From: a virus | Direction: 5' to 3' (one strand) | Length of the DNA: 64,000 nt | Virus record (IMG/VR): IMGVR_UViG_3300046694_000315 | Location: 1-64,000 of that record | Shown here: piece after piece, positions 1-64,000 of the stretch | Layout of the letters: each line of letters starts with the position of its first letter | How positions within the stretch are numbered: position 1 is the stretch's first letter | Made by a program: the position numbers and the translations under genes | Notes under the pieces: generated by a model | Databases searched by the model: none | Seen by the model: the letters and a program-made list of their open reading frames with translations, nothing else | Told to the model about the DNA's origin: nothing

Positions 1-138
1 CTTCACCCAGTGAAGACGCTCGCGCACGGTCAACCGGCGAATCTCGCTGAGGCTCCACGCCGGACTTAGTTCGACTAGTTGCTCGTATTCGAAGTACGTG
101 TCGTGGTAGTTACAGGCCCTGAAACAGGTCCCCCGCAC
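1..138 (-). CDS. Partial ORF, second half of a tail assembly chaperone pair (runs off the window edge)
   Basis: Open frame ...CNYHDTYFEYEQLVELSPAWSLSEIRRLTVRERLHWVK overlaps the stop of 110..973 in the +1 frame. The W-x-L-x-E-I-x-x-L-x-x-x-ER-x-x-W pattern is typical of myophage tail chaperone second ORFs. Start is uncertain (GTG at 138, or a frameshift). Confidence 0.55.
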   Translation of the reverse strand, partial: MRGTCFRACNYHDTYFEYEQLVELSPAWSLSEIRRLTVRERLHWVK

Positions 139-973
139 TGATGAAGAGGGGGACCTCCTTTCCGCACGAGTCGTGCGTGAACTTGACATCATTGTACTGA
201 GGGCCCGGCTGCTTTTCCTCAATGGCATCGAGGATGCGCTTGCGGTCGAGAAGGCCCAGAGCACGGGCGAAGTCGGGATTTCCCGTGACGGCGTTTTCAC
301 TGCCATCGGCCTCGACTACGGAAATGAGGCAGCGGGAAATCAGGAGCGTGTTCTGCTCGGATTCCGTGGCGCGGTCGACGACGGCGAGGACGGCGTCCTG
401 GTCGGCGCCGATGGGAAGCCGGACGTAGGCCTTTCGACCCCTGCGGAGTTCGACTTCGAAGACACGGTCGGCGGGGTCGGCCAATCGCCGTACGGGGATC
501 TCGTCGAGGGTGACGGACAGCCGGAACTCCTCGCCGCAGTGCGGGCAGGAGTAGCGGTCCCAGACGATCTCGTCGCCGTAGGTGGCTCGCCGGATCTCCA
601 GCAGGAGCGTGTCGCGGTCGCCGAGCAGGAGATTGCTGAGCAGGGCGGGGCTGGCCTTCTGGTCTCCCACGGAGACGGTGCCGCTGGCGAGGAGGGTGGA
701 GATGAACTTGCCGATACCGCCGTTGCGGGCCTTGGTGATGGCCTCCTCGTCGCCACCGTTCAGTTCACGTACCTCGGCGTCGTAGCGGGCGTTGGCGAAG
801 TCGTTGCCCGAAACGAAACCGCCCGGCAGGCGGAACTGGCCACCTGCCGGGACTGCGATCTCGGGCTTGGCGACCTCGGCCCCCTGGGAGAGCAATGCAG
901 CGATGGCAGCATTTGCCTGACCAGGGTTGGAGAGAGGGTTGGAGAACCCCTCGGTATGAAGGTCGTTTGCCAC
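110..973 (-). CDS. T4 gp26-like baseplate hub / tail assembly chaperone
   Basis: Contains LLLGDRDTLLLEIRRATYG and CPHCG. Lies directly downstream of the tail tube gene. Confidence 0.7.
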   Translation of the reverse strand: MANDLHTEGFSNPLSNPGQANAAIAALLSQGAEVAKPEIAVPAGGQFRLPGGFVSGNDFANARYDAEVRELNGGDEEAITKARNGGIGKFISTLLASGTVSVGDQKASPALLSNLLLGDRDTLLLEIRRATYGDEIVWDRYSCPHCGEEFRLSVTLDEIPVRRLADPADRVFEVELRRGRKAYVRLPIGADQDAVLAVVDRATESEQNTLLISRCLISVVEADGSENAVTGNPDFARALGLLDRKRILDAIEEKQPGPQYNDVKFTHDSCGKEVPLFISAGDLFQGL

Positions 974-1009
974 TGGTTTTGCTCCTAGTCGAGTCGGTCG
1001 ATTCCGCTA

Positions 1010-1561
1010 TTAGAAACTAACGGAAGACGAGCCGACACTGTTAGCCAACTTGAACTCGAAACCCTCGTGGGCGAGGGTCATCTGCTGGACGATGATCGCG
1101 TTGGCGCCAGCGTCCAGGTCCGAGAAGGCGACCGCCGTGGGCCACGCGTTGTAGACGCGGAATGCGGCCTTGGCGGGAGTGGTGCCGGAAGTGACCGGGT
1201 GGTCGAGCACCTTGATGTCGACCATGTGCCGGAATTCCGCACCGGCCTTTCCGTTTCCGGTGCCCTGGATGACGGTGAACAACTGCCGCATCCAGTCCAT
1301 CATCTGGGAGTCGCCGACAGCGAGTCCCTTGGAAAGGGTGATGGGGGCGAAGTCGCTCTGCCCCGGCATCTTCTGGGTCGTAGTGTTCATTCCGCCCTCA
1401 CGGTACGGAATCACCTCGGTCGTGACGTTCAGACCCGAGACGGACATGAATCCCATTCGGGCGAAACCCTTGATGCCCGGGTGCTGGATCTGGACCTGGA
1501 ACTTGAAATTCCGCAAGGGATCGGAAGCGATATGTCCGACGGTGGACGTAGTCGTAGCCAT
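1010..1561 (-). CDS. Tail tube protein (T4 gp19 family)
   Basis: Motifs DPLRNFKF, GFMSVSGL, YREGG, KMPG, ITLSKG and NAWP. Follows the sheath gene. Confidence 0.92.
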   Translation of the reverse strand: MATTTSTVGHIASDPLRNFKFQVQIQHPGIKGFARMGFMSVSGLNVTTEVIPYREGGMNTTTQKMPGQSDFAPITLSKGLAVGDSQMMDWMRQLFTVIQGTGNGKAGAEFRHMVDIKVLDHPVTSGTTPAKAAFRVYNAWPTAVAFSDLDAGANAIIVQQMTLAHEGFEFKLANSVGSSSVSF

Positions 1562-1575
1562 CAGTGGGTTACCTC

Positions 1576-3120
1576 TCAGGAAGTGGCCGTCGAGTCAGTG
1601 GCGGAGGAACCGCCGCTGTACTGGCCGATCTCGATGACGATGAACTCGGCCGGGGTCTGGAGAGCGACACCGACAGAGATGTTCACGACGCCGTTCGCCA
1701 CCGACGCGACCGTGTTGTTCGTGGAGTCGCAGACCACGAAGAAGGCCTGGTCCGGAGTGGTTCCGGCCAGCACGCCCGTCTGCATCAGGGTGAGCAGGTA
1801 CTGCGAGATGACGGCGTTGACCTGGTCCCACAGGATCTGGTCGTTGGGCTCGAACACCGCGAAGCGGGTGGCGTCGAGGATGCCCTTCTTGACCAGCATC
1901 AGGGACCGGCGCACGGAGATGTACCGGTCCGGCATGCCGACGCTCAGAGTGCGGGCGCCGTAGATGACGAAACCGGTGCCCGGCAGGGACTTGATGACGT
2001 TGATGCCCGCGACGTTCAGCGCGTCCTGGTCCGCGTTGGAGAACCGGAACTGCACGTCGAGTACGCCCCGCAGGACGGTGTCGATACCGGCCGGAGGCTT
2101 CTGCACACCGCGCGAGGCGTCGGTGCGGCTGTACTGGCCCAGGACCGCGCCGCCCGGAGGCAGCAAGCGGGCCGAGCCGGAGGCGGTCGTCGCCGGGTCG
2201 TTGACGATCAGCCACGGGCCGTAGATGGCCGCGTAGGACGACGCGCGGATCGCGGAGCCGCCCGTGGACATTCCCTGGAGGCTCAGCGCGTAGGAGTGTG
2301 CGTTGTCGGCGCTGGAGGGCTTCTGGCCGTCCACAACGACGAAGACGGTGCCCTGGTCCTCGGCCCACTCGATGATCGGGTTGAGGACGGTGGAGTCGGT
2401 CACGCCCGGCACGTTCAGCACCAGGTTGTCCTCGACGACCTCCAGCCGCTGGGTGGCCGTGGCCAGGTCGACGGCCGCCACGCCGTCGGAGCCGCCTGCC
2501 AGCGGGACACCGGTCTGTATCGCCGGGGCGTGGTCGGCCTCCCACGTGGTGGCGAGCAGGCTCTCGACCTGGATGAAGGCGGAGCCGGTGACCGGGGAGT
2601 TGATCAGCGCCTGCGCGTTGCGGGAGTCGGCCGGGTCCAGGGAGACGTCGGTGAACCGCTCCTTGAGGTAGGCGGCCGTGTCCCCGCCGACGTAGACGTA
2701 CAGGTCGAACCGGCCCGAGCCGGAGGAGCCCGCCGTGATGTCGACGAAGACGTTGTTGCCCCAGGAGCCCGGGGAGATCGCCTTGATCTTGAGGGTGTCC
2801 TGCGGGGTCGCCTCGGTGTCGTCCAGGGTGACGGAGGCGGCGACCGCGTCGGAAGCAGCCGCACGCACGATGTAGGCGCTGTTGCCGCCGTTGTTGAAGA
2901 AGGAGTAGACGGCGAACGGGAGCAGGTCGGAGGTGTCCCCGAAGCCGCCGTAGGTGGCCACGTACTGCGACCAGGACGACACCAGGGTGGGGGCGAGCGG
3001 ACCGCCCTGCTTCGAGGTACCGACGAAGGCCGCGACCGAGTCGCCGGGGGTCGTCACCGTCTGCGCGAGCGGCGTCAACGTCTCTCCGATGTACACACCG
3101 GGACGCTTGTAGACAGTCAT
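1576..3120 (-). CDS. Contractile tail sheath protein
   Basis: N-terminal YKRPGVYI, FFNNGG, PPGGAVLG, GARTL, RYISVRR, VFEPND and PAEFIVI. Confidence 0.95.
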   Translation of the reverse strand: MTVYKRPGVYIGETLTPLAQTVTTPGDSVAAFVGTSKQGGPLAPTLVSSWSQYVATYGGFGDTSDLLPFAVYSFFNNGGNSAYIVRAAASDAVAASVTLDDTEATPQDTLKIKAISPGSWGNNVFVDITAGSSGSGRFDLYVYVGGDTAAYLKERFTDVSLDPADSRNAQALINSPVTGSAFIQVESLLATTWEADHAPAIQTGVPLAGGSDGVAAVDLATATQRLEVVEDNLVLNVPGVTDSTVLNPIIEWAEDQGTVFVVVDGQKPSSADNAHSYALSLQGMSTGGSAIRASSYAAIYGPWLIVNDPATTASGSARLLPPGGAVLGQYSRTDASRGVQKPPAGIDTVLRGVLDVQFRFSNADQDALNVAGINVIKSLPGTGFVIYGARTLSVGMPDRYISVRRSLMLVKKGILDATRFAVFEPNDQILWDQVNAVISQYLLTLMQTGVLAGTTPDQAFFVVCDSTNNTVASVANGVVNISVGVALQTPAEFIVIEIGQYSGGSSATDSTATS

Positions 3121-3161
3121 CTGTTATCTCCTGTAAGGGGGTGAATTCCTGGGGCTACGAT

Positions 3162-3812
3162 TCAATGTCCCGGTGTCTGTGGTTCGGTTACGTCTTCCAG
3201 GTAGTACTCGAAGTCCAGCGCCACGGACTGAGCCTGCGCGTAGTGCGAGGCCGTCGCCGGAAGCATTTCGCTGGAAACAGAGATCAGGTACTCGCGACGG
3301 AACAGACGCTTTCCGTCCTCGTCGCGGGTGTCGACCAACTCGGGCCCGCCGAGCAAATCCAGACGGCGCACCGTCCCGTCCTCGGGAATCGAAAGGAACC
3401 CGAAGCGGGCGGGAATCCGGTCGTGCTGGGCGAGAGCCGCAGCGAGCGCCATGTCGTGCCAGTAGGTGCGGGAGAAGACGACGATCCGGTACCGCAGGTC
3501 GTACGGGATGGGGAACTCGACGATGTACGGCGACTTGGTGACGTCGTAGGACGGGTCGTCGGGGTTCCACCACTTCTCGGCGCCCTCTGGCGCGTAGGGA
3601 AGGCGTACGTAGCCTCGGTGTTCACGCTCGTCGGCCTTGTCGATCCCCGCGTGCTCGATGACGATCAGGGGGAACGTCTGCTGGGCCAGCTCGCTCTCCG
3701 GCACGCGATAGCGCACCGCGACAGCACGGCCGTCGGGTGCGTTCACGTCGGTGACGGTGAGGCCCTGGAGTTTCGCCTTTACGGCGCGGTCCTCATTGAT
3801 GAGCCATGGCAT
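3162..3812 (-). CDS. Putative tail completion / sheath terminator protein
   Basis: Position between the neck genes and the sheath, with GC3-rich codon usage. Confidence 0.5.
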   Translation of the reverse strand: MPWLINEDRAVKAKLQGLTVTDVNAPDGRAVAVRYRVPESELAQQTFPLIVIEHAGIDKADEREHRGYVRLPYAPEGAEKWWNPDDPSYDVTKSPYIVEFPIPYDLRYRIVVFSRTYWHDMALAAALAQHDRIPARFGFLSIPEDGTVRRLDLLGGPELVDTRDEDGKRLFRREYLISVSSEMLPATASHYAQAQSVALDFEYYLEDVTEPQTPGH

Positions 3813-3890
3813 GCAGTGGGCCTCGCGGGATCTCGGAATGCGGATGTCTTCCGCAATTCAGGATCTCAAGAAGGCCGTCGAAGTTTGTAG

Positions 3891-4409
3891 TCAGGACTTC
3901 TGGGACCAGCGCGAGAACTGAGCATCGTTGACCAGCTCGTCCGGTTTCATCTGGACGCATTCCAGGCCGACGATGATGTCCCGGTTCTGGATCTGCCCGA
4001 GGATCGAAATCGACGTGACGCGAAATACCGAGTCGTCGTAGACGATCCGGTCGGTCAGGTACTTCTGGTGGTCGATGTCCTGGTCGGTGAACCCCATCTT
4101 CCGCAGTGCGTCGAAGGACGCGGTGACGGAGAGGTTGTCCACCGTGTACAGGCCCTGGGTCGTGTCGTGGGCCGGGCCCTGGTTGTGGACCACGTGCAGG
4201 GCGGGGATCCGGTAGGGGCCGACGAAGATCTTGCCCTGGCCGGTGCCCTCGTCGTAGAGGTCGTCGCCGTCGGGGTCGGTGTGGGAGAAGCGGTAGTACT
4301 CCACCCGCTCCCCGATCTCCGTCTGGCGCCCGCGCAGGGTCGCCATGATGTCCGTGGTCTCGTAGTTGGCGTTGAAGCGGCCGTGCGTCTTCCAGTCGAG
4401 GCGTCCCAT
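3891..4409 (-). CDS. Putative head closure / neck protein
   Basis: Start MGRLDWK at 4409 overlaps the upstream stop (TGATG). Contains DDLYDEG and DRIVYD, and sits in the neck-gene position. Confidence 0.55.
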   Translation of the reverse strand: MGRLDWKTHGRFNANYETTDIMATLRGRQTEIGERVEYYRFSHTDPDGDDLYDEGTGQGKIFVGPYRIPALHVVHNQGPAHDTTQGLYTVDNLSVTASFDALRKMGFTDQDIDHQKYLTDRIVYDDSVFRVTSISILGQIQNRDIIVGLECVQMKPDELVNDAQFSRWSQKS

Positions 4410-5224
4410 CAGTAGCCCCAGGATCCGAAGACGCTGGAGGGGATGCCAGACTCGTCGTCGTTCTGGTGGCCGGGGCCGATGGGAGGCAGGATGCGCTGCG
4501 GCAGGGAGTGGTCGTCGTACTCGCGCTCGCGGAAGAGCGGCACGAGGCGGCCGGTCGTGCGGGAGACGCGGCGCAGGTTGGTGACCTCGATCGAGTACAG
4601 GCCGACGCCCAACTTCTCGCACAGGGTCTGGTACCGCTCGGTGAGCATGCCGATCTGCGTCTGGATCTGGGCGAAGCGCTGGCCTCGGTCGACGGAGGTG
4701 CCGTCCGAGGTCTGGACGTTGATGTCGGTGGCCGCGTCGGTGGACAGCGCCCACATGGCCTCGGTGCACGCGAGGAGCACCACGAGGGCGTCCTCCTCGG
4801 CCGGAAGGTTGTCGACTCCCACCGGGGCCTGGTCGTACTTGATGAAGCCGTTGTCGTCCTTGTACCGGGTGGAGATGGTCCGGCCCCGGGTGTGCTGGGC
4901 GACGGCGTCGTTGAGGTAGATGTCCAGTTCGTCGTCGGAGAACAGGCCGTAGGAGGATCCCGACACCAGCAGCAGCGCGTCGAGCGCGAGGGCCTGGGTC
5001 AGGTCGAGGATGCCATTGAGTTCGTCGAGGACGTAGTCGGCGGGGGTGCTCAGCGCGGTCTGCTGGCCCCCCGAGATATGAAGCACTTCGAGGCCGGTCA
5101 CGTTGTTCGCGCTCAGTTCGTACTGTGCGACGTCCCCTGTGCCCCGGATGGTGTCGCGGAACGGCTGGAGCCGGTCGCCCAGCTCGCTGCGTACCCGCGT
5201 GCGCAGTTCTTCGAGAGTTGCCAT
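4409..5224 (-). CDS. Putative head-tail adaptor
   Basis: Contains LRTRVRSELGD and FSDDELDIYL, similar to adaptor proteins. Position after the capsid genes fits. Confidence 0.55.
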   Translation of the reverse strand: MATLEELRTRVRSELGDRLQPFRDTIRGTGDVAQYELSANNVTGLEVLHISGGQQTALSTPADYVLDELNGILDLTQALALDALLLVSGSSYGLFSDDELDIYLNDAVAQHTRGRTISTRYKDDNGFIKYDQAPVGVDNLPAEEDALVVLLACTEAMWALSTDAATDINVQTSDGTSVDRGQRFAQIQTQIGMLTERYQTLCEKLGVGLYSIEVTNLRRVSRTTGRLVPLFREREYDDHSLPQRILPPIGPGHQNDDESGIPSSVFGSWGY

Positions 5225-5237
5225 CCCGCGACTCCTA

Positions 5238-5657
5238 TCAGGCGTTCAGGGTGAGTGCGCCAGCAGCGATCTGGAGCGATTCGTTGGTGGCGGCTTGCAG
5301 CGGGTCGTCGATGGGCCACACGTAGATGACGTCGCCGGTCGTGCCGGACGCCGTGGTGACCAGGGCCGCGTACTGGGCGGCGTCGACCATGTCTGCGGTG
5401 AACGGGCCGTAGAAGAGCAGGGCGTTGTTCGCTGTGGTCATCGGGGAGCCGGAGGGGGCGGTCCACACCACCTGCTGGCGTGCGTAACCGGCCGTCGTGA
5501 TCTCCGGCAGCGTGGTCATGTCGATCGTGTCGGTGTCACCTCCCGGGTCGGCGATGAGCAGCGCGAGGTAGGTGTTGCGGGGAGCGGTGTAGGCCACCGC
5601 CCGGCCGGTGAGGAAGTCGAGTGCCTTACCGGCGTAGGTCGCGGTCGTACCGGCCAT
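5238..5657 (-). CDS. Virion structural protein (small tail-fibre-associated family)
   Basis: Pattern YLAL...EI...GYARQ.V...IAAGALTL, within the structural operon. Confidence 0.55.
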   Translation of the reverse strand: MAGTTATYAGKALDFLTGRAVAYTAPRNTYLALLIADPGGDTDTIDMTTLPEITTAGYARQQVVWTAPSGSPMTTANNALLFYGPFTADMVDAAQYAALVTTASGTTGDVIYVWPIDDPLQAATNESLQIAAGALTLNA

Positions 5658-5956
5658 CAGGCATCAACCTTCTTGAACATGCGCTCGAAGTCGGACAGGT
5701 GGAGGGAGAAGTGCCGAACGGCCTTGCCGGGTGCGTGGCTGCCGTCGTCGGTGATGACGTGGGTGTCGTGCTCGTAGGACAGCAGGACGGAGGCCTCGCC
5801 AGCGTGGCCGACGCCAGCGGTACCGGCCGGGTGCACGTCGACAACGGACACCACGGAGCCGGAGGGGATGTGTCCCAGTCCGGCCCCGTGGCCCTCGGCG
5901 TTCTCCAGCACGTACGACTCGCCCTTGGTCGGGCCGAGCGGCGCGAGAGTCTTCAT
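5657..5956 (-). CDS. Hypothetical protein
   Basis: Has an RBS and is coupled to the next gene. Confidence 0.6.
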   Translation of the reverse strand: MKTLAPLGPTKGESYVLENAEGHGAGLGHIPSGSVVSVVDVHPAGTAGVGHAGEASVLLSYEHDTHVITDDGSHAPGKAVRHFSLHLSDFERMFKKVDA

Positions 5957-5978
5957 GGGATGGGGTCTCCTTGGACCG

Positions 5979-6356
5979 TCAGTGCCAGATGTAGCCGAGG
6001 GAGTCGAGGTGGTCGTAGAGGGCCTTCGGCGCCTTGTAGCGCACGCCCTCCTCGAAGTCGAAGTGGTTGCCGTGGCCGAAGGTCATGTTCTCCAGCGAGG
6101 TGTTCACTCGGAACTCCCGCATGGGGGTCTCGACCTCGACGGCGTCGGACACCTCGATGGCGGCCGGGGCCGGGGCGGGGCGCAGGTCCTTGGGGAGGAC
6201 CTCGTGGACGGTGTCGTCACGCTCGGCTGCGGCCTGGGCGTTGATGAGGGCGATCTCGTTCTCGCGCGCCTTGATCTCCTCGGCGTGCTCCTTGGCGAGG
6301 GCGGCCTTGTTGCGACCGGTCAGGTCACCGGGACGAGCGACATTGCGTGCAGGCAT
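5979..6356 (-). CDS. Hypothetical virion-associated protein
   Basis: GGAG RBS and good codon bias. Follows the capsid gene. Confidence 0.6.
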   Translation of the reverse strand: MPARNVARPGDLTGRNKAALAKEHAEEIKARENEIALINAQAAAERDDTVHEVLPKDLRPAPAPAAIEVSDAVEVETPMREFRVNTSLENMTFGHGNHFDFEEGVRYKAPKALYDHLDSLGYIWH

Positions 6357-6413
6357 TATGAATTCTCCGGGTTCGGGACTCGTTTACGTGAAGCGGTACT
6401 ACTCTAACGAGGA

Positions 6414-6450
6414 AGGGGAGCGGTTCTGGTAATCCAGAATCCGCTCCCCT
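6414..6450 (-). terminator. Hairpin terminator after the major capsid gene
   Basis: Inverted repeat AGGGGAGCGG-TTCTGG/CCAGAA-CCGCTCCCCT. Confidence 0.65.
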
Positions 6451-6509
6451 AACCTTCGGGATCGCGTGACCGCGAATACCAACTAAGCCATCAGGCAAGG
6501 CTTGAGAGA

Positions 6510-7496
6510 TTAGTTGGTCTCCGCGATCAGAACCGCCTGATCCGTGATCAGGCCGAGGCCCCAGATGGCGTACCAGGCCAAGGCGTGCTCTCGGCCGAAG
6601 TCGAGAATGCCGCCGTCTCGCAATTCCACCGGGAGGGAGATCGCGTGGCCGAATGCGTTGTCGCCCAGGAAGATGGACTGGTAGACCGTCTTGCCGGTGG
6701 CGTTGGTGACCTGCTTGACCTGCGTGGTCTCGATGAACACGACGTCGTTGAGACGCCCGATTTCGCCGAGCATGAAGTTGCCCGGGGCCGCGTACTTGGT
6801 GACCTCGATGAATTCCGGGTCATCACGCAACTTGCGGCTCTGGTGCGGGTGGACGAAGCAGACGTAGGTCTCGCCCAGACGCGGGACGTTCTTCGTGGCG
6901 AGGGTCTCGACCGCGTCCTTGACGAGGGCGGCGGTGAAGTCGAACGTGCCGTCCAGGGTGTCGGTGGAGGTGGCGGCGGTGCCGTGACCGTAGACGCCCA
7001 TGCCGGACATGGCCGACGCGGTGGCGTACTTGTTGTAGCCCCAGATCTTCGAGGAGGCCTGGAGCAGGGTGTCCCGGGCGGAAGCGTCCAGGTAGAGGGC
7101 CATGTTGCGGCCCAGCAGGCGGGAGGCCGACGCCATGACGTCGTCGAAGGAGGCGTTGAGCAGGAGTTCCGAGACGGCGACGGCGTAGCCGTGCTCCGCG
7201 ACCGTGATCGAGAACTGCGAGGCCGACAGGGCGTTGGTCTGCATGCGGACGCCTTCGACCAACTGCGAGGCAGCGCCGAGGTTGTTGTAACGCATGAAGT
7301 TGATCGTCAGACCGGGCTGAACGCCGAGTTCGGTCTTCTTCACCGCGAACTGCTCGAAGCGGAGAATCGGCATGGACTGGAACAAGATCTCCTTGCTCCA
7401 GATGGTCTGGATGGCCGCCCCGAGGGTGGAGTTGGCGCCCGAGTAGTTCGTCGGAGAAGCCGACAGGTTCGGGGTACCAGTGATCGCGCTAGGCAT
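6510..7496 (-). CDS. Major capsid protein (N4-gp56 family-like)
   Basis: Motifs LRFEQFA, G.TI.F.RY, L.EGV, EHG.AV.VSE, YVCFVHPHQ, GEIGRL..V.FIETT and DFGR.H.LAWY. Confidence 0.9.
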   Translation of the reverse strand: MPSAITGTPNLSASPTNYSGANSTLGAAIQTIWSKEILFQSMPILRFEQFAVKKTELGVQPGLTINFMRYNNLGAASQLVEGVRMQTNALSASQFSITVAEHGYAVAVSELLLNASFDDVMASASRLLGRNMALYLDASARDTLLQASSKIWGYNKYATASAMSGMGVYGHGTAATSTDTLDGTFDFTAALVKDAVETLATKNVPRLGETYVCFVHPHQSRKLRDDPEFIEVTKYAAPGNFMLGEIGRLNDVVFIETTQVKQVTNATGKTVYQSIFLGDNAFGHAISLPVELRDGGILDFGREHALAWYAIWGLGLITDQAVLIAETN

Positions 7497-7531
7497 ACTT
7501 GGATTTCCTTAGTTACGGGTACTCGACCGAA

Positions 7532-8380
7532 TTACGAGTACAGTCCACGCTGGTTCTGGGCTGCCTGACCGACGCCCAACTGGCCCCGAATCTTGGCGTA
7601 CTCCGACATAGGCATGTTCTGAAGGTCAGAAAGGGAGTACGACTTGTGCCCCGGATCAGTGTCCATAGGTCCGGTGGTGGAATAGCCGGTGGGGCTCACA
7701 CCACGCATGGAGGCTCGCTGCTGAATTGCTGCCTGCTGGACCGACTCCAGGATAGCCTGGGTCTTGGCCTTGACGGTATTGAGCGAGTTCTCCACCTCCT
7801 CCGGCGTATTACCGCCGACGAAGTCGAGAAGTTCCGGAGCGATATTCTCGCTCTCCTCGCCGACCCGTCGCTGGATGTAGGACTGGAGGCTGTTGAACTC
7901 CTGCTCCTTCTGGAACAGAAGTCGCTCCTTCTCGAACTGCTGGAGACGCTGGTTCCACTCCTGCTCCTTGACGGCGAGCAGTTCCTTGGCCGACATGTCT
8001 TCCTCGGCCTTGGCCTTGGCGGCCTCCTGGGCCTGGCGCTGACGCTCGGACTCCTGAGCCTGCGCGGCCTCACGGGCCTTGCGCTGCTCTTCGATCTCGG
8101 CGAGGAAGGTCTTGTTCTGCTCCTCCACGCTCTGGAGGCGCTTGTACAACTTGTCCTTCTCCTCCTGCCGCGCCTTCTGGATGTCCTCGACGGTGAAGCG
8201 AGGCTCAGCGGGCGGGGTGGCAGGCGGCTCAACGACAGCGGCCGGGACGACGATGACGGGGTCGCCACCTTCACCGGGCTGCGGAGCCCCACCTGCGATG
8301 GGGAAGATCGGACGGCCGTCCTTGCGGTGGCCAAGTACGGTGCTGGCGGGCACCGAAATGCCCTGGGTATGAAGCGACAT
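7532..8380 (-). CDS. Capsid scaffolding protein
   Basis: Coiled-coil protein with KARQEEKDKLY and a C-terminal MSEYAKIR. Lies between portal and capsid. Confidence 0.8.
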   Translation of the reverse strand: MSLHTQGISVPASTVLGHRKDGRPIFPIAGGAPQPGEGGDPVIVVPAAVVEPPATPPAEPRFTVEDIQKARQEEKDKLYKRLQSVEEQNKTFLAEIEEQRKAREAAQAQESERQRQAQEAAKAKAEEDMSAKELLAVKEQEWNQRLQQFEKERLLFQKEQEFNSLQSYIQRRVGEESENIAPELLDFVGGNTPEEVENSLNTVKAKTQAILESVQQAAIQQRASMRGVSPTGYSTTGPMDTDPGHKSYSLSDLQNMPMSEYAKIRGQLGVGQAAQNQRGLYS

Positions 8381-8393
8381 GCGCTCTCGACTC

Positions 8394-10112
8394 CTAGTCG
8401 GTCTGGGTGTCCGGGTCTCGGCGAAGTCCGGCTCGCGGGCCGTACGCCTGTGTCACGATTTCGTTAGTCATCTTCTGAATCTCGGGCGCGGAGACAGTGC
8501 CGAGATCGACACCACCGGGAAGCGTCACCGGATTCGGACCCGCAGGCTGATTGATGGGGTTGCCATCCGCATCAGATTGCGGTGCAGGCGCATCCACCCC
8601 TTCAGGTGGCATTCCCGTCAGTTGCAGAATAGTCGAGTCGATCTGCGTCTTTAGCATTCGCAGAGCGCCCTGCTGCTTGGCGTCCTCGATCTGCTCTTCG
8701 AAGATCTCGCGGACCTTCTCGTCCGGGAACTCCTCGCCCAAGTCGTGGAGGGCTCCGCGCATGGATTCAAGGCCCATGGACATCTTCGCCTGGATCTCAT
8801 TCAACTTGATGAGGGTGTCGACCGGCAGAGGGGCGGGCCATTCACACTCGGTGAAGTAGGCCATTGGGTCGAGGACGTCGATCATCATCGGCTGGTCGTC
8901 CTTCATGATGCCCTCGGTGTTGGGGTCATACAGCCGGGTTTCCGGCTCGAAGGTGAACAGCGTCTTGAGGATCAGTTCGTTGACCTTCTGGAGGCCAACG
9001 GAGTACTGCATCTTCTTCTGGTCGTACCGGGACATCATCGGCCGGTACATGATGGCCAGGGCCACGCCCGACGTATTCGACGCGGGCTGCATCTGACCGA
9101 GCGCCGTTTCCGGAACGCCCGTGAGTTCGTGCATGGAACGCTTGATCATCTCCAGGTACTGGAGTGGTCCCGCGAGGTCGACGCCATTCTCCAAGTTGAA
9201 CACCTGGGCGTCCTTGGGAAGCCCACCCCACACCTTGCGAGGACCCTTCTCAAGGTTGCTCGCTTTCGCGCCCGTGATGATCGTTACGGGGGCGGCGTGG
9301 TAATTGATGATGTCGCTGATGTCGGTCGCCTTCTCGTTGTACTCACGATTCAGGCTGATGATGTCGGCGATATCGGAGAGACCCCACGGAGAGCCGCTGA
9401 CCTGTGAGTTTGCGATGTGAACCACGGGTATGAGACCGAGCGGGTTCGGGCGGGAGTCGATGAGTTCGTCATTGAGGTATTCCTCAATGGTGGAATCCGT
9501 CAGGACCTCGACGTAGGTGTAGACGGAACGTGTCCCGTCCTCGCCGGTAGCCCAGAAACGGTACTTCAACTTGAAGCGGATCAGTCGGTCCCGGTCGTGC
9601 GGGTGCCATTCCGGGAAGCAGAAGGAACTGTTGAGCGGAAGAATGCGCACCTTGCCTGGCTGTGGTTGTCCCAGGTCATCTTCGAATGCAGGCTGATACG
9701 CGACCTTGACAAAGACGTCGCCGGAGACGCCGCCTTGCTGGCCCATCTCCCAGAGCAACTGCTCCTTGCGGTTGTCTACCTCCCACGCCCTCTTCAGGAG
9801 GGTGGGGATGATGTGCTCGTACTGCTTCACGCTCTTGAAGTGGACGCCGCGTCCGAACGTGAAGTTGTTGATGTAGTCGGCGAAGGCCTTCACGTAGTTG
9901 AACGTGATCTGGCTCTCTCCAGCCTCGCGGCGGTATCCCCAGTGATGTCCCAAGTAGTATGCAAAGTTCTGGGAATAGCGGTTGAGGCGCGGGCCGTGTA
10001 CTTCAAACTCCTCGTCGGCCAATTCGACCAGGCCGAGAGGCGAGATCGACACAGTGAGGTCTGATCCCGAAGCCCGCATGCTGGGGCTAGCGAATGAAAT
10101 GGCACCGCTCAT
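8394..10112 (-). CDS. Portal protein (SPP1 gp6-like)
   Basis: 572 aa with NPLG.IPVVH, GLSDI and SGVAL motifs. Upstream of scaffold and capsid. Confidence 0.88.
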   Translation of the reverse strand: MSGAISFASPSMRASGSDLTVSISPLGLVELADEEFEVHGPRLNRYSQNFAYYLGHHWGYRREAGESQITFNYVKAFADYINNFTFGRGVHFKSVKQYEHIIPTLLKRAWEVDNRKEQLLWEMGQQGGVSGDVFVKVAYQPAFEDDLGQPQPGKVRILPLNSSFCFPEWHPHDRDRLIRFKLKYRFWATGEDGTRSVYTYVEVLTDSTIEEYLNDELIDSRPNPLGLIPVVHIANSQVSGSPWGLSDIADIISLNREYNEKATDISDIINYHAAPVTIITGAKASNLEKGPRKVWGGLPKDAQVFNLENGVDLAGPLQYLEMIKRSMHELTGVPETALGQMQPASNTSGVALAIMYRPMMSRYDQKKMQYSVGLQKVNELILKTLFTFEPETRLYDPNTEGIMKDDQPMMIDVLDPMAYFTECEWPAPLPVDTLIKLNEIQAKMSMGLESMRGALHDLGEEFPDEKVREIFEEQIEDAKQQGALRMLKTQIDSTILQLTGMPPEGVDAPAPQSDADGNPINQPAGPNPVTLPGGVDLGTVSAPEIQKMTNEIVTQAYGPRAGLRRDPDTQTD

Positions 10113-10129
10113 GGAAAGGGTTCTCCGAC

Positions 10130-10420
10130 TCAGATCTCGATGACGCGAGTGGGCTTGATCTGCCGCGTCTCTCGCTTGGCCTTGGCGCGGCTCTCGAAAG
10201 CCTCTCCGCGCTGGACGACGTTCCCGCTGGGCAGGACCTCATGAAGGACGTACTGTCGCGTGCGGTCGCCCTCCTCGGTCTCCACGGGAATTCCGCGAAC
10301 GAGGTAGCGCCCGTCGATGAGGCTCTTCCCGACCGTGTCGCCCTTTTCGAGCGGAAGGCGGGGAAGAACCTCATCGATAGAGGCGCGGGGGGACCTGCGA
10401 CGGTCGTTGAAGGCGACCAC
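10130..10420 (-). CDS. Hypothetical protein
   Basis: Fits the operon and codon bias. Confidence 0.55.
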   Translation of the reverse strand: MVAFNDRRRSPRASIDEVLPRLPLEKGDTVGKSLIDGRYLVRGIPVETEEGDRTRQYVLHEVLPSGNVVQRGEAFESRAKAKRETRQIKPTRVIEI

Positions 10421-10425
10421 AGGGA

Positions 10426-10827
10426 TCAGTCCTCGACGACAGCCGGGGACAGCCGCTCGTACCGGCCGCCGTTGCGGACGACCTCTTCGTAGCGAACCGC
10501 CGCGTAGTCGGTGAACGAGCCCTGAGCGAACTCCCCGAGGTAGGTCGGCGCCTCGACCCAGGAAGCCGAGCCGACGTGGGCCCGCTCCGCCATGGTCTCC
10601 TGCGGCGACTTCTCGTAGACGTTGGCGTTGTGGTTGGGGCGGCCCGGAGCGGTGATGTAGCCCTGGAGCGCACCCTTGGTGAACTCGTTGGGGACATCCG
10701 TGTCCGTTGCCACGCCCTCCTCGAACCGCAGAGGACCACGCCGCACAGCGTTGTCGGCGATCTTTCGCTCGTAGACCGTGCCGACGCGCTCCTGAAACTG
10801 CGGGTCGGGTGCGAGATTTCCAGCCAT
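10426..10827 (-). CDS. Hypothetical (probably virion) protein
   Basis: GAGG RBS and codon bias. Upstream of the portal gene. Confidence 0.65.
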   Translation of the reverse strand: MAGNLAPDPQFQERVGTVYERKIADNAVRRGPLRFEEGVATDTDVPNEFTKGALQGYITAPGRPNHNANVYEKSPQETMAERAHVGSASWVEAPTYLGEFAQGSFTDYAAVRYEEVVRNGGRYERLSPAVVED

Positions 10828-10904
10828 TCCGTAATCCTCTTCCGATAGCGAGGTAACGCTACAAGCGTATGAGGATTACGGAATCGATTGTTAACTAGCG
10901 ATAC

Positions 10905-12815
10905 TCAGGAAAGCGCGCCCCAGACAGTACCGTTCGCCACGTTCGTAATGCTGTTGACCGTGATGGACCCCGGCATCGAGGCAAGGCCCGAGCCATAGGC
11001 GCCGAATCGGTAGTTGGCCGGAGTCAGGTTCACGTTGGTGACACCGGTAACGACGCTGGCTCCACGGGCGACGGACGGCATGGTTGTGCCGCCCGACACG
11101 AGATAGGCAATCCAGTACGCACCCGGTGCGAGCGAGTGCGAGACGGCCATCGGAGCCGACTTCGCGCCGGTCGACTGCATGCTCGTTGAGACGTCGGAAC
11201 TCTGGTCGATGAGCACTCCGGCGCTCGTGTAGAGGCCGATGTACGTACCGGTCAGCGCTGCACCCGCACCCGAGACGACCCACCAGAAGGTGGAGACGGT
11301 CTTCGTCGTGCGCAGGAACACCTTGGACAGAGCCAGCGCGCCGGACGACAGCGTGACTGCCGTAGGGCCGCAGGTGGCCGGGTCCTGAGTCCAGGTGGCC
11401 AGACCGTGGTCGGACGGCAGGGCGAAGCCGCCTGCGGACAGGTCGAGCGCCGAGACGTCTGCGGCGGTCAGCGTGATGCTGGCGCCGCTCTTGCCGTTGA
11501 CCGTGGTCGGGTTTCCCTGGGGCCCGGTCGCTCCTGTAGGGCCTGGGTCTCCCTGCGGGCCCTGGACACCCTGAATGCCCTGCGGACCGGTCGTGCCGGT
11601 ATCGCCCTTGGGACCCTGCGGCCCGGTGGCACCAGCGGGACCTTGTGCTCCCGTAGCCCCGGTGTCTCCGGTGTCGCCCTTCGTCCCTTGCGCTCCCGTA
11701 GGGCCGGGAACGCCCTGCGGCCCCTGGGGGCCCTGCGGACCGGGCACCGTGGAGTCAGCACCTGCCGGGCCTTGTGGACCGGTTGCGCCCTGTGCTCCGG
11801 CCGCTCCGGTGTCACCCTTCAGACCCTGGATACCCTGCGGGCCTTGCGGACCGGGATCACCTTGCGGTCCCTGGGCTCCGGTCGATCCGGTCGCTCCGGT
11901 GTCGCCCTTGACGCCCTGTGCGCCTTGCGGCCCGGTGTCGCCCTGGAGTCCCTGGGGACCGGGGTCACCCTGAATGCCCTGTGGGCCGGGCGCTCCCTGC
12001 GGGCCTGCTGCTCCCGTGTCACCCTTCGGTCCCTGGAGTCCTGCGAGGCCCTGCGGACCTTGCGGTCCGGTCTCCCCTGGGATCCCCTGGTCGCCCTTGG
12101 GTCCGGCGATCCCCTGGATGCCCTGGGGGCCCTGAGCGCCGTCCGCTCCCGTATCGCCCTTTGGCCCCTGGGGCCCGACCTCGCCCTGAAGTCCGGTCGC
12201 GCCTGTGTCACCCTTCGGTCCCTGGATGCCCTGGAGTCCCTGCGGGCCCTGCGGACCGGGCACCGTGGAGTCGGCGCCAGCAGGACCCTGCGGACCGACC
12301 GCACCCTGTGGGCCCTGCGGTCCGGTTACTCCCGGGTCGCCCTTGTCTCCCTTGTCGCCCTTGGGGGCCGGAGGCATGTTCAGCGCGCCCATGGAGGACG
12401 GGACCTTGAGGAGGGATGCCACCTCCACGTTCGGCACGATCGCGGGCAGCCCGACGTCGAACGGCTTCTGCGTCTGGCCGTCCACGATGCCGGTGAACTT
12501 GTAGGTGAAGTTTCGCGGGGAGAGCGAGCCGTTGTCGCTGGCGAGAAGCGTGACGGAGTACCGGCCGTTGAGGAGGTCGATCTCCTTGCGGCGCAGGCGG
12601 ATAACGGCACCTGTCGCGGGGTGCACCAGTTTCGATATGGAGGGGTCGATGTTGATGCGACCGGAGGCGGGCCTGCCGTCGTTGTCGAGGTGATATCCGG
12701 TGACGGTGACCGTGGCGACGTCGTCCGGGAGTTCCGTGGGAGGCACGTATACGCCGCCCTCTGGCCAGTTTTCATTCTGGACGGTGAAGCCCGGAATGGA
12801 CCATGCGTCGTTCAA
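10905..12815 (-). CDS. Collagen-like (Gly-X-Y) fibre protein
   Basis: Long central G-X-Y repeat region (about 11500-12370) between N- and C-terminal globular domains. Confidence 0.85.
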
Positions 12816-12824
12816 GGGAGTTCC

Positions 12825-14399
12825 TTAGCGCTGGAAGGGAGAATTGGAAACCTCGACCTCGGGCATCGTGTAGTCCTTTGTCAGGACACAGGCGAGCGCC
12901 AGGGAATCCGCGTAGTCGTCGTGCGCATCAGCAGCGCGGGGAGCGGCTGCGAGTACGTACGGACCTTCGAAGTGCTTCTCCAGGTCTTCCATCTGCTGCC
13001 GGAAGCGCTTGTACGACTTGAGGCGACGGGTATAGGCGTGCGCGGGCCAGGAGATCAATCCCCGGTTCATGAGTTCCATGAGGTGCTTCCAGCGCTTGGA
13101 CTGTTCCGGGCGCTGGGAAGAAAGGGCCACGATGTCGATGTCGGGCATAAGGACCCTGAGCCGGGATATGACGACGTCGCCGACTCCGCCTTCGTCGACT
13201 GCGATGGCCATGACGTTGTAGTTCCGGACGAACTCGACGATGCGGAAGTACTGGGCTTCCCAGTCCATGCCGCCGAGGTCCATCCAGTTCAGGACCCGGT
13301 GCTCGTAGTTGCCGAACTCGTCGGGCTGGTCCCAGCGGACCCACACGGCCGTGACGATCGTGGAGTCCTGCTTGCGCGCAGGGTCGATGCCGATGACGAT
13401 CGGGCTCTTGTGGTAGGCCGGGACCACCTGCATGGAGACGTCGCCGAGTTCGTCGAGGCGCTCGGTGGTGGTGAACATGCCCTTGTCGAGCAGCCACATG
13501 AGGCGGTACGACAACTTGAATTCGTCGGAGTCCTCACCAATACGGAGGAGTTCCTTCTTGACGAACTTGGCGTAGTTCTCGTTCCACTTCGAGACTTCTT
13601 TCCAGTCCGCGTCGAAGTGGTTCTGCCGGGCGCCGCGCTTTGTTGCGGTCCGCCGGTTGATCTGGATCTGGTTGTAGAAGACGCCCTTTTCGTATGTGGG
13701 CGTGCCGGTGAAGACCATCGTCGCGTTGGTCGAGGCGCCCATCGGGCCGATCGACTTGTTGACCATCTTCTCGTCCGCGCCCTGGCACTCGTCGATGAGG
13801 ATCAGGTGGTAGGTGCGGCCTTCGATGGTGGCGCGGGGGTGGCAGGTCTGCTTACGCACGAGGGAGCCGGAGCGCTTGAGGGAAATGGAGCGGCCCTTGC
13901 CCTGTACGGTGTCGTCGATTTCGGGGTCCGCCATGATTTCCAGGGCGTGGTCACTGGTGAGGCGGGCCACGATTCGGCCGTAGAGGTTGTCGGCCTGCTC
14001 TTCCACCGGGGCAAATGCTCCGACCCACAGACCCTCTTTGAACTTGTCCATCAGGTCGGGAAAGATCTTCGCCAGCCGGGGGAACATGATCATGCAGGCG
14101 GCGACGACATTGGCCACGGTCTCGCTCTTGCCGGACTGGCGGGAGAACAGGGCTGTGAGGGTGGCGCCGTCGTTGATGATCAGCGACTCGATCAGACGAG
14201 CCGCGAAGGGGCGCTGGTAGCCGTAGAGAGGGTGGCCGGATACCTCGTCGACGATGACGAGCATCTTCGCGACGATCTGGTCTACGAATGCCTGCGAGGT
14301 CTGGTCGAGGACCACCTCGGTGTCAATCCGCGCCTGACGCTCTTCATCGGTCTCGTCGCTGATGAACTCGTCGTACTCGACGTCCTCCGTAACAGACAC
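12825..14399 (-). CDS. terL: Terminase large subunit
   Basis: Walker A SRQSGKS, Walker B LILIDE, coupling motif TGTP, and nuclease motifs IGIDPA and HDDYADS. Start GTG 14399, or TTG 14411. Confidence 0.93.
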   Translation of the reverse strand: MSVTEDVEYDEFISDETDEERQARIDTEVVLDQTSQAFVDQIVAKMLVIVDEVSGHPLYGYQRPFAARLIESLIINDGATLTALFSRQSGKSETVANVVAACMIMFPRLAKIFPDLMDKFKEGLWVGAFAPVEEQADNLYGRIVARLTSDHALEIMADPEIDDTVQGKGRSISLKRSGSLVRKQTCHPRATIEGRTYHLILIDECQGADEKMVNKSIGPMGASTNATMVFTGTPTYEKGVFYNQIQINRRTATKRGARQNHFDADWKEVSKWNENYAKFVKKELLRIGEDSDEFKLSYRLMWLLDKGMFTTTERLDELGDVSMQVVPAYHKSPIVIGIDPARKQDSTIVTAVWVRWDQPDEFGNYEHRVLNWMDLGGMDWEAQYFRIVEFVRNYNVMAIAVDEGGVGDVVISRLRVLMPDIDIVALSSQRPEQSKRWKHLMELMNRGLISWPAHAYTRRLKSYKRFRQQMEDLEKHFEGPYVLAAAPRAADAHDDYADSLALACVLTKDYTMPEVEVSNSPFQR

Positions 14400-14483
14400 G
14401 CCTAACCCCAATCCCGTTTTCTCTACGGAATTGAGGTTAGGCGTTTTCTGCTACTGCTTTGTAATTATCGCTTCCGGAAGACT

Positions 14484-14744
14484 TCAGCCGCTACGTCGAA
14501 TGTCCCTCGCGGCGATGATCTGCTGTGCGCGCTGGCGCGTGAAGCCGAACATCCTGCCCAGTACGTCGTAGGTGTAGCGGCCCTTGGCATAGACAGCGGC
14601 CACCAGAGAGTCACGGGCTTCCGTCGTCACCGCCGGATAGTCCTCGAAGCACATCTGGTCGCAGTACAGCGGGGCGTCCTTCTTGGCCACGCCCAGCAGC
14701 CTGCGGCATCCCCGGCAGCGGACATCGACCAGCAAATCACTCAT
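14484..14744 (-). CDS. Zn-finger plus HTH DNA-binding protein
   Basis: CRGC...CDQMC, plus TYDVLGRMFGFTRQRAQQI resembling a sigma region-4 HTH. Confidence 0.6.
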   Translation of the reverse strand: MSDLLVDVRCRGCRRLLGVAKKDAPLYCDQMCFEDYPAVTTEARDSLVAAVYAKGRYTYDVLGRMFGFTRQRAQQIIAARDIRRSG

Positions 14745-15021
14745 CGACCTGCGCCTCTCCCGTCAGCCGGTCCCGGGTCTCGTCCTCGACGCCACCAGCC
14801 CCGTTCTCGTGCCAGGCGCTCTCGACGCCCTTGAGGAACTCGTCCAGGAGACCGATCGGAAGGGTCAGCCCGCGCCCGTAGGTGTCCAGCGAGGGGATGT
14901 ACTCCCGGCAGTCGATGAACAGGCCGTCCTGGGGGCTCTGAACTGTGGAGACGTGAATCTCCTTGTCGTGCACGTACGCAACCCGGGCGTGGATGGTCCT
15001 GCCCTCAGCGAGATCGTCCAT
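14737..15021 (-). CDS. PC4/PdbC-like ssDNA-binding protein
   Basis: FIDCREY...GRGLTLP matches the PC4-family D-x-R-x-Y...KG-x-x-L pattern. Confidence 0.55.
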   Translation of the reverse strand: MDDLAEGRTIHARVAYVHDKEIHVSTVQSPQDGLFIDCREYIPSLDTYGRGLTLPIGLLDEFLKGVESAWHENGAGGVEDETRDRLTGEAQVDE

Positions 15022-15134
15022 GGCTTCCTCCGTCGCTCTATGTAAGGCACCCTACACCTGCGCAAGCGGTATCGACAACCCGCTTGACGAGGGAGTAGAG
15101 TGGGCATCCTTGACAGACGGACGAGGAGCACACC

Positions 15135-15347
15135 ATGGGCATGTACCCGATGCAGGACCCGGAGAAGTGCCCTACATGCGGACGGGACCTTAAAGAAGCG
15201 CCCAAGCCGGAGAGGGTGCAGGTCAAAGACTTTCCGGCCGAGGTAACGTACGCCAGTGATCCGGTCTGCGGGGGGCGCTGGCACGTATGGGACAGAACCT
15301 CTCCGCTGCGGAAGCAGGCTCAACCCTTCGTGGACGGAGAGCAGTGA
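15135..15347 (+). CDS. Hypothetical Zn-ribbon protein
   Basis: GAGGAG RBS and CPTC motif. Confidence 0.6.
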   Translation: MGMYPMQDPEKCPTCGRDLKEAPKPERVQVKDFPAEVTYASDPVCGGRWHVWDRTSPLRKQAQPFVDGEQ

Positions 15348-15577
15348 TGGACGACTGGCACATCCAAAACGGCATACAGGGCTACGCGCACGACAGCGAA
15401 CTGGACGCCCTTCAGCAGCGCGAACTCCGCTCCGAGCAGATGGAGTTCTACAAGCGCGCCAACACCCCGCCCTTCGAGGGCTTCGGCGGTTGGCAGGGAG
15501 TCAAGGAAGCCGCGACAGGCGTGGGCATCCTCATGATCTTCGGAATGATCCTCAAGTACGGCTTCGGCATCGGCTAG
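15347..15577 (+). CDS. Hypothetical membrane protein
   Basis: TGATG coupling with the upstream gene and a C-terminal hydrophobic helix. Confidence 0.6.
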   Translation: MDDWHIQNGIQGYAHDSELDALQQRELRSEQMEFYKRANTPPFEGFGGWQGVKEAATGVGILMIFGMILKYGFGIG

Positions 15578-15583
15578 GCTGCG

Positions 15584-15628
15584 CAGCAGAAAGGCCCCAT
15601 CCGTCTGGCGGGTGGGGCCTTTCTGCTG
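15584..15628. terminator. Bidirectional terminator between convergent genes
   Basis: CAGCAGAAAGGCCCCA.../...TGGGGCCTTTCTGCTG. Confidence 0.75.
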
Positions 15629-15630
15629 TC

Positions 15631-16707
15631 CTACTGTGCCCGGCGCAGCGGGACGACGTTCTCCTGGCTGACCATCGCGGTCAGGAAGGCCTTGCCCTTC
15701 ATGGTCTCGTCGCGGCGCCTGCGCTCCGAGGACAGGCCCAGGTAGCGCTCGGTGGTGGCCATGTTCGAGTGGTGCAGCAGGGCCGAGACCGTGCGGAGCC
15801 CGGCGTCGTAGCCCAGTTCCGTGGACAGAGAGTCGAAGTACGCGCGGGCGACCGCCCGGCGGATGGTGTGCGTGCCCTCGTAGCGGGTGGGCAGCCCCAC
15901 GGCCGCGAGCGCGTGCTTGACGATCTTCTCTGTGCGCTGGACAGGCCGGTCTGGGTGCCAGACGAAAGGTGTGCGGACGTAGACCCGCTGGCCGGTCGCC
16001 TCGTCGAGGTAGTGGGTGGAGATGGTGTTCCCCGTGCGGGCAGGGAACAGGTAGTCGTCGGCGCGTAGCGGGCGGCCCAGCAGCTCGGCGTACTCGACCA
16101 GCCACAGGCGCAGCTCGCGCTCCAGGTCGGCCGTCAGCGGCATCTCGTCCTCCTCCCGCGTCTTGACCACGGTCACGAAGACTTCCGACCGCACGAAGTC
16201 GACGTCCCCGACGCGCATGCCCGTGATCTCCGAGGCCCGGCAGGCGGTGTTGATCGCGGTGGCCAGGTAGGCACGGTGCATCGCGCACTCCGCCTGGTCC
16301 AGGAGCTGGAGCAGAAGCGAGGGTGGAGGCTGCTGGCGGCGCTTCTTCGGCTCCGGCAGCGGCTCGACGCCGGTCAGGTAGTTGTCCAGCGCGGTGAATC
16401 CGCTGTTCTTGCAGTAGGTGAAGAACACCTTGAGCCGGGCGCGGTAGTTGTTGTGGGTGCTGGGGCCGACGGCCTCGCGGATCGGCTGGCCCTTGATGCG
16501 GGTGGAGTGGGCGTCCATGATCCCGCCCGGCCCGTAGAAGAAGTCACGCACCTGCTTGGCGGAGAGCTGGGAGAAGTCGGGGTTGCCCAGGTGCTCGGCG
16601 AACCGGGGCAGCAAGGTGGTGTCGACGCGCATGGTGTTGTCGGCCTTGCCGGAGCGCTCCCGGGTCTCCAGGTACTCCTCGACGGCGCTGCGCAGTGCGA
16701 TGGTCAC
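15631..16707 (-). CDS. Tyrosine recombinase / integrase
   Basis: Catalytic set R (TACRASE), K (VVKT), HxxR (HTIRR), H (LLHHS) and Y (TERYL). AAGGAGG precedes GTG 16707. Confidence 0.92.
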   Translation of the reverse strand: MTIALRSAVEEYLETRERSGKADNTMRVDTTLLPRFAEHLGNPDFSQLSAKQVRDFFYGPGGIMDAHSTRIKGQPIREAVGPSTHNNYRARLKVFFTYCKNSGFTALDNYLTGVEPLPEPKKRRQQPPPSLLLQLLDQAECAMHRAYLATAINTACRASEITGMRVGDVDFVRSEVFVTVVKTREEDEMPLTADLERELRLWLVEYAELLGRPLRADDYLFPARTGNTISTHYLDEATGQRVYVRTPFVWHPDRPVQRTEKIVKHALAAVGLPTRYEGTHTIRRAVARAYFDSLSTELGYDAGLRTVSALLHHSNMATTERYLGLSSERRRRDETMKGKAFLTAMVSQENVVPLRRAQ

Positions 16708-16812
16708 GCTTCCTCCTTGTGTGGTGGCTGCGGGTCTGACTCTATCGTCGTCAAGTGCATACATCAAGTCGCTTGCATAGCGATTCCGAGGAATCGATAG
16801 TACGGTTCCCGT

Positions 16813-16959
16813 ATGACGATGACAGAGATCAGCCCGGCACCGCTTCATACTTCCGCCCCGACAGCAGAGGAGGCGTGGCTGGCCGCATGGACGGCCCGAG
16901 CGCCCGTCCTGGAGCCCGAGAAGGCCGACGAGGTCCTGGAGTTGATGGGCCTGCTCTAG
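16813..16959 (+). CDS. Small RDF-like protein, 48 aa (not in the ORF track)
   Basis: MTMTEISPAPLHTSAPTAEEAWLAAWTARAPVLEPEKADEVLELMGLL. Followed by a terminator hairpin; similar to 18698..18823. Confidence 0.6.
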   Translation: MTMTEISPAPLHTSAPTAEEAWLAAWTARAPVLEPEKADEVLELMGLL

Positions 16960-16960
16960 A

Positions 16961-16998
16961 CGAAACCCCCGGTCGCCAGTGGCTTCCGGGGGTTTTCG
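16961..16998. terminator. Bidirectional terminator
   Basis: CGAAACCCCCGG...CCGGGGGTTTTCG between convergent genes. Confidence 0.7.
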
Positions 16999-17005
16999 CT
17001 GTCTG

Positions 17006-18550
17006 CTACGCGGCGAAGATCGGCTCTATCCTCGCGGGGTCGAAACCGCCGCCCCTCTTACCGTCCCGCGCGGGGTGGATGACCACTGCGGTCAGGACGG
17101 TGCGGGCCACGATGCGCTGACGCTCGACCGACATGCCATCCCAGCCGACGCGCAGCAGCTCGGGAGTGACGGCCCGGACGGCGGCAGGGGCCGAGTAGGC
17201 GCGCAGGGCGCGGAGGTCCTTCTTCTCGGCCTCCAGGTCGTCGAGGGTCGTCATGTAGGTGACGGCCTTGACCTTCTTCGCATCCCACAGGACCTTGATG
17301 TCCTTGATCTCCTGCTCGACCTCGGCCAGTCGGGCCTCCTTCTCCGGCGTCCAGTCGCTGTGAACCTGCTCGGGAACCTTCTTCTCCTTCGTGGACTTCT
17401 CCACGATGTTCCAGATCAGCTTCTTGATGAGTTCGTCGACCCGGGGGCCGGTGACGCCCATCCGCCCGCAGGCGTCGGGGTTGGAGGAGGTCTTGTTGCA
17501 GTTGTAGCCGAAGGAGTCGGACTTCTTTCCCCGGATCCATACGGGCTTTCCGACCATGGGGTATCCGCACCGGCCGCAGCGGCAGATCCGGGACAGGAAG
17601 TACTTCACCGCCACCTTCTGGTCGTAGGCGGCGTAGTTACGCGGCTGGGCCTTCTCTCGCTCCTTCTTCGCGCCCAGGACGGCCTCGTACTTCTCTACCG
17701 GGCAGAGCGGCTCCCACGGGCCCATGACGTAATTGCCTTCGGCGTCGTACTGCACCTCTCCGAGGTATATACGGATCCCGGCGTTGCGCGGTCGCATGAT
17801 GATCGTCTTCACACCGGCCCACGTGTAGGGCTTTCCGGTGTCCTTGTTGAGCACGCCGGAGTCGAGGAAGAACTTGGCGATGGTGGTGTTCTTGTCTCCG
17901 GCGATGTACATGTCCATCGCCTTGTTGACGATGTCCTTGGCTACCGGGTCGACCTTGTCCCTGTCCTCTTCCATCCAGCCGTAGGGGTGCGTGCCGCCGT
18001 GGTAGCGCCCCTTTTCGGCACGGTACTTGTTGTCACGTTTGATTCGCCGGGAGGTGTCCTCGGAGGACTTATTGGCGATGGAGACGTAGAGGCGTGCGGA
18101 GAACCGGCCGTCGGAAGTGGTGAGGTCGAAGTTCTGTCCGGAGAGGGTGTCGAAGACCAGCCGCTTCTTCTTCCTCTCGATGAAGTCCTCGTAGACGTCG
18201 ATGTACTTCTCAAGGTCGCGCGGCTGGCGAGCGAACCGGTCGATGTCGTAGGCGAGGACTCCGGCGATGCGCTCGGCCTTGAGGTCGGCGAGCATGCGGA
18301 GGAAGTCCACGCGCTTGACGTTGCGCTTGAAGGCGGACAGCCGGTGGTCCTCGTACCAGACCACGGTGCGCTCGTGCTTCTCGGCGAGGAAACGCAGGTC
18401 CTCCTTCTGCTTGACAATCGCCTTGCGCTCCTCCTCGGCGGCCTCCTCCTCGGTGATGCGACCGGCCTTCACGGCCCGCCGGAGTTCAGCTACGTCCACG
18501 TCAGAGATGCGGAGGTAGCCCCCCAACGGGCGGTCGTCCCTGATACCCAC
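17006..18550 (-). CDS. int: Large serine recombinase (integrase)
   Basis: YLRIS catalytic Ser, DRFAR, recombinase domain, Zn ribbon (CRCGRC...YNC...C) and coiled coil. Start is uncertain. Confidence 0.92.
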   Translation of the reverse strand: MGIRDDRPLGGYLRISDVDVAELRRAVKAGRITEEEAAEEERKAIVKQKEDLRFLAEKHERTVVWYEDHRLSAFKRNVKRVDFLRMLADLKAERIAGVLAYDIDRFARQPRDLEKYIDVYEDFIERKKKRLVFDTLSGQNFDLTTSDGRFSARLYVSIANKSSEDTSRRIKRDNKYRAEKGRYHGGTHPYGWMEEDRDKVDPVAKDIVNKAMDMYIAGDKNTTIAKFFLDSGVLNKDTGKPYTWAGVKTIIMRPRNAGIRIYLGEVQYDAEGNYVMGPWEPLCPVEKYEAVLGAKKEREKAQPRNYAAYDQKVAVKYFLSRICRCGRCGYPMVGKPVWIRGKKSDSFGYNCNKTSSNPDACGRMGVTGPRVDELIKKLIWNIVEKSTKEKKVPEQVHSDWTPEKEARLAEVEQEIKDIKVLWDAKKVKAVTYMTTLDDLEAEKKDLRALRAYSAPAAVRAVTPELLRVGWDGMSVERQRIVARTVLTAVVIHPARDGKRGGGFDPARIEPIFAA

Positions 18551-18697
18551 TCCTCGTACCCCAGCTTCAGCTACCCTTGTCAAACGGTCTGGGGTACACC
18601 CTAGACGAAGCGTATGTAGTTCTGTCAAAGTTGGGACATGCGGAGTTCGACGTAACTCCGTACAGCGGACAGGCAGTCGACAGAGAGGTGACCTGCA

Positions 18698-18823
18698 ATG
18701 ATGACGGACAGCGACTGGATCGCTCACTGGGTGTCAGCGGCCCCGACCCTCAGCTCCGAGGTCCTGGAGACCATCGCCGACGCCGTCGAGGCAGAGGACG
18801 ACGAGGAACTGCTGGCAGCCTGA
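18698..18823 (+). CDS. Small RDF-like protein, 41 aa (not in the ORF track)
   Basis: GAGGTG RBS; MMTDSDWIAHWVSAAPTLSSEVLETIADAVEAEDDEELLAA. A hairpin follows at 18832-18869. Confidence 0.6.
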   Translation: MMTDSDWIAHWVSAAPTLSSEVLETIADAVEAEDDEELLAA

Positions 18824-18869
18824 CACCATACGAAAAGGCCCCCACCGGGTGACCGGGAGGGGGCCTTCG

Positions 18870-19130
18870 TCATGCCTCGCGCCTACTCAGGACGTCCAGG
18901 ACGCCGAGGAGGCTCTGCGCCCCCTGGTGGGCCTCCAGCAGGCTCTCGGGGGTCGCCTGCTTGCGGTAGTCGTCCAGGGCCTTGGCGAGGCCACTGCCGA
19001 CCGCGTCGGCCCAGTCGAGCACGTCGACCGTGGACAGCCGGTCCAGCCTCTTGGCCGCCTTCGCCCGGACGGGGTCGACCCGCTCCTCGCCACCGCGAAG
19101 CCGGTTCTTCACATCAGTCCAAGAGCGCAT
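18870..19130 (-). CDS. Hypothetical protein
   Basis: Codon bias, helical protein. Confidence 0.6.
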   Translation of the reverse strand: MRSWTDVKNRLRGGEERVDPVRAKAAKRLDRLSTVDVLDWADAVGSGLAKALDDYRKQATPESLLEAHQGAQSLLGVLDVLSRREA

Positions 19131-19211
19131 AGCGCGTCGTACTCCTCGTCCATGTCGTCGGTCTTCTGGGCCACCATCCGCCGGGCCGCTGCCTTCTCTT
19201 CCTCGGTGTTC

Positions 19212-19514
19212 TCATATGACGAGTTCATCGAGGTCCTCATCGAATCGGTGGGCGTTGTCGCGGATATCGTCGGTGGAGAGCGCGTTGCCGTATCCCTGGA
19301 TGGCGGTGTACAGGGCGTCGCTCTCATTCCGGTATGTGTTGCGCCACCGGCCGAGGACGATCCCCTTTCCGGCCCACACCTTGATGATGAGCGACTTCGA
19401 GCGCCGGTAGGGCGGCTCGATTTCGTCAGTGGGCGCGGTATGAAGGAACGGCGCCCCAGGCTTGAGGTTGAGTGTGTGGGTGAAGAAAGGCCCCACCCCA
19501 TGAGTGTTAGGCAT
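19212..19514 (-). CDS. Hypothetical protein (probably leaderless)
   Basis: TAGGCT (-10-like) lies 7 nt before the ATG. Confidence 0.55.
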   Translation of the reverse strand: MPNTHGVGPFFTHTLNLKPGAPFLHTAPTDEIEPPYRRSKSLIIKVWAGKGIVLGRWRNTYRNESDALYTAIQGYGNALSTDDIRDNAHRFDEDLDELVI

Positions 19515-19553
19515 GAGATGGAGCCTATTCTCCGGACGGCCGGAAATGGTAAA

Positions 19554-20021
19554 TCAGTCGACGCCGGTCGGGGAATCGAGGTCGTGCTCGGGCGCGTAGG
19601 AGAAGTTGTTCAGCACCCGGTTGATTCCGCGCCCCGGGGACTTCCAGCGCTTGAAGTTCCGCCAGACATTCGGCGGGACGTTGTAGTACCCGTAGACCTG
19701 CCCATTCCGGAATCGGACCCGCAGCGTCTGAGCATCCCTGTCATAACCTGCGGCAAGAGTCCTCGGGCGCGGCGGATTGATAGACGGAGTCGGCTGGTAG
19801 GGCAGGAGGTCGAAGTCGTCGCCGTCCTTGGCCAACTGGATTGCGTCGGAAGTTTCCTGGCTGAGGATTCGCCGGGATCCTGCTCGGGCGGCGGGGTTGG
19901 CATTGCTGGCGGGTATCTCGACGGCTGGCCTTGGCGGGGTCAGATCCCCGAAGTCGAAGGACAACTGCTCGTAGGCGTTGTTGCGGCCTCTCCCCCCGCC
20001 TCGGGGGTTTCTGGATGCCAC
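19554..20021 (-). CDS. KTSC domain protein
   Basis: GYD....TLRVRFRNG.VY.YYNVP..VW..F....SPG..IN. Confidence 0.8.
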   Translation of the reverse strand: MASRNPRGGGRGRNNAYEQLSFDFGDLTPPRPAVEIPASNANPAARAGSRRILSQETSDAIQLAKDGDDFDLLPYQPTPSINPPRPRTLAAGYDRDAQTLRVRFRNGQVYGYYNVPPNVWRNFKRWKSPGRGINRVLNNFSYAPEHDLDSPTGVD

Positions 20022-20086
20022 TGTCTCTCCTTACGCAGCAGCCCCTGCCCCGGTGACGGGAAGCAGGGGCTTTGGGGCTGCTTGGA

Positions 20087-20485
20087 TCAGGCTGGGACGT
20101 TGTCGACCGTGGAGGCCGTCGCCGGGGCCTTGTCACCCGCGCCGGGGGCCGTGGAGGCCGCAGCGTTGATGGTGCCCTCGTAGACGGAGGTACCGGCGAG
20201 ACGGTCGTCGGCCTCGGGGCCACCCGGGTGCTTGGCCGCCTCGTCGTCGCTCAGGACGATGAGACCGGCGTTCGCGGTCGCCGGGTCGATGCCAGCCGCG
20301 ACCTGGAGGGCCGGGACGGGCAACTGCTTGGCGACGAAGACCTGGCCGGGGACCGGGTCGGTGTTCTCGAACTTGACGCCGCTCTGGACGGTCCAGCCGA
20401 GGTTGGGGGCGTCCCAGTCGGACGAACGGCCGGGGACGGGAGCCGGGACGGTGACCTGCTCGGCAGCGCTCTTGGATGCAGCCAC
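20087..20485 (-). CDS. Hypothetical protein
   Basis: GAGGA RBS and a downstream hairpin. Confidence 0.6.
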   Translation of the reverse strand: MAASKSAAEQVTVPAPVPGRSSDWDAPNLGWTVQSGVKFENTDPVPGQVFVAKQLPVPALQVAAGIDPATANAGLIVLSDDEAAKHPGGPEADDRLAGTSVYEGTINAAASTAPGAGDKAPATASTVDNVPA

Positions 20486-20515
20486 TTTCTTCCTCTTTCG
20501 TACAGGGGTTAAGGG

Positions 20516-20647
20516 TTACCGGTTTTGCTGGACGGTCCAGCCCGGTTCCTTCACCGGACCCTCTTCGTCCTCTGTTTGATTATGAGGGCAATCGGGGCCG
20601 GAATAGACATGCTGACCCTCATGGAAGATGCAGCTTGATACATACAT
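20516..20647 (-). CDS. Small hypothetical protein, 43 aa (not in the ORF track)
   Basis: GGAG RBS; MYVSSCIFHEGQHVYSGPDCPHNQTEDEEGPVKEPGWTVQQNR. Confidence 0.45.
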   Translation of the reverse strand: MYVSSCIFHEGQHVYSGPDCPHNQTEDEEGPVKEPGWTVQQNR

Positions 20648-20657
20648 GGGTGTGCTC

Positions 20658-20846
20658 CTACAGGGAACTGCCTGCCTCGGTAAATGAGCCTACCGGCATT
20701 CCTCCGGGACTTTCCCATGGCTGGGCTCCGGCGAATTGGTCGGCGGAGAGAAGGGCGCTGCGGAAGGGTGAGCCGCCCACGGTGAAGGCGTAGCCTCCGG
20801 CGTAGGCGTCTCCGGTGGCGGGGATGGGCTCAGGTGTCTTGGGCAT
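20658..20846 (-). CDS. Hypothetical protein
   Basis: GAGG RBS, fits the operon. Confidence 0.5.
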   Translation of the reverse strand: MPKTPEPIPATGDAYAGGYAFTVGGSPFRSALLSADQFAGAQPWESPGGMPVGSFTEAGSSL

Positions 20847-21036
20847 CGGGATCCTCCCGGGCGGCGTCGAAGCCGGAGCGCAGGCGGGCCATCTTGCCCT
20901 TGTAGGTTCGCAGGCGGGACATGTGCTCGCAGGCCGACTCCACGATGGCGCCTACCTCTTCGAGGCAGCGGTCCACCAGGTCTTCGATGTCGGCGATGTC
21001 GTCGCGCGTCTCGCGTGTCTGGGGAAGCAGTGGCAT
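20830..21036 (-). CDS. Hypothetical coiled-coil protein
   Basis: GGAGGAG RBS and TGATG coupling. Confidence 0.55.
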   Translation of the reverse strand: MPLLPQTRETRDDIADIEDLVDRCLEEVGAIVESACEHMSRLRTYKGKMARLRSGFDAAREDPDAQDT

Positions 21037-21377
21037 CAGGGACTCCTCCTCCGGCGAGGCCGGGGCGCCGCGTCGCTCTGGAACAGGTCCAGGACGTCTT
21101 CGAGGACGTCCGTCACGGTTGCCTGTGCGGCGACACTGTCCCTGGTGGCCTGCACCAGGTCTCGGGCGGTGGTGACCATCTGCTCAGCAAGGGGGACGAC
21201 CTTCTCGGTCAGTGCCCGCAGGCGCCTGTTCTCTTCCACCTCACGGCGGTAGGCCTTACCGGAGACGACTACCTCGGTGACGAAAACCGCGAAGATGAAA
21301 GCCGCGATCGGTCCGAGCACGAGTGGGTTGTCGACGGACAGCCCTCCGCTATCGGCCGATGCCAGAAAAACAAACAT
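21036..21377 (-). CDS. Membrane protein (holin-like / lysis accessory)
   Basis: One N-terminal TM helix followed by a coiled coil. Confidence 0.5.
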   Translation of the reverse strand: MFVFLASADSGGLSVDNPLVLGPIAAFIFAVFVTEVVVSGKAYRREVEENRRLRALTEKVVPLAEQMVTTARDLVQATRDSVAAQATVTDVLEDVLDLFQSDAAPRPRRRRSP

Positions 21378-21444
21378 CCCGGGTACCGCCCGTCGCTGTA
21401 TTGTGCTTGCGACTTAATGGTACCCGGGATGTGCTATTCGGTTA

Positions 21445-21690
21445 TTAGTTGATATGAAGTCCGGCCTTCTTAAGCTGATTCTTGGCCTTGACCCAGCCTG
21501 GCGTGGCTCCGGTCAGCCCGCTGATGCAGACCGTGTTTCCGTCCGGGTCGACCCACTTGATGTGGTTCCCTCCAGTTACAGACACCTCCCATCCGTCCTT
21601 GCGGGCCTTCTTGGCCACCTTCTCGATCTCCTTGTCGGCTCCGAGTCGGTCAGAGCCGGTCTTGGCTACTGGCGCTCCCCTGCGGGCCAT
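21445..21690 (-). CDS. HicA-like protein
   Basis: 81 aa basic protein, K.ARKDGW.V..TGGNHIKW..PDG...NQLKKAG, carrying the His of the HicA fold. Confidence 0.6.
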   Translation of the reverse strand: MARRGAPVAKTGSDRLGADKEIEKVAKKARKDGWEVSVTGGNHIKWVDPDGNTVCISGLTGATPGWVKAKNQLKKAGLHIN

Positions 21691-21953
21691 CAGGTACTCC
21701 TCGGTGTTCAGTTAGGTTCTGCTCTTTTTGCTCGGTAGGTACAGAGTAGTGTGACGGATTATCAGTTAGCAAGCAGTTCCATGGAAGTGCTTGACGTGAC
21801 CTAGGCCACATGTGGGCAGGTAACCCTTGACTCACCTGCCGGTAACACTCGGTTATCCGGACGGATCGTCCCGAGAGTCTCCGGTTACCCGCAGGCACCC
21901 AGCACGAAGCCCCGACCGCCAGTGTGGCAGCCGGGGCTCGGTACAGCGAGGTA

Positions 21954-23093
21954 CTACCTGCCGACGGTCTTGCGGCGCCGCAGCGGGTCACCGCGCTGGG
22001 CATCGACGGGGACGATCTGCGTGGGCGCGTCCTCACCCTCCGGCAAGTCCTCCAACTTCGTCCAGTACGGCTCGACCCAGGTGGTCGTGGACTGCGTGCG
22101 CTGGCCGGACTTCCCGGGACCGATCCAGACGGTCTTGAAATGACCTGCGCGGTGCTGGGGACCGTACTCCACGCCGGAGGGGATGGAGATGCCGGAGCGG
22201 TTGGTCGAGGCGGCGCGCTGGCGGGCGGTGTGGAGCTGCGGGCCCACGTACCAGCCGACGCGGACCCAGAAGGGGTCGCGGCTGGGCCTGCGGTTCTTGC
22301 CGGTCTTCTTCTTGCGCTGCGCCATCGTCCACTCCGGAGGCTGCTCGATGTCCCGGTTGTCGGTGCACAGGTAGGTCAGGACGGCGAAGGCCTTCTGGAG
22401 GATGGGGCGGAAGGTCTTCACCGCCTCGCTGCGGTCCTTCCCGTCGGCGCTGCCTCCCTGCCACTCCTCGGCGAAGCGGATGGCCTCTTCGGCGGTGAAG
22501 GACTTCTTGTCCATCGGCAGCGGCATGAGGTCGCGGAACCCTCCGGCGACGATCTCCCCCGTGTCCTCGTCGACCACGTCGTAGCAGAAGAGGAGCGCCA
22601 TGCCGTCACGGTCGGGGTCGTTGGAGTTGCACAGCCCCTTGCCGGTGAAGCCGACGATGAAGAAGCAGCGCACGTAGCCCTCCGCCAGACCGCCCCGGCC
22701 CTTTCCGGCGGGCCACGGGTCGGGGAGGACGACCATCGGGTTGATGTGCGGCAGCTTGTTGAACAGGTCGCCGGGGACCTTGGTCATCTTCGAGCGGTAG
22801 AGGGCGTCGGCCAGCTCGTGATGGAGGTCGTAGACGACGCGGCCGTTGCGCTTCCACAGCTCGCAGGCGGCGATCTCGCCCATGAGGTCGCCGGTCCGCT
22901 CCAGCGTCGCCGCGTCGAACTGCTGGCGGTCGGACATGTCCCAGCCCGGGGCGATCCCCCGCATCATCGCGTCGATACGCCGCGAGATCTTCGGGACGCT
23001 GCGCAGCTCCATCGAAGCCTCGGTGAGCTTGTCCACGTGCGCCATGGCCGCCTTGTGCGCTTCGGCCGCGCGACGGGTCCTGTCCTGTGCCAT
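21954..23093 (-). CDS. Hypothetical protein with a C-terminal P-x-H-R-x-G-H...W-x-G-P-G...W-V-x-P-x-W motif
   Basis: GGAGG RBS and its own TTGACA-N17-TAGGTT promoter (23129-23157). Confidence 0.75.
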   Translation of the reverse strand: MAQDRTRRAAEAHKAAMAHVDKLTEASMELRSVPKISRRIDAMMRGIAPGWDMSDRQQFDAATLERTGDLMGEIAACELWKRNGRVVYDLHHELADALYRSKMTKVPGDLFNKLPHINPMVVLPDPWPAGKGRGGLAEGYVRCFFIVGFTGKGLCNSNDPDRDGMALLFCYDVVDEDTGEIVAGGFRDLMPLPMDKKSFTAEEAIRFAEEWQGGSADGKDRSEAVKTFRPILQKAFAVLTYLCTDNRDIEQPPEWTMAQRKKKTGKNRRPSRDPFWVRVGWYVGPQLHTARQRAASTNRSGISIPSGVEYGPQHRAGHFKTVWIGPGKSGQRTQSTTTWVEPYWTKLEDLPEGEDAPTQIVPVDAQRGDPLRRRKTVGR

Positions 23094-23300
23094 TGGTCCC
23101 TCCCTGACGTGCAAATCCTACGGGCAAGAACCTATGCCGACCGTTACCGCTTGTCAAGTTGTTTCATAGATTTACTTGACGAGATGTCCCGGGACGCACG
23201 AAACCCCGGCCACTGCCACGGGGGGAGCAGTATTGCCGGGGTTTCGCTTCACCCGCGCCAACCCTCGACCTGTCCAGGGTTGGCAGTTGGCGCGGGGGCT

Positions 23301-23543
23301 TCAGGGGTGTTGCTGCGGTGCGTCCACGTGCCGGGTGACGAGGTAGTAGTTCGTGGTCTGGAGCCGGAAGCCGAAGTGGTGAGTCCTCCCGGCGTGCCGC
23401 ATCGCCCAGTCTTGCGCTTCCGCGATGGGCAGGCACCCGGAGGCCTCGTTGCAGGAGGTGCAGAACATCTCCTCCATGTCGACCTCGGCCTGGGGATCCC
23501 GGCTGATCGAGTGGGTGACGTACCGCATCACCGCCCTCGTCAC
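23301..23543 (-). CDS. Small Zn-binding protein of the type found beside Streptomyces XRE-DUF397 loci
   Basis: CTSC..S...AQDWAMRH...THH..FR; GTGA overlap with the upstream gene. Confidence 0.6.
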   Translation of the reverse strand: MTRAVMRYVTHSISRDPQAEVDMEEMFCTSCNEASGCLPIAEAQDWAMRHAGRTHHFGFRLQTTNYYLVTRHVDAPQQHP

Positions 23544-23779
23544 GGGCCCACCGGACGATTCGCGATCTCGCCGTTGATCGCGGCCACGCGAGGGCTCAAC
23601 GTCTCGCTCACGGTCGGACGGCGGATCTGACTCTTCGATCGATCCCACTCCTTGCCGCCACCCTGCGGGTTGCGCAACGTCACGTACGTCAGACCGATCT
23701 CGACGACCTCGGCCACGCACTGCCGGATCGTGTCGTAGGCGAGGTCGTGCTCCTGCGGCTCGAACCACTGCTCACTCAT
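23540..23779 (-). CDS. Hypothetical protein
   Basis: GGAGG RBS; LRNPQGGGKEW. Confidence 0.6.
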   Translation of the reverse strand: MSEQWFEPQEHDLAYDTIRQCVAEVVEIGLTYVTLRNPQGGGKEWDRSKSQIRRPTVSETLSPRVAAINGEIANRPVGP

Positions 23780-24035
23780 CGGTCTCCTCCGCGATCTTCG
23801 CGCGCAGCGCTACGAGTTCGTCCAGGGCGTCGGCCAGCTTCTCGACGACGTCCGGACGCATGCGCCCCATCTCGACCAGTGGGCAGTCGATGGAGAAGTG
23901 CTCCCTGTCCAGCGACGGGAAGGTGACGCCGATCGCTCCGGAAGCCTTCTTGAGGTGCTCCACGGCGTTTGTGGCATCCGACGTCTTCCAGAACTTCGGA
24001 GGCGAACTCTTCTTGTTGGTTCCGGTATTTGACAT
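23772..24035 (-). CDS. Hypothetical protein
   Basis: GAGG RBS; first gene divergent from the XRE regulator. Confidence 0.6.
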   Translation of the reverse strand: MSNTGTNKKSSPPKFWKTSDATNAVEHLKKASGAIGVTFPSLDREHFSIDCPLVEMGRMRPDVVEKLADALDELVALRAKIAEETDE

Positions 24036-24269
24036 CCGTCCGCCTCTCCTTCGTCTGACGTACCTTCACCCGTCCGCCCGAACAGGCGTTCCACGACGTG
24101 CAGTTGCAGAACGCAGTGACGGCACCACCACGCTCTGCAAGTAGCATCCTCCCGATCGCGCCGTCATGCAAGTGCATGAACTGAGCACATGCACGAAAGA
24201 ATGATGGGTGTCCCGTGCTAAGAGGGGGTGGCAGACTGTGCGGTGGTACCCGCAACCAGGGAGGTCACG

Positions 24270-25127
24270 TTGGCAGCCAGTCCGACCGTGCTGAGGCGCA
24301 GGCTCGGCCAGGAGCTGCGCAACTTGCGTGAGGCGAAGAAACTCACAGCCGCGCAGGTGGCCAAGTCGCTCACGTGGTCCGAGTCCAAGGTGAGCCGGAT
24401 CGAGGGTGGCAAGTCACCGCTGTCCGACAAGGATGCCAAACTCCTGCTCAATGAGTACGGAGTTCAGGATCCCCAGGAGATCCGGCAGTTCGTCGACCTG
24501 GTCCGCCGCAGCCGTCAGAACGGCTGGTGGCACTCCTACGGCGACGCCCTCCCGGAGTGGTTCAAGCCCTACCTCGGGTTCGAGGCCGACGCCGCACAGA
24601 TGCTCATCTACGAGACCGAGCTGGTTCACGGGCTGCTCCAGACGGAGCGCTACGCCCAGGCAGTGATCCGCTCCATGTCTCAGGCCCCGTCGGCCGATGA
24701 AATCGACCGCCGTGCAAGTGCACGGCTCCAGCGGCAGGAAATCCTCACCCGGGATGTTCCCCCGAAAGTGTGGGTGGTCCTCAACGAGGCAGTGATACAC
24801 CGGGTGATCGCCTCCCGCGACGTGATGCGCGAGCAGTTGCACCACCTCGCTGACGTGGTGGAATCGAACCCAAGTGTCACTGTCCAGATTCTGCCTTTTG
24901 AGGCCGGGGCACACGCGAGTATGGGCTACTCGTTCTCGATCCTGTCGTTCGACGACGTCCCAGGATCGCTGGTCTACTCCGAGCAGTTGACGAGCGCGGT
25001 GTACATGGACAAGACCACAGATGTAAGTCGCCACGAGGAGATCTTTCAGCAGCTCGTGGCGGCTTCAACGCGACCGGATAGCTCCGTCGCTTGGTTGAAG
25101 GAAACAGCAGAGAGGTTCGGAAAATGA
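24270..25127 (+). CDS. XRE-family HTH / DUF5753 regulator (WhiJ/Scr1-like)
   Basis: RRRLG.ELR.LRE...SKVSRIE.G HTH, then GWW..Y, E..A, GLLQT..YA, R..RQ, L.EAV and Q.LPF..G.H. Confidence 0.92.
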   Translation: MAASPTVLRRRLGQELRNLREAKKLTAAQVAKSLTWSESKVSRIEGGKSPLSDKDAKLLLNEYGVQDPQEIRQFVDLVRRSRQNGWWHSYGDALPEWFKPYLGFEADAAQMLIYETELVHGLLQTERYAQAVIRSMSQAPSADEIDRRASARLQRQEILTRDVPPKVWVVLNEAVIHRVIASRDVMREQLHHLADVVESNPSVTVQILPFEAGAHASMGYSFSILSFDDVPGSLVYSEQLTSAVYMDKTTDVSRHEEIFQQLVAASTRPDSSVAWLKETAERFGK

Positions 25128-25327
25128 ACGAGACGAGCGGCGAGCTGCACTGGTTCACGTCCAGCTACAGCAACGGCGAGGGGAGCTGCGTCGAGTTCGC
25201 CGTTACCCCTGGAGGAGCTGGCGCGGTACGTGACACCAAGGACCGCGAGGTCGGCACGCACGTCTTCACCCCGGCCGGGTGGACGACGTTCCTTGAGGCC
25301 GTGAAGTCCGGCGCGTTCAGCGCCTGA
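25124..25327 (+). CDS. DUF397 protein (BldB/Scr2-like)
   Basis: WFTSSYS....CVE.A....VRDTK......F....W..FL; ATGA overlap with the XRE gene. Confidence 0.92.
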   Translation: MNETSGELHWFTSSYSNGEGSCVEFAVTPGGAGAVRDTKDREVGTHVFTPAGWTTFLEAVKSGAFSA

Positions 25328-25473
25328 CAAGCCAGAAGCCCCCGGCTCCGTTGGGAGTCGGGGGCTTCGTCGTACCTACAGCCAGGTGAAGGGCGAGGCG
25401 AGGGCTTCGAGCGCCGCGAGGAGGAGGCGGATCAGTCCCTCGAAGAAGGCTCCAGCAGCCCGTCGCAGGCGCT

Positions 25474-25989
25474 TCACAGCCACTCTCCGGTGAGGGCTCC
25501 GTGGACGTCGGCCTCACGGTAGGTGGCGGGCTTGAGGACCTTGCCGTCCTCGCGCCGGATGACCTTGCCGTCGACCACCTTGCTCATGTTCGAGCGATGC
25601 ACTTCGGCGAAGACGGCCTCCAGGGGGATCTCCAGGAGGTCGGCGGTGCCGTAGACGACGTACAGCACGTCGGCGAGTTCCTTGGCCAGGGCCTCGTACC
25701 AGCGCGGTCCCTCGGGTGCCGACTCTCCCCGGCCGGGCAGGAAGTGGCTCGTGGGCGACGACTCGATGAAGTCGTCCATGATCTGGGCCTTGCGGTAGTT
25801 CAGCAGGGCCTCCAGGGCCTCCTGGACCTCCTCGGCGATGAGGGTGGACCGCAGGGCGATCAGGTCGTCTCGTCCGGCCTCGTCGCGCTCGATGAAGGGC
25901 TTCTCCCCCACGGCGCGGTGCCACTGTCCCAGCGCCCGCATGGGGCGGTGGGTGGAGGTATGAAGCAGGGTCTTCGGGATGCTGCTCAA
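25474..25989 (-). CDS. MazG-like / PRA-PH-family NTP pyrophosphohydrolase
   Basis: LIAEEVQE, KELADVLYV.YG, EVHRSNMSK and REDGKVLKP. TTG start after GGAG. Confidence 0.88.
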   Translation of the reverse strand: MSSIPKTLLHTSTHRPMRALGQWHRAVGEKPFIERDEAGRDDLIALRSTLIAEEVQEALEALLNYRKAQIMDDFIESSPTSHFLPGRGESAPEGPRWYEALAKELADVLYVVYGTADLLEIPLEAVFAEVHRSNMSKVVDGKVIRREDGKVLKPATYREADVHGALTGEWL

Positions 25990-25997
25990 GGGGTCTC

Positions 25998-26492
25998 CTA
26001 GAAGGTTTCGGCGATGTCGCCGGGGTCGACGGCCAGCGGGAGGCGTCCGTCCTCGAAGAGGTGGATCCCGTTGCGGCTGTAGGCCAGGTCGCACAGTTGC
26101 GCGCACTGGAGCCGGTCCGTTCGGGAGATGCGTTCGGCTACCCAGTCGCTCCAGAAGCCGAAGAAGCGGAGCCCGAGCGCGATGTCGTCGAGCCAGTTGT
26201 AGCCGATGCCCCTGCCGTTGTTGGCCTGGGCGAAGCCGAGGGCGGTCTCCCAGATGGCGAGGCGGGTCTCGTCGGGGATGATGACGTCGGAGTTGTACTT
26301 CGCGTTCGGGTACATCGAGATGTGGCCGAGGCGGGCGCCGCCCGGCTGTGCCTCGACGAGGAGACCGGCCGGGCCGACGATGAAGGCGTGGTTGTACCGA
26401 GAGAAGGTCAGCAGCCGGATGCCCCAGCCGAGGATGCCACCGGTCGCGGTGACGCCGATGGTGCCGATGGGCGGCGGGGTTCCCTTAGCCAT
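25998..26492 (-). CDS. Permuted papain-like (YiiX/YaeF-type) amidase
   Basis: His (YNHA) precedes Cys (LQCAQL..LAY); also VEA.PGG and Y.W. Confidence 0.7.
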   Translation of the reverse strand: MAKGTPPPIGTIGVTATGGILGWGIRLLTFSRYNHAFIVGPAGLLVEAQPGGARLGHISMYPNAKYNSDVIIPDETRLAIWETALGFAQANNGRGIGYNWLDDIALGLRFFGFWSDWVAERISRTDRLQCAQLCDLAYSRNGIHLFEDGRLPLAVDPGDIAETF

Positions 26493-26724
26493 TCTGGCCG
26501 TCCTCCTGGTCCGTGGGCTTGCTGCGGCGTCCCAGGTAGTCCCAGGAGAAGTAGGGGCCGTAGCCGTAGGGGCTGAGGCCCTTGGGGAGCGGTACGGGGC
26601 CGTAGGGGTATCCCTCGTCGTCCCGCTCGACCACGGTGGTGATGGTCTTGGAGAACTCGCTCCAGTTGCCGTCCGCGTCCTTCTCGCTGTGGACCACGGT
26701 CGTGGTTGTCGTCTTACGCGACAC
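26485..26724 (-). CDS. Hypothetical protein
   Basis: GGAGG RBS, overlapping operon. Confidence 0.55.
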   Translation of the reverse strand: MSRKTTTTTVVHSEKDADGNWSEFSKTITTVVERDDEGYPYGPVPLPKGLSPYGYGPYFSWDYLGRRSKPTDQEDGQNG

Positions 26725-26908
26725 TGTCTTCCTCCAGGGTGTATTTGCCGTAGAAGTCGATGTGCAGGCTGTCGTTGTTCTGGGCGCGCTCCAGCCAGCG
26801 GTCGGCGAAGACCTGGCGGGCGTAGAAGAAGGTCTTGGCGGTCCAGGTGCCGTCCTTGTGGATCAGCACCCGGACCTTCCACAGGTGGTTGTCCCTAGGC
26901 GTTCGCAC
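26714..26908 (-). CDS. Hypothetical protein
   Basis: GGAGG RBS, overlapping operon. Confidence 0.55.
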   Translation of the reverse strand: MRTPRDNHLWKVRVLIHKDGTWTAKTFFYARQVFADRWLERAQNNDSLHIDFYGKYTLEEDSVA

Positions 26909-27212
26909 CGGCAGCCCCTCCGGGCAAGATATGAAGCGCGCCGGGCTGGTCGAGGTCCATGAAGGGGTCGGCCAACTGGACGGCGACCTGGGTGAAGGCG
27001 TTGCCGATGATCTCCTGGATGCCTCCGAGGCCCTCCAACTTGTCGGCGAGTTCGAGGAGGGTGCCGACGACGTCCTTGATCGCGACGAAGTACTCGCCGT
27101 CGTCGTCCTGGATGTAGCGGTAGGACGCCTCGTGCTCGGACGCGGTCTCGGTGAGGACGCTCAAGGGGTTCTCCAAGGTCTTGGTGGTGTCAGAGCCAGA
27201 CGCGGTACTCAC
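26895..27212 (-). CDS. Hypothetical protein
   Basis: Acidic protein with good codon bias. Confidence 0.55.
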   Translation of the reverse strand: MSTASGSDTTKTLENPLSVLTETASEHEASYRYIQDDDGEYFVAIKDVVGTLLELADKLEGLGGIQEIIGNAFTQVAVQLADPFMDLDQPGALHILPGGAAGANA

Positions 27213-28425
27213 TGGTGACTCGTCCCTTCTCGGGGTTGATGAAGTGCAGGCGCTGGGAGGGGTCTCCCGTGGCCGCGACGAACTCGTGGGCGTAGATGTT
27301 GTCGCTCTCGGGGCTGCCGGTCATGAAGACGGAGCCGCCGTTGGCCAACTGGAGTTGCATCGACTGGTGGTAGTGGCCGATGTAGAGGTCGCGGAAGGCC
27401 GGGAGGACGCCGGAGGCCCACTGGTTGGCCTTGCGGAGGATGCCGTAGGCGGGGATGTTGCCGCCGAAGGACTTGATCTCGTCGCCGTGGATGGCCATGG
27501 CCTTGTAGTTGCCGATGGTGAAGTTCTGGTACCAGCCGCCGTCCGTCTGGAAGCGGGTCAGCCGGTCCTCGTCGGCGAGGCGCTGGCGCACGATGTTGTA
27601 GACCATGCGGTCGACGTTGTCGGAGGCCTTGATGCCGTCGCCCTTGCGGCCGAGACGTCCGTGGTTGCCGTACTCGGCGACGACCTCGACCGTCTCGTAG
27701 GTATGAAGCGCCTGCTTGATCGTCCAGATCATCAGGTCGGCGACGTCGAACATCTGCTCGTAGAGGGTGCCGTCGAGTTCCCACACCTGCCCGGGGAAGA
27801 TCGAGACGCCTTCGACCATGTCTCCGGTGAACAGCAGGACGCCGTGCTTGACCGGGTGGTCGGCGCGCTGGATGTCGGTGATCTCGTTGGCCTTCTCGAC
27901 GTAGCGCATGATGCGGGTCCGCATGATGGTGCGGTCGTACGTCTCGGTCTTCTTGCCGCCCTGCCAGTCCGTGAGGTGCCACAGGGCGACCTCGGACGGC
28001 TTGGTACGGCGGTCACGCGCTGGAGGCTCGACGGGGGTCACTCCGACGTACTGCGCGGCGTCGCTGGCGGCACGGTAGACGGCCTCGATGTACTCGTCGC
28101 CGCGCGCCTTCGCCTTCTTGAACTGCTGGAACAGTCGGCGGTTGTCAGCCTCCAGGGCCTGTATCCGCTCGATCTGCTCCTCGTTCTCGGCCACTGCCTC
28201 GGCCGTGCCCTCCTCGGGCAGGGTATGAAGCCCCTTCTCCTTGCCCGGCTCGACCAGGATGTTGCGCTTGTAGCCGTTGGCCTTGCGCCAGCGCCGGACG
28301 GCGGTCTCGGAGGTCTCCACACCGTTGAAGTTGAGGTCGTCGGAGGCGGCCTGGTGGCCGACGTTGGGGTCCATCAGGATCTCGCGGACCCAGTCGACCT
28401 CGATGTACTCAGCGAGCGTGCTCAA
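27190..28425 (-). CDS. Calcineurin-like metallophosphoesterase with N-terminal HTH / coiled coil
   Basis: Motifs DWQ (a DxH variant), GDMVE, GNHG, HGD and GHYH. Confidence 0.85.
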   Translation of the reverse strand: MSTLAEYIEVDWVREILMDPNVGHQAASDDLNFNGVETSETAVRRWRKANGYKRNILVEPGKEKGLHTLPEEGTAEAVAENEEQIERIQALEADNRRLFQQFKKAKARGDEYIEAVYRAASDAAQYVGVTPVEPPARDRRTKPSEVALWHLTDWQGGKKTETYDRTIMRTRIMRYVEKANEITDIQRADHPVKHGVLLFTGDMVEGVSIFPGQVWELDGTLYEQMFDVADLMIWTIKQALHTYETVEVVAEYGNHGRLGRKGDGIKASDNVDRMVYNIVRQRLADEDRLTRFQTDGGWYQNFTIGNYKAMAIHGDEIKSFGGNIPAYGILRKANQWASGVLPAFRDLYIGHYHQSMQLQLANGGSVFMTGSPESDNIYAHEFVAATGDPSQRLHFINPEKGRVTSEYRVWL

Positions 28426-28682
28426 GGGGTGTTCCTCTCGGAGGAGATGGTGGCCGCCGGACCGTTCCCGGCCCGACTCCGAGTACGGTATCAGGGTTAT
28501 CGCTTCCTAGCAATACTTCACTTCGGAAGTGAGAAGACTTCACCACAGGAGTCAGGCGCCTCCGTCGCTGACGTCCTACCAGGTCAACCGGCATGGACAC
28601 CTAGACTGGAACCCTTCCAAAGCGATAACAAAGAAGACCCCGGCCACTGTTCGTGAGCCGGGGCTGAAGCCTGGGGTGGGTC

Positions 28683-28982
28683 ATGTTCTGGTTCTGTGAG
28701 ACGTGCAACGACTGGGGTGTTGCGGACACCGAGGTCGACGTCGTGGTGGACCGCCAGCGGCACATGGGCGCTCACGTCGAGCGGGCCCTGGAGATGACAG
28801 AGCCCCAGGAAGAGTCCGTGGCTGAGGTTGAGGACACTGTCCTCCGCGCCAAATACCTGGCGTGGGGTAGCACGGCTCTGCTGGGGCTACTGTCTGCTCG
28901 TTGGCACGCGCTGGCGGGGGTAGTGCCGTTCGCGGCCTTGCTCGTCTGGGTGGTGACCCAGTCGGGCAATGAGGGTGAATGA
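28683..28982 (+). CDS. Hypothetical membrane protein
   Basis: CxxC plus two C-terminal hydrophobic segments. Converges on the tRNA cluster. Confidence 0.5.
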   Translation: MFWFCETCNDWGVADTEVDVVVDRQRHMGAHVERALEMTEPQEESVAEVEDTVLRAKYLAWGSTALLGLLSARWHALAGVVPFAALLVWVVTQSGNEGE

Positions 28983-29059
28983 CGGGGGTTGAACCCGCAC
29001 GCTCCTTTCGGAACACCGGGGTCACAGCCCGGCGCGGCTACCATTTCGCCACACTCACC
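28974..29059 (-). tRNA. tRNA-His(GUG) with a long variable arm
   Basis: G-1:C73, acceptor GTGAGTG/CATTCAC, anticodon arm CCGGG-CTGTGAC-CCCGG, V-arm GTTCC-GAAA-GGAGC, T-loop TTCAACC. Confidence 0.85.
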
Positions 29060-29134
29060 ATGAGAAGGTCTCGACCACGCGCCACCCACCCGGAATCTCA
29101 CCGGCCTAAGCCTTGTCCGTCGGCCCTTCCCTCG

Positions 29135-29207
29135 CTCCCCGACCTGGATTCGAACCAGGAACCAGCGGATTAACAGTCCGCTGCTCTGCCGATTGAGCTA
29201 TCGAGGA
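29135..29207 (-). tRNA. tRNA-Asn(GUU)
   Basis: Canonical cloverleaf with loop CTGTTAA, GTTCGAATCC and G73. Confidence 0.95.
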
Positions 29208-29272
29208 ATGCATCAGTGTTTGCACTGACCCTACTGGACTCCACGCCCAGACAGGTAACTGACCCCAGACCG

Positions 29273-29355
29273 TAGCCAAGGTGGGACTCGAACCCACACG
29301 CTCTTACGAGCACCGTCTTTTGAGGACGGCGTGGCTGCCTTTTCACCACTCGGCC
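29273..29355 (-). tRNA. tRNA-Leu(CAA)
   Basis: Class II cloverleaf with loop CTCAAAA, GGTTCGAGTCCC and A73. Confidence 0.92.
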
Positions 29356-29401
29356 TTGCGCCGGAGGGTTTTCAGGCCCTCCGGCCTTTCCTACGTGAAG
29401 C

Positions 29402-29899
29402 CTACTTCACGGTGTAGCGGCCGTAGTAAACGGACTTCGTCCAGGGCTTGTAGTAGTTGACACCCCTGCCCGGCCGCTCGCTTTCCAGCCAGGTGTGGGA
29501 ATTGACGTATATACCGACGTGGTAGACGTAGCCGCGCGAGTCGTGGGCGAAGACGAGGTCCCCGGCCCGGGGGCTCTTGACGTGCAGGCTGTGCCTGTAC
29601 TGGTCGTTCGCGACCCGGGGAATACTCTTCCCCAGCTTCTTCAGGGTGTACTGGGTCAGGCCCGAGCAGTCGAACCCCCTGGACGGCGAGGATCCTCCCC
29701 ACACGTACCGGACTCCCTTGTACTTGGCGCCCTGCTTCACGATCTTCGTTCCGGACGACACCGTAGTGGTGGACTTTACGGCGACCGGTACGGCGATCTT
29801 CGTGGATGCGACCGGCGTATTCGCCTGCGCGCTTGATGTAGCGAGCGGGGAAAATGCCAGGGCCGCAGCGAGCAGAAGTCCAGCGATCCTCTTATTCAT
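29402..29899 (-). CDS. Secreted NlpC/P60 peptidoglycan endopeptidase
   Basis: Signal peptide MNKRIAGLLLAAALA...AQA; YVWGG, FDCSGL, PR.A..Q, GDLVF and HVGIY. Confidence 0.93.
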   Translation of the reverse strand: MNKRIAGLLLAAALAFSPLATSSAQANTPVASTKIAVPVAVKSTTTVSSGTKIVKQGAKYKGVRYVWGGSSPSRGFDCSGLTQYTLKKLGKSIPRVANDQYRHSLHVKSPRAGDLVFAHDSRGYVYHVGIYVNSHTWLESERPGRGVNYYKPWTKSVYYGRYTVK

Positions 29900-29911
29900 G
29901 ACAGCACTCCG

Positions 29912-30040
29912 CACGCTTACGAGATTAGGTGACGGGCTCGGGTAAGTGCCTTTCCCTACCACAAATAGCTCTGCGGATTCGCCCCAAAAGATTCGGTCTC
30001 CCGCCCCTGTTCAGGGTTGAGTTCAGGATTTGTCCAGGAA
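29912..30040 (-). promoter_or_regulatory. ydaO/yuaA-type (c-di-AMP) riboswitch
   Basis: Minus strand reads AATCC...GGGAGACC...TTTTGGGGCGAATCC...GGTAGGG...CCCGAGCCCGTCACCTAATCTCGTAAGCG directly before the GGAG RBS of the NlpC/P60 gene. Confidence 0.8.
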
Positions 30041-30063
30041 CAGGGCTCAGCGTCTGGACAAAG

Positions 30064-30136
30064 TGGCCCCCTCTGGAATCGCACCAGAATCTCCCGCTTT
30101 TCAGGCGGGCGCATTAACTGCCTCTGCCAAAGGGCC
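30064..30136 (-). tRNA. tRNA-Phe(GAA), atypical T-loop
   Basis: Acceptor GGCCCTT/GGGGGCC, anticodon arm CCCGC-CTGAAAA-GCGGG, T-loop TGCGATT. Confidence 0.8.
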
Positions 30137-30142
30137 GTGAAG

Positions 30143-30216
30143 TCTGGACGGCAGGATTTGAACCTGCGATCTCCTGATCCCAAATCAGGCGCGCTACCGG
30201 GCTGCGCTACGTCCAG
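30143..30216 (-). tRNA. tRNA-Pro(UGG)
   Basis: C1-G72, A73, loop TTTGGGA, GGTTCAAATCC. Confidence 0.95.
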
Positions 30217-30620
30217 AAGTTGATGTCTTCGACACTACCGTATCAGGGATACCCGTTGTCAAGCCACAAACTGAATTAGCTTGCATTGGGCGGGAAGAGT
30301 TCCCCGCCGGGTCTTACGCGGTCGCGTCACGGCGACGGCAGCCCGGTCAGGCGGGGAACGGGAAACGGCCGAGGCAGAACGCCTGCAAGGCCGGGATGAG
30401 CGCGGGCATGCTGGCGGAGGGGAGGTGGTTCCCCTGGCCCGGCCGTCGCTCGCTCATCGTGTTCATGCATCCATTGAAGCGGATCACGACTACGGGTTTG
30501 TAATCGCTTCCGGCCACTGCCTGAATGCCTCGTGCGAGGCGGGGGGTAGGACACTGTCCGGACATAGCGGAAGGGGCCGGGGGATGTTCTCCCTCGACCC
30601 CTTCGGAACGACAGTCAGCT

Positions 30621-30986
30621 CTACTTGTGCGCGTCCTCGTACTCGCGGATCAGGTCCTCGGGCAGACGCCCCGTGTGGGACACCTCCCGGCCCTGCTCCT
30701 GCAACCACTTCCGCACGTCGGCCGTGGTGAAGGCGCCCCGCTTGCCCCGGATCGCCTTCCGTACCTGGGTTCCGGTGCGCTTCTGAGCTTCATGCGCGAC
30801 AGACGTGAACGGTTCCAGGGCGGCGTGCATCTTGTCGATGTGCTCCTGGCAGAGGTCCATGAGGAAGCGCGTGGTCCCCACCGTGACGGGGGTGGCCTCG
30901 TTGTTCGGCACATCCTGCCCGCACGGGGTCTTGGCGCGGTTGCGCGAGACCTTGAAATCGCACTTCTTCATCACTACGTCTGCCAT
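30621..30986 (-). CDS. lsr2: Lsr2-family nucleoid-associated protein
   Basis: C-terminal VRKW...G..VS..GRLP......YE, with an N-terminal dimerisation-like region (F.MDL). Confidence 0.85.
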   Translation of the reverse strand: MADVVMKKCDFKVSRNRAKTPCGQDVPNNEATPVTVGTTRFLMDLCQEHIDKMHAALEPFTSVAHEAQKRTGTQVRKAIRGKRGAFTTADVRKWLQEQGREVSHTGRLPEDLIREYEDAHK

Positions 30987-31119
30987 AACTCACTCCTTAA
31001 CAACGCCACCTCCGGTTGCGCCGCGCAGCAACCTGCCAACGGTCGCAATACTGCTACCTGACTACGGCTTCTGTCAAGCGGATGCACTGTGACGCTCGAC
31101 AAGCCGGATTCAGGAAGCA

Positions 31120-31983
31120 TCAACCTCCAAGGAGGCTGACGACCGGTCCCAGGACGCCGTTGATCACGGTGCCGACTGCTCCGGGGTGGTTCGTTGCCGT
31201 TGCCGACGGGCTGGGCGCCGCAGCGGGCACTTTCACCGTATGCGCCGGAGCCTTGGAGGGCGCGGCGGACGGCGAAGGGGTGGCAGTCACCTTGCGGTGC
31301 TTGCCCGTGGGCGCTGTGGTGGTGGCCTTCTCCGGCTTGGTGGTCGTCTTGGCGTGCTTGCCCTTCGCGCGGGTCTCCTGCGTGTAGGTCGACGCGGCCG
31401 GATGGTCCAGCGGGACGGCGGGGCGGTCGGACATCTCGCGGACGTCGTCGGTATCCACGTCATCGGAGATGAGGTCGGGTCGGTCCACCGGGTGATGGGC
31501 GTGGTGCTCGCCCTCTTCGGCCGCATAGGAGCACAGACCTATGGCGAAGGGGGCCGCCACGGTCGCGGCCAGGGCCAGGAAGGCCCGCTTGAACAGGGGA
31601 CGCTTGGGGCGGCGCCGGGAACCCTTCACCGGCTCCGGCGGGGCGTCAGGTATCTCCAGGGGAAGGTCCGCAGGCTCTTCCTCGGGGAACCAGAAGCCGA
31701 ACTCCTGGCGGTCTTCGAGCCAGCCGAAGCACAGCTCCCCGTCCTCGACCATCTGGAGCAGTTCCTCGGTTACTTCGTCGTCTTCCTCGGAAGCGTTGTC
31801 AAGGCCGTAGAAGTCCGGGAGGGCATCCTCGTGAGGAACGTCTTCCTTGTCGCGGACGAACGGAAGGTAGTCGGGTTCTGGACGCGTGGGGGTGTCGTCC
31901 AGGCTCCTTCCGAATAGGCGGCGCAGTTCGCGGACATCCTGTTCCCCTGTGTCGTCCGCACCGTCGCGCCTAGTGGTGTTCAT
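31120..31983 (-). CDS. Hypothetical membrane-anchored protein
   Basis: Acidic N-terminus, one TM helix, and a Pro/Thr/Ala-rich tail. Confidence 0.6.
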   Translation of the reverse strand: MNTTRRDGADDTGEQDVRELRRLFGRSLDDTPTRPEPDYLPFVRDKEDVPHEDALPDFYGLDNASEEDDEVTEELLQMVEDGELCFGWLEDRQEFGFWFPEEEPADLPLEIPDAPPEPVKGSRRRPKRPLFKRAFLALAATVAAPFAIGLCSYAAEEGEHHAHHPVDRPDLISDDVDTDDVREMSDRPAVPLDHPAASTYTQETRAKGKHAKTTTKPEKATTTAPTGKHRKVTATPSPSAAPSKAPAHTVKVPAAAPSPSATATNHPGAVGTVINGVLGPVVSLLGG

Positions 31984-32476
31984 GTTCGTTACGTGCCCCT
32001 CCTACCCGGACACACGCGTGGATGAGGGTTCGCGTGTGTGATCAGCTCGTACCTGGGTGGCAAAGATCACGGATGGAGGCGTTCGAACTGCCTAACAGGC
32101 AGGTCGCGTGGGGACGCTGGCCGTGTGATCGCGGGTCAACCAGTTGTTGAAAGGTAGCACCGGTAACACACAGGAACCAGAGTTCGCACAACTTCGGAAA
32201 CGGTGTTGCTTTACTATTCAACGGCGTTTCTTGGGCGTTTCTTTGCCTCTGCTAGTACAACTCATTGTGTTACCGCAGGTTACCTGCACTAAGCACGTAC
32301 GGTTCGGTATGTGTGAACGTTCAGTGTGGTGACCTAGATCACAGAGTAATTTCGGCCAAGCGGGAAGACCGTGTCGACATCTTGTCAAGCTACCATCAGG
32401 TACGACTTGACCCCGCCACGGGATGCCGTAGCGGGGTCAGGAGTCAATACCTCAGATTTCAGATAGTGAACTGCGG

Positions 32477-33346
32477 TCAGAAGGCTCCAGGAGCCACCTG
32501 AAGGCACCGCAGACCGAGCAGGCGCCACATCTCCACGACCTGGTCACGGTCGTCGAGGACGAACCACACGTTGTAGAACGGCTCGATCTTCGCCCGGTAG
32601 ATCTCCTCCTTGACGACCGAGTCCTTGCGCATGTCGTCTGGCGCCCGCATGTGCAGGTACGCCTCCCGCGTCCACTTGCCCACGTGCAGTTCCAGCCAGG
32701 CCCGCGTCTGGTCGTAGCAGCAGCCGTCACGGCCGGACAGGAACACGATCTCCGCGCCGCTGTCCCGCAGGGTGTTCACCAGGTCGATGACCTCGCTGAT
32801 CGGCTCGTCCTCGCCGACCCGGTCCCACTCGAACGGGCTGCGGCCGACCATCCGCGCCAGCGTGCCGTCGATGTCGACCAGGACCATGTTCGGCTTCGCC
32901 GGGTCGTACGGGGGCGCCTCGGCAGGCTTCGGGGCCAGGTACTGGTTGTACATGTCCCGGATGACCTTCTCGCCGACGCTCCGATCCCGCTGGAGGTCAC
33001 GCTTGATGCAGGTATGAAGCGGCACGGCCGTGTGGTCGGAGACCTTGAACTCCGCACCGTGGTACGCGGCCAGCCGCCGCAGTTCCTTCTCGTGGTTGGG
33101 GTTGAGGTTGGTGTCGTCCACGATGACGCTCACGCCGTCGCCCAGGAACGCCTCGACGAGGGCGTTGCGGGCCCGCACGACCCGGCGTTCGTTCTTCCCG
33201 TGCCAGACGCTGTCGTGCAGCATCGTGCGCAGGTCGTCCTTGTTGATCCGGACCAGCGTGCCGGGCTGGGCCTTGGCCACGATCCGCTTCGCCTCGGTGC
33301 TCTTGCCGGAGCCGGGCAGTCCCTTGGTCATGGTCAGCGTCAGCAT
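32477..33346 (-). CDS. pseT: Polynucleotide kinase / 3'-phosphatase (T4 PseT-like)
   Basis: P-loop GLPGSGKST, D.TN, HAD motif DIDGTL, SGR and DDR. Confidence 0.93.
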   Translation of the reverse strand: MLTLTMTKGLPGSGKSTEAKRIVAKAQPGTLVRINKDDLRTMLHDSVWHGKNERRVVRARNALVEAFLGDGVSVIVDDTNLNPNHEKELRRLAAYHGAEFKVSDHTAVPLHTCIKRDLQRDRSVGEKVIRDMYNQYLAPKPAEAPPYDPAKPNMVLVDIDGTLARMVGRSPFEWDRVGEDEPISEVIDLVNTLRDSGAEIVFLSGRDGCCYDQTRAWLELHVGKWTREAYLHMRAPDDMRKDSVVKEEIYRAKIEPFYNVWFVLDDRDQVVEMWRLLGLRCLQVAPGAF

Positions 33347-33399
33347 CGTCACGGGCTTCTCCTTGTTCTTCGGGCCGCAGCACCTGCACTTGTAGGTGC

Positions 33400-33699
33400 T
33401 CACTGGCAGCACCCGTCGCAGCCGTGCAGGCCCTCGTAGGGGTGGTAGTCCTCGCCCTGGATCAGGCGCTTGTAGGCGAGGTCGTCCGGGTCGGGGTGAC
33501 CCACGCCGTGGGGACAGGTCCGCTCCATCAGCGCCCGGTCCATGCGGAAGTGCTGGGGGAAGGCGGCCATGGAGTGGGCGGAGGGGTTGTGAACGCAGCA
33601 GTGGCGGCCGATGCAGTCCTTGCGGGGGTGGGCGAGGATCTCCTCCCCGCCCACCAGCTCGGCCCGCTCGAACCACCCGCCGAAGTCGTCGGGCTCCAT
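33400..33699 (-). CDS. Cys/His-rich hypothetical protein
   Basis: CCVHNPS, ERTCPHGVGHPDPD and HGCDGCC; TGATG coupling. Confidence 0.7.
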   Translation of the reverse strand: MEPDDFGGWFERAELVGGEEILAHPRKDCIGRHCCVHNPSAHSMAAFPQHFRMDRALMERTCPHGVGHPDPDDLAYKRLIQGEDYHPYEGLHGCDGCCQ

Positions 33700-34799
33700 C
33701 AGGCAGCCGCCTCCGGGACCGACGCGAACGGGACCTCGTAGGCGGGCTTGACCCGCTTCCACACCCGCGAGGTGATGTCCTGGCCGCCGTACAGGCCGAA
33801 CAGGATGTCCCTGTAGGGGCTCTCGCAGGCCAGGAGGGCGAACTCCTTGCGGCGCTTCTGCGCGTCGTCCTCCGGCCTCACCAGGCGGCGCAGGATCCAG
33901 TCGAACTCCTCGCGTGCCTCCACCAGGGTGTCGGTGTAGGCCGCCTGCAAGGCGCTGACCTTCGCGCGGACCCAGTCGTAGAACTCGTCCGGGACGCTGT
34001 CGATGATCGCCTCGATCCCGTCGCCCTCGACCAGCGCCTCCCACAGGGTGAGCGTCGAGGTGTTCGTCAGGATGCGGTGCAGCCGCACGTACTCGTCGAA
34101 CTTGAACTTCACCCGCAGGTCGTGGCCGGGGAAGTGGACGACGAAGCCCTCCTGGTTCTCCTCCTGCGGCGCCGCCAGCACCTCGGAGAGGGACTCGAAG
34201 CCGACCGGCTGGTTGACCGGCCCCGGCCAGTCGTAGGGCCCCCACGGCAGCGAGCGACCGGTCTGGGTGTCGACCACCGCGAGCAGGACCAGGTCGTCCA
34301 GGCCCTTGTAGTCGACGACGATCCGGTTGGACGGGAAGACGATCTCGAAGAGGTACGTCAGACCCAGGATCGGCTCGAACGTCGGGTAGCGCGTCTCCAG
34401 GATCTTGTTCGCGTGCTGCGCCTGCGGGCTGGTGAAGGAGCCCCGCGTGGCGATGCGGAACTCCCCGGTATGAAGCAGGTAGCCGACGCCCAAGGAGCCG
34501 TCCCACTTCACGTACGTCTTGACCGGCTCGTTGATCAGTCGCGCCTGCTGGTCGGCGGGGATCTGCGACCAGTTGAAGAACTTCTCGAACGGCCGGGCCA
34601 CGACCTTCTCGGTGGTCGTGTCGATGATCAGACCCCGGGTCTTCTTGGTGACCTCGTTCCACTCGTTGTCGAACTGCGCCTTGTTCGTGTAGTTGAAGAT
34701 GGCCCGGCTGCCGTCGGGGTGGGTCTGGTGGCGGACGTAGCCCTTGGTGATGTTGTCGAGCAGGGCCTTCTCCGGAAGGACGTCGTACAGGTGCACCAT
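33699..34799 (-). CDS. RNA ligase (T4 Rnl1 family)
   Basis: RGLI, RPF.KFFN, motif I KWDGS, FE, EGFV and RVKFK. Confidence 0.92.
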   Translation of the reverse strand: MVHLYDVLPEKALLDNITKGYVRHQTHPDGSRAIFNYTNKAQFDNEWNEVTKKTRGLIIDTTTEKVVARPFEKFFNWSQIPADQQARLINEPVKTYVKWDGSLGVGYLLHTGEFRIATRGSFTSPQAQHANKILETRYPTFEPILGLTYLFEIVFPSNRIVVDYKGLDDLVLLAVVDTQTGRSLPWGPYDWPGPVNQPVGFESLSEVLAAPQEENQEGFVVHFPGHDLRVKFKFDEYVRLHRILTNTSTLTLWEALVEGDGIEAIIDSVPDEFYDWVRAKVSALQAAYTDTLVEAREEFDWILRRLVRPEDDAQKRRKEFALLACESPYRDILFGLYGGQDITSRVWKRVKPAYEVPFASVPEAAA

Positions 34800-34823
34800 G
34801 TGTGCGCTCCTCGGTGGTGGTGG

Positions 34824-35045
34824 TCAGATGCGCTGGTCGATGGCGGCCACGACGCGCTGGGCGAAGTTCTCGTAGGCGCTGTCCGGCAGGTTCAGTCCGA
34901 ACCACTTCTTCGCCTCAAGGGCGACGATCTCGACGGCGGCCTCGCGCTGCTCTCCCTGGCGCTTGAGCCAGTCCTGGGCGGCGCTCTCGCGGGGGATGAC
35001 GAGGTGGCCGAGGTACATGGTGGGGCGGTCGTCCGTGGCGGTCAT
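34824..35045 (-). CDS. Hypothetical protein
   Basis: Operon fit and codon bias. Confidence 0.55.
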   Translation of the reverse strand: MTATDDRPTMYLGHLVIPRESAAQDWLKRQGEQREAAVEIVALEAKKWFGLNLPDSAYENFAQRVVAAIDQRI

Positions 35046-35047
35046 GT

Positions 35048-35458
35048 TCAGCCCTTCTTCGCGGCCTTCTTGGCCTTCTTGTTCTTCTTGTTCTTCTTGG
35101 CCTTGCGGTCCCGCTGGTCGAGGTCGGTCTCGACGTCGCTCAGGGCCTCGTCCAACTTCTCGATGAAGAGGTAGACGGCGCCCTTGAGGCGGTCGGCCTT
35201 CGCGCGGGCGTTCTCCAGGTCCTTGCGGAGCTGGTCGCGGTCTTCCTCGGTGTTCGTCTGGCCGTAGACACCGAAGTCGAGAGTCACGCTGCGGGAGCAG
35301 TCCTGTATCTGGAGCGTGGCGCCGAAGTCCAGGTAGTCGTCGCTGGCGTCGCCGTCGTTGATCTCCGCGAGCACCGCGCCGAGGCCGTGGTGGCCCTGGT
35401 TGTTCAGGAACTCGCGGATGTAGAGGCGGCGCTGCTCGTCGGTGGTGGCGGTGCTCAT
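35048..35458 (-). CDS. Hypothetical protein with a Lys-rich tail
   Basis: GGAG RBS and promoter TTGCGA-N17-TAGGTT (35518-35546). Confidence 0.65.
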   Translation of the reverse strand: MSTATTDEQRRLYIREFLNNQGHHGLGAVLAEINDGDASDDYLDFGATLQIQDCSRSVTLDFGVYGQTNTEEDRDQLRKDLENARAKADRLKGAVYLFIEKLDEALSDVETDLDQRDRKAKKNKKNKKAKKAAKKG

Positions 35459-35652
35459 GTTGCGGCTCCTAGCAGGTGTTGCTCTAGCGCCGGGTGGGGC
35501 GCCTTCCAATAACCAAGAACCTATAACGAGGAAGACGTAATCGCAAGCGGTTTCGCTCAAGCGATTTACAAGCAACACTATGGCGCGCATCACACAACAC
35601 GAAGACCCCCGCCGGGAGGGTGTCCCGAAGGGGGTCTTCGCAGGTCAGGCCG

Positions 35653-36306
35653 CTACAGCCGCCGCACGTAGTTGATGAAGTCCTGGAGCCGGTCCGTCCG
35701 AGGCTGCGCTGGAAGGATCCCGACGCGGTCGTTGAAGGTGTCGAAAGCCTTCCAGAACTCCTTCTCGATCTGCTCGGCGGTCATCTCGTCGAACGCCCAG
35801 TAGAACTCCGGGTCCGGCACCTTCACCGTCAGCGTGCCGAAGTCGAGCAACTGCTGGCCCTGCCGCAGCAGACGGAAGCAGTGCCGGGCGTGCTTCGCCA
35901 CACGCTTCTGTCGGCCGTCGTTGGCCAGCTCCTGCTTGATGCGCTTGATCTGACCCATGGCGTACCCGCCGTACGCCGAGCGCACGTAGGGCTCAGAGAG
36001 GAAATCCTCCCGGATGTCGAGGAGCCACTCCCCCTCCCAGGACTGCTGCTCGTACTCCTCCAGGTACATCAGATCAATGACCGTCGGGTTGCACTTCAGC
36101 GCGAGGTTCACGTACTTGCCGACCTCGTGCAGGGTGACGTCCGGAGCCGTGGACACGAGCGAGTCCTGGTGCTTGGCACCAATACGGAAGAACTCCGGAG
36201 TCGGACGGATGAAGATGCCCAGCCGGTCGATGTCCGACCCGGGCCGGGCCAGGCCGAAGGCAGTCGAGCCCACGACCCCGCTCAGCAGAATGTTCGGCGT
36301 CGTCAT
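35653..36306 (-). CDS. Pol-beta superfamily nucleotidyltransferase (RlaP-like)
   Basis: GS.AFGL....SD.D..G, NP, GYA and K...H..RLL. Confidence 0.85.
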   Translation of the reverse strand: MTTPNILLSGVVGSTAFGLARPGSDIDRLGIFIRPTPEFFRIGAKHQDSLVSTAPDVTLHEVGKYVNLALKCNPTVIDLMYLEEYEQQSWEGEWLLDIREDFLSEPYVRSAYGGYAMGQIKRIKQELANDGRQKRVAKHARHCFRLLRQGQQLLDFGTLTVKVPDPEFYWAFDEMTAEQIEKEFWKAFDTFNDRVGILPAQPRTDRLQDFINYVRRL

Positions 36307-36824
36307 CAGAACCAGTAGTCCTCAGACGGGTCGTCGCGGCCGTCGGTCTCCATGGCCTCGGCGGACTCCTCATACGTCGCCAGCGCCTCCTCCAGCGCCC
36401 TTCCCCACGTCTGTCCCTGGTCCTGCTCGACCTGAGCCACGGTGAGCAAGGCGAGCGTCTCGTTGTCGACCCTGAGATGCCCCTCCTCGACCAGGCTCTG
36501 GACCTCCGTGATGGTGCTGTCCGTGGCCGCCAGGTCCTCGTACGTCACGCCCTTGTAGGACAGCACGTAGCCGACCATGCAGGACGGCGCCTTGTCGGCC
36601 GGGCTGAAGTAGACGCACGGATTGGCGCCCGTCTCCGGGTCCAGGGGAGGCGCGTAGACGTAATCCTCCCCGCGCTCCTTCACTGCGCGGCCCAGCAGTT
36701 CCTTCGCCTCGTCCAGGGAGATCTCGACGGTGGCGGGCTTGGGCTTGGGGGTCTCGGCCTCCGGGGTATGAAGCGCGTCGTCGAGGGAGGGAACGGAGTC
36801 GATGATCTCGGTGAAGTTGAGCAT
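36306..36824 (-). CDS. Hypothetical protein
   Basis: G.DYVY...CVY.....PSCMVG...Q..QD.G..WG.A. Confidence 0.65.
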   Translation of the reverse strand: MLNFTEIIDSVPSLDDALHTPEAETPKPKPATVEISLDEAKELLGRAVKERGEDYVYAPPLDPETGANPCVYFSPADKAPSCMVGYVLSYKGVTYEDLAATDSTITEVQSLVEEGHLRVDNETLALLTVAQVEQDQGQTWGRALEEALATYEESAEAMETDGRDDPSEDYWF

Positions 36825-37176
36825 GGCGTTCTCGTTTCGTGTGGTGTTGGTCAGCCGTTGATGAGGTGGGCCGCGATGTAGAGCCCGGCGGCGACGCACA
36901 GGACGCGGAAGATGACGCGCCCGAGGGACTGGAACCACAGGTCGGCCTTCGACGGCCTCGGGCACGGGGCGTGGTTCTGGTCGAGGTTCTTCACGGGATG
37001 CCTTTCAGGAGCAGTCGAATTCGGGGGCGTCGGTCTCCGGCTCTTCGTCCAGGGCGACGCCGTTGATGAAGATGACGTCGCCGACGTCGATGCCGACGTG
37101 TTCCAGCAGGGAACGGATGCTCACTGGTCCTCCTTGGGGAGCGGTGGGGCCCGGCGTTCCGAGCCCCACCGAGACG

Positions 37177-37863
37177 TCACAGAGACGCGGGGTTGAACAG
37201 GTTGCGTCCGCTGTCGTCCTTCGAGACAGGGGTGAGTTTGCCCCTGTCGACCCATGTGGTGATCGTGCTCGGACTCACCTCAAGGATCTTGGCCAGCTCC
37301 CTGGCCGTGACCAGGGTGACCTCGCTGCTGTCTCGCCGCTGTCTCAGCACTCCCGCCAGCCGGTGGAAGGTGAGCGCGGCCAGGTGCGTACCGAGCGCGA
37401 TGCAGATGGTCGGGGCGGCCGACGCGAGGATCACGTGCCCCCACGTCGTCGCCGCTGACTGCCCGGTCACCCTGGCGTACGCGGAGCCGTGAGCGACGTT
37501 GAGGACGAGTGAGACAGCGGTGAGACCGACCACCGTGCCGATCGCCCACCGGTATCCCGGGGAGCCGACCAACGCCAGCGAGGCCACCACCCCCAGGCCG
37601 TCGAGACCGTCGATGACCAGAGGGTAGAACTGCCGCACCTCGTGCAGGCCGATCCCATCGGCGGTGTCTCGAAGGGGCACCCAGCTCACCCTCATACCGA
37701 CCAGCGCCACGAACGCCAGCGCCACCAGGATCGTGGTGAACCCGATGACCAGACCGGTCGCGTGCAGGCCCGTGAGCGGGTGAGACGAGGGTGAGACAGC
37801 CCCCGTCTCACGGTTACTCGCACGTCTTGCTCGCCAGCTCTGGATACGATTCGGGAGTCCCAT
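37177..37863 (-). CDS. DUF2637-like multi-TM protein with a C-terminal HTH
   Basis: Four hydrophobic helices (P.VIDG, SL..NV.H) and a MerR/excisionase-like HTH (TARELAKILEVSPSTITTWV.RG). Confidence 0.7.
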   Translation of the reverse strand: MGLPNRIQSWRARRASNRETGAVSPSSHPLTGLHATGLVIGFTTILVALAFVALVGMRVSWVPLRDTADGIGLHEVRQFYPLVIDGLDGLGVVASLALVGSPGYRWAIGTVVGLTAVSLVLNVAHGSAYARVTGQSAATTWGHVILASAAPTICIALGTHLAALTFHRLAGVLRQRRDSSEVTLVTARELAKILEVSPSTITTWVDRGKLTPVSKDDSGRNLFNPASL

Positions 37864-37936
37864 GGAGAGTCGATACCTCTCGTAGGTGGGACAGGTGCCC
37901 AGTGGGATGCACCCCGCTGGGCACCCGCATACCCGA

Positions 37937-38206
37937 CTAGGTATGAAGCCGTTCACGCTCGTCGAGATAGTCCGAGACGCCGTTGTCCCAGAACGGACCG
38001 AACACGTACTGCGCCGTCGCGTCGTACAGCGCGCTGCTGGCGACCGCCCCGCCATGAGGCAGCAGCTCCTCCGCCTGGACCGAGTTCTGCCGACCGGTGA
38101 GCAACGCCACCAACGCGGCCTCGTCAGCCGACAGCCGGAGCGTCACCGCCTCGGGCGACCCGTCGTCTCGGAACTCGATGCTCTTGACCAAGGCCATCTC
38201 GGCCAT
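37937..38206 (-). CDS. Hypothetical protein
   Basis: GAGGAG RBS. Confidence 0.6.
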   Translation of the reverse strand: MAEMALVKSIEFRDDGSPEAVTLRLSADEAALVALLTGRQNSVQAEELLPHGGAVASSALYDATAQYVFGPFWDNGVSDYLDERERLHT

Positions 38207-38299
38207 CTCCTCTTCTTGTGCTCCGTCCGGGACAGCTCCCGGTACCGGTCCAGTACTCGTTGCTCGAACTTGCTCAGGTGTCTCAGCGGCGCTCCCGCC

Positions 38300-38674
38300 T
38301 CATCGGTCGTTCAGGGAGATCTCGATGCTGTTGCCGGACTTCGGGTGGAGAAGCAGGCTGCTGCTGCCGTGGACCGTCAGCCGGTTGTCCTCTTGCAGCG
38401 TCACGTGGAAGTACGACCACCAGTCCGGGTGGCGCTCCGGCTTGTACCGGAACTCGATCGGCGTCCACTGGTCGACCGCGAGGCGGCGCCGGTTCACGCT
38501 GTGCGGGTCGATGACGACGGGGGCGTTCTCCGCGACGTCGTTGTTGAGCAAGGCCCGCACGGAGGCCAGCTCCTGCTCCAGCCGGATGATCCGCTCACCC
38601 CTCGCACGAAGTCGGTCCTTCACCCACTTCGGCAGGCGCTCGAACCTCGGGTCCTCTTCGATCGGCGTGTTCAC
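38300..38674 (-). CDS. Hypothetical protein
   Basis: AAGGAG RBS; RLPKW motif. Confidence 0.6.
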   Translation of the reverse strand: MNTPIEEDPRFERLPKWVKDRLRARGERIIRLEQELASVRALLNNDVAENAPVVIDPHSVNRRRLAVDQWTPIEFRYKPERHPDWWSYFHVTLQEDNRLTVHGSSSLLLHPKSGNSIEISLNDR

Positions 38675-38906
38675 GGCTGCTCCTTGTAACGTTGGGCCGG
38701 GCCCCGGTGGCCGCCCGCACTAGACCTGCGGACGGCCACCGGGGTTTCCTGCTAGCTGCGGTCGGCGCACTTCTCGCCGTTGGGGCACTCCTCGCGCGGG
38801 AAGCCATCCCCGCACAGGCTCGGGTCGATACCGATACCGGCGCCCAGCTCACCCAGTTCCAGCGGGCCTTCGTCCTGCACCCACCGGTCGGCGCTGTTCT
38901 CGTACA

Positions 38907-39164
38907 TCAGATGTCCGCCTTCTCCAGTCGCTCCCAGACCGGGCCCCAGCCGTCGCGGGTACCGTCCAGCAGGCCCGAGGCCTTGATGACGTAGTCCCGG
39001 TGCAGGGAGCGGTTCTCCAGGAGGCCATCCTCGGTGAGCACGTCCCCACGCCAGGCGCCGGACGACCCCTGCGTGACCGAGCGGATGATCCCCGGGGCCA
39101 GGGAGTGGTTGTACATGATCGAGACACGGTCGCCGACCCTGTACGGTGCGCGCTGCTGAGCCAT
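38907..39164 (-). CDS. Hypothetical protein
   Basis: AAGGAGG RBS and a promoter at 39206-39235. Confidence 0.6.
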   Translation of the reverse strand: MAQQRAPYRVGDRVSIMYNHSLAPGIIRSVTQGSSGAWRGDVLTEDGLLENRSLHRDYVIKASGLLDGTRDGWGPVWERLEKADI

Positions 39165-39484
39165 GGTTCCTCCTTCTGCGTTACTGCTTCCGAAGCAGTA
39201 AGAGGAATCTATCCGGCGCCACTACGTCTCGTCAAGCCATATCGCCAACTGACTTTCCAAGCATGAAGAAGGCCCCCACCCGGTCTCCCAGGAAGGGGCC
39301 TACGACAGCGCTACGTAGCTACTCAGTTCGCGTGATCGTGATCCTTGAGGTGACGTCGTCGCTCAGCAGGGACTCCACGGTCTGCGCCACCTGCTCCGGA
39401 GCCTCGACCTCGATCTGGGACGACTGCGCCCGCTGCTGCCCCGGCTTCAGGGGGTGCTGGTACTTGACTACGTACTTCGACACG

Positions 39485-39916
39485 TCATACCCCTCCTACT
39501 AGTGCCTGCACCACCTTGTTCAGCGCACGCTGCGCCGACCGCTTCCCTGACTCGATGCTGGAGCACGTGAGGAACCGCTCGTCGTCTCCCCCACCGAGGA
39601 ACAGGGAGTAGTTGCACGAGTCCATGGCTGAACTCTCGTATGTGTACCTGAAGACGTCAGCCACCTTCCGGTCGCCGATGTAGCCGACCCACAGTTCCCC
39701 CTTGGGGTGCGCCTCCTGGCGCCACTCGATCGACTGCGCCTTGATGGGGGGCTTCTTCTTGGGCTCCGCTGGATGCCCCCTGCGGACCGCCTCAACCCGA
39801 GTGCATCCCTGATTGTCGATGGCGTGCTGAAGGTCAGCACCAATGCCCCGGTCGTCGTAAACCTCGATCACCGTGGGGCGTGGCTGCTCTGGCTCCCAGT
39901 AACGCAGCTTCCACAT
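39485..39916 (-). CDS. Hypothetical protein
   Basis: GGAG RBS. Confidence 0.55.
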   Translation of the reverse strand: MWKLRYWEPEQPRPTVIEVYDDRGIGADLQHAIDNQGCTRVEAVRRGHPAEPKKKPPIKAQSIEWRQEAHPKGELWVGYIGDRKVADVFRYTYESSAMDSCNYSLFLGGGDDERFLTCSSIESGKRSAQRALNKVVQALVGGV

Positions 39917-39917
39917 G

Positions 39918-40535
39918 TCAGTTCTCCCTCGTGGCCAGCTCGGCCGCGCGCTTGTCGAGGTCCTTCTCCAGGTTCTCGGCGACCAGCCGAAGGGTCCGCT
40001 CGATGTCCTCGAAGCCCTGCTTAGGCGTGGCCTCCGCCGCCTTGGCCGCCGCAGCGGCGGACTCCCGCAGGCGCTCGATGGCCCACTCGGTGCCGTCCAG
40101 GTTCTCGCGGATCAGCAGCACGTTCAGCGACATGTCGAAGGAGGCCCGCTGCGCGCTACGTCGGACCCTCCGGCTGATCTCTACCGAGGACACCGGCTTC
40201 TCCGCGCCCCCGTTGGCGCGGTCGGTCCACTCCTTGGCGATCTCGCGCACCCACTCCGGCGCCACGCTGTCCGGCCCCAGCGGCTCCATGAAGGTGACGG
40301 TGTAGTCCCGCTTCGTGGCAACCTGTCCGTCCCGGACCTTGGGGCCTACCACACCTACAGACGACACCTCCCACACGCCCGTCTCCGTGTGCGGGAACAG
40401 GCCCACGCCCATAGCAGTCGGGCGCACCGTCCCGAGGCTGGGAACCTCCGGGTTCGACGTGTCCGGCGCTCCCGTCACGTCCAGCGAGATCTGCCAGTTC
40501 GAGTGATCCCGGACGGTGGACTCCACAGCGCTCAT
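39918..40535 (-). CDS. Hypothetical protein
   Basis: GAGG RBS and TGATG coupling. Confidence 0.6.
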   Translation of the reverse strand: MSAVESTVRDHSNWQISLDVTGAPDTSNPEVPSLGTVRPTAMGVGLFPHTETGVWEVSSVGVVGPKVRDGQVATKRDYTVTFMEPLGPDSVAPEWVREIAKEWTDRANGGAEKPVSSVEISRRVRRSAQRASFDMSLNVLLIRENLDGTEWAIERLRESAAAAAKAAEATPKQGFEDIERTLRLVAENLEKDLDKRAAELATREN

Positions 40536-40954
40536 CAGTCGTCTTCCTCGTCTTCCTCGTTCATCACGTGCATGTAGTCAATCGCGTCCTGGTCACCGGC
40601 CGCAGCGGCTTTGGCCCACCAGACGCGCGCCACGTCGTCGCCGTGCAGGACCTCCACCAGCTCGGCGATGCGGCGCAACTGACGCGGCTCCGGACCCTCG
40701 ACCGCCAGCAGCTCGGCCAACTCGGGCTCCGTAGTCCGCCCCGGATTTTCAAATGCCTGATATTCGCCGGCGAGTTCCCCCTCGATTCGCCGTCGCGAGT
40801 CCACGATGTCCTGCGGCGTGTAGCCGAAGTTCAGGCGGGCCCGGCTGAGCAGCTCATCGATGGTCGGGGCCGGGCCCGGCCGGGGCCGGGAAGTGTGGGC
40901 GCACTCCCGGCAGCCTTCCTCGGGTTCCGGGTGTTCGTCAGCATGAGAGGTCAC
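40535..40954 (-). CDS. Hypothetical protein
   Basis: WW.KAAAAGD.DA motif. Start uncertain. Confidence 0.45.
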   Translation of the reverse strand: MTSHADEHPEPEEGCRECAHTSRPRPGPAPTIDELLSRARLNFGYTPQDIVDSRRRIEGELAGEYQAFENPGRTTEPELAELLAVEGPEPRQLRRIAELVEVLHGDDVARVWWAKAAAAGDQDAIDYMHVMNEEDEEDD

Positions 40955-41057
40955 GACCCGGCGCTCCGCGCCTCCGCCGAACCCTTGAAGAAGGACTCGT
41001 AGCTCTCGAACGCGCGCGAGACCCCGGCCTCCTCGTCGCGGTACCACTTCGGGGCGC

Positions 41058-41303
41058 TCATCCCTGCGCCCTCCACTTCCGGATCTGGCGCTGGATCTTA
41101 TGGACAGCCGAGGAGTTCGCGTCCCGCGTCATAACGATGTTTCGATCGCCGTCCACGGTCCGGCGCTCCAGTCGCTGCCAGACCTCCTCCCAGTCGATGG
41201 TTCCTGTGGGGAAGTAGCCCGTAATGATGTCCTGGACGTATTCCATAACTCGGGGGGTGACGTCGCCCGCCTCGACGATCCGGTGATCCTCGGTCTCGTT
41301 CAC
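41058..41303 (-). CDS. Hypothetical protein
   Basis: GTGA overlap. Confidence 0.5.
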   Translation of the reverse strand: MNETEDHRIVEAGDVTPRVMEYVQDIITGYFPTGTIDWEEVWQRLERRTVDGDRNIVMTRDANSSAVHKIQRQIRKWRAQG

Positions 41304-41794
41304 TTCTCCCCCTCGCGCAGGTGCTCCGGCAGTTCCAGGCTCCAGCCCAACACGTCCGGGTGCAGCATGCGGGCCGCCTCCGTGAACACCGCACGGCTGG
41401 TCGTCCCACCCTTGGGGGCCGGGGCCTTCGGCGCACGGTCCGCGTTCTTCTGCATGAGTTCGGCGTCCACCCGGGCCTGGTCCCTGCGGGTGTCCGCGAC
41501 GACCGAGTCCAGCAGCCGGATCATCTCGGCCGCCGTGTCCTCGGGATGCCCCACCCGGATCCGCTGCACCAGCATCTCGTAGTCGTTCATCTTCGTCTCC
41601 CCCTCCAGGAGTGCGCGGACCCGCTCAGCCAGCAGCTTGTCCTGCTCCGCCGCAGGCGCCTTGATGTCGTAGCCCGATCCCGGGCACTCGCCGAATCCCT
41701 CGTACTGGTGCTTGCGCAGCACCGACTTCTTAGGACCAACGAGCAGTGGCCGTTCCTGACACAGGTAGTACGGGCATGGCCAGCGCTCCTTCAC
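41300..41794 (-). CDS. Hypothetical protein with an N-terminal Zn site
   Basis: CP..LC...H...CPGSG; GTGA overlap. Confidence 0.55.
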   Translation of the reverse strand: MKERWPCPYYLCQERPLLVGPKKSVLRKHQYEGFGECPGSGYDIKAPAAEQDKLLAERVRALLEGETKMNDYEMLVQRIRVGHPEDTAAEMIRLLDSVVADTRRDQARVDAELMQKNADRAPKAPAPKGGTTSRAVFTEAARMLHPDVLGWSLELPEHLREGEK

Positions 41795-42174
41795 TTGATC
41801 TCCCCGCGCTCGGCCCGCTCCATCACGTCGAGCAGCGCCTCCAGGACCGCGATCGGCTTCGGCCCGCCGCGCCACACCTCAATACCGTGACGCCGCAGTG
41901 CCTCCTCCAGGGACTCGCGGGACTTCTCGGCCTCGTACGCCTCGCGGGTCATCACCTGGGTGTGGCCGTAGTTGTCGGCGCGCATCCCGTTCTCGATCCG
42001 GTACGTCAGCGTCTTGCCTTCGGGGCTACGCTCGCTCAGCGGGATGTGCAACAGCGTGCGGCCGACCTTCACGACGGTCACCTCCTCGGGCGTCTGCTCC
42101 TTCTCGCGGGCGCCTCCCATCCGCGTCAGCAGCAGCAGCGTGTCCCCGACCTTCACACCCTCAAGACCCGGCAT
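41791..42174 (-). CDS. Hypothetical protein
   Basis: Has an RBS and promoter TTGACA-N17-TAGTCT (42211-42239). Confidence 0.65.
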   Translation of the reverse strand: MPGLEGVKVGDTLLLLTRMGGAREKEQTPEEVTVVKVGRTLLHIPLSERSPEGKTLTYRIENGMRADNYGHTQVMTREAYEAEKSRESLEEALRRHGIEVWRGGPKPIAVLEALLDVMERAERGEIK

Positions 42175-42297
42175 CTCAACTCCCCTTCCGTCGTTCTCAA
42201 TTACGGGATAAGACTATGCGCTACCCGACCCCATGTCAAGCACTTTCATACACTCGCTTGCGTGGCAGGAACCGCTGGTTCCGCTTACTCTCAAATC

Positions 42298-42510
42298 ATG
42301 CCGAACCTGCGCGACGCCCTGATGTGGCGTACTACCCGAGCCGCTGCGCTCGCCGAAGCCAAGAAGCTGAAGGCCTCCGCCCGCCGCATGGGCTACGACG
42401 TCGTGGTGCGCAGCACCCTCCGCAGGCTGGGTCCGGACTACACCTTCAAGGGCCCGCCCTACGGCCTGTTCCTCGAACCCCACAGCACCCCGGACTCCTC
42501 GGACTCCTGA
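42298..42510 (+). CDS. Hypothetical protein (probably leaderless)
   Basis: TACTCT lies 6 nt before the ATG; GC3-rich codons. Confidence 0.5.
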   Translation: MPNLRDALMWRTTRAAALAEAKKLKASARRMGYDVVVRSTLRRLGPDYTFKGPPYGLFLEPHSTPDSSDS

Positions 42511-43291
42511 TCCGTCAATCCCCGGGGGTCTCGACCGTCCGCTCGACCAGCGTCTGCTCGTACTCCGGCGGCAGCTCCCCGTGCTCCTCGTAGTACCTCC
42601 GCAGCTTCTCGATGCTCTCGTCCGTCACGCCGTTCGGACCGTGCTCAATCTCCATGCCGACCTCCCTTGAGTCGGTCAATCCTCCCACTCCCCCCGTGCC
42701 CCAATTCCCCAATTCCCCGAATCCCCCGGCCACTGTGACACTGTCCGGTTCCTACATTCGGTGCGCTGCGCGGCTGTCCGGGCCCCCTAGGTCTGGAATT
42801 TATGCGTTTAAGGGTAGGGGGGTGCATATTTATTCATTTGCCAGCACACTTGACAGCCCTTTGTCAACTCGGACACATGGGGCACACCCTAGGCATCGCG
42901 CTTCTGACCAGTATCTGCACCCTTCACCCCTGGAGTGAGGTACGTCACAATGGGGCGCAGCGTGGCCCTATGCACACGGCCGGGCATCTGTCAATAGGCA
43001 GTTTCTATGCATGCCTATTCAGCGTTATTCATGCGCGGCCACTGCCCTATTCACCGAATTGCGCCCCTGTTTATATGTCCCGAGATATGGAGAGCGGGGC
43101 GCGGCTGTAGCAACTCGACAACCAGGGGGCCGGAGAGTTTCACGGCATTGGGTGTGCGGTCGCATGGTGTGAGGTCGCATGGTGTGAGGGGTTGACGTAG
43201 CTGTGTCTCATGTGCAGTAGCCAGCAGTGGGGAGCCTTCCCCCGGCCCCGGATCCCTCGCCTGTTGTCGGCGGCGGGCGCATGCTGGAGGG

Positions 43292-43618
43292 GTGAGCATC
43301 GGCATGTCGTGGGGCGCGCTAGAGCACGGGCAGGCGTGGGGAGAGTTCCCGGACGTTGAACACTGCGCGCGGGCGCTGAACAGCTCTCTACGGCGCACGC
43401 TGGGCAGGATGCCGCCAGGGTGGCGGGGGTGCTACCTCAAACACTCGGTGCACTCCCTGCGCGTCGCCATGTGCACGGAGGGACTGCACGCGGTGGCGCA
43501 CGGGCGTGCGTGGCGGGGGGAGGCTGGCGGGGTCTGGGTGCGCCTGTATCCACGTGGTGGAGGCAAACACGAGAAACCCCCCACCGGCCCGGTATTGGGT
43601 CGGTGGGGGGCTGCGTAG
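43292..43618 (+). CDS. Hypothetical protein
   Basis: CATGCT lies 6 nt before the GTG; plausible codon usage. Confidence 0.4.
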   Translation: MSIGMSWGALEHGQAWGEFPDVEHCARALNSSLRRTLGRMPPGWRGCYLKHSVHSLRVAMCTEGLHAVAHGRAWRGEAGGVWVRLYPRGGGKHEKPPTGPVLGRWGAA

Positions 43619-43636
43619 GGCCCTGGTGGGGTTAGC

Positions 43637-44047
43637 TCAGAAGCCGGAGCCGGGGACGCGCTTACGGGCCAGGTCGACGAACGCGCGCACGGCGTCCCGG
43701 TCGGCCACGTCGGGGGTGTCGACGTCCCACACGAGCGCGTACCGCTTGACCTCCCACGCGAGCGCGGACGTGACGTAGGGGTACGTGGTGCCGGTGGCCT
43801 CCCACTCCTCCAGGAGCGCGGAGCGGGCGGTGTGGGGGTTCATGACGGGGCAGTCCATGACCGTGTGCGAGTCGGTGACGCTCCGCGCGGAGGGGGCGGG
43901 CGTCTCCACCTTGGGGCGGCGGTCGGCGGGCTCACCCTGGGCGACGGGGAAGGCTGCGCCAGCACGGCCGACGGTGACGCGGGCGGGGTCGGCGAACCGG
44001 GCGCGCTGCGTGCGGTAGGCCTTGACGGAGTGGCGGGCGGTGCTCAT
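43637..44047 (-). CDS. Hypothetical protein
   Basis: Conserved leader plus AGGAGG. Confidence 0.6.
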   Translation of the reverse strand: MSTARHSVKAYRTQRARFADPARVTVGRAGAAFPVAQGEPADRRPKVETPAPSARSVTDSHTVMDCPVMNPHTARSALLEEWEATGTTYPYVTSALAWEVKRYALVWDVDTPDVADRDAVRAFVDLARKRVPGSGF

Positions 44048-44086
44048 TCGGGGTGCCTCCTGATGCGGTGCGGCTGGTGTGGTCGG

Positions 44087-44419
44087 TCAGTGCTGCGGGC
44101 GGCGGATCATGGTTTCCTGTGTGCCGTAGTCGCGGGTGCGGCCCTTGTTGGGCGCGAATCCGAACCGGCCGTAGAAGCGGCGCAGGCGGGCCACGCTGCC
44201 GCCAAAATCGGCGCTGGGCGTAGTGGCCAGGGGCAGGCCGTGCGCGTCGGCGTAGGCGGCCAGCGTGGCCATAACGGCGGAGCCGGTGCCGTCGTTGCGC
44301 TCACCCTTGGGGACGACCAGCCGGGACAGGATCACGAACCCGGCCGCGTTGGTCTCCAGGGAGACGCGGACGCCGGGGAAGGTGTCGGCGATGTGCTGGG
44401 CGAGGGTGTCGACGCTCAC
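44087..44419 (-). CDS. GNAT-family acetyltransferase
   Basis: Acetyl-CoA motif V....R..G.G, and L..FY.RFGF. Confidence 0.75.
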   Translation of the reverse strand: MSVDTLAQHIADTFPGVRVSLETNAAGFVILSRLVVPKGERNDGTGSAVMATLAAYADAHGLPLATTPSADFGGSVARLRRFYGRFGFAPNKGRTRDYGTQETMIRRPQH

Positions 44420-44463
44420 GGGGGTTGCCTCCTGGTGTGGGGCGGTTGGTGTGTGGTGGGGGG

Positions 44464-44637
44464 TTAGGCGGACGGCGGAATGATCAGCTTCGCGTCGGTG
44501 ACGGGGATCAGGCACTCGGGGTAGAACGGCTGGTCGTCGCGGGTGACGTCGAGCAGGCGCAGGAACGGGCCCTCCACCTTGATTTCGGCCGCGTTCAGCC
44601 ATCCCCAGTTGCCGGAATTGATCTTGTAAGCGTTCAT
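44464..44637 (-). CDS. Hypothetical protein
   Basis: AGGAGG RBS. Confidence 0.55.
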   Translation of the reverse strand: MNAYKINSGNWGWLNAAEIKVEGPFLRLLDVTRDDQPFYPECLIPVTDAKLIIPPSA

Positions 44638-44711
44638 GGTGTTGCCCTCCTGGGCGGTGTGGTGGAGGGGGCCGGAGCGTTCCCCCGGCCCCCGGGGATG
44701 TGGGGCGGGTG

Positions 44712-45455
44712 CTACTCGGCGAGGCCCTGCGCGGCGTGCATGGCGGCGGCCTGCTTGAGCGTGGCGCGGTACTCGGCGAGCGTGGCCGGGCGGACCGCTT
44801 CGAAGTCGCGGGCCCACTTCGGGAGGACTGCAACCTTCTGGTCCTGGAAGACTCCACCGGCCGCGATCATCGCGTGATTCTGGCCGCGCGTCTCCGTGGC
44901 CAGCGCCTTACGGGCGAGGGGGGAGAACATCAGGGAGTGCTTGCGGTAGGCCGCTTCCTCCCCGTGGCGGTCGACGCCGCGACCGGTGCCCGCGTGGCCG
45001 AAGACGTCGTGCACGGCGCGGAACATGTCGTTCACGTCGTCGGAGAAGAAGAAGTGCGAGCCGGTAACGGCGGTGGACAGGACGCGCATTCGACCGGCGG
45101 CGACGTCGTCGAAGAACGCGCGGGTTCCCTGGGCGCTCATGTCGTAGGGGTCGGCGTCCTCGACGCTCACGGAGATGCCCAGACCGCCGCGCGACGCGGG
45201 GGCCGTCATGAACTCGAACTGTCGGGCGACTTCCTGGGCCATGGCACGCCACGCGGCCGGGGCGGTGTTGTCGATGAACGGGAGAGCGTTGTACGCCTCC
45301 GCGACCTTGGCGACGGCCGACGGGGCGACCACAACGCGGGAGTAGTCCCAGTGGTCGCGGGTGGTGAGGCCGTGGCGGGCGTTGAAGCGGCGCGCACCTT
45401 CGGCGACGGCGACGACGGGGCGGAGGGACAGGGCGGGGATGTTGGCGGTGCGCAT
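44712..45455 (-). CDS. Conserved phage protein with a FRAVHDxFGH motif (possible metal-binding, zincin-like)
   Basis: NDMFRAVHDVFGH...GEE.A...H...ALATETRGQN; has a leader and promoter. Confidence 0.7.
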   Translation of the reverse strand: MRTANIPALSLRPVVAVAEGARRFNARHGLTTRDHWDYSRVVVAPSAVAKVAEAYNALPFIDNTAPAAWRAMAQEVARQFEFMTAPASRGGLGISVSVEDADPYDMSAQGTRAFFDDVAAGRMRVLSTAVTGSHFFFSDDVNDMFRAVHDVFGHAGTGRGVDRHGEEAAYRKHSLMFSPLARKALATETRGQNHAMIAAGGVFQDQKVAVLPKWARDFEAVRPATLAEYRATLKQAAAMHAAQGLAE

Positions 45456-45619
45456 TGGGGGCCTCCTGGTGTGGGGCGGTTGGTGTGTTGTTGTGTGGCC
45501 AACGTACCCCGGGGTTACGGCTTGTAAAGCCAGTTTCCGGGATTGCTGGACAAGTCTTTATAAAGATGTGACCTAGGGCCCTCCCCCGGCCCGCGTGGGC
45601 CGAGGGGGTGCCAGGCGGG

Positions 45620-45802
45620 CTAGAGGGTGCCGAACGACCGCACGGCCAGCACGTCCACGCCACGGGCGGCGTAGGCGGCACGTAGGGCCGTCTCGGCGTC
45701 GGCCAGGGTGGCGGCCCGCACGTTGCGGACGCTGGCCAGCGGGCGGGGTGTGGTGCTGCCCGGCCGGAGGGGGAAGAGCACTTGCAGCGCGTACGTGTGC
45801 AC
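45620..45802 (-). CDS. Hypothetical protein
   Basis: Conserved leader plus AGGAGG. Confidence 0.55.
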   Translation of the reverse strand: MHTYALQVLFPLRPGSTTPRPLASVRNVRAATLADAETALRAAYAARGVDVLAVRSFGTL

Positions 45803-45834
45803 GGCGCGGCCTCCTGGTGTGGGGCGGGTGCTGG

Positions 45835-46812
45835 CTAGCGGGCGGTGGAGACGTTGCGGAAGTGGGGAACGGCGCGGGCGTCGGCCAGGAAGCAGGCGAC
45901 GCGGGCGGGGTCGCCGTTGGGCACGTGGGCGTAGTTGATGCGCTCCCCGCTCTCCGTGGTCGCCCAGACGGTGACGGGGGCCGGGGCGGCCTCCTGGGGG
46001 GCCTCCTGGGCCTCCTGGGCCTCCTTGGCGAAGCGGCCGACGGCGTGGACGACGGTGTGAACGTCGGTCCAGTTGCGGCCGACCGTGTCGAAGTGCTCCG
46101 GGGTGCGGTCGATGCGGATCACCTCACCGGCCCCGACCGTGTCGACGATGCCCCGGCAGTACTGCTCGGCGGAGCCGTTCGTGCGGCGGAACTCCGCATC
46201 GGCGTACGGGCCCACGACGTGCCCGGCGTGGTTGCGGTAGCTCCAGAGAGTGCGGTACTCGGCGGCCCACACGTACCCGGTCACGTACTGACGCACGAAC
46301 GCGAGAAGGTCGGCGCTGCCTTCAATGCCAGCGGGCATGTCCCCGTCGTAAATCGTCTCGGTGCCAAGGAAGACGTACAGGTCACGCCCGCCGTTCTCCA
46401 CGATGGCGGAGACGCGGCGGCCGTCCCGGTACATCGGGTGCGCCGTGGCCAGCGAGCGTGCGCCTTCCTCGTTCGGGTAGTACGTGGCGTCATCCGGGCG
46501 GGCCTGCTCCTCGGCGGCGAGGGCGTCCTCCTCGGCCGCAGCCGCAACGATGCTCGCGACGGTGTCCAGTCGGGGCAGGTAGTCCGGCAGGTCGGTGATA
46601 GCGCGGACGGTGTACCCGGCGCGGGTGAGCACGTGCTGTCCTTCGATCTCCTCGGCCAGGCCCAGGCGGACCAGGGACGCGACGGTGTTCGTGCGGGCGC
46701 TGATGACCATGTGACCGCGCAGGGCGTCCGTGGGGCGCAGCAGCTCTTCCGGCAGCTCTTCCGCGTTGCGGAGGGCGATGGCCTGCGGGCGGGTGATCGT
46801 CTTGTTGTTCAT
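45835..46812 (-). CDS. Hypothetical protein with an N-terminal wHTH-like region
   Basis: NTV.SLV.LGL......LT..G; promoter at 46851-46879. Confidence 0.65.
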   Translation of the reverse strand: MNNKTITRPQAIALRNAEELPEELLRPTDALRGHMVISARTNTVASLVRLGLAEEIEGQHVLTRAGYTVRAITDLPDYLPRLDTVASIVAAAAEEDALAAEEQARPDDATYYPNEEGARSLATAHPMYRDGRRVSAIVENGGRDLYVFLGTETIYDGDMPAGIEGSADLLAFVRQYVTGYVWAAEYRTLWSYRNHAGHVVGPYADAEFRRTNGSAEQYCRGIVDTVGAGEVIRIDRTPEHFDTVGRNWTDVHTVVHAVGRFAKEAQEAQEAPQEAAPAPVTVWATTESGERINYAHVPNGDPARVACFLADARAVPHFRNVSTAR

Positions 46813-46962
46813 GTCGTGCGCTCCTTCGTGCGGGTGTGTTGGGAGGGCTGATCTTTCCGAAGGGGGGAACCCTTGTCAAGCCCTTTCGGCACAACGATTT
46901 ACAAGACGTTATGAAGCTGTGACCGGCGGCCGGGGCAGGCCGTGTTCCCATGGATGCCGAAG

Positions 46963-47009
46963 GGCCCCCACCGGCCAGCGGTACGCGGTGGGGGCCTTTT
47001 GCATGCCCG
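46963..47009. terminator. Terminator hairpin, near-duplicated at 48805-48851
   Basis: GGCCCCCACCGGCCAGC...CGGTGGGGGCCTTTTGCATGCCCG at both sites. Confidence 0.7.
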
Positions 47010-47012
47010 AGG

Positions 47013-48689
47013 TCAGACGGTGGGCGCGGGGGCGTCACGGCCGACGGCCAGCAGCAGACCGCCCCAACGGGCGGCACCGATGCCGTCGTTGTCCAGCCAG
47101 TCGGCACCCTCGGCGTAGGCCGTGCCGAGCAGGTCGTAGGAGTCGGCCAGGGTCATGCGCTCGACATCGTCACCGAGGCGCACCCACGCGTACTTGGAAT
47201 CCATCACCGCGCGGAACCGGCTTTCCTCCTCGGCGTTCTCCGCCATGAGCCGGACGATTCCGACCGCTCCACCGTCGAAGTACTCCAGCGGATTCCGGCC
47301 GTCGTTGCGGCTGTTGTCCGCCGCAGAATCCGACTCGCTGTTCTGCGGGGCCTCCTCGGCGATTTCCGGGGCAATCTCCTCGACGACGGGCGCGGGGGCC
47401 GGGGTCTCCTCGACGGGGGCCGGGGCGGGCGTCTCCGCCTTCTTGCGGGGGGTGCGCGGCTTCTTGGCCGGGTCGATCTCGTAGGCCTTGGGCTCCGGCA
47501 CGGCGGTCTCAACCAGGGTGCAGCGGGTGAGGACGGTGGCCTTGATGCCCTTGTACTCGTCGTGCTCCTTGACCGTGCCACGGAAGGTGACGCGCACGCC
47601 CGTGTTCTCGCCGAGGGCGTTGTTGGACGCGAACCACTTCACGATGACGCCGGACAGTTCGTCGCGGACCTGGTAGATGGTGGTCGCGCCGTACAGGCCG
47701 TCGGTGTAGCGGATGGACTCGATCATGCCGGTGAAGGTGATCCGGGAGCCCTTGATGCCCTTGGCCTTGTCGGGCACGGTGCCGATCCACTCGGAGGGCT
47801 TCTCGTTGCGCGCCTTACGGATCAGGGTCTGCTCGTTGAAGCGGGCCCAGGCCTGCGGAGCGCTCACGAGGATGCCGAAGTTGCGCGAGGAGACGCGCTT
47901 GCCGCCAGCGATGGCCTTCAGGTTGAGGACGTACTCAGACGTGCCGCTGAAGTCGTCGGAGAGGATGAACGCGCGGATCTCGGCGGCCTTGCCCTTGGCC
48001 TCGGCAGCGAGCGGGCGCATGGCGTCGGCGAACTCCTTGTCGCGGCGGGCCTTGCCGGGGTTGATGGCGTTGCGCACGAGCGTCACGGTGGGGGTGGCGT
48101 GGTAGTCCTGGGAGCGGACGAAGCCGAAGGCCTTGACGCACGCCCAGGCGTAGGCGAGGACGGTCTCGGTGGACACGTCGCGGTCGCCTCCGCCGAAGCC
48201 GAAGAACTCCTTCTCCTCGTCGTCGTCGGCGGGGGTGGAGGGCCACGAGATGCCGGTATCCCAGCCGAGGAAGTCCTTGATGCACTGGCGGCCGATCTGC
48301 TTCTCCTCGCCGGTCTCCTCGTTCTTGACGAGGAAGGTCTCGCGGCGCATGCGCTTCTTCTGGCAGTGGTCGCACCAGCCCTCGCGCAGGCCGTCGCGGT
48401 CGACGGAGTGGACGCCGGGCGCGGTGCGTACGATCAGGCCCGCGTTCTCGTCCCAGTCCAGGGTGGCGAGGAAGGTCCAGCCGTTGTGCTTGGGGGCCTC
48501 GCCCGTGAACTCGACGTCGTACATGATCTCGACGACCTCGAAGCCCATGTCGTCCTTGCTCTTGACCTCGACCTCGGTGACCTTCAGGTCCAGGCGGCCG
48601 GTCAGTCCCTTCTTCGACGCGCGGGCGTTGATCTTCTCGATCTTCTCCAGCGTGTTGGTGAGCTGGAAGTGGTCGATGCGAGCAGTCAC
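47013..48689 (-). CDS. Conserved phage protein (Zn site plus probable C-terminal OB-fold)
   Basis: CDHC...R.R...QIG.QC..DFLG and YG......WFAS...GTVK.H.EYKG...T.LTRC; promoter at 48729-48757. Confidence 0.7.
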   Translation of the reverse strand: MTARIDHFQLTNTLEKIEKINARASKKGLTGRLDLKVTEVEVKSKDDMGFEVVEIMYDVEFTGEAPKHNGWTFLATLDWDENAGLIVRTAPGVHSVDRDGLREGWCDHCQKKRMRRETFLVKNEETGEEKQIGRQCIKDFLGWDTGISWPSTPADDDEEKEFFGFGGGDRDVSTETVLAYAWACVKAFGFVRSQDYHATPTVTLVRNAINPGKARRDKEFADAMRPLAAEAKGKAAEIRAFILSDDFSGTSEYVLNLKAIAGGKRVSSRNFGILVSAPQAWARFNEQTLIRKARNEKPSEWIGTVPDKAKGIKGSRITFTGMIESIRYTDGLYGATTIYQVRDELSGVIVKWFASNNALGENTGVRVTFRGTVKEHDEYKGIKATVLTRCTLVETAVPEPKAYEIDPAKKPRTPRKKAETPAPAPVEETPAPAPVVEEIAPEIAEEAPQNSESDSAADNSRNDGRNPLEYFDGGAVGIVRLMAENAEEESRFRAVMDSKYAWVRLGDDVERMTLADSYDLLGTAYAEGADWLDNDGIGAARWGGLLLAVGRDAPAPTV

Positions 48690-48855
48690 GGGGGGCCTCC
48701 TGTTGCGGGGCGGTTGTTGACGGGCACGACGTTACGGGTACGCATACCGCTTGTCAACCGCTTCCGCTCAACGGCTTTCCATGCTTCTATTTGCGGACAC
48801 GAAAGGCCCCCACCGGCCAGCTCGACACGGTGGGGGCCTTTTGCATGCCCGGGGA

Positions 48856-49347
48856 CTACTCGACCCGATACAGCGACCCGCTGATGTTGCGGCGCACGAG
48901 GCGTTGCAGGTGACGCCAGCCGGTGATCCTGTCCTGCGGGGCAGGGACGGCGTGGGCGGCCTCCCACACCGTCTGAGTGCGCCGGGCCAGCGCGGACCAC
49001 TGGTTTGCGTCGATCAGCGGAGCGCAGTCCGGGCAGGCGGCCCAGTCATCCTTGTAGGCCTGCATCCGACCGGTCCTCGGGTCGATCCCGGCGAGAAATT
49101 CCGACACGGGCAGGAACCAGATTTCCGTCTCCAGATCCGTGTTGCAGAAGTCGCAGCGGCCCAGCAGTTTTCCGGTTTTCGCGTTGACCGGAACCGCCTT
49201 ATGGCCCACCAGCGAATCCTGCGCGAAGTGCTCCCAGGATTCCGATCCGTCCTTGGCCTTGATGAACGCCAGCGCCCGGTGGCAGATCTTGCAGACCATG
49301 CTCTCGTCGGGCGCGGTGTCCAGCATCCGCCGCTCTTCCTCGGTCAC
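48856..49347 (-). CDS. Hypothetical Zn-binding protein
   Basis: CKIC, CDFC and WAAC..C motifs. Confidence 0.6.
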   Translation of the reverse strand: MTEEERRMLDTAPDESMVCKICHRALAFIKAKDGSESWEHFAQDSLVGHKAVPVNAKTGKLLGRCDFCNTDLETEIWFLPVSEFLAGIDPRTGRMQAYKDDWAACPDCAPLIDANQWSALARRTQTVWEAAHAVPAPQDRITGWRHLQRLVRRNISGSLYRVE

Positions 49348-49751
49348 CGGGTGATCTCCTGGCCCGGCTTGAGGATGCGGAACTGGGTGCCGTCCTCGGC
49401 CATCAGCTCCTCGCCGTTCTCCATGTCGGTGATGTGCGCGGCCAGCTCGCCGTAGCGGAAGTCCCGGCGCTGCATCTCGTTGGTGAGGGCGCCCCAGGCG
49501 GCGTCGTGGCCGCTCTTCTCCGAGGTGCCCACCGTGCGCCATCCGGCGCCCTCGTGGTTGTCCTTGATCTGGGCCCAGTGCACCGGGGCGGTGCTCGGCG
49601 CGTTGTCGAGGTACCAGCTCCTGGCGTCCTGGAACAGCTTGGTCGTGAAGTCGGAGCTGTCCAGCGTCGGGAACTTCTCGCGGTGGCCGTCGATCAGCAG
49701 GGCGGAGACCTGCGCGAGGGTGAGGCTGATGTCGAACGTCGGCTCGCTCAT
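49344..49751 (-). CDS. Hypothetical protein
   Basis: AAGGAG RBS and promoter TTGACA-N17-TAGGTT (49794-49822). Confidence 0.65.
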   Translation of the reverse strand: MSEPTFDISLTLAQVSALLIDGHREKFPTLDSSDFTTKLFQDARSWYLDNAPSTAPVHWAQIKDNHEGAGWRTVGTSEKSGHDAAWGALTNEMQRRDFRYGELAAHITDMENGEELMAEDGTQFRILKPGQEITR

Positions 49752-49836
49752 CGTTCGCTCCTTGTTAGGGCGGGGTGGTTGGTGACGAGGACGAACCTAG
49801 TCACTGCAATACGCATTGTCAAGCGATCTCGTAAAA

Positions 49837-50055
49837 CTACTTGTCAGCGGTGTACTTCCGGCGCACGATTCGGACCGGGGGCTTCTGCACGACCATGACG
49901 TCCTGGCCGGGCTTGACGGCGACGGTCTCGACGTCCGTGGCACCGTCGGCCCGGAGCTGGTCGACGCGGTGCTGGGCGCTGGCCTTGTCGTAGCCGCATA
50001 CGGACACATGCCGTACGCCCGTGGTGTCGGTCCACAGGACCTTGATGTTGATCAC
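49837..50055 (-). CDS. Hypothetical protein
   Basis: GGAG RBS. Confidence 0.55.
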   Translation of the reverse strand: MINIKVLWTDTTGVRHVSVCGYDKASAQHRVDQLRADGATDVETVAVKPGQDVMVVQKPPVRIVRRKYTADK

Positions 50056-50070
50056 GGAGTGCTCTCCTGC

Positions 50071-50475
50071 TCAAGTGGTCTTGGACCAGCGGGTGTTCGA
50101 GTAGCGCTGGTACTCCTCGGGGGTCAGCCGCTCCTCGATGCGGTTGTATCCCTTGGTGCCCACCTGGGTGAAGTCGATGACCCACTCCAGGCCCTCGCGG
50201 ATCAATTTCTCGCGGGTGGACACACCTCTGATGATCAGGCTGTTGGCCGTCCGGTGCCCGAGCGCGTCGTGGCCGAGGAGGTCGTGCAGCTCGGTGCCAG
50301 CGCACGAGGAACAACCGGCGTCGGACACGTACTGCTGCTCGGCCATCTGCTCGCGGATGCGCGGGGCGAGGAAGTCGAACCACATGTGGGCTTGCGCTTT
50401 GGCCTTGGGCCTGCTCCAGCCGTGCGCAACCATGTACGCGCGCAGCTCCTCGACGATCTCAGCGTCGGTGGCCAT
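50071..50475 (-). CDS. Hypothetical protein, possibly with an RNAP alpha-CTD-like HhH region
   Basis: LG.RTANSL...G..T...L..........VG.KG...I pattern. Confidence 0.5.
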   Translation of the reverse strand: MATDAEIVEELRAYMVAHGWSRPKAKAQAHMWFDFLAPRIREQMAEQQYVSDAGCSSCAGTELHDLLGHDALGHRTANSLIIRGVSTREKLIREGLEWVIDFTQVGTKGYNRIEERLTPEEYQRYSNTRWSKTT

Positions 50476-50488
50476 GATGTGCTCCTGC

Positions 50489-50731
50489 TCAGACAAGGGT
50501 GGTGGCGTTGGCGACGTGCGGGCAGCCCTGCGCAATGTAGTCCTGCCAACTGACAATGTTGTTCCGCGTGGCCTGGATGCGGGTCATGAACAGCCGCTGC
50601 TTGCGGGCGGTCTTCTCTCCGCGCCAGCGGCGCTCCAGGGCGGCCAGTTCGCATGTGCGCTGGGAGATCAGCTTGTCCGCTGCCTTCTGCCGGTCGGCGA
50701 GGCGGTGGGAACGGAACGGGCTGGTGGCCAT
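50489..50731 (-). CDS. Hypothetical protein
   Basis: Leader, AGGAGG and a promoter at 50771-50799. Confidence 0.6.
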   Translation of the reverse strand: MATSPFRSHRLADRQKAADKLISQRTCELAALERRWRGEKTARKQRLFMTRIQATRNNIVSWQDYIAQGCPHVANATTLV

Positions 50732-50822
50732 CTGCGGCGCCTCCTGGTGTGGGGTGCTCTTGCAGGAGAAACGCTAAGGGGACCGCTTGAGGTTGTCAAG
50801 CGATCCCCTGATATTGCTTGCG

Positions 50823-51146
50823 TCAGTTGCCGACCAGCCTTGCGCGTGCCTCCAGCGCTCGCTGGAGCAGTGCCTGCTCGCCTTCGTCGACCATCTGCTG
50901 TTCCGCGATGAGTTGCTCAAGGGGCGGAAGCGCCAGCCGGATGCCGTCCGGCAGGCCGTCGGTCAGCTCCTTGAGCGGGGCGCCTTCGAGCGGGATCCGA
51001 ACGTTGAGCCCCACGTCGGCGACGGTGATATCGAAGGACAGCACGTCGGTCAAGTAGACCGAGACGGTGCCCCCTGTGGACAGCAATTCGGTCAGCTCGT
51101 CCGTGGTGAGTTCGACCTGATCGAACTCTTCGTCGTCCGGCATCAC
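50823..51146 (-). CDS. Hypothetical protein
   Basis: Acidic protein, coupled operon. Confidence 0.5.
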   Translation of the reverse strand: MMPDDEEFDQVELTTDELTELLSTGGTVSVYLTDVLSFDITVADVGLNVRIPLEGAPLKELTDGLPDGIRLALPPLEQLIAEQQMVDEGEQALLQRALEARARLVGN

Positions 51147-51481
51147 TCGCTCATCAGTTGTTCGGTCTCGTCGACCGTCTCGCTGACGGCGTCGAAGGCG
51201 GCCGTCCAGGCGGCGTTGACGGCCTCGTAGGGCAGCGGGTGGTCCGCGAGGTCGACGCCGGGGGGAACGGGGCCGTCAAGGGCGAACGTGCCGTCCAGCG
51301 GGTCCCACTTCAGCCCGGCCGCCGCCAGCTCCGCGTTGAACCGTGCGGAGTGCTGTCGGGCCAGCTCAGCGACCAGGGCGGCCGGAGGGCTGTCGTACCC
51401 CGCCTGGGTCTCCAGGAAGCCCGTCCACTCCTGCTGGAGGGTGGGGAGGTCGAAGCCGGGGAGTTGGTGGTTGATGCTCAT
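51143..51481 (-). CDS. Hypothetical protein
   Basis: GAGG RBS. Confidence 0.55.
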   Translation of the reverse strand: MSINHQLPGFDLPTLQQEWTGFLETQAGYDSPPAALVAELARQHSARFNAELAAAGLKWDPLDGTFALDGPVPPGVDLADHPLPYEAVNAAWTAAFDAVSETVDETEQLMSE

Positions 51482-51483
51482 GG

Positions 51484-51726
51484 TCAGTAGTCCTCATCCC
51501 ATCGCTCCCCCGCGTACGTGGGGTCGAAGCCTGCCGGGGGCACGTCGGAGAAGGGGGCGTACTTGCGTACGATCTCCTCCTGCTTCTTCAGCCGCGCCGT
51601 CCAGTGGGTGGCGCAGCGCGGGAAGGACTGGCCGGTGCCGGACAGCGGGTCGCGGTACTCCACGGGGCCGCTGCACTCGCCCGTGTGGTCCTCCAGGCAC
51701 TTCGGCTCTTCGTGCTGCTCGCTCAC
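51484..51726 (-). CDS. Hypothetical protein
   Basis: CL.....C.G.VEYR..LSGTG..FPRC..H and FDPTYAGERWD. Confidence 0.65.
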   Translation of the reverse strand: MSEQHEEPKCLEDHTGECSGPVEYRDPLSGTGQSFPRCATHWTARLKKQEEIVRKYAPFSDVPPAGFDPTYAGERWDEDY

Positions 51727-51965
51727 TTCGGCTCCGTCTCGCGCAGGTGCTGCTCTCCGGCCGCGACGTCGCCCCACTGGGCACCGTTCTCGGCGTGGGC
51801 CAGGATCTCCTCGGCGGGGGCGTAGCCGGTCTGCTCGTCCACGCTCTTGAAGACGCCCGCGTTGTCCAACGTCTCCAGTGCGGTGATGGCGCGCTCGCTG
51901 TTGTCGCCGTCCCAGCCCTTGCGCAGCCAGGCCAGCGCCTCGATGACGTCGTTGCTGTATGTCAT
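51723..51965 (-). CDS. Hypothetical protein
   Basis: GAGGAG RBS. Confidence 0.55.
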   Translation of the reverse strand: MTYSNDVIEALAWLRKGWDGDNSERAITALETLDNAGVFKSVDEQTGYAPAEEILAHAENGAQWGDVAAGEQHLRETEPK

Positions 51966-51967
51966 GG

Positions 51968-52372
51968 TCAGTTCTCCTCGTCGATGATCTCGATGACGTC
52001 CGTGCGGGACAGCATCTTCGTCGCCGCGTTGTGTCGGGCGTTCGCCTGTACCTGCACGATGCCGCCGTTCTCGACGCGGGACGTACGCAGCCAGGAGAAG
52101 GTGTCTCCGCGTACCTTGCGAACGGCCGCGAGGAACGCGTCGAAGCCGACCTGCTCCAGGGTGCCTCCGGCGGCGTCGCGGATCTCCAGGAACGCCACTG
52201 CGGTCGCTTCGGCGTTGGTGACGGCGTCCAGCACGTGCGGGGAGGTCATGCGGCTGCCGATGTTGAGCGGCGCGCGCAGCAGCTCAGCGAAGTCGTTGCG
52301 GGCCTTCTCGGCCTCCTTGACGGCGTCGCTGATGGTCCGCTCGATGTACCCGGCGGTGGCCTTGGCGTCCAT
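51968..52372 (-). CDS. Hypothetical protein
   Basis: AGGAG RBS. Confidence 0.6.
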   Translation of the reverse strand: MDAKATAGYIERTISDAVKEAEKARNDFAELLRAPLNIGSRMTSPHVLDAVTNAEATAVAFLEIRDAAGGTLEQVGFDAFLAAVRKVRGDTFSWLRTSRVENGGIVQVQANARHNAATKMLSRTDVIEIIDEEN

Positions 52373-52588
52373 GGGTTACTCCTGGTCTCGTATCGCTGCG
52401 TGCTTGGCAGTCTTGCGGGTGCGCTGCTTGCGGGGGCGGGAATCGTGTCCTCCGGCCGCTCCGCTGCGCCGACGTTCCTGCACGGCGCGGATGTGCTCGG
52501 GGTCCTGCTGGGCGTGCATGGGTGCCTCCTGGGGCTGGTACGGGAGATACCAGGTTATTGGTCCTCCCGTACCGCTTCCCAACTACGG

Positions 52589-53455
52589 CTACCTGCGGTC
52601 GGCGCGCTTCTTGGCCTCGGCGAGGACGGTCTCGGTGTCCTTGCCCTCCTTGTGGGCGACGGCCTTGGCGACGTCGTCCAGGGACTCCTTGCGGTAGGAG
52701 GGGTGCGCGCCGCCCTTGTTCCAGAAGTAGTAGTCCGTGAGCCAGCCACGGGCCGCGTGCAGGGTCTCCAGGGTGTCGTACGCGTCGTGGGCCGGGTGGA
52801 CCTTGACGACCACGCCGTTGCGGACGACCTGGCGCTCGGGGTAGTGGCCCTTGAAGACCTTCAGCGGGGTGCCGTCGGGGTTGGCGATGGCCTTGGCGGC
52901 CTTCTTCGCCTCGCGCTCGGCCTTCTTGGCTTCGCGCTCCAGGCGGGCAGCCTTCTTGTCGACGGACTCCAGCCGGGTCTTGCGCTTGAGGGTGTCGGTG
53001 GGGGCCCAGGGGAAGCAGCGGGTGCATGCCTTCTCCCCGGCCAGCTCGACGAGGTCCTCGGCCGTCATGCCGGACTGCTCGACCAGCCACGCGTACTGGG
53101 TGGTGGGGAAGCAGGTGTCGCAGTACTGGTCCTTGTGGACGTGGCCGTTGGTGTTGTCGACGAGGTAGTACCGGGTCCAGCGGCGCGAGTGGTACCTGGC
53201 CTCGCGGGGGTAGATCTCGCCCTGGAGGATCTCCTGGATGCGCTCCTGGAGGGTCTCGATCTCGGCGACCAGCTCGGCGCGGCGCTCCGGCGAGCGGCTC
53301 GGCAGGAGGGAGTCGTAGGAGCCGGGCTCGGTGTCGTCGATGATGTTGATGAACTGCTGGGCGCGGTGCTGCTGGGCGGTCAGGTCGGCGGTCTTGACGT
53401 AGGCCGCGTACAGCGCGGTGTCGATCTCGGCCGGGGTGGCGTTGGTGAGGTCCAT
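52589..53455 (-). CDS. Conserved actinophage hypothetical protein (Zn-binding)
   Basis: W.RY.LV.N.NGHVH....C.TC...C..CFP.AP; leader and promoter at 53496-53524. Confidence 0.7.
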   Translation of the reverse strand: MDLTNATPAEIDTALYAAYVKTADLTAQQHRAQQFINIIDDTEPGSYDSLLPSRSPERRAELVAEIETLQERIQEILQGEIYPREARYHSRRWTRYYLVDNTNGHVHKDQYCDTCFPTTQYAWLVEQSGMTAEDLVELAGEKACTRCFPWAPTDTLKRKTRLESVDKKAARLEREAKKAEREAKKAAKAIANPDGTPLKVFKGHYPERQVVRNGVVVKVHPAHDAYDTLETLHAARGWLTDYYFWNKGGAHPSYRKESLDDVAKAVAHKEGKDTETVLAEAKKRADRR

Positions 53456-53510
53456 CGTGTTGCCTCCTGGTGTGGAGCGGTTGGTGACAGGTACGACCTT
53501 ACGGGGGCGC

Positions 53511-53846
53511 CTACTGCTTGTCAAGCGAAATGGGGTTACCGCTTGCGTCGATGTACTGCTCGATGTCGTAGCCCATGTTCAGGCTGTTCAGCCGCTTCGC
53601 GCCGATCGACTTCACGCGCAGTTCCAGGCGCTTGGTCCAGTCGGCGACGTCGGCCGGGGAGACCGGACCGATCTCGCACTGGCGCAGCCAGAGGATGGGG
53701 TCGAAGCGGTCGCTGGTGCCGGTGAGGGCGTCGGCGATGTTGTAGGCGATGTTGCGGCGGGCGTTGAAGTCCTGGTCGTCGGAGTCGGCGATGGCTGCGG
53801 ACAGGGTCTCGTAGTCGCTGCGGCTCATGTTGCGGGGCGCGGGCAT
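53511..53846 (-). CDS. Hypothetical protein
   Basis: AGGAGG RBS; MSR.DY...RFD...W pattern. Confidence 0.55.
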   Translation of the reverse strand: MPAPRNMSRSDYETLSAAIADSDDQDFNARRNIAYNIADALTGTSDRFDPILWLRQCEIGPVSPADVADWTKRLELRVKSIGAKRLNSLNMGYDIEQYIDASGNPISLDKQ

Positions 53847-53949
53847 GGCGGGCTCCTCCTGGTGCGGGGATTGATGTTCGCGGGAACAGTACGGGCCGCC
53901 CGGCTCAGGTGTCGAGTCGGACGGCCCGTACGCAGGGGGTGCGTATGGA

Positions 53950-54183
53950 TCACGTGGTGGGGCGGGTCAGGTGGTAGAACTTGCTGCCGTGGACGCGGAT
54001 GGTGTACCGGGTCGCGTCGGAGGACTCCACGAGCCGCGCCCTGTCGTAGATGGCGAGGTCCTTCCATGCCTGCTCGGCATCGGCCGGGACCATCTGGGCC
54101 GAGCTGGGGTCGTAGCCCAGGATCTCGGTGAACTCTGCCTTGATCTGGAGCATCTTCTTCGAGCCCCGGGGGATGGTGCGCAT
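53950..54183 (-). CDS. Hypothetical protein
   Basis: AGGAG RBS. Confidence 0.55.
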   Translation of the reverse strand: MRTIPRGSKKMLQIKAEFTEILGYDPSSAQMVPADAEQAWKDLAIYDRARLVESSDATRYTIRVHGSKFYHLTRPTT

Positions 54184-54200
54184 GGGTGTCTCCTGTCTGT

Positions 54201-55055
54201 TCAGGCGGCGATGCGGGTGCGGCTGCCACCGATGGCGTGCTGGCTGCTGAGGCGGGCGGACTGCGCGGCGCTGTCTCCGGCGCGGCGGGCGGAGGTGCTG
54301 TAGGTGGTGCTGTTGGCGCCCTTCCAGGAGCCACGGGCCCTGGAGGTCTTCGAGTAGTAGTCGTGGACCTCCTTCTGCTTGTCCGCGAGGACGAGGGCGG
54401 CGGAGACCTCGATCTCGTACTCGACGCCGTTGTCCTTGCCGATGCTGGGGACGGTGTAGGTGTTCTTCTTGGCCTCCTCCAGGGCCTCCTGGCGGGCCGA
54501 CCACAGGCGGGAGGAGATGCGGCGGGTGAAGGCGTCGTAGAAGTTGGCGCGGGCGGTGCGGCCGTCCATGGGCTTGGTGACGGTCTGGTAGTCCCACTCG
54601 CCCCAGTACGCGTCCCAGACCTTCTTCTTGCCGGTCACCTGCTCCTTCTTGTACTCGCCGGTCTTCAGCCAGGCGTTGGCGGACTCGGTCATCTGCACGA
54701 GCAGGGAGGCGTAGAGGGCCTCGACGACCTCGATGTCGCTGGGCATCCCGAAGGCGATGACGTAGGTGGAGTTCATCGCGATGTTCAACTGGACGTCGTT
54801 GTTGTCGGCGACGGCCATGAACAGTTCGACCAGGCGGGCGTTGTTGTTCTTGCGGGGCTGGCCGATGGTGATGCGCTTGTGGGTGGGCTGCTCGCGCTGC
54901 TCCCGCTTGGCGGTGTGCTGGCGGGCTACGGCCAGGTCGATGCTGGTGAGGGTGGCCATGGCCTGCGCCTTGCGCATGTAGGCCTCGGCCTCTTCGGGGG
55001 TGGAGGCGTTCTCGGCCTTGTTGAGGATCTTGGCCAGCTTGTCGAGGGTGCTCAT
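54201..55055 (-). CDS. DUF2786 domain protein
   Basis: LDK..K.L.KAE..STPEEA.A...KAQ.M at the N-terminus; G..SD.E.V..LY.SL. Confidence 0.85.
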   Translation of the reverse strand: MSTLDKLAKILNKAENASTPEEAEAYMRKAQAMATLTSIDLAVARQHTAKREQREQPTHKRITIGQPRKNNNARLVELFMAVADNNDVQLNIAMNSTYVIAFGMPSDIEVVEALYASLLVQMTESANAWLKTGEYKKEQVTGKKKVWDAYWGEWDYQTVTKPMDGRTARANFYDAFTRRISSRLWSARQEALEEAKKNTYTVPSIGKDNGVEYEIEVSAALVLADKQKEVHDYYSKTSRARGSWKGANSTTYSTSARRAGDSAAQSARLSSQHAIGGSRTRIAA

Positions 55056-55143
55056 GTGGTGCTCCTCCTGGTGTGAGGCGGTTGGTGTGTGGTGAACGCT
55101 ACGGGCTCGGGGAACCCTTGTCAAGCGATTCCCCGAAGTCGTT

Positions 55144-55659
55144 TTACACGCTGGCGAGGCTGCCGAAGCGGACGCCGTGCTGGGCGTACGAGTCGGTGAG
55201 CAGGAGGCCGACCTCGGGGCCCATGACCTCGCGCACCATGTGCAGGAAGGTGCTGGCGAACGCGGGGCCGTGGGCCTCGCCGTGGTTGGCCAGGTGGTGG
55301 CTCAGTTCGTGCAGGATGACGATCTCCCGCAGGGCCCAGCCGCTGCTGTTCGTGCGGTCGGGGATGGCCAGGGTGCGGGTCAGGGGCTCGTAGTGGGCGA
55401 AGCGCCGTCCCGCCCGGCGTCGCACGTGGACCGGCAGGACGGTGCGCTCGGGCCACATGTCCTTGACCCAGTTGAGGCCGAGGACGGCGTCGATGTAGCG
55501 CTGGATGGACTCCAGGTCGCCGAACTTGCGCTCCAGGGGCACCAGCAGGCTGGAGCCGTAGAAGTCGAAGGTGGGCACGTCGGCCTTGGCGAGGGATTCG
55601 AGGATGTCGCGGACGAAGTACTCGGCGTCGTAGACGCGCTGGCGCTGGTTGTCTCGCAT
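55144..55659 (-). CDS. HEXXH metallohydrolase (TIGR04338 / Rv0185-like)
   Basis: RD.QR.RVY.AE, ERKF, AHYE, WALRE.V.LHELSHH and HG..F. Confidence 0.85.
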   Translation of the reverse strand: MRDNQRQRVYDAEYFVRDILESLAKADVPTFDFYGSSLLVPLERKFGDLESIQRYIDAVLGLNWVKDMWPERTVLPVHVRRRAGRRFAHYEPLTRTLAIPDRTNSSGWALREIVILHELSHHLANHGEAHGPAFASTFLHMVREVMGPEVGLLLTDSYAQHGVRFGSLASV

Positions 55660-55661
55660 GG

Positions 55662-56015
55662 TCAGACCTCCTTGCCGGTGAGGGCGGCGAGGACCCGGCG
55701 CTTGGCCTCGGCGAGGCCGTGCTGGAATCCCTCGGCGCGGATCACGGCACCGATGCGCGCGGCTTCGCGGCGGGCGCTGCGCTCGGGCATGCCTCCGTCC
55801 TCCAGCCGGACGGCGAGGTCGTTGATCTCCAACTGGGCGGTGCGGCCGTTGAGGCCGACGACGGGGCGGCCCTTGTCGCGGCCCGCGTTGTAGACGTCGT
55901 CGAGGGCGCGGCGCAGGTCGTCCATGTTGAGGTCGTCGCCCTGGCCCACGAGGTTGAAGACCTCGGTGTACTTGGCTTCGAGGGCGAGGTAGTCGCGGAC
56001 GCTGCTGTCGGCCAT
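55662..56015 (-). CDS. Hypothetical protein
   Basis: Leader, AGGAGG and a promoter at 56061-56088. Confidence 0.6.
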   Translation of the reverse strand: MADSSVRDYLALEAKYTEVFNLVGQGDDLNMDDLRRALDDVYNAGRDKGRPVVGLNGRTAQLEINDLAVRLEDGGMPERSARREAARIGAVIRAEGFQHGLAEAKRRVLAALTGKEV

Positions 56016-56165
56016 GTCGTGCTCCTCCTGTTGGGGGCGGTTGGTGTTTCGACATGGGAAACAATACTCAGGAAGCGATACTCGTCAAGCCGTATCCGGG
56101 AAGCAGTAAGCCGTGAGCTGCGTCACACGCGGCCCACGGCTTAACCTGGTTGACTTGCTCTGGAA

Positions 56166-56564
56166 TTACTTGCTAGATGTTGGCGTTTCCGTGACCGTTT
56201 CCTTCGGGCACGGAATCTTGACCTGCACGGAATGCGTGTGCGCCAGCCCGTATACGGGGGCGTACGGCGTGGCCGAGGACGTAGGTGCGGGCACTGCGGG
56301 CGAAGGCCCGACCACGAGCGATACCTTGCACGTGCCCGGGGATTCCGGCTTCGTTGCTTCCGGTGTCGGCTCGGGCAGATACCTGGTCACCGTTGACACG
56401 GGCTGCGGCGAGGAATCCCCTTCGTATTCCGGAGAATCCGACTGGGAATTCTCGGTATGAAGCCCGGGGAAATCCGACTGGGCAACCGCTGAGATCCCGA
56501 ATGCCGGTACGGCGAGAATTCCGATTGCCGCAAGGGCGACTTTGATGCGCTGGATTCCGTTCAT
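56166..56564 (-). CDS. Hypothetical secreted protein
   Basis: Signal-like N-terminus, Pro/Thr-rich. Confidence 0.5.
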   Translation of the reverse strand: MNGIQRIKVALAAIGILAVPAFGISAVAQSDFPGLHTENSQSDSPEYEGDSSPQPVSTVTRYLPEPTPEATKPESPGTCKVSLVVGPSPAVPAPTSSATPYAPVYGLAHTHSVQVKIPCPKETVTETPTSSK

Positions 56565-56722
56565 ACCAGCACCGTACCGAAGCCCTCGCAGTGGACACAG
56601 TCGGCGCCGTCGCGGTCTTCACCGGACCCGTAGCACCTCTTGCAGTCGATCTCCTCTGCCGCGCCCTCGCCGGTTTCGGCGGGAGACACTGCATGCACGT
56701 GTGCGCTCATGAGAAGTACTAA

Positions 56723-58261
56723 CTAACCTTCCTGGTTGATGTAAGTTGGTACGTCGACGATTTCGGCGTCGATGAAACCGGTAGAGGCTTCGATCATCCG
56801 GTCCGCCGAGAGAGGCCTGTCGAGCGCTGTCATCTGTTCCCCGGCGTCCCGGCCGAAGATACGGCTGATCATACCGGCCCCGCCGCCATTCCCCTTAGCC
56901 TCCAGTTTCACGGAGAAGGAGTCCTGCTCCAGTTCCGTCTTCACCTTCACGAGTTTCTGGAGCCGGTCGATCTCGCCGGAGAGGTTCGGATCCGCGTAGC
57001 CACCGGTCATATCCTCGACCATCTTCATGAAGAGGACCCGCTGCGCCTGCATCTCGATGAGCGAGTTCTGGAGCGACTGCATCTGCTGCTTGCTCTTCAC
57101 TTCGACCGGGATGTCGTACGCGCAGTTGGCATTCTGGTCGAAGGCCGGGCACTTCGAGGACAGGAAGCAGGACGAGCAGGCGCGCATGGACTGGCTGCGC
57201 ACGGTCAGGAGGGGGATGTCCCGCTCCTTGTTCACGCCGTCCTCGGGGTCGGTGTAGACCTCCTTCTCCTGCACCAGGCCGATGACCGGCAAGTTGGTAC
57301 GCGGGCGGTCTCTGCGGACGGCCGGAGTTGTCACCGGGTTGAGCGTTTTTCCGTCCTCCGTACCAACTTCGGTGCCCTGCATTTGAGAGAAACTCGAAAG
57401 TACCCCTCCGGCAGAAGTAGTAACTGCTTGGGCTTCCTGCGGCCGGTGCTGGTCGATCGAGGCCGCCAACTGCTGCCACGACCAGATGGTGAACCGCAGG
57501 ACCTCGTCGTTCTCTCCGGCCTCGATACGGTCGGCGTCGAAGCCCGCTTCGGTGAACAGAGTGCGGTGCCTTTTCCGCGCCTGGTCCTTGTACTTCTTCG
57601 GGTAGCGCTTCAATTCCCGGCCGGTCCACACAATGGTGTCACCGTACTGGGAAGGGGAAAGCCAGGACGTCGAGGCGACGCTGTCCCAGTTCACGGCAGC
57701 CATTTCCGCAGGCTTAGTCATGGCCACTCCGTGGAGTAGCGTGCCGTATTTCCGGGTGATCTCGTTGAGAACCGGGGTGAGATTCCGGCCGTCGAGATCC
57801 GTCTGCGTCACACCGACCCGCTTATACCTCTGGGCGAGTTTATCGAGTTCGTCGACTCCCCATTCCGAATGCCATATCGGAAGGAACTTGTCTTCCGGCA
57901 GGTCCTCGTAGAAGTCCTCTCGCCGGGCCTCGATCCATTCCCGTCCGAGAACGACAGCGTCGAACTCGGACACCATATGAAGGGAATCGATATTCTGCTG
58001 GACGAACGCTTCGTAATGCGCGGCGATGTCCTTCAGTTCGCCGATCGAGTACTTGTCGTCGTCGGCCTTGTTGACCGTGTAGGCGCCGGAGTCCAGGAAC
58101 ACCTTCTGGTTTTCGAGGTAGTTGTCCTCGATCAGCCAGGGGCGGGTGAACTTGGTCCGGCGCCGCAGGCCCATGTACGAGAGGGAGACGGTTTCGACGC
58201 CTTCCTCGGCCAGCATCTTGCGCCAGCCGGGAATCTCGGATCCGCCGAGGAAGAGGTGCAC
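56723..58261 (-). CDS. TGT/DpdA-like TIM-barrel domain fused to a Cys4 + helical C-terminal domain
   Basis: FLDSGAY, EFD, P.WH, HG.A.T and DSVASTSW, then CSSC.L...CP.F.....C.Y. Confidence 0.65.
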   Translation of the reverse strand: MHLFLGGSEIPGWRKMLAEEGVETVSLSYMGLRRRTKFTRPWLIEDNYLENQKVFLDSGAYTVNKADDDKYSIGELKDIAAHYEAFVQQNIDSLHMVSEFDAVVLGREWIEARREDFYEDLPEDKFLPIWHSEWGVDELDKLAQRYKRVGVTQTDLDGRNLTPVLNEITRKYGTLLHGVAMTKPAEMAAVNWDSVASTSWLSPSQYGDTIVWTGRELKRYPKKYKDQARKRHRTLFTEAGFDADRIEAGENDEVLRFTIWSWQQLAASIDQHRPQEAQAVTTSAGGVLSSFSQMQGTEVGTEDGKTLNPVTTPAVRRDRPRTNLPVIGLVQEKEVYTDPEDGVNKERDIPLLTVRSQSMRACSSCFLSSKCPAFDQNANCAYDIPVEVKSKQQMQSLQNSLIEMQAQRVLFMKMVEDMTGGYADPNLSGEIDRLQKLVKVKTELEQDSFSVKLEAKGNGGGAGMISRIFGRDAGEQMTALDRPLSADRMIEASTGFIDAEIVDVPTYINQEG

Positions 58262-58287
58262 GGTTTGGTTCTCCGAATCTGCTTGGG

Positions 58288-58971
58288 TTACTTCGGGGGC
58301 TGGACGGCGCTCTTGGGGAAGAGGCCGGGCTGGGTGACGCGGGGCTTCTTGGCGGCCGGAGCGCCTGCGGCGGGCTTCTGCCGGGGGCCCGGCGACGCGG
58401 CCATCCCGAACTGCTGCGGGGAGCGGACCTGGCTCGGGCCGAACAGTCCGGCCTGGACCACGCGCTGCGGCTTGGCGGCCGGTGGCGGCGTCTGCGGGGC
58501 CGACTGGACGGGGGTGCCAGAGGTGCTGGCGTGGGTGCCGAACGCGGAGTGGAAGTCGTCCCAGGCCCCGCCGGAGGGCTTGCTCTGCGCCTGGATGCCG
58601 TTCATCCGGGCGTTGAAGGTATGAAGGAGGTCGGAGGCCGCGCCGGAGTGCTGGGCATGCCAGGCGTCGAGGCTGGAGGAGTGGTCCTCGCGCACCCGCT
58701 GGATGTCGGCCTGGTTCTTGATGCCGTTGGCGATTCCCTCGCGGCTCATCACGCGAGCGTGCATGCTGCTGTCCTGGGCCGGGGCGCTCTGCTGGCCCTG
58801 TCCCTTGACGCGGATCTTGATGCGGGAGTTGGCGGGCTGCTGGCCGTTCTTGGCGTTCTCCAGGTCGCTGACGCGCTGCTCGACGCTGCGGCGCGAGCCG
58901 GGGAACTGGAGGGGCTGGAGGTAGCGGTCGCGGATCTGGGTCGCGATGGAATGGAAGACGGAGCCACTCAT
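58288..58971 (-). CDS. Low-complexity hypothetical protein
   Basis: Gln/Pro/Ala-rich, with GC3 bias. Confidence 0.55.
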   Translation of the reverse strand: MSGSVFHSIATQIRDRYLQPLQFPGSRRSVEQRVSDLENAKNGQQPANSRIKIRVKGQGQQSAPAQDSSMHARVMSREGIANGIKNQADIQRVREDHSSSLDAWHAQHSGAASDLLHTFNARMNGIQAQSKPSGGAWDDFHSAFGTHASTSGTPVQSAPQTPPPAAKPQRVVQAGLFGPSQVRSPQQFGMAASPGPRQKPAAGAPAAKKPRVTQPGLFPKSAVQPPK

Positions 58972-59267
58972 GGCCGTATGTCCCTTCTCAGGAAGTAGAG
59001 GTAGCGGTGTCCGGCCACGAAGGAGGCCAGGAAGCCGACGCTGATCAGCGACCGCGCGGACGTGCTCGACGCCAGGAACACGGCGGTGAAGACGGTCACG
59101 TTGGTGCTGTAGACGAAGAGGGTGGCGGCGAGCCATCGCTCTGCGGCGCCGAGCTGGCGCCAGGCGGGGATCGTCGCGCGCAGAAGCAGGGCCGCGAACG
59201 CTGCTCCGGTGAGGACGGAGAGGATGCGGGCGATGCCGATGAACAGGACATAGCCGTTGCTGGTCAC
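58968..59267 (-). CDS. Three-TM membrane protein
   Basis: Three hydrophobic helices; GTGA and ATGA overlaps. Confidence 0.55.
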   Translation of the reverse strand: MTSNGYVLFIGIARILSVLTGAAFAALLLRATIPAWRQLGAAERWLAATLFVYSTNVTVFTAVFLASSTSARSLISVGFLASFVAGHRYLYFLRRDIRP

Positions 59268-59758
59268 AGGATCTCCATGTGTGGGCGCTGATCTTCTTCG
59301 CGTAGTGCTCGCTGCCTCTCCACTTCGTCCACCAGGGCCGACCAGGGGGTGACGCTCTCCTGGTAGTCGGGGCGGAAGCGTGGGGAGGAGTAGTTGGGGT
59401 GTAGGTAGTTGAGGACCCCGACCCCGTGGGCCATGACGTGGGCGGCGATCTCCGGGTCGGGCTCGATCAGCAGCTCGACGTGGCATCCGGCCTGCCGTAG
59501 CCGGGAGATCTGGCGCATCCTTCGTTCGGCCGGGTCCTCGGGATCCCGCAGGTGCGCGGGGATGAGGTAGGGGTGCTTGTTGAAGCCGTTGACGCGCAGC
59601 CAGTGCTTGACCGGCTCGACGTCGGTGTTGTCGGTGATGAGGGCGACCCGGTAGGTCTCCATCAGGCCCCAGTACAGGCGCTGGCCCTGGTGGATGACGG
59701 CTTCGCCGACCTCCTTGGACAGCACGCCCTCAACGACGATGGCGACGGTTGCAGTCAT
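59264..59758 (-). CDS. Degenerate HAD-fold protein
   Basis: VAIVVEGVL (DxDGVL-like), ALIT, and LLIEPDP......GV. Confidence 0.5.
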   Translation of the reverse strand: MTATVAIVVEGVLSKEVGEAVIHQGQRLYWGLMETYRVALITDNTDVEPVKHWLRVNGFNKHPYLIPAHLRDPEDPAERRMRQISRLRQAGCHVELLIEPDPEIAAHVMAHGVGVLNYLHPNYSSPRFRPDYQESVTPWSALVDEVERQRALREEDQRPHMEIL

Positions 59759-59764
59759 CGTCGA

Positions 59765-60628
59765 TCACCCGTGCCGGTGTTCGATCAGGCCCTCACGGTG
59801 GGCCTTCTCATGGGCGCGGACGGCCTTGCGCTGGTCGTGCTCCAGGAAGCGGGGACTCATCCCGTGGGCCTGGATCAGGTGCTCGTGCACGGCGTCGAGG
59901 TTGGTGTGGGTCTTGATCTTGGGTTCGACGGGGGCGGTCTTCTCGAACTGGTCGAGGTTGAGGACGTGGGCCCCGACATGGGTGTCTCCCCGGCCGCGCG
60001 CTTCGGCGAGCCGGTGGTGCGCGTCGGCGACGTACGGTGTGCCGCCCTGGATGACCACCTTCACGTGCGGGTGGTCGGGGGCCAGCGGGCCGGTGATGTA
60101 GGAGTGTGAGCCGGTCTCGTACGAGGTCTGGCCGGTGTGCAGGACGGCGCTGGTGCTGATGCTCTGGAACTTGGCGTGCTTGTTCCAGAAGGCCTCGTTG
60201 CCGTGGCTCATCTGCGGGCCGTGCTTCTCGTACCACTTGTCGTCGATCTTGGTGTCGACGACGTTGCCGTGCCCGTCGAGGTGCCCGAACTGCTGCGGGG
60301 AGTGCGGCGGGCCCATGACCATCTGCCCCTCGGACTGGGGGTAGTTGGTGCGCTCCTCGTCATGGATGAGCGTCTCGTCACGGGCGGCGCCGAGCGAGGT
60401 GACCTTGGTGAACATCCCGCCGCTGTGAGGCGTGGGATGCCCGATATGAAGTGCGCCGGGCTTGGCCTGGAGATGCAGCGGCGTGTCCTTGGTCAGGTGG
60501 TAGGCCGCGCGGAGCGCGGTCTGCTTCTGGCCTTGGGCGGAGACCCTGCTGCCCAGGGGGACCGGGAGGGCGGTCTGCTCGAACTGTGGACCGGCGGTGT
60601 CCGGCTTACTGCGGGAAGGTGCCATCAC
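59765..60628 (-). CDS. Protein with a ParB/Srx-like motif
   Basis: YVADAHHRL.EA..RG...V (DGHHR-like). Confidence 0.55.
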   Translation of the reverse strand: MMAPSRSKPDTAGPQFEQTALPVPLGSRVSAQGQKQTALRAAYHLTKDTPLHLQAKPGALHIGHPTPHSGGMFTKVTSLGAARDETLIHDEERTNYPQSEGQMVMGPPHSPQQFGHLDGHGNVVDTKIDDKWYEKHGPQMSHGNEAFWNKHAKFQSISTSAVLHTGQTSYETGSHSYITGPLAPDHPHVKVVIQGGTPYVADAHHRLAEARGRGDTHVGAHVLNLDQFEKTAPVEPKIKTHTNLDAVHEHLIQAHGMSPRFLEHDQRKAVRAHEKAHREGLIEHRHG

Positions 60629-61617
60629 GCTCTCCTGTAGGGGGTGTTCCAGAGGGCCGCCTTGGCCAGGGCCACGGCAGCGTCATCGAGGGGAGCCCCG
60701 TACAGATCCGTTTCTTGTGCTTTGCGGGCCTCGGTCTCCGCCGTGGCGAGGGCGCTCAGGGCCTGGACGGTCCCGGCTTCCTTGTGTGCCTGCCAGCGGA
60801 AGTTGTAGTAGTCGCCGTAGCCCTCGCCGGTCCCGGAGAAGGCCATGCGGCGGCTGAGGTGGATGTCGTCGAAGAGGGCCTTGGCCTGCTCGGTGACGAT
60901 GCGCTGGGAGTCCATGGCGTTCTTCCAGGCCGGGCTGTTCTCCACGGACTGGGCGGCCTGGGAGCGCAGCAGGCCGTAGCGCTTGACGAGCAGCTCGGCC
61001 TGCTTCTGCTCGGCTTCGACGGCGGTCTTCCACTCGGCCGGGTAGAGGCTGCGCGGGTCGTCCGGCAGCTCGGGCGGGGTGATGTCCCAGCGGTCGGCGG
61101 TGAGGTTGTAGGCCGCGTAGGGGTGAATTGCGGCGATGCTGTGCGAGGTCGTACCCGGGTTCAGGTAGTAGGTGACCTCGTACGTCTGGCCGTGGAAGTT
61201 CGTGTTCGCGGTGGACGGCCACAGGTTCCGCTTGAGGTCTGTGTTCAGGAGGTCCGCGAATTCCGTTTCGCTGATTCCCTGGAAGGTGGGATTGGCCTCG
61301 TAGAACTTCGGGAAGTCGACGCCGAAGAGGACGTCGAGGTCGCCGTTTCCTCGGTCTCCGGCCCACTGGTAGGAGATGCCGGAGCCTGCGAGCCAGGCCG
61401 CTGACCAGGTGCGGGCGCCCTTGTAGCGGGCGTCGAGGAAGTTGTTCAGGATGCCGAGGATGTGGTCGCGAACGTCGGGCTTGATGTGCTTGCCGTCGAA
61501 GATGTGCGGGTCCAGTCCGCGCTGCGGCGTGCTGAAATAGCCGGATGCCCCCGCGTGAATGTCGGGCTGTGCTCCCTGGCTTACTGCTCGATTGAGGTAG
61601 AACTCGTATCCGGCCAT
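60625..61617 (-). CDS. Pol-beta superfamily nucleotidyltransferase
   Basis: LAGSG.SY.W......DLDV (GS + DxD) and a later EVTYY; TAGAAT 7 nt before the ATG. Confidence 0.7.
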   Translation of the reverse strand: MAGYEFYLNRAVSQGAQPDIHAGASGYFSTPQRGLDPHIFDGKHIKPDVRDHILGILNNFLDARYKGARTWSAAWLAGSGISYQWAGDRGNGDLDVLFGVDFPKFYEANPTFQGISETEFADLLNTDLKRNLWPSTANTNFHGQTYEVTYYLNPGTTSHSIAAIHPYAAYNLTADRWDITPPELPDDPRSLYPAEWKTAVEAEQKQAELLVKRYGLLRSQAAQSVENSPAWKNAMDSQRIVTEQAKALFDDIHLSRRMAFSGTGEGYGDYYNFRWQAHKEAGTVQALSALATAETEARKAQETDLYGAPLDDAAVALAKAALWNTPYRRA

Positions 61618-61642
61618 GGTTTCGATTCTAGCTGGAATAGGG

Positions 61643-61677
61643 AAAGCCCCCGATTCTGCAATTGAATCGGGGGCTTT
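61643..61677 (-). terminator. Terminator hairpin
   Basis: AAAGCCCCCGATTC...GAATCGGGGGCTTT. Confidence 0.75.
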
Positions 61678-61694
61678 AGTAGTTGCTATTTCTC

Positions 61695-62084
61695 TCAGAG
61701 TTTGAGAGAAGCGCGGAGTTGGGCCTCCTGGGCCTGCCGCTGCATCGCCTGTCCGACCATCATCATCTGCTGCTGGGTGCGCTGGGCCGTCTCCATGACG
61801 GTGAGGTCCTTCTGGACCACGGCGACGGCGCCGTAGATGTCGTCGGGGGTGGCTCCTCGCCGGGGGACGAACTTCTGGGTCAGGTCGCTGGTGGCGACGA
61901 CTGCGCCGTCCAGGCCGACCGCGACGAGGAACGCCGTGGTGACCGGGGTGCCGATCTCGTCTTCGGCGGGCGGGTGCTCGTCCGCCATCTTGGCCAGGGC
62001 CTCACGCTGCTCGGGCGTGAGGTCGTCAGTATGAAGCGCGCTGCTGTCGCTGCTGGGGGTCTGGCCGAGGATCGGGATGCTCAT
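61695..62084 (-). CDS. Hypothetical protein
   Basis: GGAG RBS and codon bias. Confidence 0.6.
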   Translation of the reverse strand: MSIPILGQTPSSDSSALHTDDLTPEQREALAKMADEHPPAEDEIGTPVTTAFLVAVGLDGAVVATSDLTQKFVPRRGATPDDIYGAVAVVQKDLTVMETAQRTQQQMMMVGQAMQRQAQEAQLRASLKL

Positions 62085-62112
62085 GTGTGCTCCAGGTATG
62101 TGTCGGGTGGGG

Positions 62113-62598
62113 TTACTTGTAGAGTCCGGCCTTCTCGCGGGCGCTCTGCACGACGAGGGAGTGGACCGGGCAGAACTCGCAGAGGTAGCGGTCCTGGGCG
62201 GACTTGTACTTCGGCAGGCCTGCCGCCTTGCGCTCGGCTGCGGTGTCCGGCGTGAGGCGCTTGGAGCCGGTCTTGTAGTCGCCGCAGCCGGGGTTGCGGG
62301 CGTGGGCCTTCCAGCAGGCGTGGGCGTCTTCCTGGAAGGTGTTCTTCGCCTCGTAGAAGGTGGTGTCGAAGCCGGTGTGGCCGGTCTTGTCCCTGATCTG
62401 GGCGATGATCGCGTCGCGGGTGCTGGGGCTGTCCCAGTGCTTCTTCTCCACGCGAAGCATCGGGTGCGCGACGTGGTTGGGGTGCTTCTGCACGAGTGCT
62501 TCCAGGAGGAAGTCGGCGCGGGGGTCGCCCTCGTAGTCGGGCAGTTCCTCCATCGTGCCGCAGGTCTTGCAGAGAAGAAGCCGTATGTGCTCGGCCAT
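62113..62598 (-). CDS. Hypothetical Zn-binding protein
   Basis: CKTC, C...H....C.DY and YLC.FCPV. Confidence 0.65.
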   Translation of the reverse strand: MAEHIRLLLCKTCGTMEELPDYEGDPRADFLLEALVQKHPNHVAHPMLRVEKKHWDSPSTRDAIIAQIRDKTGHTGFDTTFYEAKNTFQEDAHACWKAHARNPGCGDYKTGSKRLTPDTAAERKAAGLPKYKSAQDRYLCEFCPVHSLVVQSAREKAGLYK

Positions 62599-62612
62599 GG
62601 TGTCCCTTCGAA

Positions 62613-63230
62613 TCAGTACCAGTTAGTGGCCTGGGAGTGTGCCCAGGCGGTGCAGGGTGTCCCGTATACCGCCTCGATGTATCCGAGTCCCCATCGTATC
62701 TGGGTTATTGCATTGGTTTGCCAATCCGAACCGGCGGAAGCCATCTTCGAGGCCGGTAGTGCCTGGGGTATTCCGTAGGCGCCGGAGGAGGGGTTGGTGG
62801 CGGTGACGCGCCAGTTGGACTCCTTCTCCCACAGCAGGTCCAGGCAGGCGAACTGGGTGGCTCCGACCTTGGCGAGGGCGTAGGCCTTCGGGGAGGTCGT
62901 GGCGACGACGGTGTGCGTCGGCGTTGGGGACGCGCGGGGCGTCTTCGTCGGTTTTGGCTGGTGGGAGTGGGTGGCGCTGGCGGTCGGCTTGGGGGTCTTG
63001 GTGACCTTGGGGGTGGGCGCCGGAGCCGCCGAGGTATGAAGCGAGGGACGCGTCAGGGACCGGTTGGCGGTGTCCGGAGCTGCTCGGGTGACGGTCGGCG
63101 CTGCGGCGATGCCGCTGTAGTCGACGGGCTGGCCCTGGCCGGTGATGGAGATGGCCGATACGACGGAAGCCGTAACGAGGATGGCGGACGCTGCTGCTGC
63201 TGCGACGCGGTAGCGCATGCGGTGCCTCAC
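62613..63230 (-). CDS. Secreted lytic transglycosylase (SLT-like)
   Basis: Signal peptide and Pro/Thr linker, then W.KES.W...A.N.SSGAYGIPQALP..KM...NA.TQI.WGL.YI...YG.PC.AW......NWY. Confidence 0.88.
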   Translation of the reverse strand: MRHRMRYRVAAAAASAILVTASVVSAISITGQGQPVDYSGIAAAPTVTRAAPDTANRSLTRPSLHTSAAPAPTPKVTKTPKPTASATHSHQPKPTKTPRASPTPTHTVVATTSPKAYALAKVGATQFACLDLLWEKESNWRVTATNPSSGAYGIPQALPASKMASAGSDWQTNAITQIRWGLGYIEAVYGTPCTAWAHSQATNWY

Positions 63231-63310
63231 TTTCGGGGACGTTCTTGCTCTTAGAACGTAACATCCCCACTACGGCATTGGAAGCCGTAATGGGGATGAC
63301 GTTGTTCAGA

Positions 63311-64000
63311 TCACGCCTTGACGGTGAACAGACCGCTGGCCTTGGCCAACTTCGTCAGCGATGCCAGGCCCGGAGCACCCTTGGCGTCGTCGCCCGTGTA
63401 GCCGCTCTTCCGGCGGAAGAGGTCGTAGCCGTCCTGCGTCTTGGTGCCCCAGGAGCCGTCCACCCACCGCGCGTCGAGGTAGCCCAGCGCCGACAGCGCC
63501 TTCTCGACGAGCAGCACGTCCGCCTTGTGGGTCGTGTGGCCGGTGGCCGCCGGGAGGTCCGCCTTGCGGGCCGCGACGACGTTGGAGACGTCCACGACCG
63601 GCTTCGCAGCGGGCTTCGGAGCCGGAGCCGGGGCGGCCGGAGCCGCCGGGGTATGAAGCGAAGGGTTCTGCGACTTCCACGCCGGGTCGGCCGACTCGAT
63701 GCCGTCCGGGTATTCCGGGTAGCCATATCCGTAGACATGCGCGTCGGTCCGGACGTGGGTCTTGGCGTAAACGCCATCCCCCTCTGCCGAACCGTTTATG
63801 TTCGTATTGCCTTCTACGCTGAAGACGTGAGTCGCGTCGAATCCGATAACGACCCCGGTGTGCTCACCTCCGCCCGGCCCGTAGAAGATTTGACTGCCGA
63901 TCGCGGGGTACGCACTGAATCGCTTCCGGGCCTTGTACCAGGAAACGCCGGTCGCGCACGAGGCGGTAACCGGGTAGGAGCCCTTCGGCAGGCCCGCCGT
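63311..64000 (-). CDS. Endolysin, partial (CHAP-type domain, Pro/Ala linker, peptidoglycan-binding domain)
   Basis: Frame is open to the window edge. GEHTGVV...VEGNT...GDGVY, then VEKAL..LGY.....DG.WG..T. Confidence 0.8.
   Translation of the reverse strand, partial: TAGLPKGSYPVTASCATGVSWYKARKRFSAYPAIGSQIFYGPGGGEHTGVVIGFDATHVFSVEGNTNINGSAEGDGVYAKTHVRTDAHVYGYGYPEYPDGIESADPAWKSQNPSLHTPAAPAAPAPAPKPAAKPVVDVSNVVAARKADLPAATGHTTHKADVLLVEKALSALGYLDARWVDGSWGTKTQDGYDLFRRKSGYTGDDAKGAPGLASLTKLAKASGLFTVKA

Follow-up and report, generated by a model that had tools for sequence, protein, structure and literature searches.

An undescribed genome-wide word, confined to one reading frame inside the genes of a temperate actinophage, as a candidate translation-coupled signal

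The closest described systems are the stoperators of temperate phages of actinobacteria. Among Cluster A mycobacteriophages the stoperator consensus varies between related phages while the sites are syntenic (PMC6550527), and stoperator systems are also present in the Streptomyces phages R4 and phiScoe (PMC10276819). The word described here resembles L5/R4 stoperators in that a temperate actinophage carries tens of short, asymmetric copies genome-wide, oriented along transcription, syntenic among relatives and with a type-variable consensus. It differs in length (9-10 nt, against 13 for stoperators) and in location: where L5/R4 stoperators are mostly intergenic, this word lies inside open reading frames (ORFs), in one frame, and never in untranslated DNA. 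In the L5/R4 type, moreover, one site is the operator of the early lytic promoter, whereas here no copy sits at the early-type promoters and no cognate repressor was found.

The octamer CTTCATAY matches 21 times in the window (the whole 64-kb stretch of DNA analysed), 20 times on the minus strand and once on the plus strand (Table 1), against a dinucleotide-shuffle expectation of 0.83 with a maximum of 3. These are the counts given by a first-pass annotation, which had proposed an undescribed genome-wide cis-signal, and that proposal gains further support from the complete record of this Streptomyces phage (106,046 bp), with 42 minus-strand copies and one plus-strand copy, as well as from a concerted one-letter switch in sister phages. 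CTTCATAY ranks far above every other sense-strand 7- or 8-mer in over-representation. The full consensus is R-CTT-C-ATA-Y-C, with a sequence logo spanning about -1 to +8, and its degenerate positions (R at -1, Y at +7 and +8) admit transitions only. A second promoter element was sought around the sites, and no information was seen beyond about -3 to +11. A literature search for the word returned nothing relevant.

Table 1. Copies of the word and associated features in the window.
Feature	Position	Strand	Remarks
Motif copy VAND-LHT, codons 5-7 of gene 110-973	954..961	-	CTTAATAC at same place in A-type relatives
Motif copy LHI, gene 4409-5224	5076..5083	-	Recent gain in G000/G001/G011 lineage; IQI or VQV in other genomes
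Motif copy MS-LHT, codons 3-5 of gene 7532-8380	8367..8374	-	LNT in A-type
Motif copy, codons 11-13 of small gene 16813-16959	16843..16850	+	Only inverted copy
Motif copy LHT, gene 19212-19496	19438..19445	-	Sole C-type site of otherwise A-type genome G005
Motif copy LHI-N-stop, C-terminus of HicA-like gene 21445-21690	21452..21459	-	Directly precedes long GC-rich hairpin, then T-run (terminator-like, by eye)
Motif copy LHT, codon 9 of MazG-like gene 25474-25989	25958..25965	-	
Motif copy LHI, near C-terminus of gene 26895-27212	26929..26936	-	
Motif copy LHT, SbcD-like exonuclease 27190-28425	27701..27708	-	Recent gain in G000/G001/G011 lineage
Second motif copy LHT, SbcD-like exonuclease 27190-28425	28223..28230	-	
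Phage tRNA, anticodon GUG (His), G at -1, C73, long variable arm	28973..29058	-	Cognate to central CAU
Motif copy LHT, polynucleotide kinase-phosphatase 32477-33346	33012..33019	-	
Motif copy LHT, RNA ligase 33699-34799	34468..34475	-	
Motif copy LHT, gene 36306-36824	36766..36773	-	
Motif copy LHT-stop, last codons of gene 37937-38206	37941..37948	-	Last copy before site-free region
Copy-free stretch, 18.5 kb, many small genes	37949..56454	-	Eight TTGACA-type promoter-like sites
Motif copy LHT, ORF 56166-56564 (signal-peptide-like N-terminus; missed by gene caller)	56455..56462	-	In frame
Motif copy LHM, DpdA/TGT-like gene 56723-58261	57975..57982	-	LNM in A-type; LAY or IDF in distant relatives
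Motif copy LHT, gene 58288-58971	58619..58626	-	
Motif copy LHI, gene 59765-60625	60444..60451	-	
Motif copy LHT, gene 61695-62084	62029..62036	-	
Motif copy LHT, low-complexity linker of gene 62613-63218	63034..63041	-	
Motif copy LHT, low-complexity linker of gene 63311-64177	63651..63658	-	

The excess is neither a peptide nor a codon-usage effect; it is an undescribed genome-wide signal under nucleotide-level selection. Shuffling codon order leads one to expect 0.05, 0.01 and 0.18 copies in frames 0, 1 and 2, and shuffling synonymous codons 1.5, 0 and 0.02, where 38, 0 and 0 are observed. The first-pass annotation had already placed the signal at the nucleotide level and had named beforehand, as its refutation, an enrichment that disappears under a codon-aware null; with 38 copies against 0.05-1.5, the claim stands. 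The tripeptide LH[TIM] occurs 44 times in the genome and is written with the motif codons in 38 of these; LH[TI] is expected only 5.7 times, and 36 of the 39 such peptides are motif-coded. New sites arose through up to three amino-acid changes (VQV to LHI, for example), and alignments with distant homologues show the sites as substitutions, even within a conserved ribonucleotide-reductase motif, for which reason the footprint of an inserted element was rejected as an explanation.

The phage and its sister phages fall into two types. The C-type word, CTTCATAC, and the A-type word, CTTAATAC, are one letter apart, encode Leu-His-Thr and Leu-Asn-Thr respectively, and occupy the same places, with 33 of 85 orthologous positions common to both types. 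At 326 of 328 sites the middle base is that of the site's own genome, so that the switch has replaced His with Asn in many unrelated proteins. The word is absent from more distant relatives, and a scan of 70 viral-contig loci and 9 genome loci showed neither a third nor a fourth allele (CTTGATAC, CTTTATAC). According to the core-gene tree, whose root may suffer from long-branch attraction and with which gene trees disagree, the C-type is probably ancestral. One genome, G016, is a complete C-type prophage of a cultured strain, Streptomyces sp. NPDC002088. An intergenic variant at about 46909-46916 (CTTCATAA), previously listed alongside the copies, shows no letter switch in an A-type relative and is not a member.

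All 38 copies inside called genes, genome-wide, read CTT-CAT-AYN, that is LH[T/I/M], which extends to the whole phage what had been noted for the coding copies of the window, and every copy, the inverted one included, lies on the sense strand of an ORF. Three copies outside the window (at 74618, 89898 and 102863) are found in conserved mini-ORFs, each of which has a start codon of its own and ends where the next gene starts; across ten genomes, an in-frame upstream start codon exists for 368 of 369 sense copies. Non-coding DNA makes up about 12% of the sequence outside the early-type region, so that 5.2 sites would be expected in this non-coding part; three are seen, all in mini-ORFs (P = 0.004 for the absence of any untranslated site). 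Twelve peptides in the genome could host the word in frame 1 or 2 without any amino-acid change; none of them does. Sites occur at any position within ORFs, and about 43 sites for about 125 genes, some genes with two, leave no room for a one-per-gene rule. The host chromosome has background copies only: 40 that were sampled include none in sense frame 0, three in sense frame 2 and 16 antisense.

Two simpler causes of this frame lock were considered and found wanting. The cost of ATA and TCA codons was rejected as the sole cause, since every module uses both at about 1 per 1000, so that they do not bar other frames. The TAA and TTA created in other frames of CTTAATAC are real for the A-type and yet insufficient, given that the C-type is probably ancestral, with the root uncertain; C-specific gained sites are likewise all in frame 0. 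The phage genome is without any TTA codon.

Sense orientation, confinement to translated ORFs and a single frame together argue that the word is read on the mRNA during translation. We tentatively favour a reading, to which we grant somewhat less than an even chance, in which R-CUU-(C/A)AU-AYC is a cis-signal read in this way that marks genes outside the early-type region. Recognition at the ribosome was one of several options raised in the first-pass annotation, and the frame lock, the mini-ORFs and the lack of copies in untranslated DNA all give it weight.

The gap in coding copies between 37950 and 56450 that had been reported before proves real (37949-56454), and G001, G002 and the NPDC002088 prophage show gaps of similar size among their listed sites. 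With its small genes and eight promoter-like sites, this stretch is probably the early/immunity region; its one LH[TI] peptide is written with ordinary codons. The main rival to translational reading is an intragenic stoperator-like roadblock, in which a DNA-binding protein of the lysogen would bind the asymmetric word and stop elongating RNA polymerase in an orientation-dependent manner, so that genes outside the early-type region are silenced. The C and A words would then represent two immunity specificities, and the frame lock would follow incidentally from placing the word in coding sequence. About 43 asymmetric sites lie along transcription across a temperate phage, they are absent from where the TTGACA-type sites lie, some of which have an operator-like upstream half-site, and at syntenic positions the words of sister phages are one base apart, as reported for Cluster A (PMC6550527); the repressor-stoperator systems known in Streptomyces phages (PMC10276819) provide a solid prior for a DNA-level explanation. 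We nevertheless consider the roadblock unlikely on balance. It does not account for a frame lock that is absolute, nor for the synonymous proto-sites left unused in other frames, and known stoperators are mainly intergenic, whereas no untranslated site exists here against the 5.2 expected. The early-type promoters bear a different operator-like element, one that is palindromic. No protein covarying with type was found among 10 genomes (a change of a few residues in a conserved protein would escape such a search), Pfam and PHROGs gave no repressor match in the early-type region, and no L5/R4-type repressor was recognised.

The single inverted copy lies in a divergent, plus-strand gene (16813-16959) with normal GC3 coding, upstream of a tyrosine integrase (15631-16707). 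This small gene possibly encodes an excision factor, and a site in it would suit a roadblock. The copy is conserved in all relatives, with CTTAATAC as its A-type form, and at least four sequence variants of the gene keep it in frame; the earlier statement that it is again a sense copy is thus borne out. A strand-polar DNA signal of the Chi, KOPS or primase type, serving replication, recombination or packaging, might be suggested by the 42:1 strand bias, in a genome with nearly all genes on one strand, and by the SbcD-like, UvsX-like and helicase proteins that the phage encodes. An inverted copy that is conserved, type-switching, sense and in frame in a divergent gene argues against it, and the frame lock, the 18-kb gap and an uneven site density (29 over the 35 kb of the replication module, 6 over 29 kb of structural genes) are a poor fit to a signal that acts per length of DNA. 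We regard this reading, which the first-pass annotation had entertained as a polar DNA-translocation signal, as very improbable. An antisense guide RNA was also dropped from consideration: the sole type-switching complement of the word is the inverted copy itself, and the region around 16843 codes for a genuine plus-strand gene, whose GC3 is high as judged by eye from the translation. Inspection by eye also showed no TTGACA-like promoter on the other strand in the interval from the upstream terminator to this copy.

A signal on the non-template strand that acts in transcription, either a one-element promoter, like those of T4 late genes, for a phage-modified RNA polymerase or an ops-like site for antitermination-factor pausing or loading, would account for a single short AT-rich element oriented along transcription. 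It would also fit the distribution of CTTGAC on the sense strand, which has one match in 65 kb of site-bearing replication and structural genes (at 80554, seemingly intragenic) and eight in the site-free region. However, a second element is missing, and the distance to gene starts is not fixed: three sites lie within 60 nt of the next start where 1.4 are expected (P = 0.16), which is no enrichment, while one copy is 6 nt past a start codon and another directly before a terminator-like hairpin. No match to Sigma70_r2 was obtained in the phage genome, where a divergent factor might escape, and no NusG-like protein was found. The frame lock is again unexplained, and we hold such a signal to be improbable.

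It is also conceivable, if rather doubtful, that the word is an RNA site recognised independently of translation, at which a phage RNA-binding protein or endoribonuclease, for instance the product of HicA-like gene 21445-21690, would process, stabilise or destroy non-early mRNAs. All copies are sense, and degeneracy limited to transitions is what RNA-RNA or RNA-protein reading would be expected to give; the preference for R at -1 and Y at +7/+8 suits recognition of a 10-12-nt site by protein or RNA as well as it suits ribosomal reading. The motif clade, furthermore, specifically carries a HicA-family protein with a catalytic-type GNH motif and an RNA repair module (polynucleotide kinase-phosphatase, RNA ligase and RlaP). 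A reader indifferent to translation leaves the frame lock and the mini-ORFs unaccounted for, self-cleavage at so many sites would be costly, and the HicA-like allele does not track type. In nine genomes the HicA-like protein and a 64-aa protein (26714-26908) looked type-linked, until the C-type prophage G016 was found to have the alleles of A-type genomes for both; they were rejected as readers, and seem to covary with each other rather than with the word. An AlphaFold model of the 64-aa protein (mean pLDDT 82.5, beta-beta-alpha-beta) gave no significant fold match. A ProQ-C-like protein (41791-42174), present in the C-type records G000, G001, G002, G004 and G012 and absent from the A-type records searched, was rejected because it is absent from the complete C-type genome G011.

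Under the translation-coupled reading that we favour, the word would be read as a three-codon unit in the ribosome, or by a factor working with the translating ribosome. By standard decoding rules, CUU and CAU/AAU would be read through G-U wobble by tRNA Leu(GAG) and by tRNA His(GUG) or Asn(GUU), and the word might then form a programmed slow-decoding or recognition point, through which a phage-specific activity could gate, protect or process the marked messages. These messages might, for example, be kept silent in the lysogen or licensed after the early phase. Since the tRNAs of the host can decode CUU, CAU and AAU, all of them ordinary sense codons, the word should not form a hard translational gate, and we know of no mechanism by which 9-12 nt would be recognised in frame. 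The phage encodes tRNAs for Pro, Phe, Leu, Asn and His and lacks a suppressor. tRNA-His(GUG) occurs only in C-type genomes (four of six, against none of three A-type) and is the only type-linked gene, through a link that rests on one gain or loss event; tRNA-Asn(GUU) is present in all genomes with a tRNA cluster. A more specific form of the favoured reading, to which we give about one chance in three, is that of a translational cis-code made of sense codons, recognised only in frame at the ribosome and setting non-early genes apart from early and host messages, whose central codon was re-assigned lineage-wide from His CAU to Asn AAU, tRNA-His(GUG) being kept only with CAU. Two C-type genomes lack tRNA-His(GUG), which speaks against the link. 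Mimicry of an anticodon loop or T-loop was set aside, as the A-type word does not fit (by eye).

If the word is indeed read in frame, this would be, as far as we know, the first phage to mark a whole class of genes by the context of ordinary codons, a new layer of gene control hidden in coding sequence as opposed to promoters, operators or recoded stops. Should the roadblock be correct instead, a stoperator-type system could be written wholly inside genes, and a switch of specificity would force dozens of proteins, including one at a conserved ribonucleotide-reductase motif, to change a residue together.

Late promoters of T4 (TATAAATA) are single 8-bp AT-rich elements present in tens of copies along transcription, often within upstream coding sequence; the word differs from them in having no positional relation to gene starts, no sigma-like factor that could be found, and a fixed frame. 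Nor is it placed like the start-associated sequences of Cluster K mycobacteriophages, which lie just upstream of starts, for it is found inside ORFs and not immediately upstream of start codons. Chi and KOPS are, like the word, over-represented and strand-biased 8-mers, but they follow the replication strand and occur in all frames, whereas the word follows gene direction, inverted copy included. Closer in kind are the stop-codon-recoded phages described by Borges and colleagues in 2022, in which late genes reportedly use TAG or TGA as sense codons, decoded by a phage suppressor tRNA. There, as here, an in-frame mark at the codon level is concentrated in non-early genes and missing in the early-type region, and the phage has a tRNA that matches the marked codon; the word, by contrast, consists of ordinary sense codons (CTT, CAT/AAT, AYC) in a fixed three-codon order with flanking bases, and leaves the code unchanged. 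In Streptomyces itself, bldA (tRNA-Leu UAA) singles out a subset of genes through the decoding of a rare in-frame TTA codon. The word shares with bldA control the host genus and an in-frame codon mark on a subset of genes, and departs from it in three respects: constitutive tRNAs should suffice to read CUU and CAU/AAU, the specificity resides in a context of about 10 nt, and a gene may have more than one site.

The word CTTCATAY is a strongly selected, phage-specific cis-signal that has to lie in sense orientation within a translated frame and keeps to a single register. It occurs 42 times on the minus strand and once on the plus strand of the whole genome (G000), and is the most over-represented sense-strand 7- or 8-mer under Markov models of order 1 to 3; the over-abundance reported in the first-pass annotation is borne out by 21 copies in the window where 0.83 are expected. 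Its logo consists of R at -1, CTTCATA, Y and C; positions from -3 to +11 carry a little information and those outside carry none, and no second element was found near the word. The fixed frame claimed in that annotation extends to all 38 copies in called G000 genes, each read CTT-CAT-AYN (frame 0; Leu-His-Thr/Ile/Met), and withstands the codon-aware null it had called for: shuffling codon order predicts 0.05, 0.01 and 0.18 copies in frames 0, 1 and 2, against 38, 0 and 0 observed, and a protein-preserving synonymous shuffle expects 1.5 in frame 0. The tripeptide LH[TIM] is itself enriched (44 occurrences in G000; 5.7 expected for LH[TI]) and uses the exact motif codons in 38 of the 44, which together indicate that selection acts on nucleotides, as had been argued from the window, and that proteins have been bent to fit.

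The window covers bases 1-64000 of the G000 record, a complete IMG/VR phage genome of 106,046 bp and 65% GC, with terminal repeats and roughly 150 genes, nearly all of them on the minus strand. The phage is a myovirus, and recognisable genes include tail sheath, portal, large terminase and tape-measure protein, both serine and tyrosine integrases, a DNA-metabolism set (SbcD-like exonuclease, DNA polymerase, helicase, ribonucleotide reductase and UvsX-like recombinase), a DpdA/TGT-like enzyme and five tRNAs. Among cultured phages, the Streptomyces myoviruses BRock, pSt2308 and LuckySocke come nearest (48% sheath identity), and prophages of Streptomyces isolates, such as that of Streptomyces sp. 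NPDC002088, are close relatives. TTA is absent from all 29,633 codons of the whole genome, as one would predict where the host is under bldA regulation.

Three related genomes with terminases 88-97% identical (G001, G002 and G004) carry the same word in 33-46 sense copies plus one antisense copy. In two equally close genomes, G003 (the provirus of an isolate) and G005, CTTCATAY is almost absent, and an unbiased k-mer search found CTTAATAC(C) in its place (40 and 29 copies, respectively); no comparable word was found in more distant relatives (terminase 60-75% identical). We refer to the two alleles as C-type (central codon CAT, His) and A-type (AAT, Asn). Across nine genomes there are 85 orthologous site positions, 33 common to both types, 32 C-type only and 20 A-type only, and the middle base matches the type of its own genome in 326 of 328 sites. 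At shared positions the proteins differ to match, LHT in C-type and LNT in A-type genomes, even in a conserved ribonucleotide-reductase motif that reads LRT or LKT in distant homologues. Alignments with homologues show that sites arise as substitutions rather than insertions; at C-only sites the other type has L-H-x, and at A-only sites L-N-x, in ordinary codons. Each type both recruits peptides that already fit and makes sites by several amino-acid changes (for example VQV to LHI). Among C-type genomes, the third-position T's of the motif are better conserved than flanking third positions (0.92 vs 0.75 against G002; 0.84 vs 0.72 against G004).

For the A-type word the register is forced, since other frames would contain TAA or TTA-ATA. 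A tree of 15 concatenated core proteins, in which the outgroup joins at G004 and then G002 and the A-clade is sister to the G000/G011/G001 clade, implies that the C-type is ancestral, subject to long-branch attraction and discordant gene trees. The C-type word, CTTCATAC, leaves the other frames open, and frame 2 (C-TTC-ATA-C) is the likeliest by chance from codon usage. In a 10.7-Mb host genome the prophage holds 44 copies and the remaining chromosome about 90 on both strands; among 40 chromosomal copies sampled, three were sense in frame 2, 16 antisense and 21 non-coding or unclear, and none was sense in frame 0. The codons ATA and TCA have a frequency of about 1 per 1000 in every module of the phage. 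None of twelve peptides synonymously convertible to a frame-1 or frame-2 word (seven [SPTA]-S-Y, five x-F-I) is so used; 36 of 39 LH[TI] are motif-coded. Frame 0 is thus probably a functional requirement.

The lone plus-strand copy, at 16843, had been described as again sense, and indeed it sits 5-13 codons into a small gene divergent from the tyrosine integrase. It is kept in every relative, switches type with the other sites, and is in frame in at least four versions of this gene, whose high-GC3 coding is normal. The orientation of the word is thus set by the gene rather than by the DNA strand, and a polar DNA signal is very improbable. Three seemingly intergenic copies (74618, 89898 and 102863) lie inside mini-ORFs of 9-15 codons that have their own start codon and run up to or into the start of the gene that follows. 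Most relatives keep the first two mini-ORFs, with drifting peptide sequences; the third turned up in two relatives only, there as a longer ORF, and other genomes hold further mini-ORFs with the word. Of 369 sense copies counted over ten genomes, 368 are preceded by an in-frame start codon with no stop in between. By our own gene calls, some 12% of the DNA outside the early-type region is non-coding, and random placement predicts 5.2 sites in it; none falls in untranslated sequence (P = 0.004). An RNA site acting independently of translation is unlikely. Copies are moderately enriched near both protein ends (9 within 25 codons of the N terminus vs 4.1 expected, P = 0.02; 8 within 17 codons of the C terminus vs 2.8, P = 0.006), which fits placement where proteins tolerate change.

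The copy-free gap noted earlier stands: there is no copy in 37949-56454, the early-type region, where small genes lie together with eight of the TTGACA-type promoter-like sites, some with an operator-like upstream half-site. The word marks genes outside this region, and a gap about as large can be seen among the sites listed for G001, G002 and the NPDC002088 prophage. The replication module is the most densely marked, with 29 sites in about 35 kb. Sites are sparser in the 19-38 kb block (10 sites), and structural genes have the fewest for their length (6 sites in 29 kb). That the word is itself a promoter or pause element is improbable. The intergenic variant CTTCATAA (46909-46916, minus strand), directly upstream of a promoter-like site, had been listed with the coding copies and has to be set aside as a look-alike, being unchanged in the A-type genome G005.

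Features of the window (coordinates in nucleotides)
Feature	Coordinates	Strand	Remarks
Tyrosine integrase; serine integrase	15631-16707; 17006-18472 (region 15631-18823)		Tandem, each with a small divergent gene
HicA-family protein	21445-21690	-	GGNH motif
64-aa protein	26714-26908	-	Unannotated; beta-beta-alpha-beta
XRE-HTH/DUF5753 gene and DUF397 gene	24324-25327	+	Opposite strand; no motif copies
tRNA, anticodon GUG	28973-29058	-	86 nt; 48 bits vs Rfam tRNA model
c-di-AMP (ydaO/yuaA) riboswitch	29900-30033	-	Rfam 68 bits (gathering threshold 38)
RNA repair module: polynucleotide kinase-phosphatase, RNA ligase, RlaP nucleotidyltransferase	32477-36306	-
Operon headed by DpdA/TGT-like gene	56723-61617	-	Conserved also in distant motif-less relatives
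Sigma-70-like promoter-like sites	56089, 55125, 53525, 50800, 49823, 46880, 42240, 39236, 32389, 31078, 30263, 23158, 16755	-

Several other elements share the window. Several promoter-like sites have the -35 box within the palindrome CTTGACAAG, and a related half-site (GCAAG or TCAAG) precedes most of the sites by about 25 nt; together they are probably the operator system of early and integrase genes. Among the relatives compared, the serine integrase has a counterpart in G002 only (about 50% identity). Upstream of gene 29402-29761, the phage tRNA cluster encloses the riboswitch; this cluster and the RNA repair module are confined to the motif-bearing clade. The XRE-HTH/DUF5753 and DUF397 genes form the WhiJ/BldB-like pair characteristic of Streptomyces; the prophage probably expresses them, and the product of the DpdA/TGT-like operon may modify DNA with 7-deazaguanine.

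In a comparison of ten genomes, no gene tracked the type of the word except, in part, the GUG-anticodon tRNA, present in four of six C-type genomes (G000, G001, G011 and G016, the NPDC002088 prophage) and in none of three A-type genomes. It combines histidine identity marks (G encoded at position -1, C73) with a long class-II-type variable arm; a long extra arm is not known to us in any tRNA-His. A tRNA-Asn(GUU) is present in all genomes with the tRNA cluster. As readers, a ProQ-C-like protein was rejected because it is missing from C-type G011, and the HicA-family and 64-aa proteins because the C-type prophage G016 has the alleles of A-type genomes. The latter two, encoded 5 kb apart, change alleles together in ten genomes independently of their neighbours, and may be a split toxin-antitoxin-like pair. 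Searches of the phage proteins found no sigma-70 region 2, NusG-like protein or recognisable stoperator-type repressor. The want of a repressor weighs on the main rival explanation, a stoperator-like DNA roadblock written into genes, which also leaves the frame lock and the avoidance of untranslated DNA unexplained; it would account for the number and orientation of copies, the switch between alleles and the lack of sites in the immunity-type region. Streptomyces phages offer a precedent (PMC6550527, PMC10276819), and this rival is in our estimate a doubtful but serious contender.

The most likely reading, which we hold tentatively, is that the word is recognised in the mRNA while the message is being translated. 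It might act as a three-codon word, whose U-ending codons would be expected to be read via G-U wobble, or be recognised by a factor that works on the ribosome during translation; candidate outcomes are pausing, cleavage, protection or licensing. Our literature search returned no paper with the word in a relevant context, and its demand for a fixed reading frame sets this dispersed nucleotide word apart from every known system that we found.

Follow-up and report, generated by a model that had tools for sequence, protein, structure and literature searches.

Has a phage adopted a riboswitch that reads a second messenger of its host and, if so, which of the surrounding genes does it control? The question is raised by a locus in the IMG/VR virus record IMGVR_UViG_3300046694_000315, of which the first 64,000 nucleotides were analysed (hereafter the window). 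Here, the original prediction placed a ydaO/yuaA-type leader upstream of a cell-wall hydrolase gene, inside a tRNA cluster. The window is part of a complete ~106-kb temperate Streptomyces myophage with direct terminal repeats (CheckV 100% complete), which encodes a terminase, portal, capsid and sheath, as well as a tyrosine integrase and a serine recombinase. A co-linear ~104-kb prophage, flanked by host DNA, resides in a 203-kb contig of Streptomyces sp. NPDC002088.

A ydaO/kimA-class RNA in a phage tRNA operon

The Infernal search against the Rfam ydaO-yuaA model was clearly positive. Across the whole window, cmscan finds RF00379 (c-di-AMP/ydaO-yuaA) on the minus strand at 30033..29900, with 68.0 bits (E 1.2e-13) against a gathering score of 38 bits. 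The match spans the full model (positions 1-134), has its 3' end at the ribosome-binding site of an NlpC/P60 gene (165 aa) and is the only one in the whole phage genome. The core blocks GGGGYGAAUC, GUAGGG, CCCGARCCCGUCAGCUAA and CUCG...GCG are all present, with a single consensus G replaced by C (position 29929). The RNA is a genuine member of the ydaO/kimA class (RF00379), as had been proposed, while its ligand remains an inference without binding data. The entire module lies on the minus strand, an orientation that the original prediction had not given.

The downstream gene, nlpC (29402..29899, minus strand; start ATG at 29899, stop at 29402), encodes an NlpC/P60 (C40) peptidoglycan endopeptidase of 165 residues, which matches PF00877 with 76.9 bits (cut-off 23). 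The catalytic residues Cys78 (DCSG) and His127 (YHVGIY) are invariant across 11 homologues; homologues of the protein are found among Streptomyces C40 peptidases and on phage-size contigs. The predicted signal peptide is likewise inferred from the protein sequence alone: a basic N-terminus and a hydrophobic core, with AQA ahead of the mature part, form a putative Sec-type signal that ends in ...SSAQA. An aptamer in the 5' leader of an NlpC/P60 gene conforms to a known actinobacterial regulon type, in which cell-wall hydrolases are controlled. No Amidase_2- or GH25-type endolysin was found in the phage genome, and its lysis genes are unidentified.

On the minus strand, the operon reads promoter, tRNA-Pro, tRNA-Phe, riboswitch, nlpC, GC-rich hairpin, tRNA-Leu, tRNA-Asn and tRNA-His, which bears out the predicted tRNA flanks. 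These five tRNAs are the complete set of the phage genome, and the riboswitch thus sits inside its only tRNA operon. The promoter-like region (30232..30286, minus strand) contains a -35 element TTGACA (30262-30257) and, after a 19-nt spacer, TAGTGT (30237-30232). TTGACA is invariant and TAnnnT is retained in 10 aligned copies of the lineage, and TTGACA also occurs in the most divergent copy, L079. A strict sigma-70 scan did not call this region. An operator-like inverted repeat (30257-30286) overlaps the -35 box; the window contains 13 such palindromic sites, where 0.19 would be expected by chance.

tRNA-Pro(UGG) (30142..30216, minus strand) was identified by ARAGORN and matches RF00005 with 71.5 bits. 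It is followed on the same strand by tRNA-Phe(GAA) (30063..30136; ARAGORN and cmscan), whose CCA is not encoded. The 3' end of tRNA-Phe abuts the riboswitch leader (...GCCA-C-UUUGUCCAG). Only one base separates it from the first helix of the leader, S1 (see below), so the switch has no promoter of its own and the 5' end of the leader must be made by tRNA 3' processing. Downstream of nlpC, a GC-rich hairpin without a U tract (29360..29386, minus strand) precedes tRNA-Leu(CAA) (29355-29272), tRNA-Asn(GUU) (29207-29134) and tRNA-His(GUG) (29058-28973), all on the minus strand and detected by both ARAGORN and cmscan. All 10 copies examined have a strong hairpin here (-18 to -33 kcal/mol), built from differing stem sequences; a terminator scan returned nothing at 29360..29386.

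RF00379 is found at the same place, with 58-72 bits, in all 11 IMG/VR relatives that were retrieved through the peptidase. Altogether, the element is present on ~20 contigs of IMG/VR and on one metagenome contig, as well as in one prophage. The order promoter-tRNA-Pro-tRNA-Phe-riboswitch-nlpC-hairpin-tRNA-Leu-tRNA-Asn recurs in every relative inspected, except that one (L012) lacks tRNA-Phe; in some, tRNA-His lies farther along. The leader remains 75-99% identical while the peptidase drops to ~49-55% identity and gains a LysM domain. Judged from this alignment pattern, the RNA is under selection.

Beyond this lineage, an IMG/VR census with two core patterns returned a single further copy, upstream of kimA. 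This copy lies at the edge of a contig classified as viral and was rejected as a phage element, as it proved to be host flank. The census is incomplete, because the patterns catch only about one fifth of host copies. RF00379 is absent from the whole records of seven cultured Streptomyces phages (BRock, pSt2308, GiJojo, Alone3, LuckySocke, KimJongPhill and Wakanda) and from the NlpC loci, which alone were searched, of Rainydai, Coruscant and Frankenweenie. With the region as a blastn query, 50,697 phage records yielded matches to the tRNAs only.

Aptamer architecture and the S1 helix

Combining RF00379 with an extended, covariation-supported model, we place the aptamer at 29913..30053 (minus strand). 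Its 5' start lies upstream of both the Rfam match and the original placement. The leader does lie between tRNA-Phe and tRNA-Leu, as proposed, but the previous end at 30040 was too short, as a hairpin reaches 30062. In the revised model, P1 pairs 30053-30049 with 29917-29913, P2 pairs 30045-30038 with 30012-30005 and P3 pairs 30004-29999 with 29924-29919 (all minus strand); P4-P6 also form part of the aptamer. Pairing holds in 98.7-99.4% of cells across the lineage copies, and compensatory changes occur in P1 (CG/UG/UA), in P2 (UA/CG/AU) and in P6. Compared with host copies, GGGGCGAAU/CCGAGCCCG shows a U-A to C-G swap that preserves pairing.

P1 and P2 are thereby re-assigned 20 nt upstream of their position in the cmscan alignment. 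The P1 (AACU/AGCG) and short P2 of that alignment were rejected, since this P1 is paired in only 51.6% of cells, whereas the upstream P1 and the long P2 covary. The re-assignment also bears on two blocks that were originally described as deviating from the consensus. One of them, GACAAATCC, had been taken as the counterpart of GCCGAATCC in P1/J. This assignment fails for want of conservation: GACAAATCC falls in the apical portion of P2, which is variable, and relatives have GACGAACAC, GACAAAAAC or GACAAACTC there. The true homologue of GCCGAATCC is CGCUGAGCCC, which corresponds to CGCCGAGUCC in Streptomyces host copies. The deviation in the other block, GUCACCUAA, is real and is considered below.

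The Shine-Dalgarno sequence GGAG (29910-29907) and the AUG (29899-29897), together spanning 29897..29910 on the minus strand, are invariant in all copies. GGAG begins 2 nt after the 3' strand of P1, so that the leader directly abuts the ribosome-binding site, as predicted, and is followed by a 7-nt spacer before the AUG.

At the 5' end of the leader, S1 (30029..30062, minus strand) forms a 9-bp hairpin in which UUUGUCCAG (30062-30054) pairs with CUGGACAAA (30037-30029). Its 16-nt loop contains the 5' strands of both P1 and P2. Over 17 copies, the hairpin is paired in 99.3% of cells, L079 contributing two compensatory pairs, and S1 is part of the predicted minimum-free-energy fold. As S1 crosses P1 and P2, it must form a pseudoknot or belong to an alternative fold. 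Of 16 RF00379 leaders of host Streptomyces, 8 have a helix in the same register. These host leaders have their own promoters, which excludes that S1 is a phage-specific device whose sole role is tRNA processing. The consensus structure line that cmscan prints for the Rfam model does not show S1.

An inferred OFF switch and its alternatives

The presence of a genuine c-di-AMP-class RNA switch in front of a phage wall enzyme suggests that the phage probably reads a second messenger of its host, although there are no ligand or expression data. We favour, with some reservation, a c-di-AMP riboswitch that acts as an OFF switch on the translation of nlpC; ligand, direction and level are each inferred. 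In this model, binding of c-di-AMP would stabilise the aptamer and close P1, and the gene would be turned off. A block of translation initiation would be the likeliest route, because GGAG lies so close to P1. Without ligand, S1 would provide the competing fold. Low host c-di-AMP would then allow synthesis of the peptidase, just as it does for the host's own wall hydrolases under riboswitch control.

The terminator scan found none after the aptamer. Thermodynamic folding, however, does not give a clean two-state picture: the Shine-Dalgarno sequence is predicted as partly paired both with and without the aptamer. P0, a UCC/GGA extension of P1 that would bury the Shine-Dalgarno sequence, is present in 16 close copies and is no longer relied on, because it is broken in L079. 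Moreover, S1 might not compete with the folded aptamer but belong to it as a pseudoknot.

Alternatively, the same riboswitch may act on RNA synthesis or read-through. This could happen either by attenuation without a canonical terminator, as in rpfA, or by Rho-type polarity when nlpC is not translated. In both cases, the supply of tRNA-Leu(CAA), tRNA-Asn and tRNA-His would come under the control of c-di-AMP along with the peptidase. We regard this as possible, yet clearly less likely than a translational OFF switch. In all copies, the hairpin without a U tract and 4-8 nt are all that separates the nlpC stop from tRNA-Leu. This leaves no room for a separate promoter and makes read-through into the three tRNAs plausible, although a promoter within the 3' end of nlpC is not excluded. 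The rpfA switch of S. coelicolor has been reported to act on transcription (PMC10117811), which runs counter to a translational reading, and the Streptomyces rpfA switch reportedly lowers transcript levels without a canonical terminator (PMC10117811, PMC9960051). Against this stand the lack of any terminator-like element 3' of the aptamer and the 2-nt distance between P1 and the Shine-Dalgarno sequence, which is typical of translational platforms. In addition, the nlpC switch of Corynebacterium glutamicum left the downstream gene unaffected (PMC9960051).

A more elaborate form of the read-through model is, at best, tentative. Here, the second messenger is wired into the tRNA operon: the mRNA is excised from a tRNA precursor, tRNA 3' processing making its 5' end and the hairpin beside tRNA-Leu closing its 3' end, attenuation or polarity in response to c-di-AMP gates the peptidase together with tRNA-Leu(CAA), tRNA-Asn and tRNA-His, and the rare core base may retune sensing. 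If this gating occurs, the switch would be an 'eavesdropping' device that couples the envelope or osmotic state of the host to the translation capacity of the phage and to wall remodelling.

Whether the core base changes what is sensed depends on position 29929 (minus strand), where the lineage has C in place of the consensus G (GUCACCUAA). This C could alter affinity or specificity, in which case the RNA would sense another cyclic dinucleotide or a nucleotide instead of c-di-AMP. The C is invariant in 17/17 distinct copies of the lineage, at a position that is upper case in the Rfam consensus. It is also very rare in cells: the C form gave five pattern matches in 185,579 species genomes, as opposed to a G form that is matched in 197/201 Streptomyces genomes (the latter count includes one unpublished genome, without which the claim holds). 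Four of the five C-form matches are RF00379 members. The same C occurs in three otherwise canonical cellular members, from Streptomyces, Paenibacillus and Brevibacillus, which precede ordinary targets; the Streptomyces member lies upstream of a 471-aa NlpC/P60-type gene. Moreover, the remaining core blocks of the phage RNA are intact and its score is well above the cut-off. A change of ligand thus appears improbable. As far as can be told from these comparisons, cells seldom have the G-to-C variant, yet it is tolerated.

It is just as improbable that the element is an ON switch. Without ligand, the 3' strand of P3 would pair with UGCGGAGU and hide the Shine-Dalgarno sequence, which would be freed once ligand folds P3 and P1. 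Most copies allow a corresponding 8-bp hairpin (89% of cells paired, -1 to -7.7 kcal/mol), and it is seen in some minimum-free-energy folds. However, its covariation does not exceed that of shuffles, 11/17 copies carry a C-A mismatch, and L008 and L079 essentially lack the hairpin (-1 kcal/mol). OFF control has been found in every characterised member of the class (PMC9960051, PMC11481543). Least credible of all is a relic that came along with a captured host gene, senses no ligand and now only provides structured spacing or stabilisation between tRNA and mRNA: a 5' hairpin abutting the tRNA and a 3' hairpin closing the mRNA would suit roles in processing or stability, but the entire aptamer core is kept with compensatory changes while the neighbouring coding sequence falls to ~50% identity, and host leaders that are transcribed from promoters of their own have S1 as well.

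The biological role of the inferred OFF switch is itself an inference. In the host, c-di-AMP reflects the osmotic and cell-wall state as well as germination. A conserved clade of temperate Streptomyces phages with this element indicates that phages can adopt host second-messenger circuitry for a wall hydrolase, and provides a tractable means of testing if host c-di-AMP is sensed by phages. The tRNA-embedded layout without its own promoter is an unusual expression mode for a riboswitch mRNA and might tie the supply of tRNAs to the signal. By-products of the analysis that are of use to RNA biologists are the S1 helix, shared with half of the host leaders examined, and the tolerated G-to-C variant.

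Relation to known riboswitches and phages

What is new here is a known riboswitch family in an unusual setting, a phage tRNA operon. A literature search turned up no earlier description of a c-di-AMP riboswitch in a phage. That riboswitches are rarely described in phages, as stated in the original prediction, agrees with McCown et al. 2017 (PMC5473149), who list only c-di-GMP-I riboswitches in C. difficile prophages and glutamine riboswitches in cyanophages. In common with the present element, these are host-type metabolite or second-messenger riboswitches on phage genomes. They differ in class, ligand and their non-actinobacterial hosts, and lack a tRNA-operon setting.

The nearest cultured relatives of the phage are BRock-like Streptomyces myophages (BRock, pSt2308, GiJojo, Alone3 and LuckySocke), with genomes of 112-116 kb and terminases that are 61-63% identical. 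BRock and pSt2308 encode a similar small NlpC/P60 protein (47-48% identical). In contrast to nlpC, however, its gene lies among protein-coding genes upstream of the endolysin, away from the tRNAs.

The RF00379 prototype, the ydaO/kimA riboswitch of Bacillus subtilis, belongs to the same covariance-model family. Unlike the phage element, it has a terminator-based expression platform and targets a K+ transporter.

Closer parallels exist in Streptomyces itself, where six to seven wall-hydrolase genes, including rpfA, are under OFF control by ydaO-like switches (PMC10117811, PMC11481543). Host genus, RNA family and regulon logic, with hydrolases on at low c-di-AMP, are the same. Each of two Streptomyces genomes searched contains 8-9 RF00379 copies, mostly before secreted wall-hydrolase-type genes. 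Host copies share the CGCCGAG-type P1/J motif and, in half of the copies examined, S1. A host C40 peptidase of 157-159 aa, 44-47% identical to the phage enzyme, has an RF00379 leader in which S1 is present. On the other hand, host copies have GGGGUGAAU/CCGAACCCG and a G in GUCAGCUAA. None in the two genomes is close in sequence to the phage RNA, and no close host donor was found there. The cassette was probably captured from a Streptomyces unit of riboswitch and C40 peptidase, of the S1-bearing subclass.

The nlpC switch of C. glutamicum resembles the phage element in RNA family, NlpC/P60 target, GGAG near the aptamer and the lack of a canonical terminator; it acts on translation, and an OFF mode at this level has been proposed (PMC9960051). 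However, the C. glutamicum switch lies on the chromosome at the head of a protein-coding operon and is transcribed from its own promoter, whereas the phage switch resides in a tRNA operon, has its 5' end set by a tRNA and combines a long P2 and S1 with the rare C.

Identity and setting of the leader

The original prediction placed a ydaO/yuaA-class leader between tRNA-Phe and tRNA-Leu, ahead of a signal-peptide NlpC/P60 gene. Running Infernal against the Rfam model confirmed the leader class: cmscan with Rfam 15 matches RF00379 (c-di-AMP, ydaO/yuaA leader) at 30033..29900 on the minus strand, covering the full model at 68.0 bits (E 1.2e-13), where the gathering threshold is 38. This is the sole riboswitch match in the whole window. 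Its position is also borne out, as ARAGORN and RF00005 both call tRNA-Pro(UGG) (30216-30142) and tRNA-Phe(GAA) (30136-30063) upstream, and tRNA-Leu(CAA) (29355-29272), tRNA-Asn (29207-29134) and tRNA-His(GUG) (29058-28973) downstream, all on the minus strand. The nlpC ORF on the same strand (AUG 29899, stop 29402) specifies a 165-aa protein whose N-terminus reads as Sec-type and which carries an NlpC/P60 peptidase domain (PF00877, 76.9 bits), in which the catalytic residues Cys78 and His127 are unvarying across homologues. The riboswitch match, the tRNA flanks and this ORF together establish that the predicted arrangement is real. The 86-nt length of tRNA-His(GUG) implies a long variable arm, which a tRNA-His of bacterial type does not usually have.

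Directly before tRNA-Pro lies a minus-strand -35 box, TTGACA (30262-30257), with TAnnnT 19 nt downstream. TTGACA is unvarying and TAnnnT is retained across the 10 copies aligned, and the TTGACA box is also found in L079, a divergent metagenome copy. Overlapping the box is an inverted repeat that resembles an operator (30257-30286), TGTCAAGC-N14-GCTTGACA, which has 13 matches in the window at up to 3 mismatches, versus 0.19 expected by chance. Since the repeat overlaps -35 boxes (other sites include 31072, 32383, 46874, 49817 and 55119), many phage promoters seem to have one regulator site in common. With an invariant promoter box overlapped by this recurrent repeat, transcription of the tRNA/riboswitch operon appears to be controlled by the phage, and the host signal to act on the RNA. 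A conserved stretch (30330-30520, minus strand) lying between the tRNA promoter and the Lsr2-like gene contains a short ORF starting ATGAACACGATGAGCG and is kept in most relatives.

Aptamer, S1 hairpin and core variant

Two non-canonical pairs were flagged in cmscan's P1, and RNAalifold proposed a different 5' end on copies including the 5' flank. With just 51.6% of cells paired, cmscan's own P1 was rejected. In the revised model, P1 (30053-30049 with 29917-29913; ACGCY/RGCGU) is followed by the 8-bp P2 (30045-30038 with 30012-30005) and by P3 to P6, all on the minus strand, and 98.7-99.4% of cells are paired (counted in 16, then 17 distinct lineage copies). P1 covaries (CG 10, UG 4, UA 3), as do P2 (UA, CG, UG, AU) and P6. 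The revised 5' end, CGCUGAG-CCC, agrees with the CGCCGAG-UCC of Streptomyces host copies.

Two blocks had been considered deviant. The first, 'GACAAATCC', falls in the variable P2 tip and not in a core block; the difference between GGGGCGAAU/CCGAGCCCG and host GGGGUGAAU/CCGAACCCG only looks like a deviation, as the change from U-A to C-G is compensated. The second, GUCACCUAA, is genuine: this form, with C at 29929 where the RF00379 consensus has G, is fixed in 17/17 lineage copies. Its pattern matched five times in 185,579 species genomes (one prophage, one non-member and three canonical cellular members, from Streptomyces, Paenibacillus and Brevibacillus), while the G form of the same pattern matched 197 of 201 Streptomyces genomes, with ~330 matches in total. 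The 201 include one unpublished genome (G132), without which the claim holds. The C variant, though rare, is tolerated in otherwise ordinary settings.

S1, a hairpin of 9 bp (30062-30054 with 30037-30029, minus strand; UUUGUCCAG/CUGGACAAA), is made up of the 34 nt that follow tRNA-Phe, and its loop contains the P1 and P2 5' strands. S1 is within the predicted minimum-free-energy fold (-9 to -13 kcal/mol alone) and is 99.3% paired, with two compensatory pairs in L079 (GCGCAG/CUGCGC). It is not visible in the RF00379 consensus structure line printed by cmscan. In two Streptomyces genomes, 8/16 host RF00379 leaders (L059, L064, L066-L071), including those of a 157-159-aa C40 peptidase, have an S1-type helix in which the 5' flank pairs with the stretch directly following the 5' strand of P2. 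As helix and register are the same, S1 is, judged by sequence, an inherited feature of a Streptomyces subclass. Because it crosses P1 and P2, it may be either a ligand-free alternative fold or a pseudoknot.

Host, conservation and rarity

The IMG/VR virus record whose initial 64 kb make up the window comprises 106,046 bp with direct terminal repeats (CheckV completeness 100%), and the window contains genes for the large terminase, an SPP1-type portal, a capsid protein and a tail sheath. Among the 185,579 species genomes, a pattern scan located the riboswitch module in Streptomyces sp. NPDC002088 (L052), and BLAST of window segments revealed a co-linear copy at 72-84% identity. This prophage covers ~78.6-183 kb of a 203-kb contig, with its junction at the recombinase genes; an ordinary host-type RF00379 leader lies on the same contig at ~11 kb. 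This integrated copy shows the phage to be temperate, with Streptomyces as host genus. At the prophage junction, a tyrosine integrase (15631-16848) and a large serine recombinase (17006-18727) stand in tandem on the minus strand.

The tRNAs are adjoined by genes for an Lsr2-like protein, a polynucleotide kinase-phosphatase, an RNA ligase and an exonuclease. The kinase-phosphatase (PF25109/AAA_33) and the T4 Rnl1-type ligase (32477-34799, minus strand) look like a tRNA-repair pair. Also on the minus strand are a DpdA/queuine tRNA-ribosyltransferase-like gene (56723-58261; phrog_887, 2.3e-75), which suggests 7-deazaguanine DNA modification, and, between the terminase and portal genes, a gene for a 636-aa protein with collagen triple-helix repeats (10905-12815; PF01391, 1.7e-42). 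No lysis genes of the phage were identified. A second NlpC/P60 domain lies within a 1015-aa ORF (G000, ~102.9-105.9 kb; L078, 4873-7920, minus strand), probably a tail or tape-measure-associated lysin.

With the peptidase as probe, 11 IMG/VR contigs encode a relative (51-100% identity), and all 11 have an RF00379 match (58-72 bits) directly 5' of it and tRNAs on either side. RF00379 is absent from 9/9 more distant peptidase loci scanned; a tenth (L022) was outside the scan. A core-motif scan brings the IMG/VR contigs with the element to 20, and a metagenome scan added L079. The order promoter box, tRNA-Pro, tRNA-Phe, riboswitch, nlpC (with or without LysM), hairpin, tRNA-Leu(CAA), tRNA-Asn is kept, with two exceptions. 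One locus (L012) lacks tRNA-Phe, the leader directly following tRNA-Pro, and L079 has an additional tRNA-like element before the leader, with tRNA-Asn and tRNA-Gln but not tRNA-Leu called downstream by ARAGORN. The element is ~100 nt long (inferred coordinates ~1636-1739 on the minus strand) and separates tRNA-Phe from the riboswitch; it has an acceptor-like GGAAGGT...ACCTTCC and a T-arm GGAGTTCAAATCCCAC, and is uncalled by ARAGORN. In each case, these two included, the leader hairpin begins 1-2 bases past a tRNA 3' end. Leader identity is 75-99%, versus down to ~49-55% for the peptidase.

RF00379 was absent from 7/7 cultured Streptomyces phages searched whole, five nearest relatives included, and from three further NlpC loci of cultured phages. 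The nearest cultured phages are BRock-like myophages (terminase identity 61-63%). When the region was compared by blastn with 50,697 phage records, only tRNAs matched. A canonical-core scan of IMG/VR, with insensitive patterns, found one true RF00379, before a kimA-type permease and adjoining a HicB gene. This 105-bit match (L072, 12132-12298) precedes an amino-acid-permease gene on a contig of an isolate genome that IMG/VR lists as 'viral'; we read it as host flank, probably host sequence at the border of a called prophage. That phages seldom carry riboswitches, as the prediction had remarked, is also stated by McCown et al. 2017 (PMC5473149). No report of a phage c-di-AMP riboswitch was found in the literature searched.

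Expression platform and mode of control

The invariant SD GGAG (29910-29907, minus strand) lies 2 nt past P1 and 7 nt ahead of the AUG. A UCC/GGA extension of P1 across the SD is present in 16 close copies and broken in L079, and a weak hairpin of the P3 3' strand with the SD lacks covariation. Constrained folding did not yield a clean switch. A terminator scan found no terminator-like element. The main rival to control at translation is attenuation or polarity extending to the downstream tRNAs. In its favour, nlpC and tRNA-Leu have no more between them than a conserved U-less hairpin and a few bases.

Being well conserved, the riboswitch is probably functional, with ligand, direction and level of control all inferred. 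It genuinely belongs to RF00379, within the S1-bearing Streptomyces subclass, and its setting is new: it is carried by a phage and enclosed by tRNA genes. By analogy with the family's known behaviour, it would switch the gene OFF, mainly at the level of translation. The literature describes c-di-AMP riboswitches as OFF elements (PMC9960051, PMC11481543), Streptomyces wall hydrolases are ON at low c-di-AMP (PMC10117811, PMC11481543), and the nlpC switch of C. glutamicum is proposed to be translational (PMC9960051).
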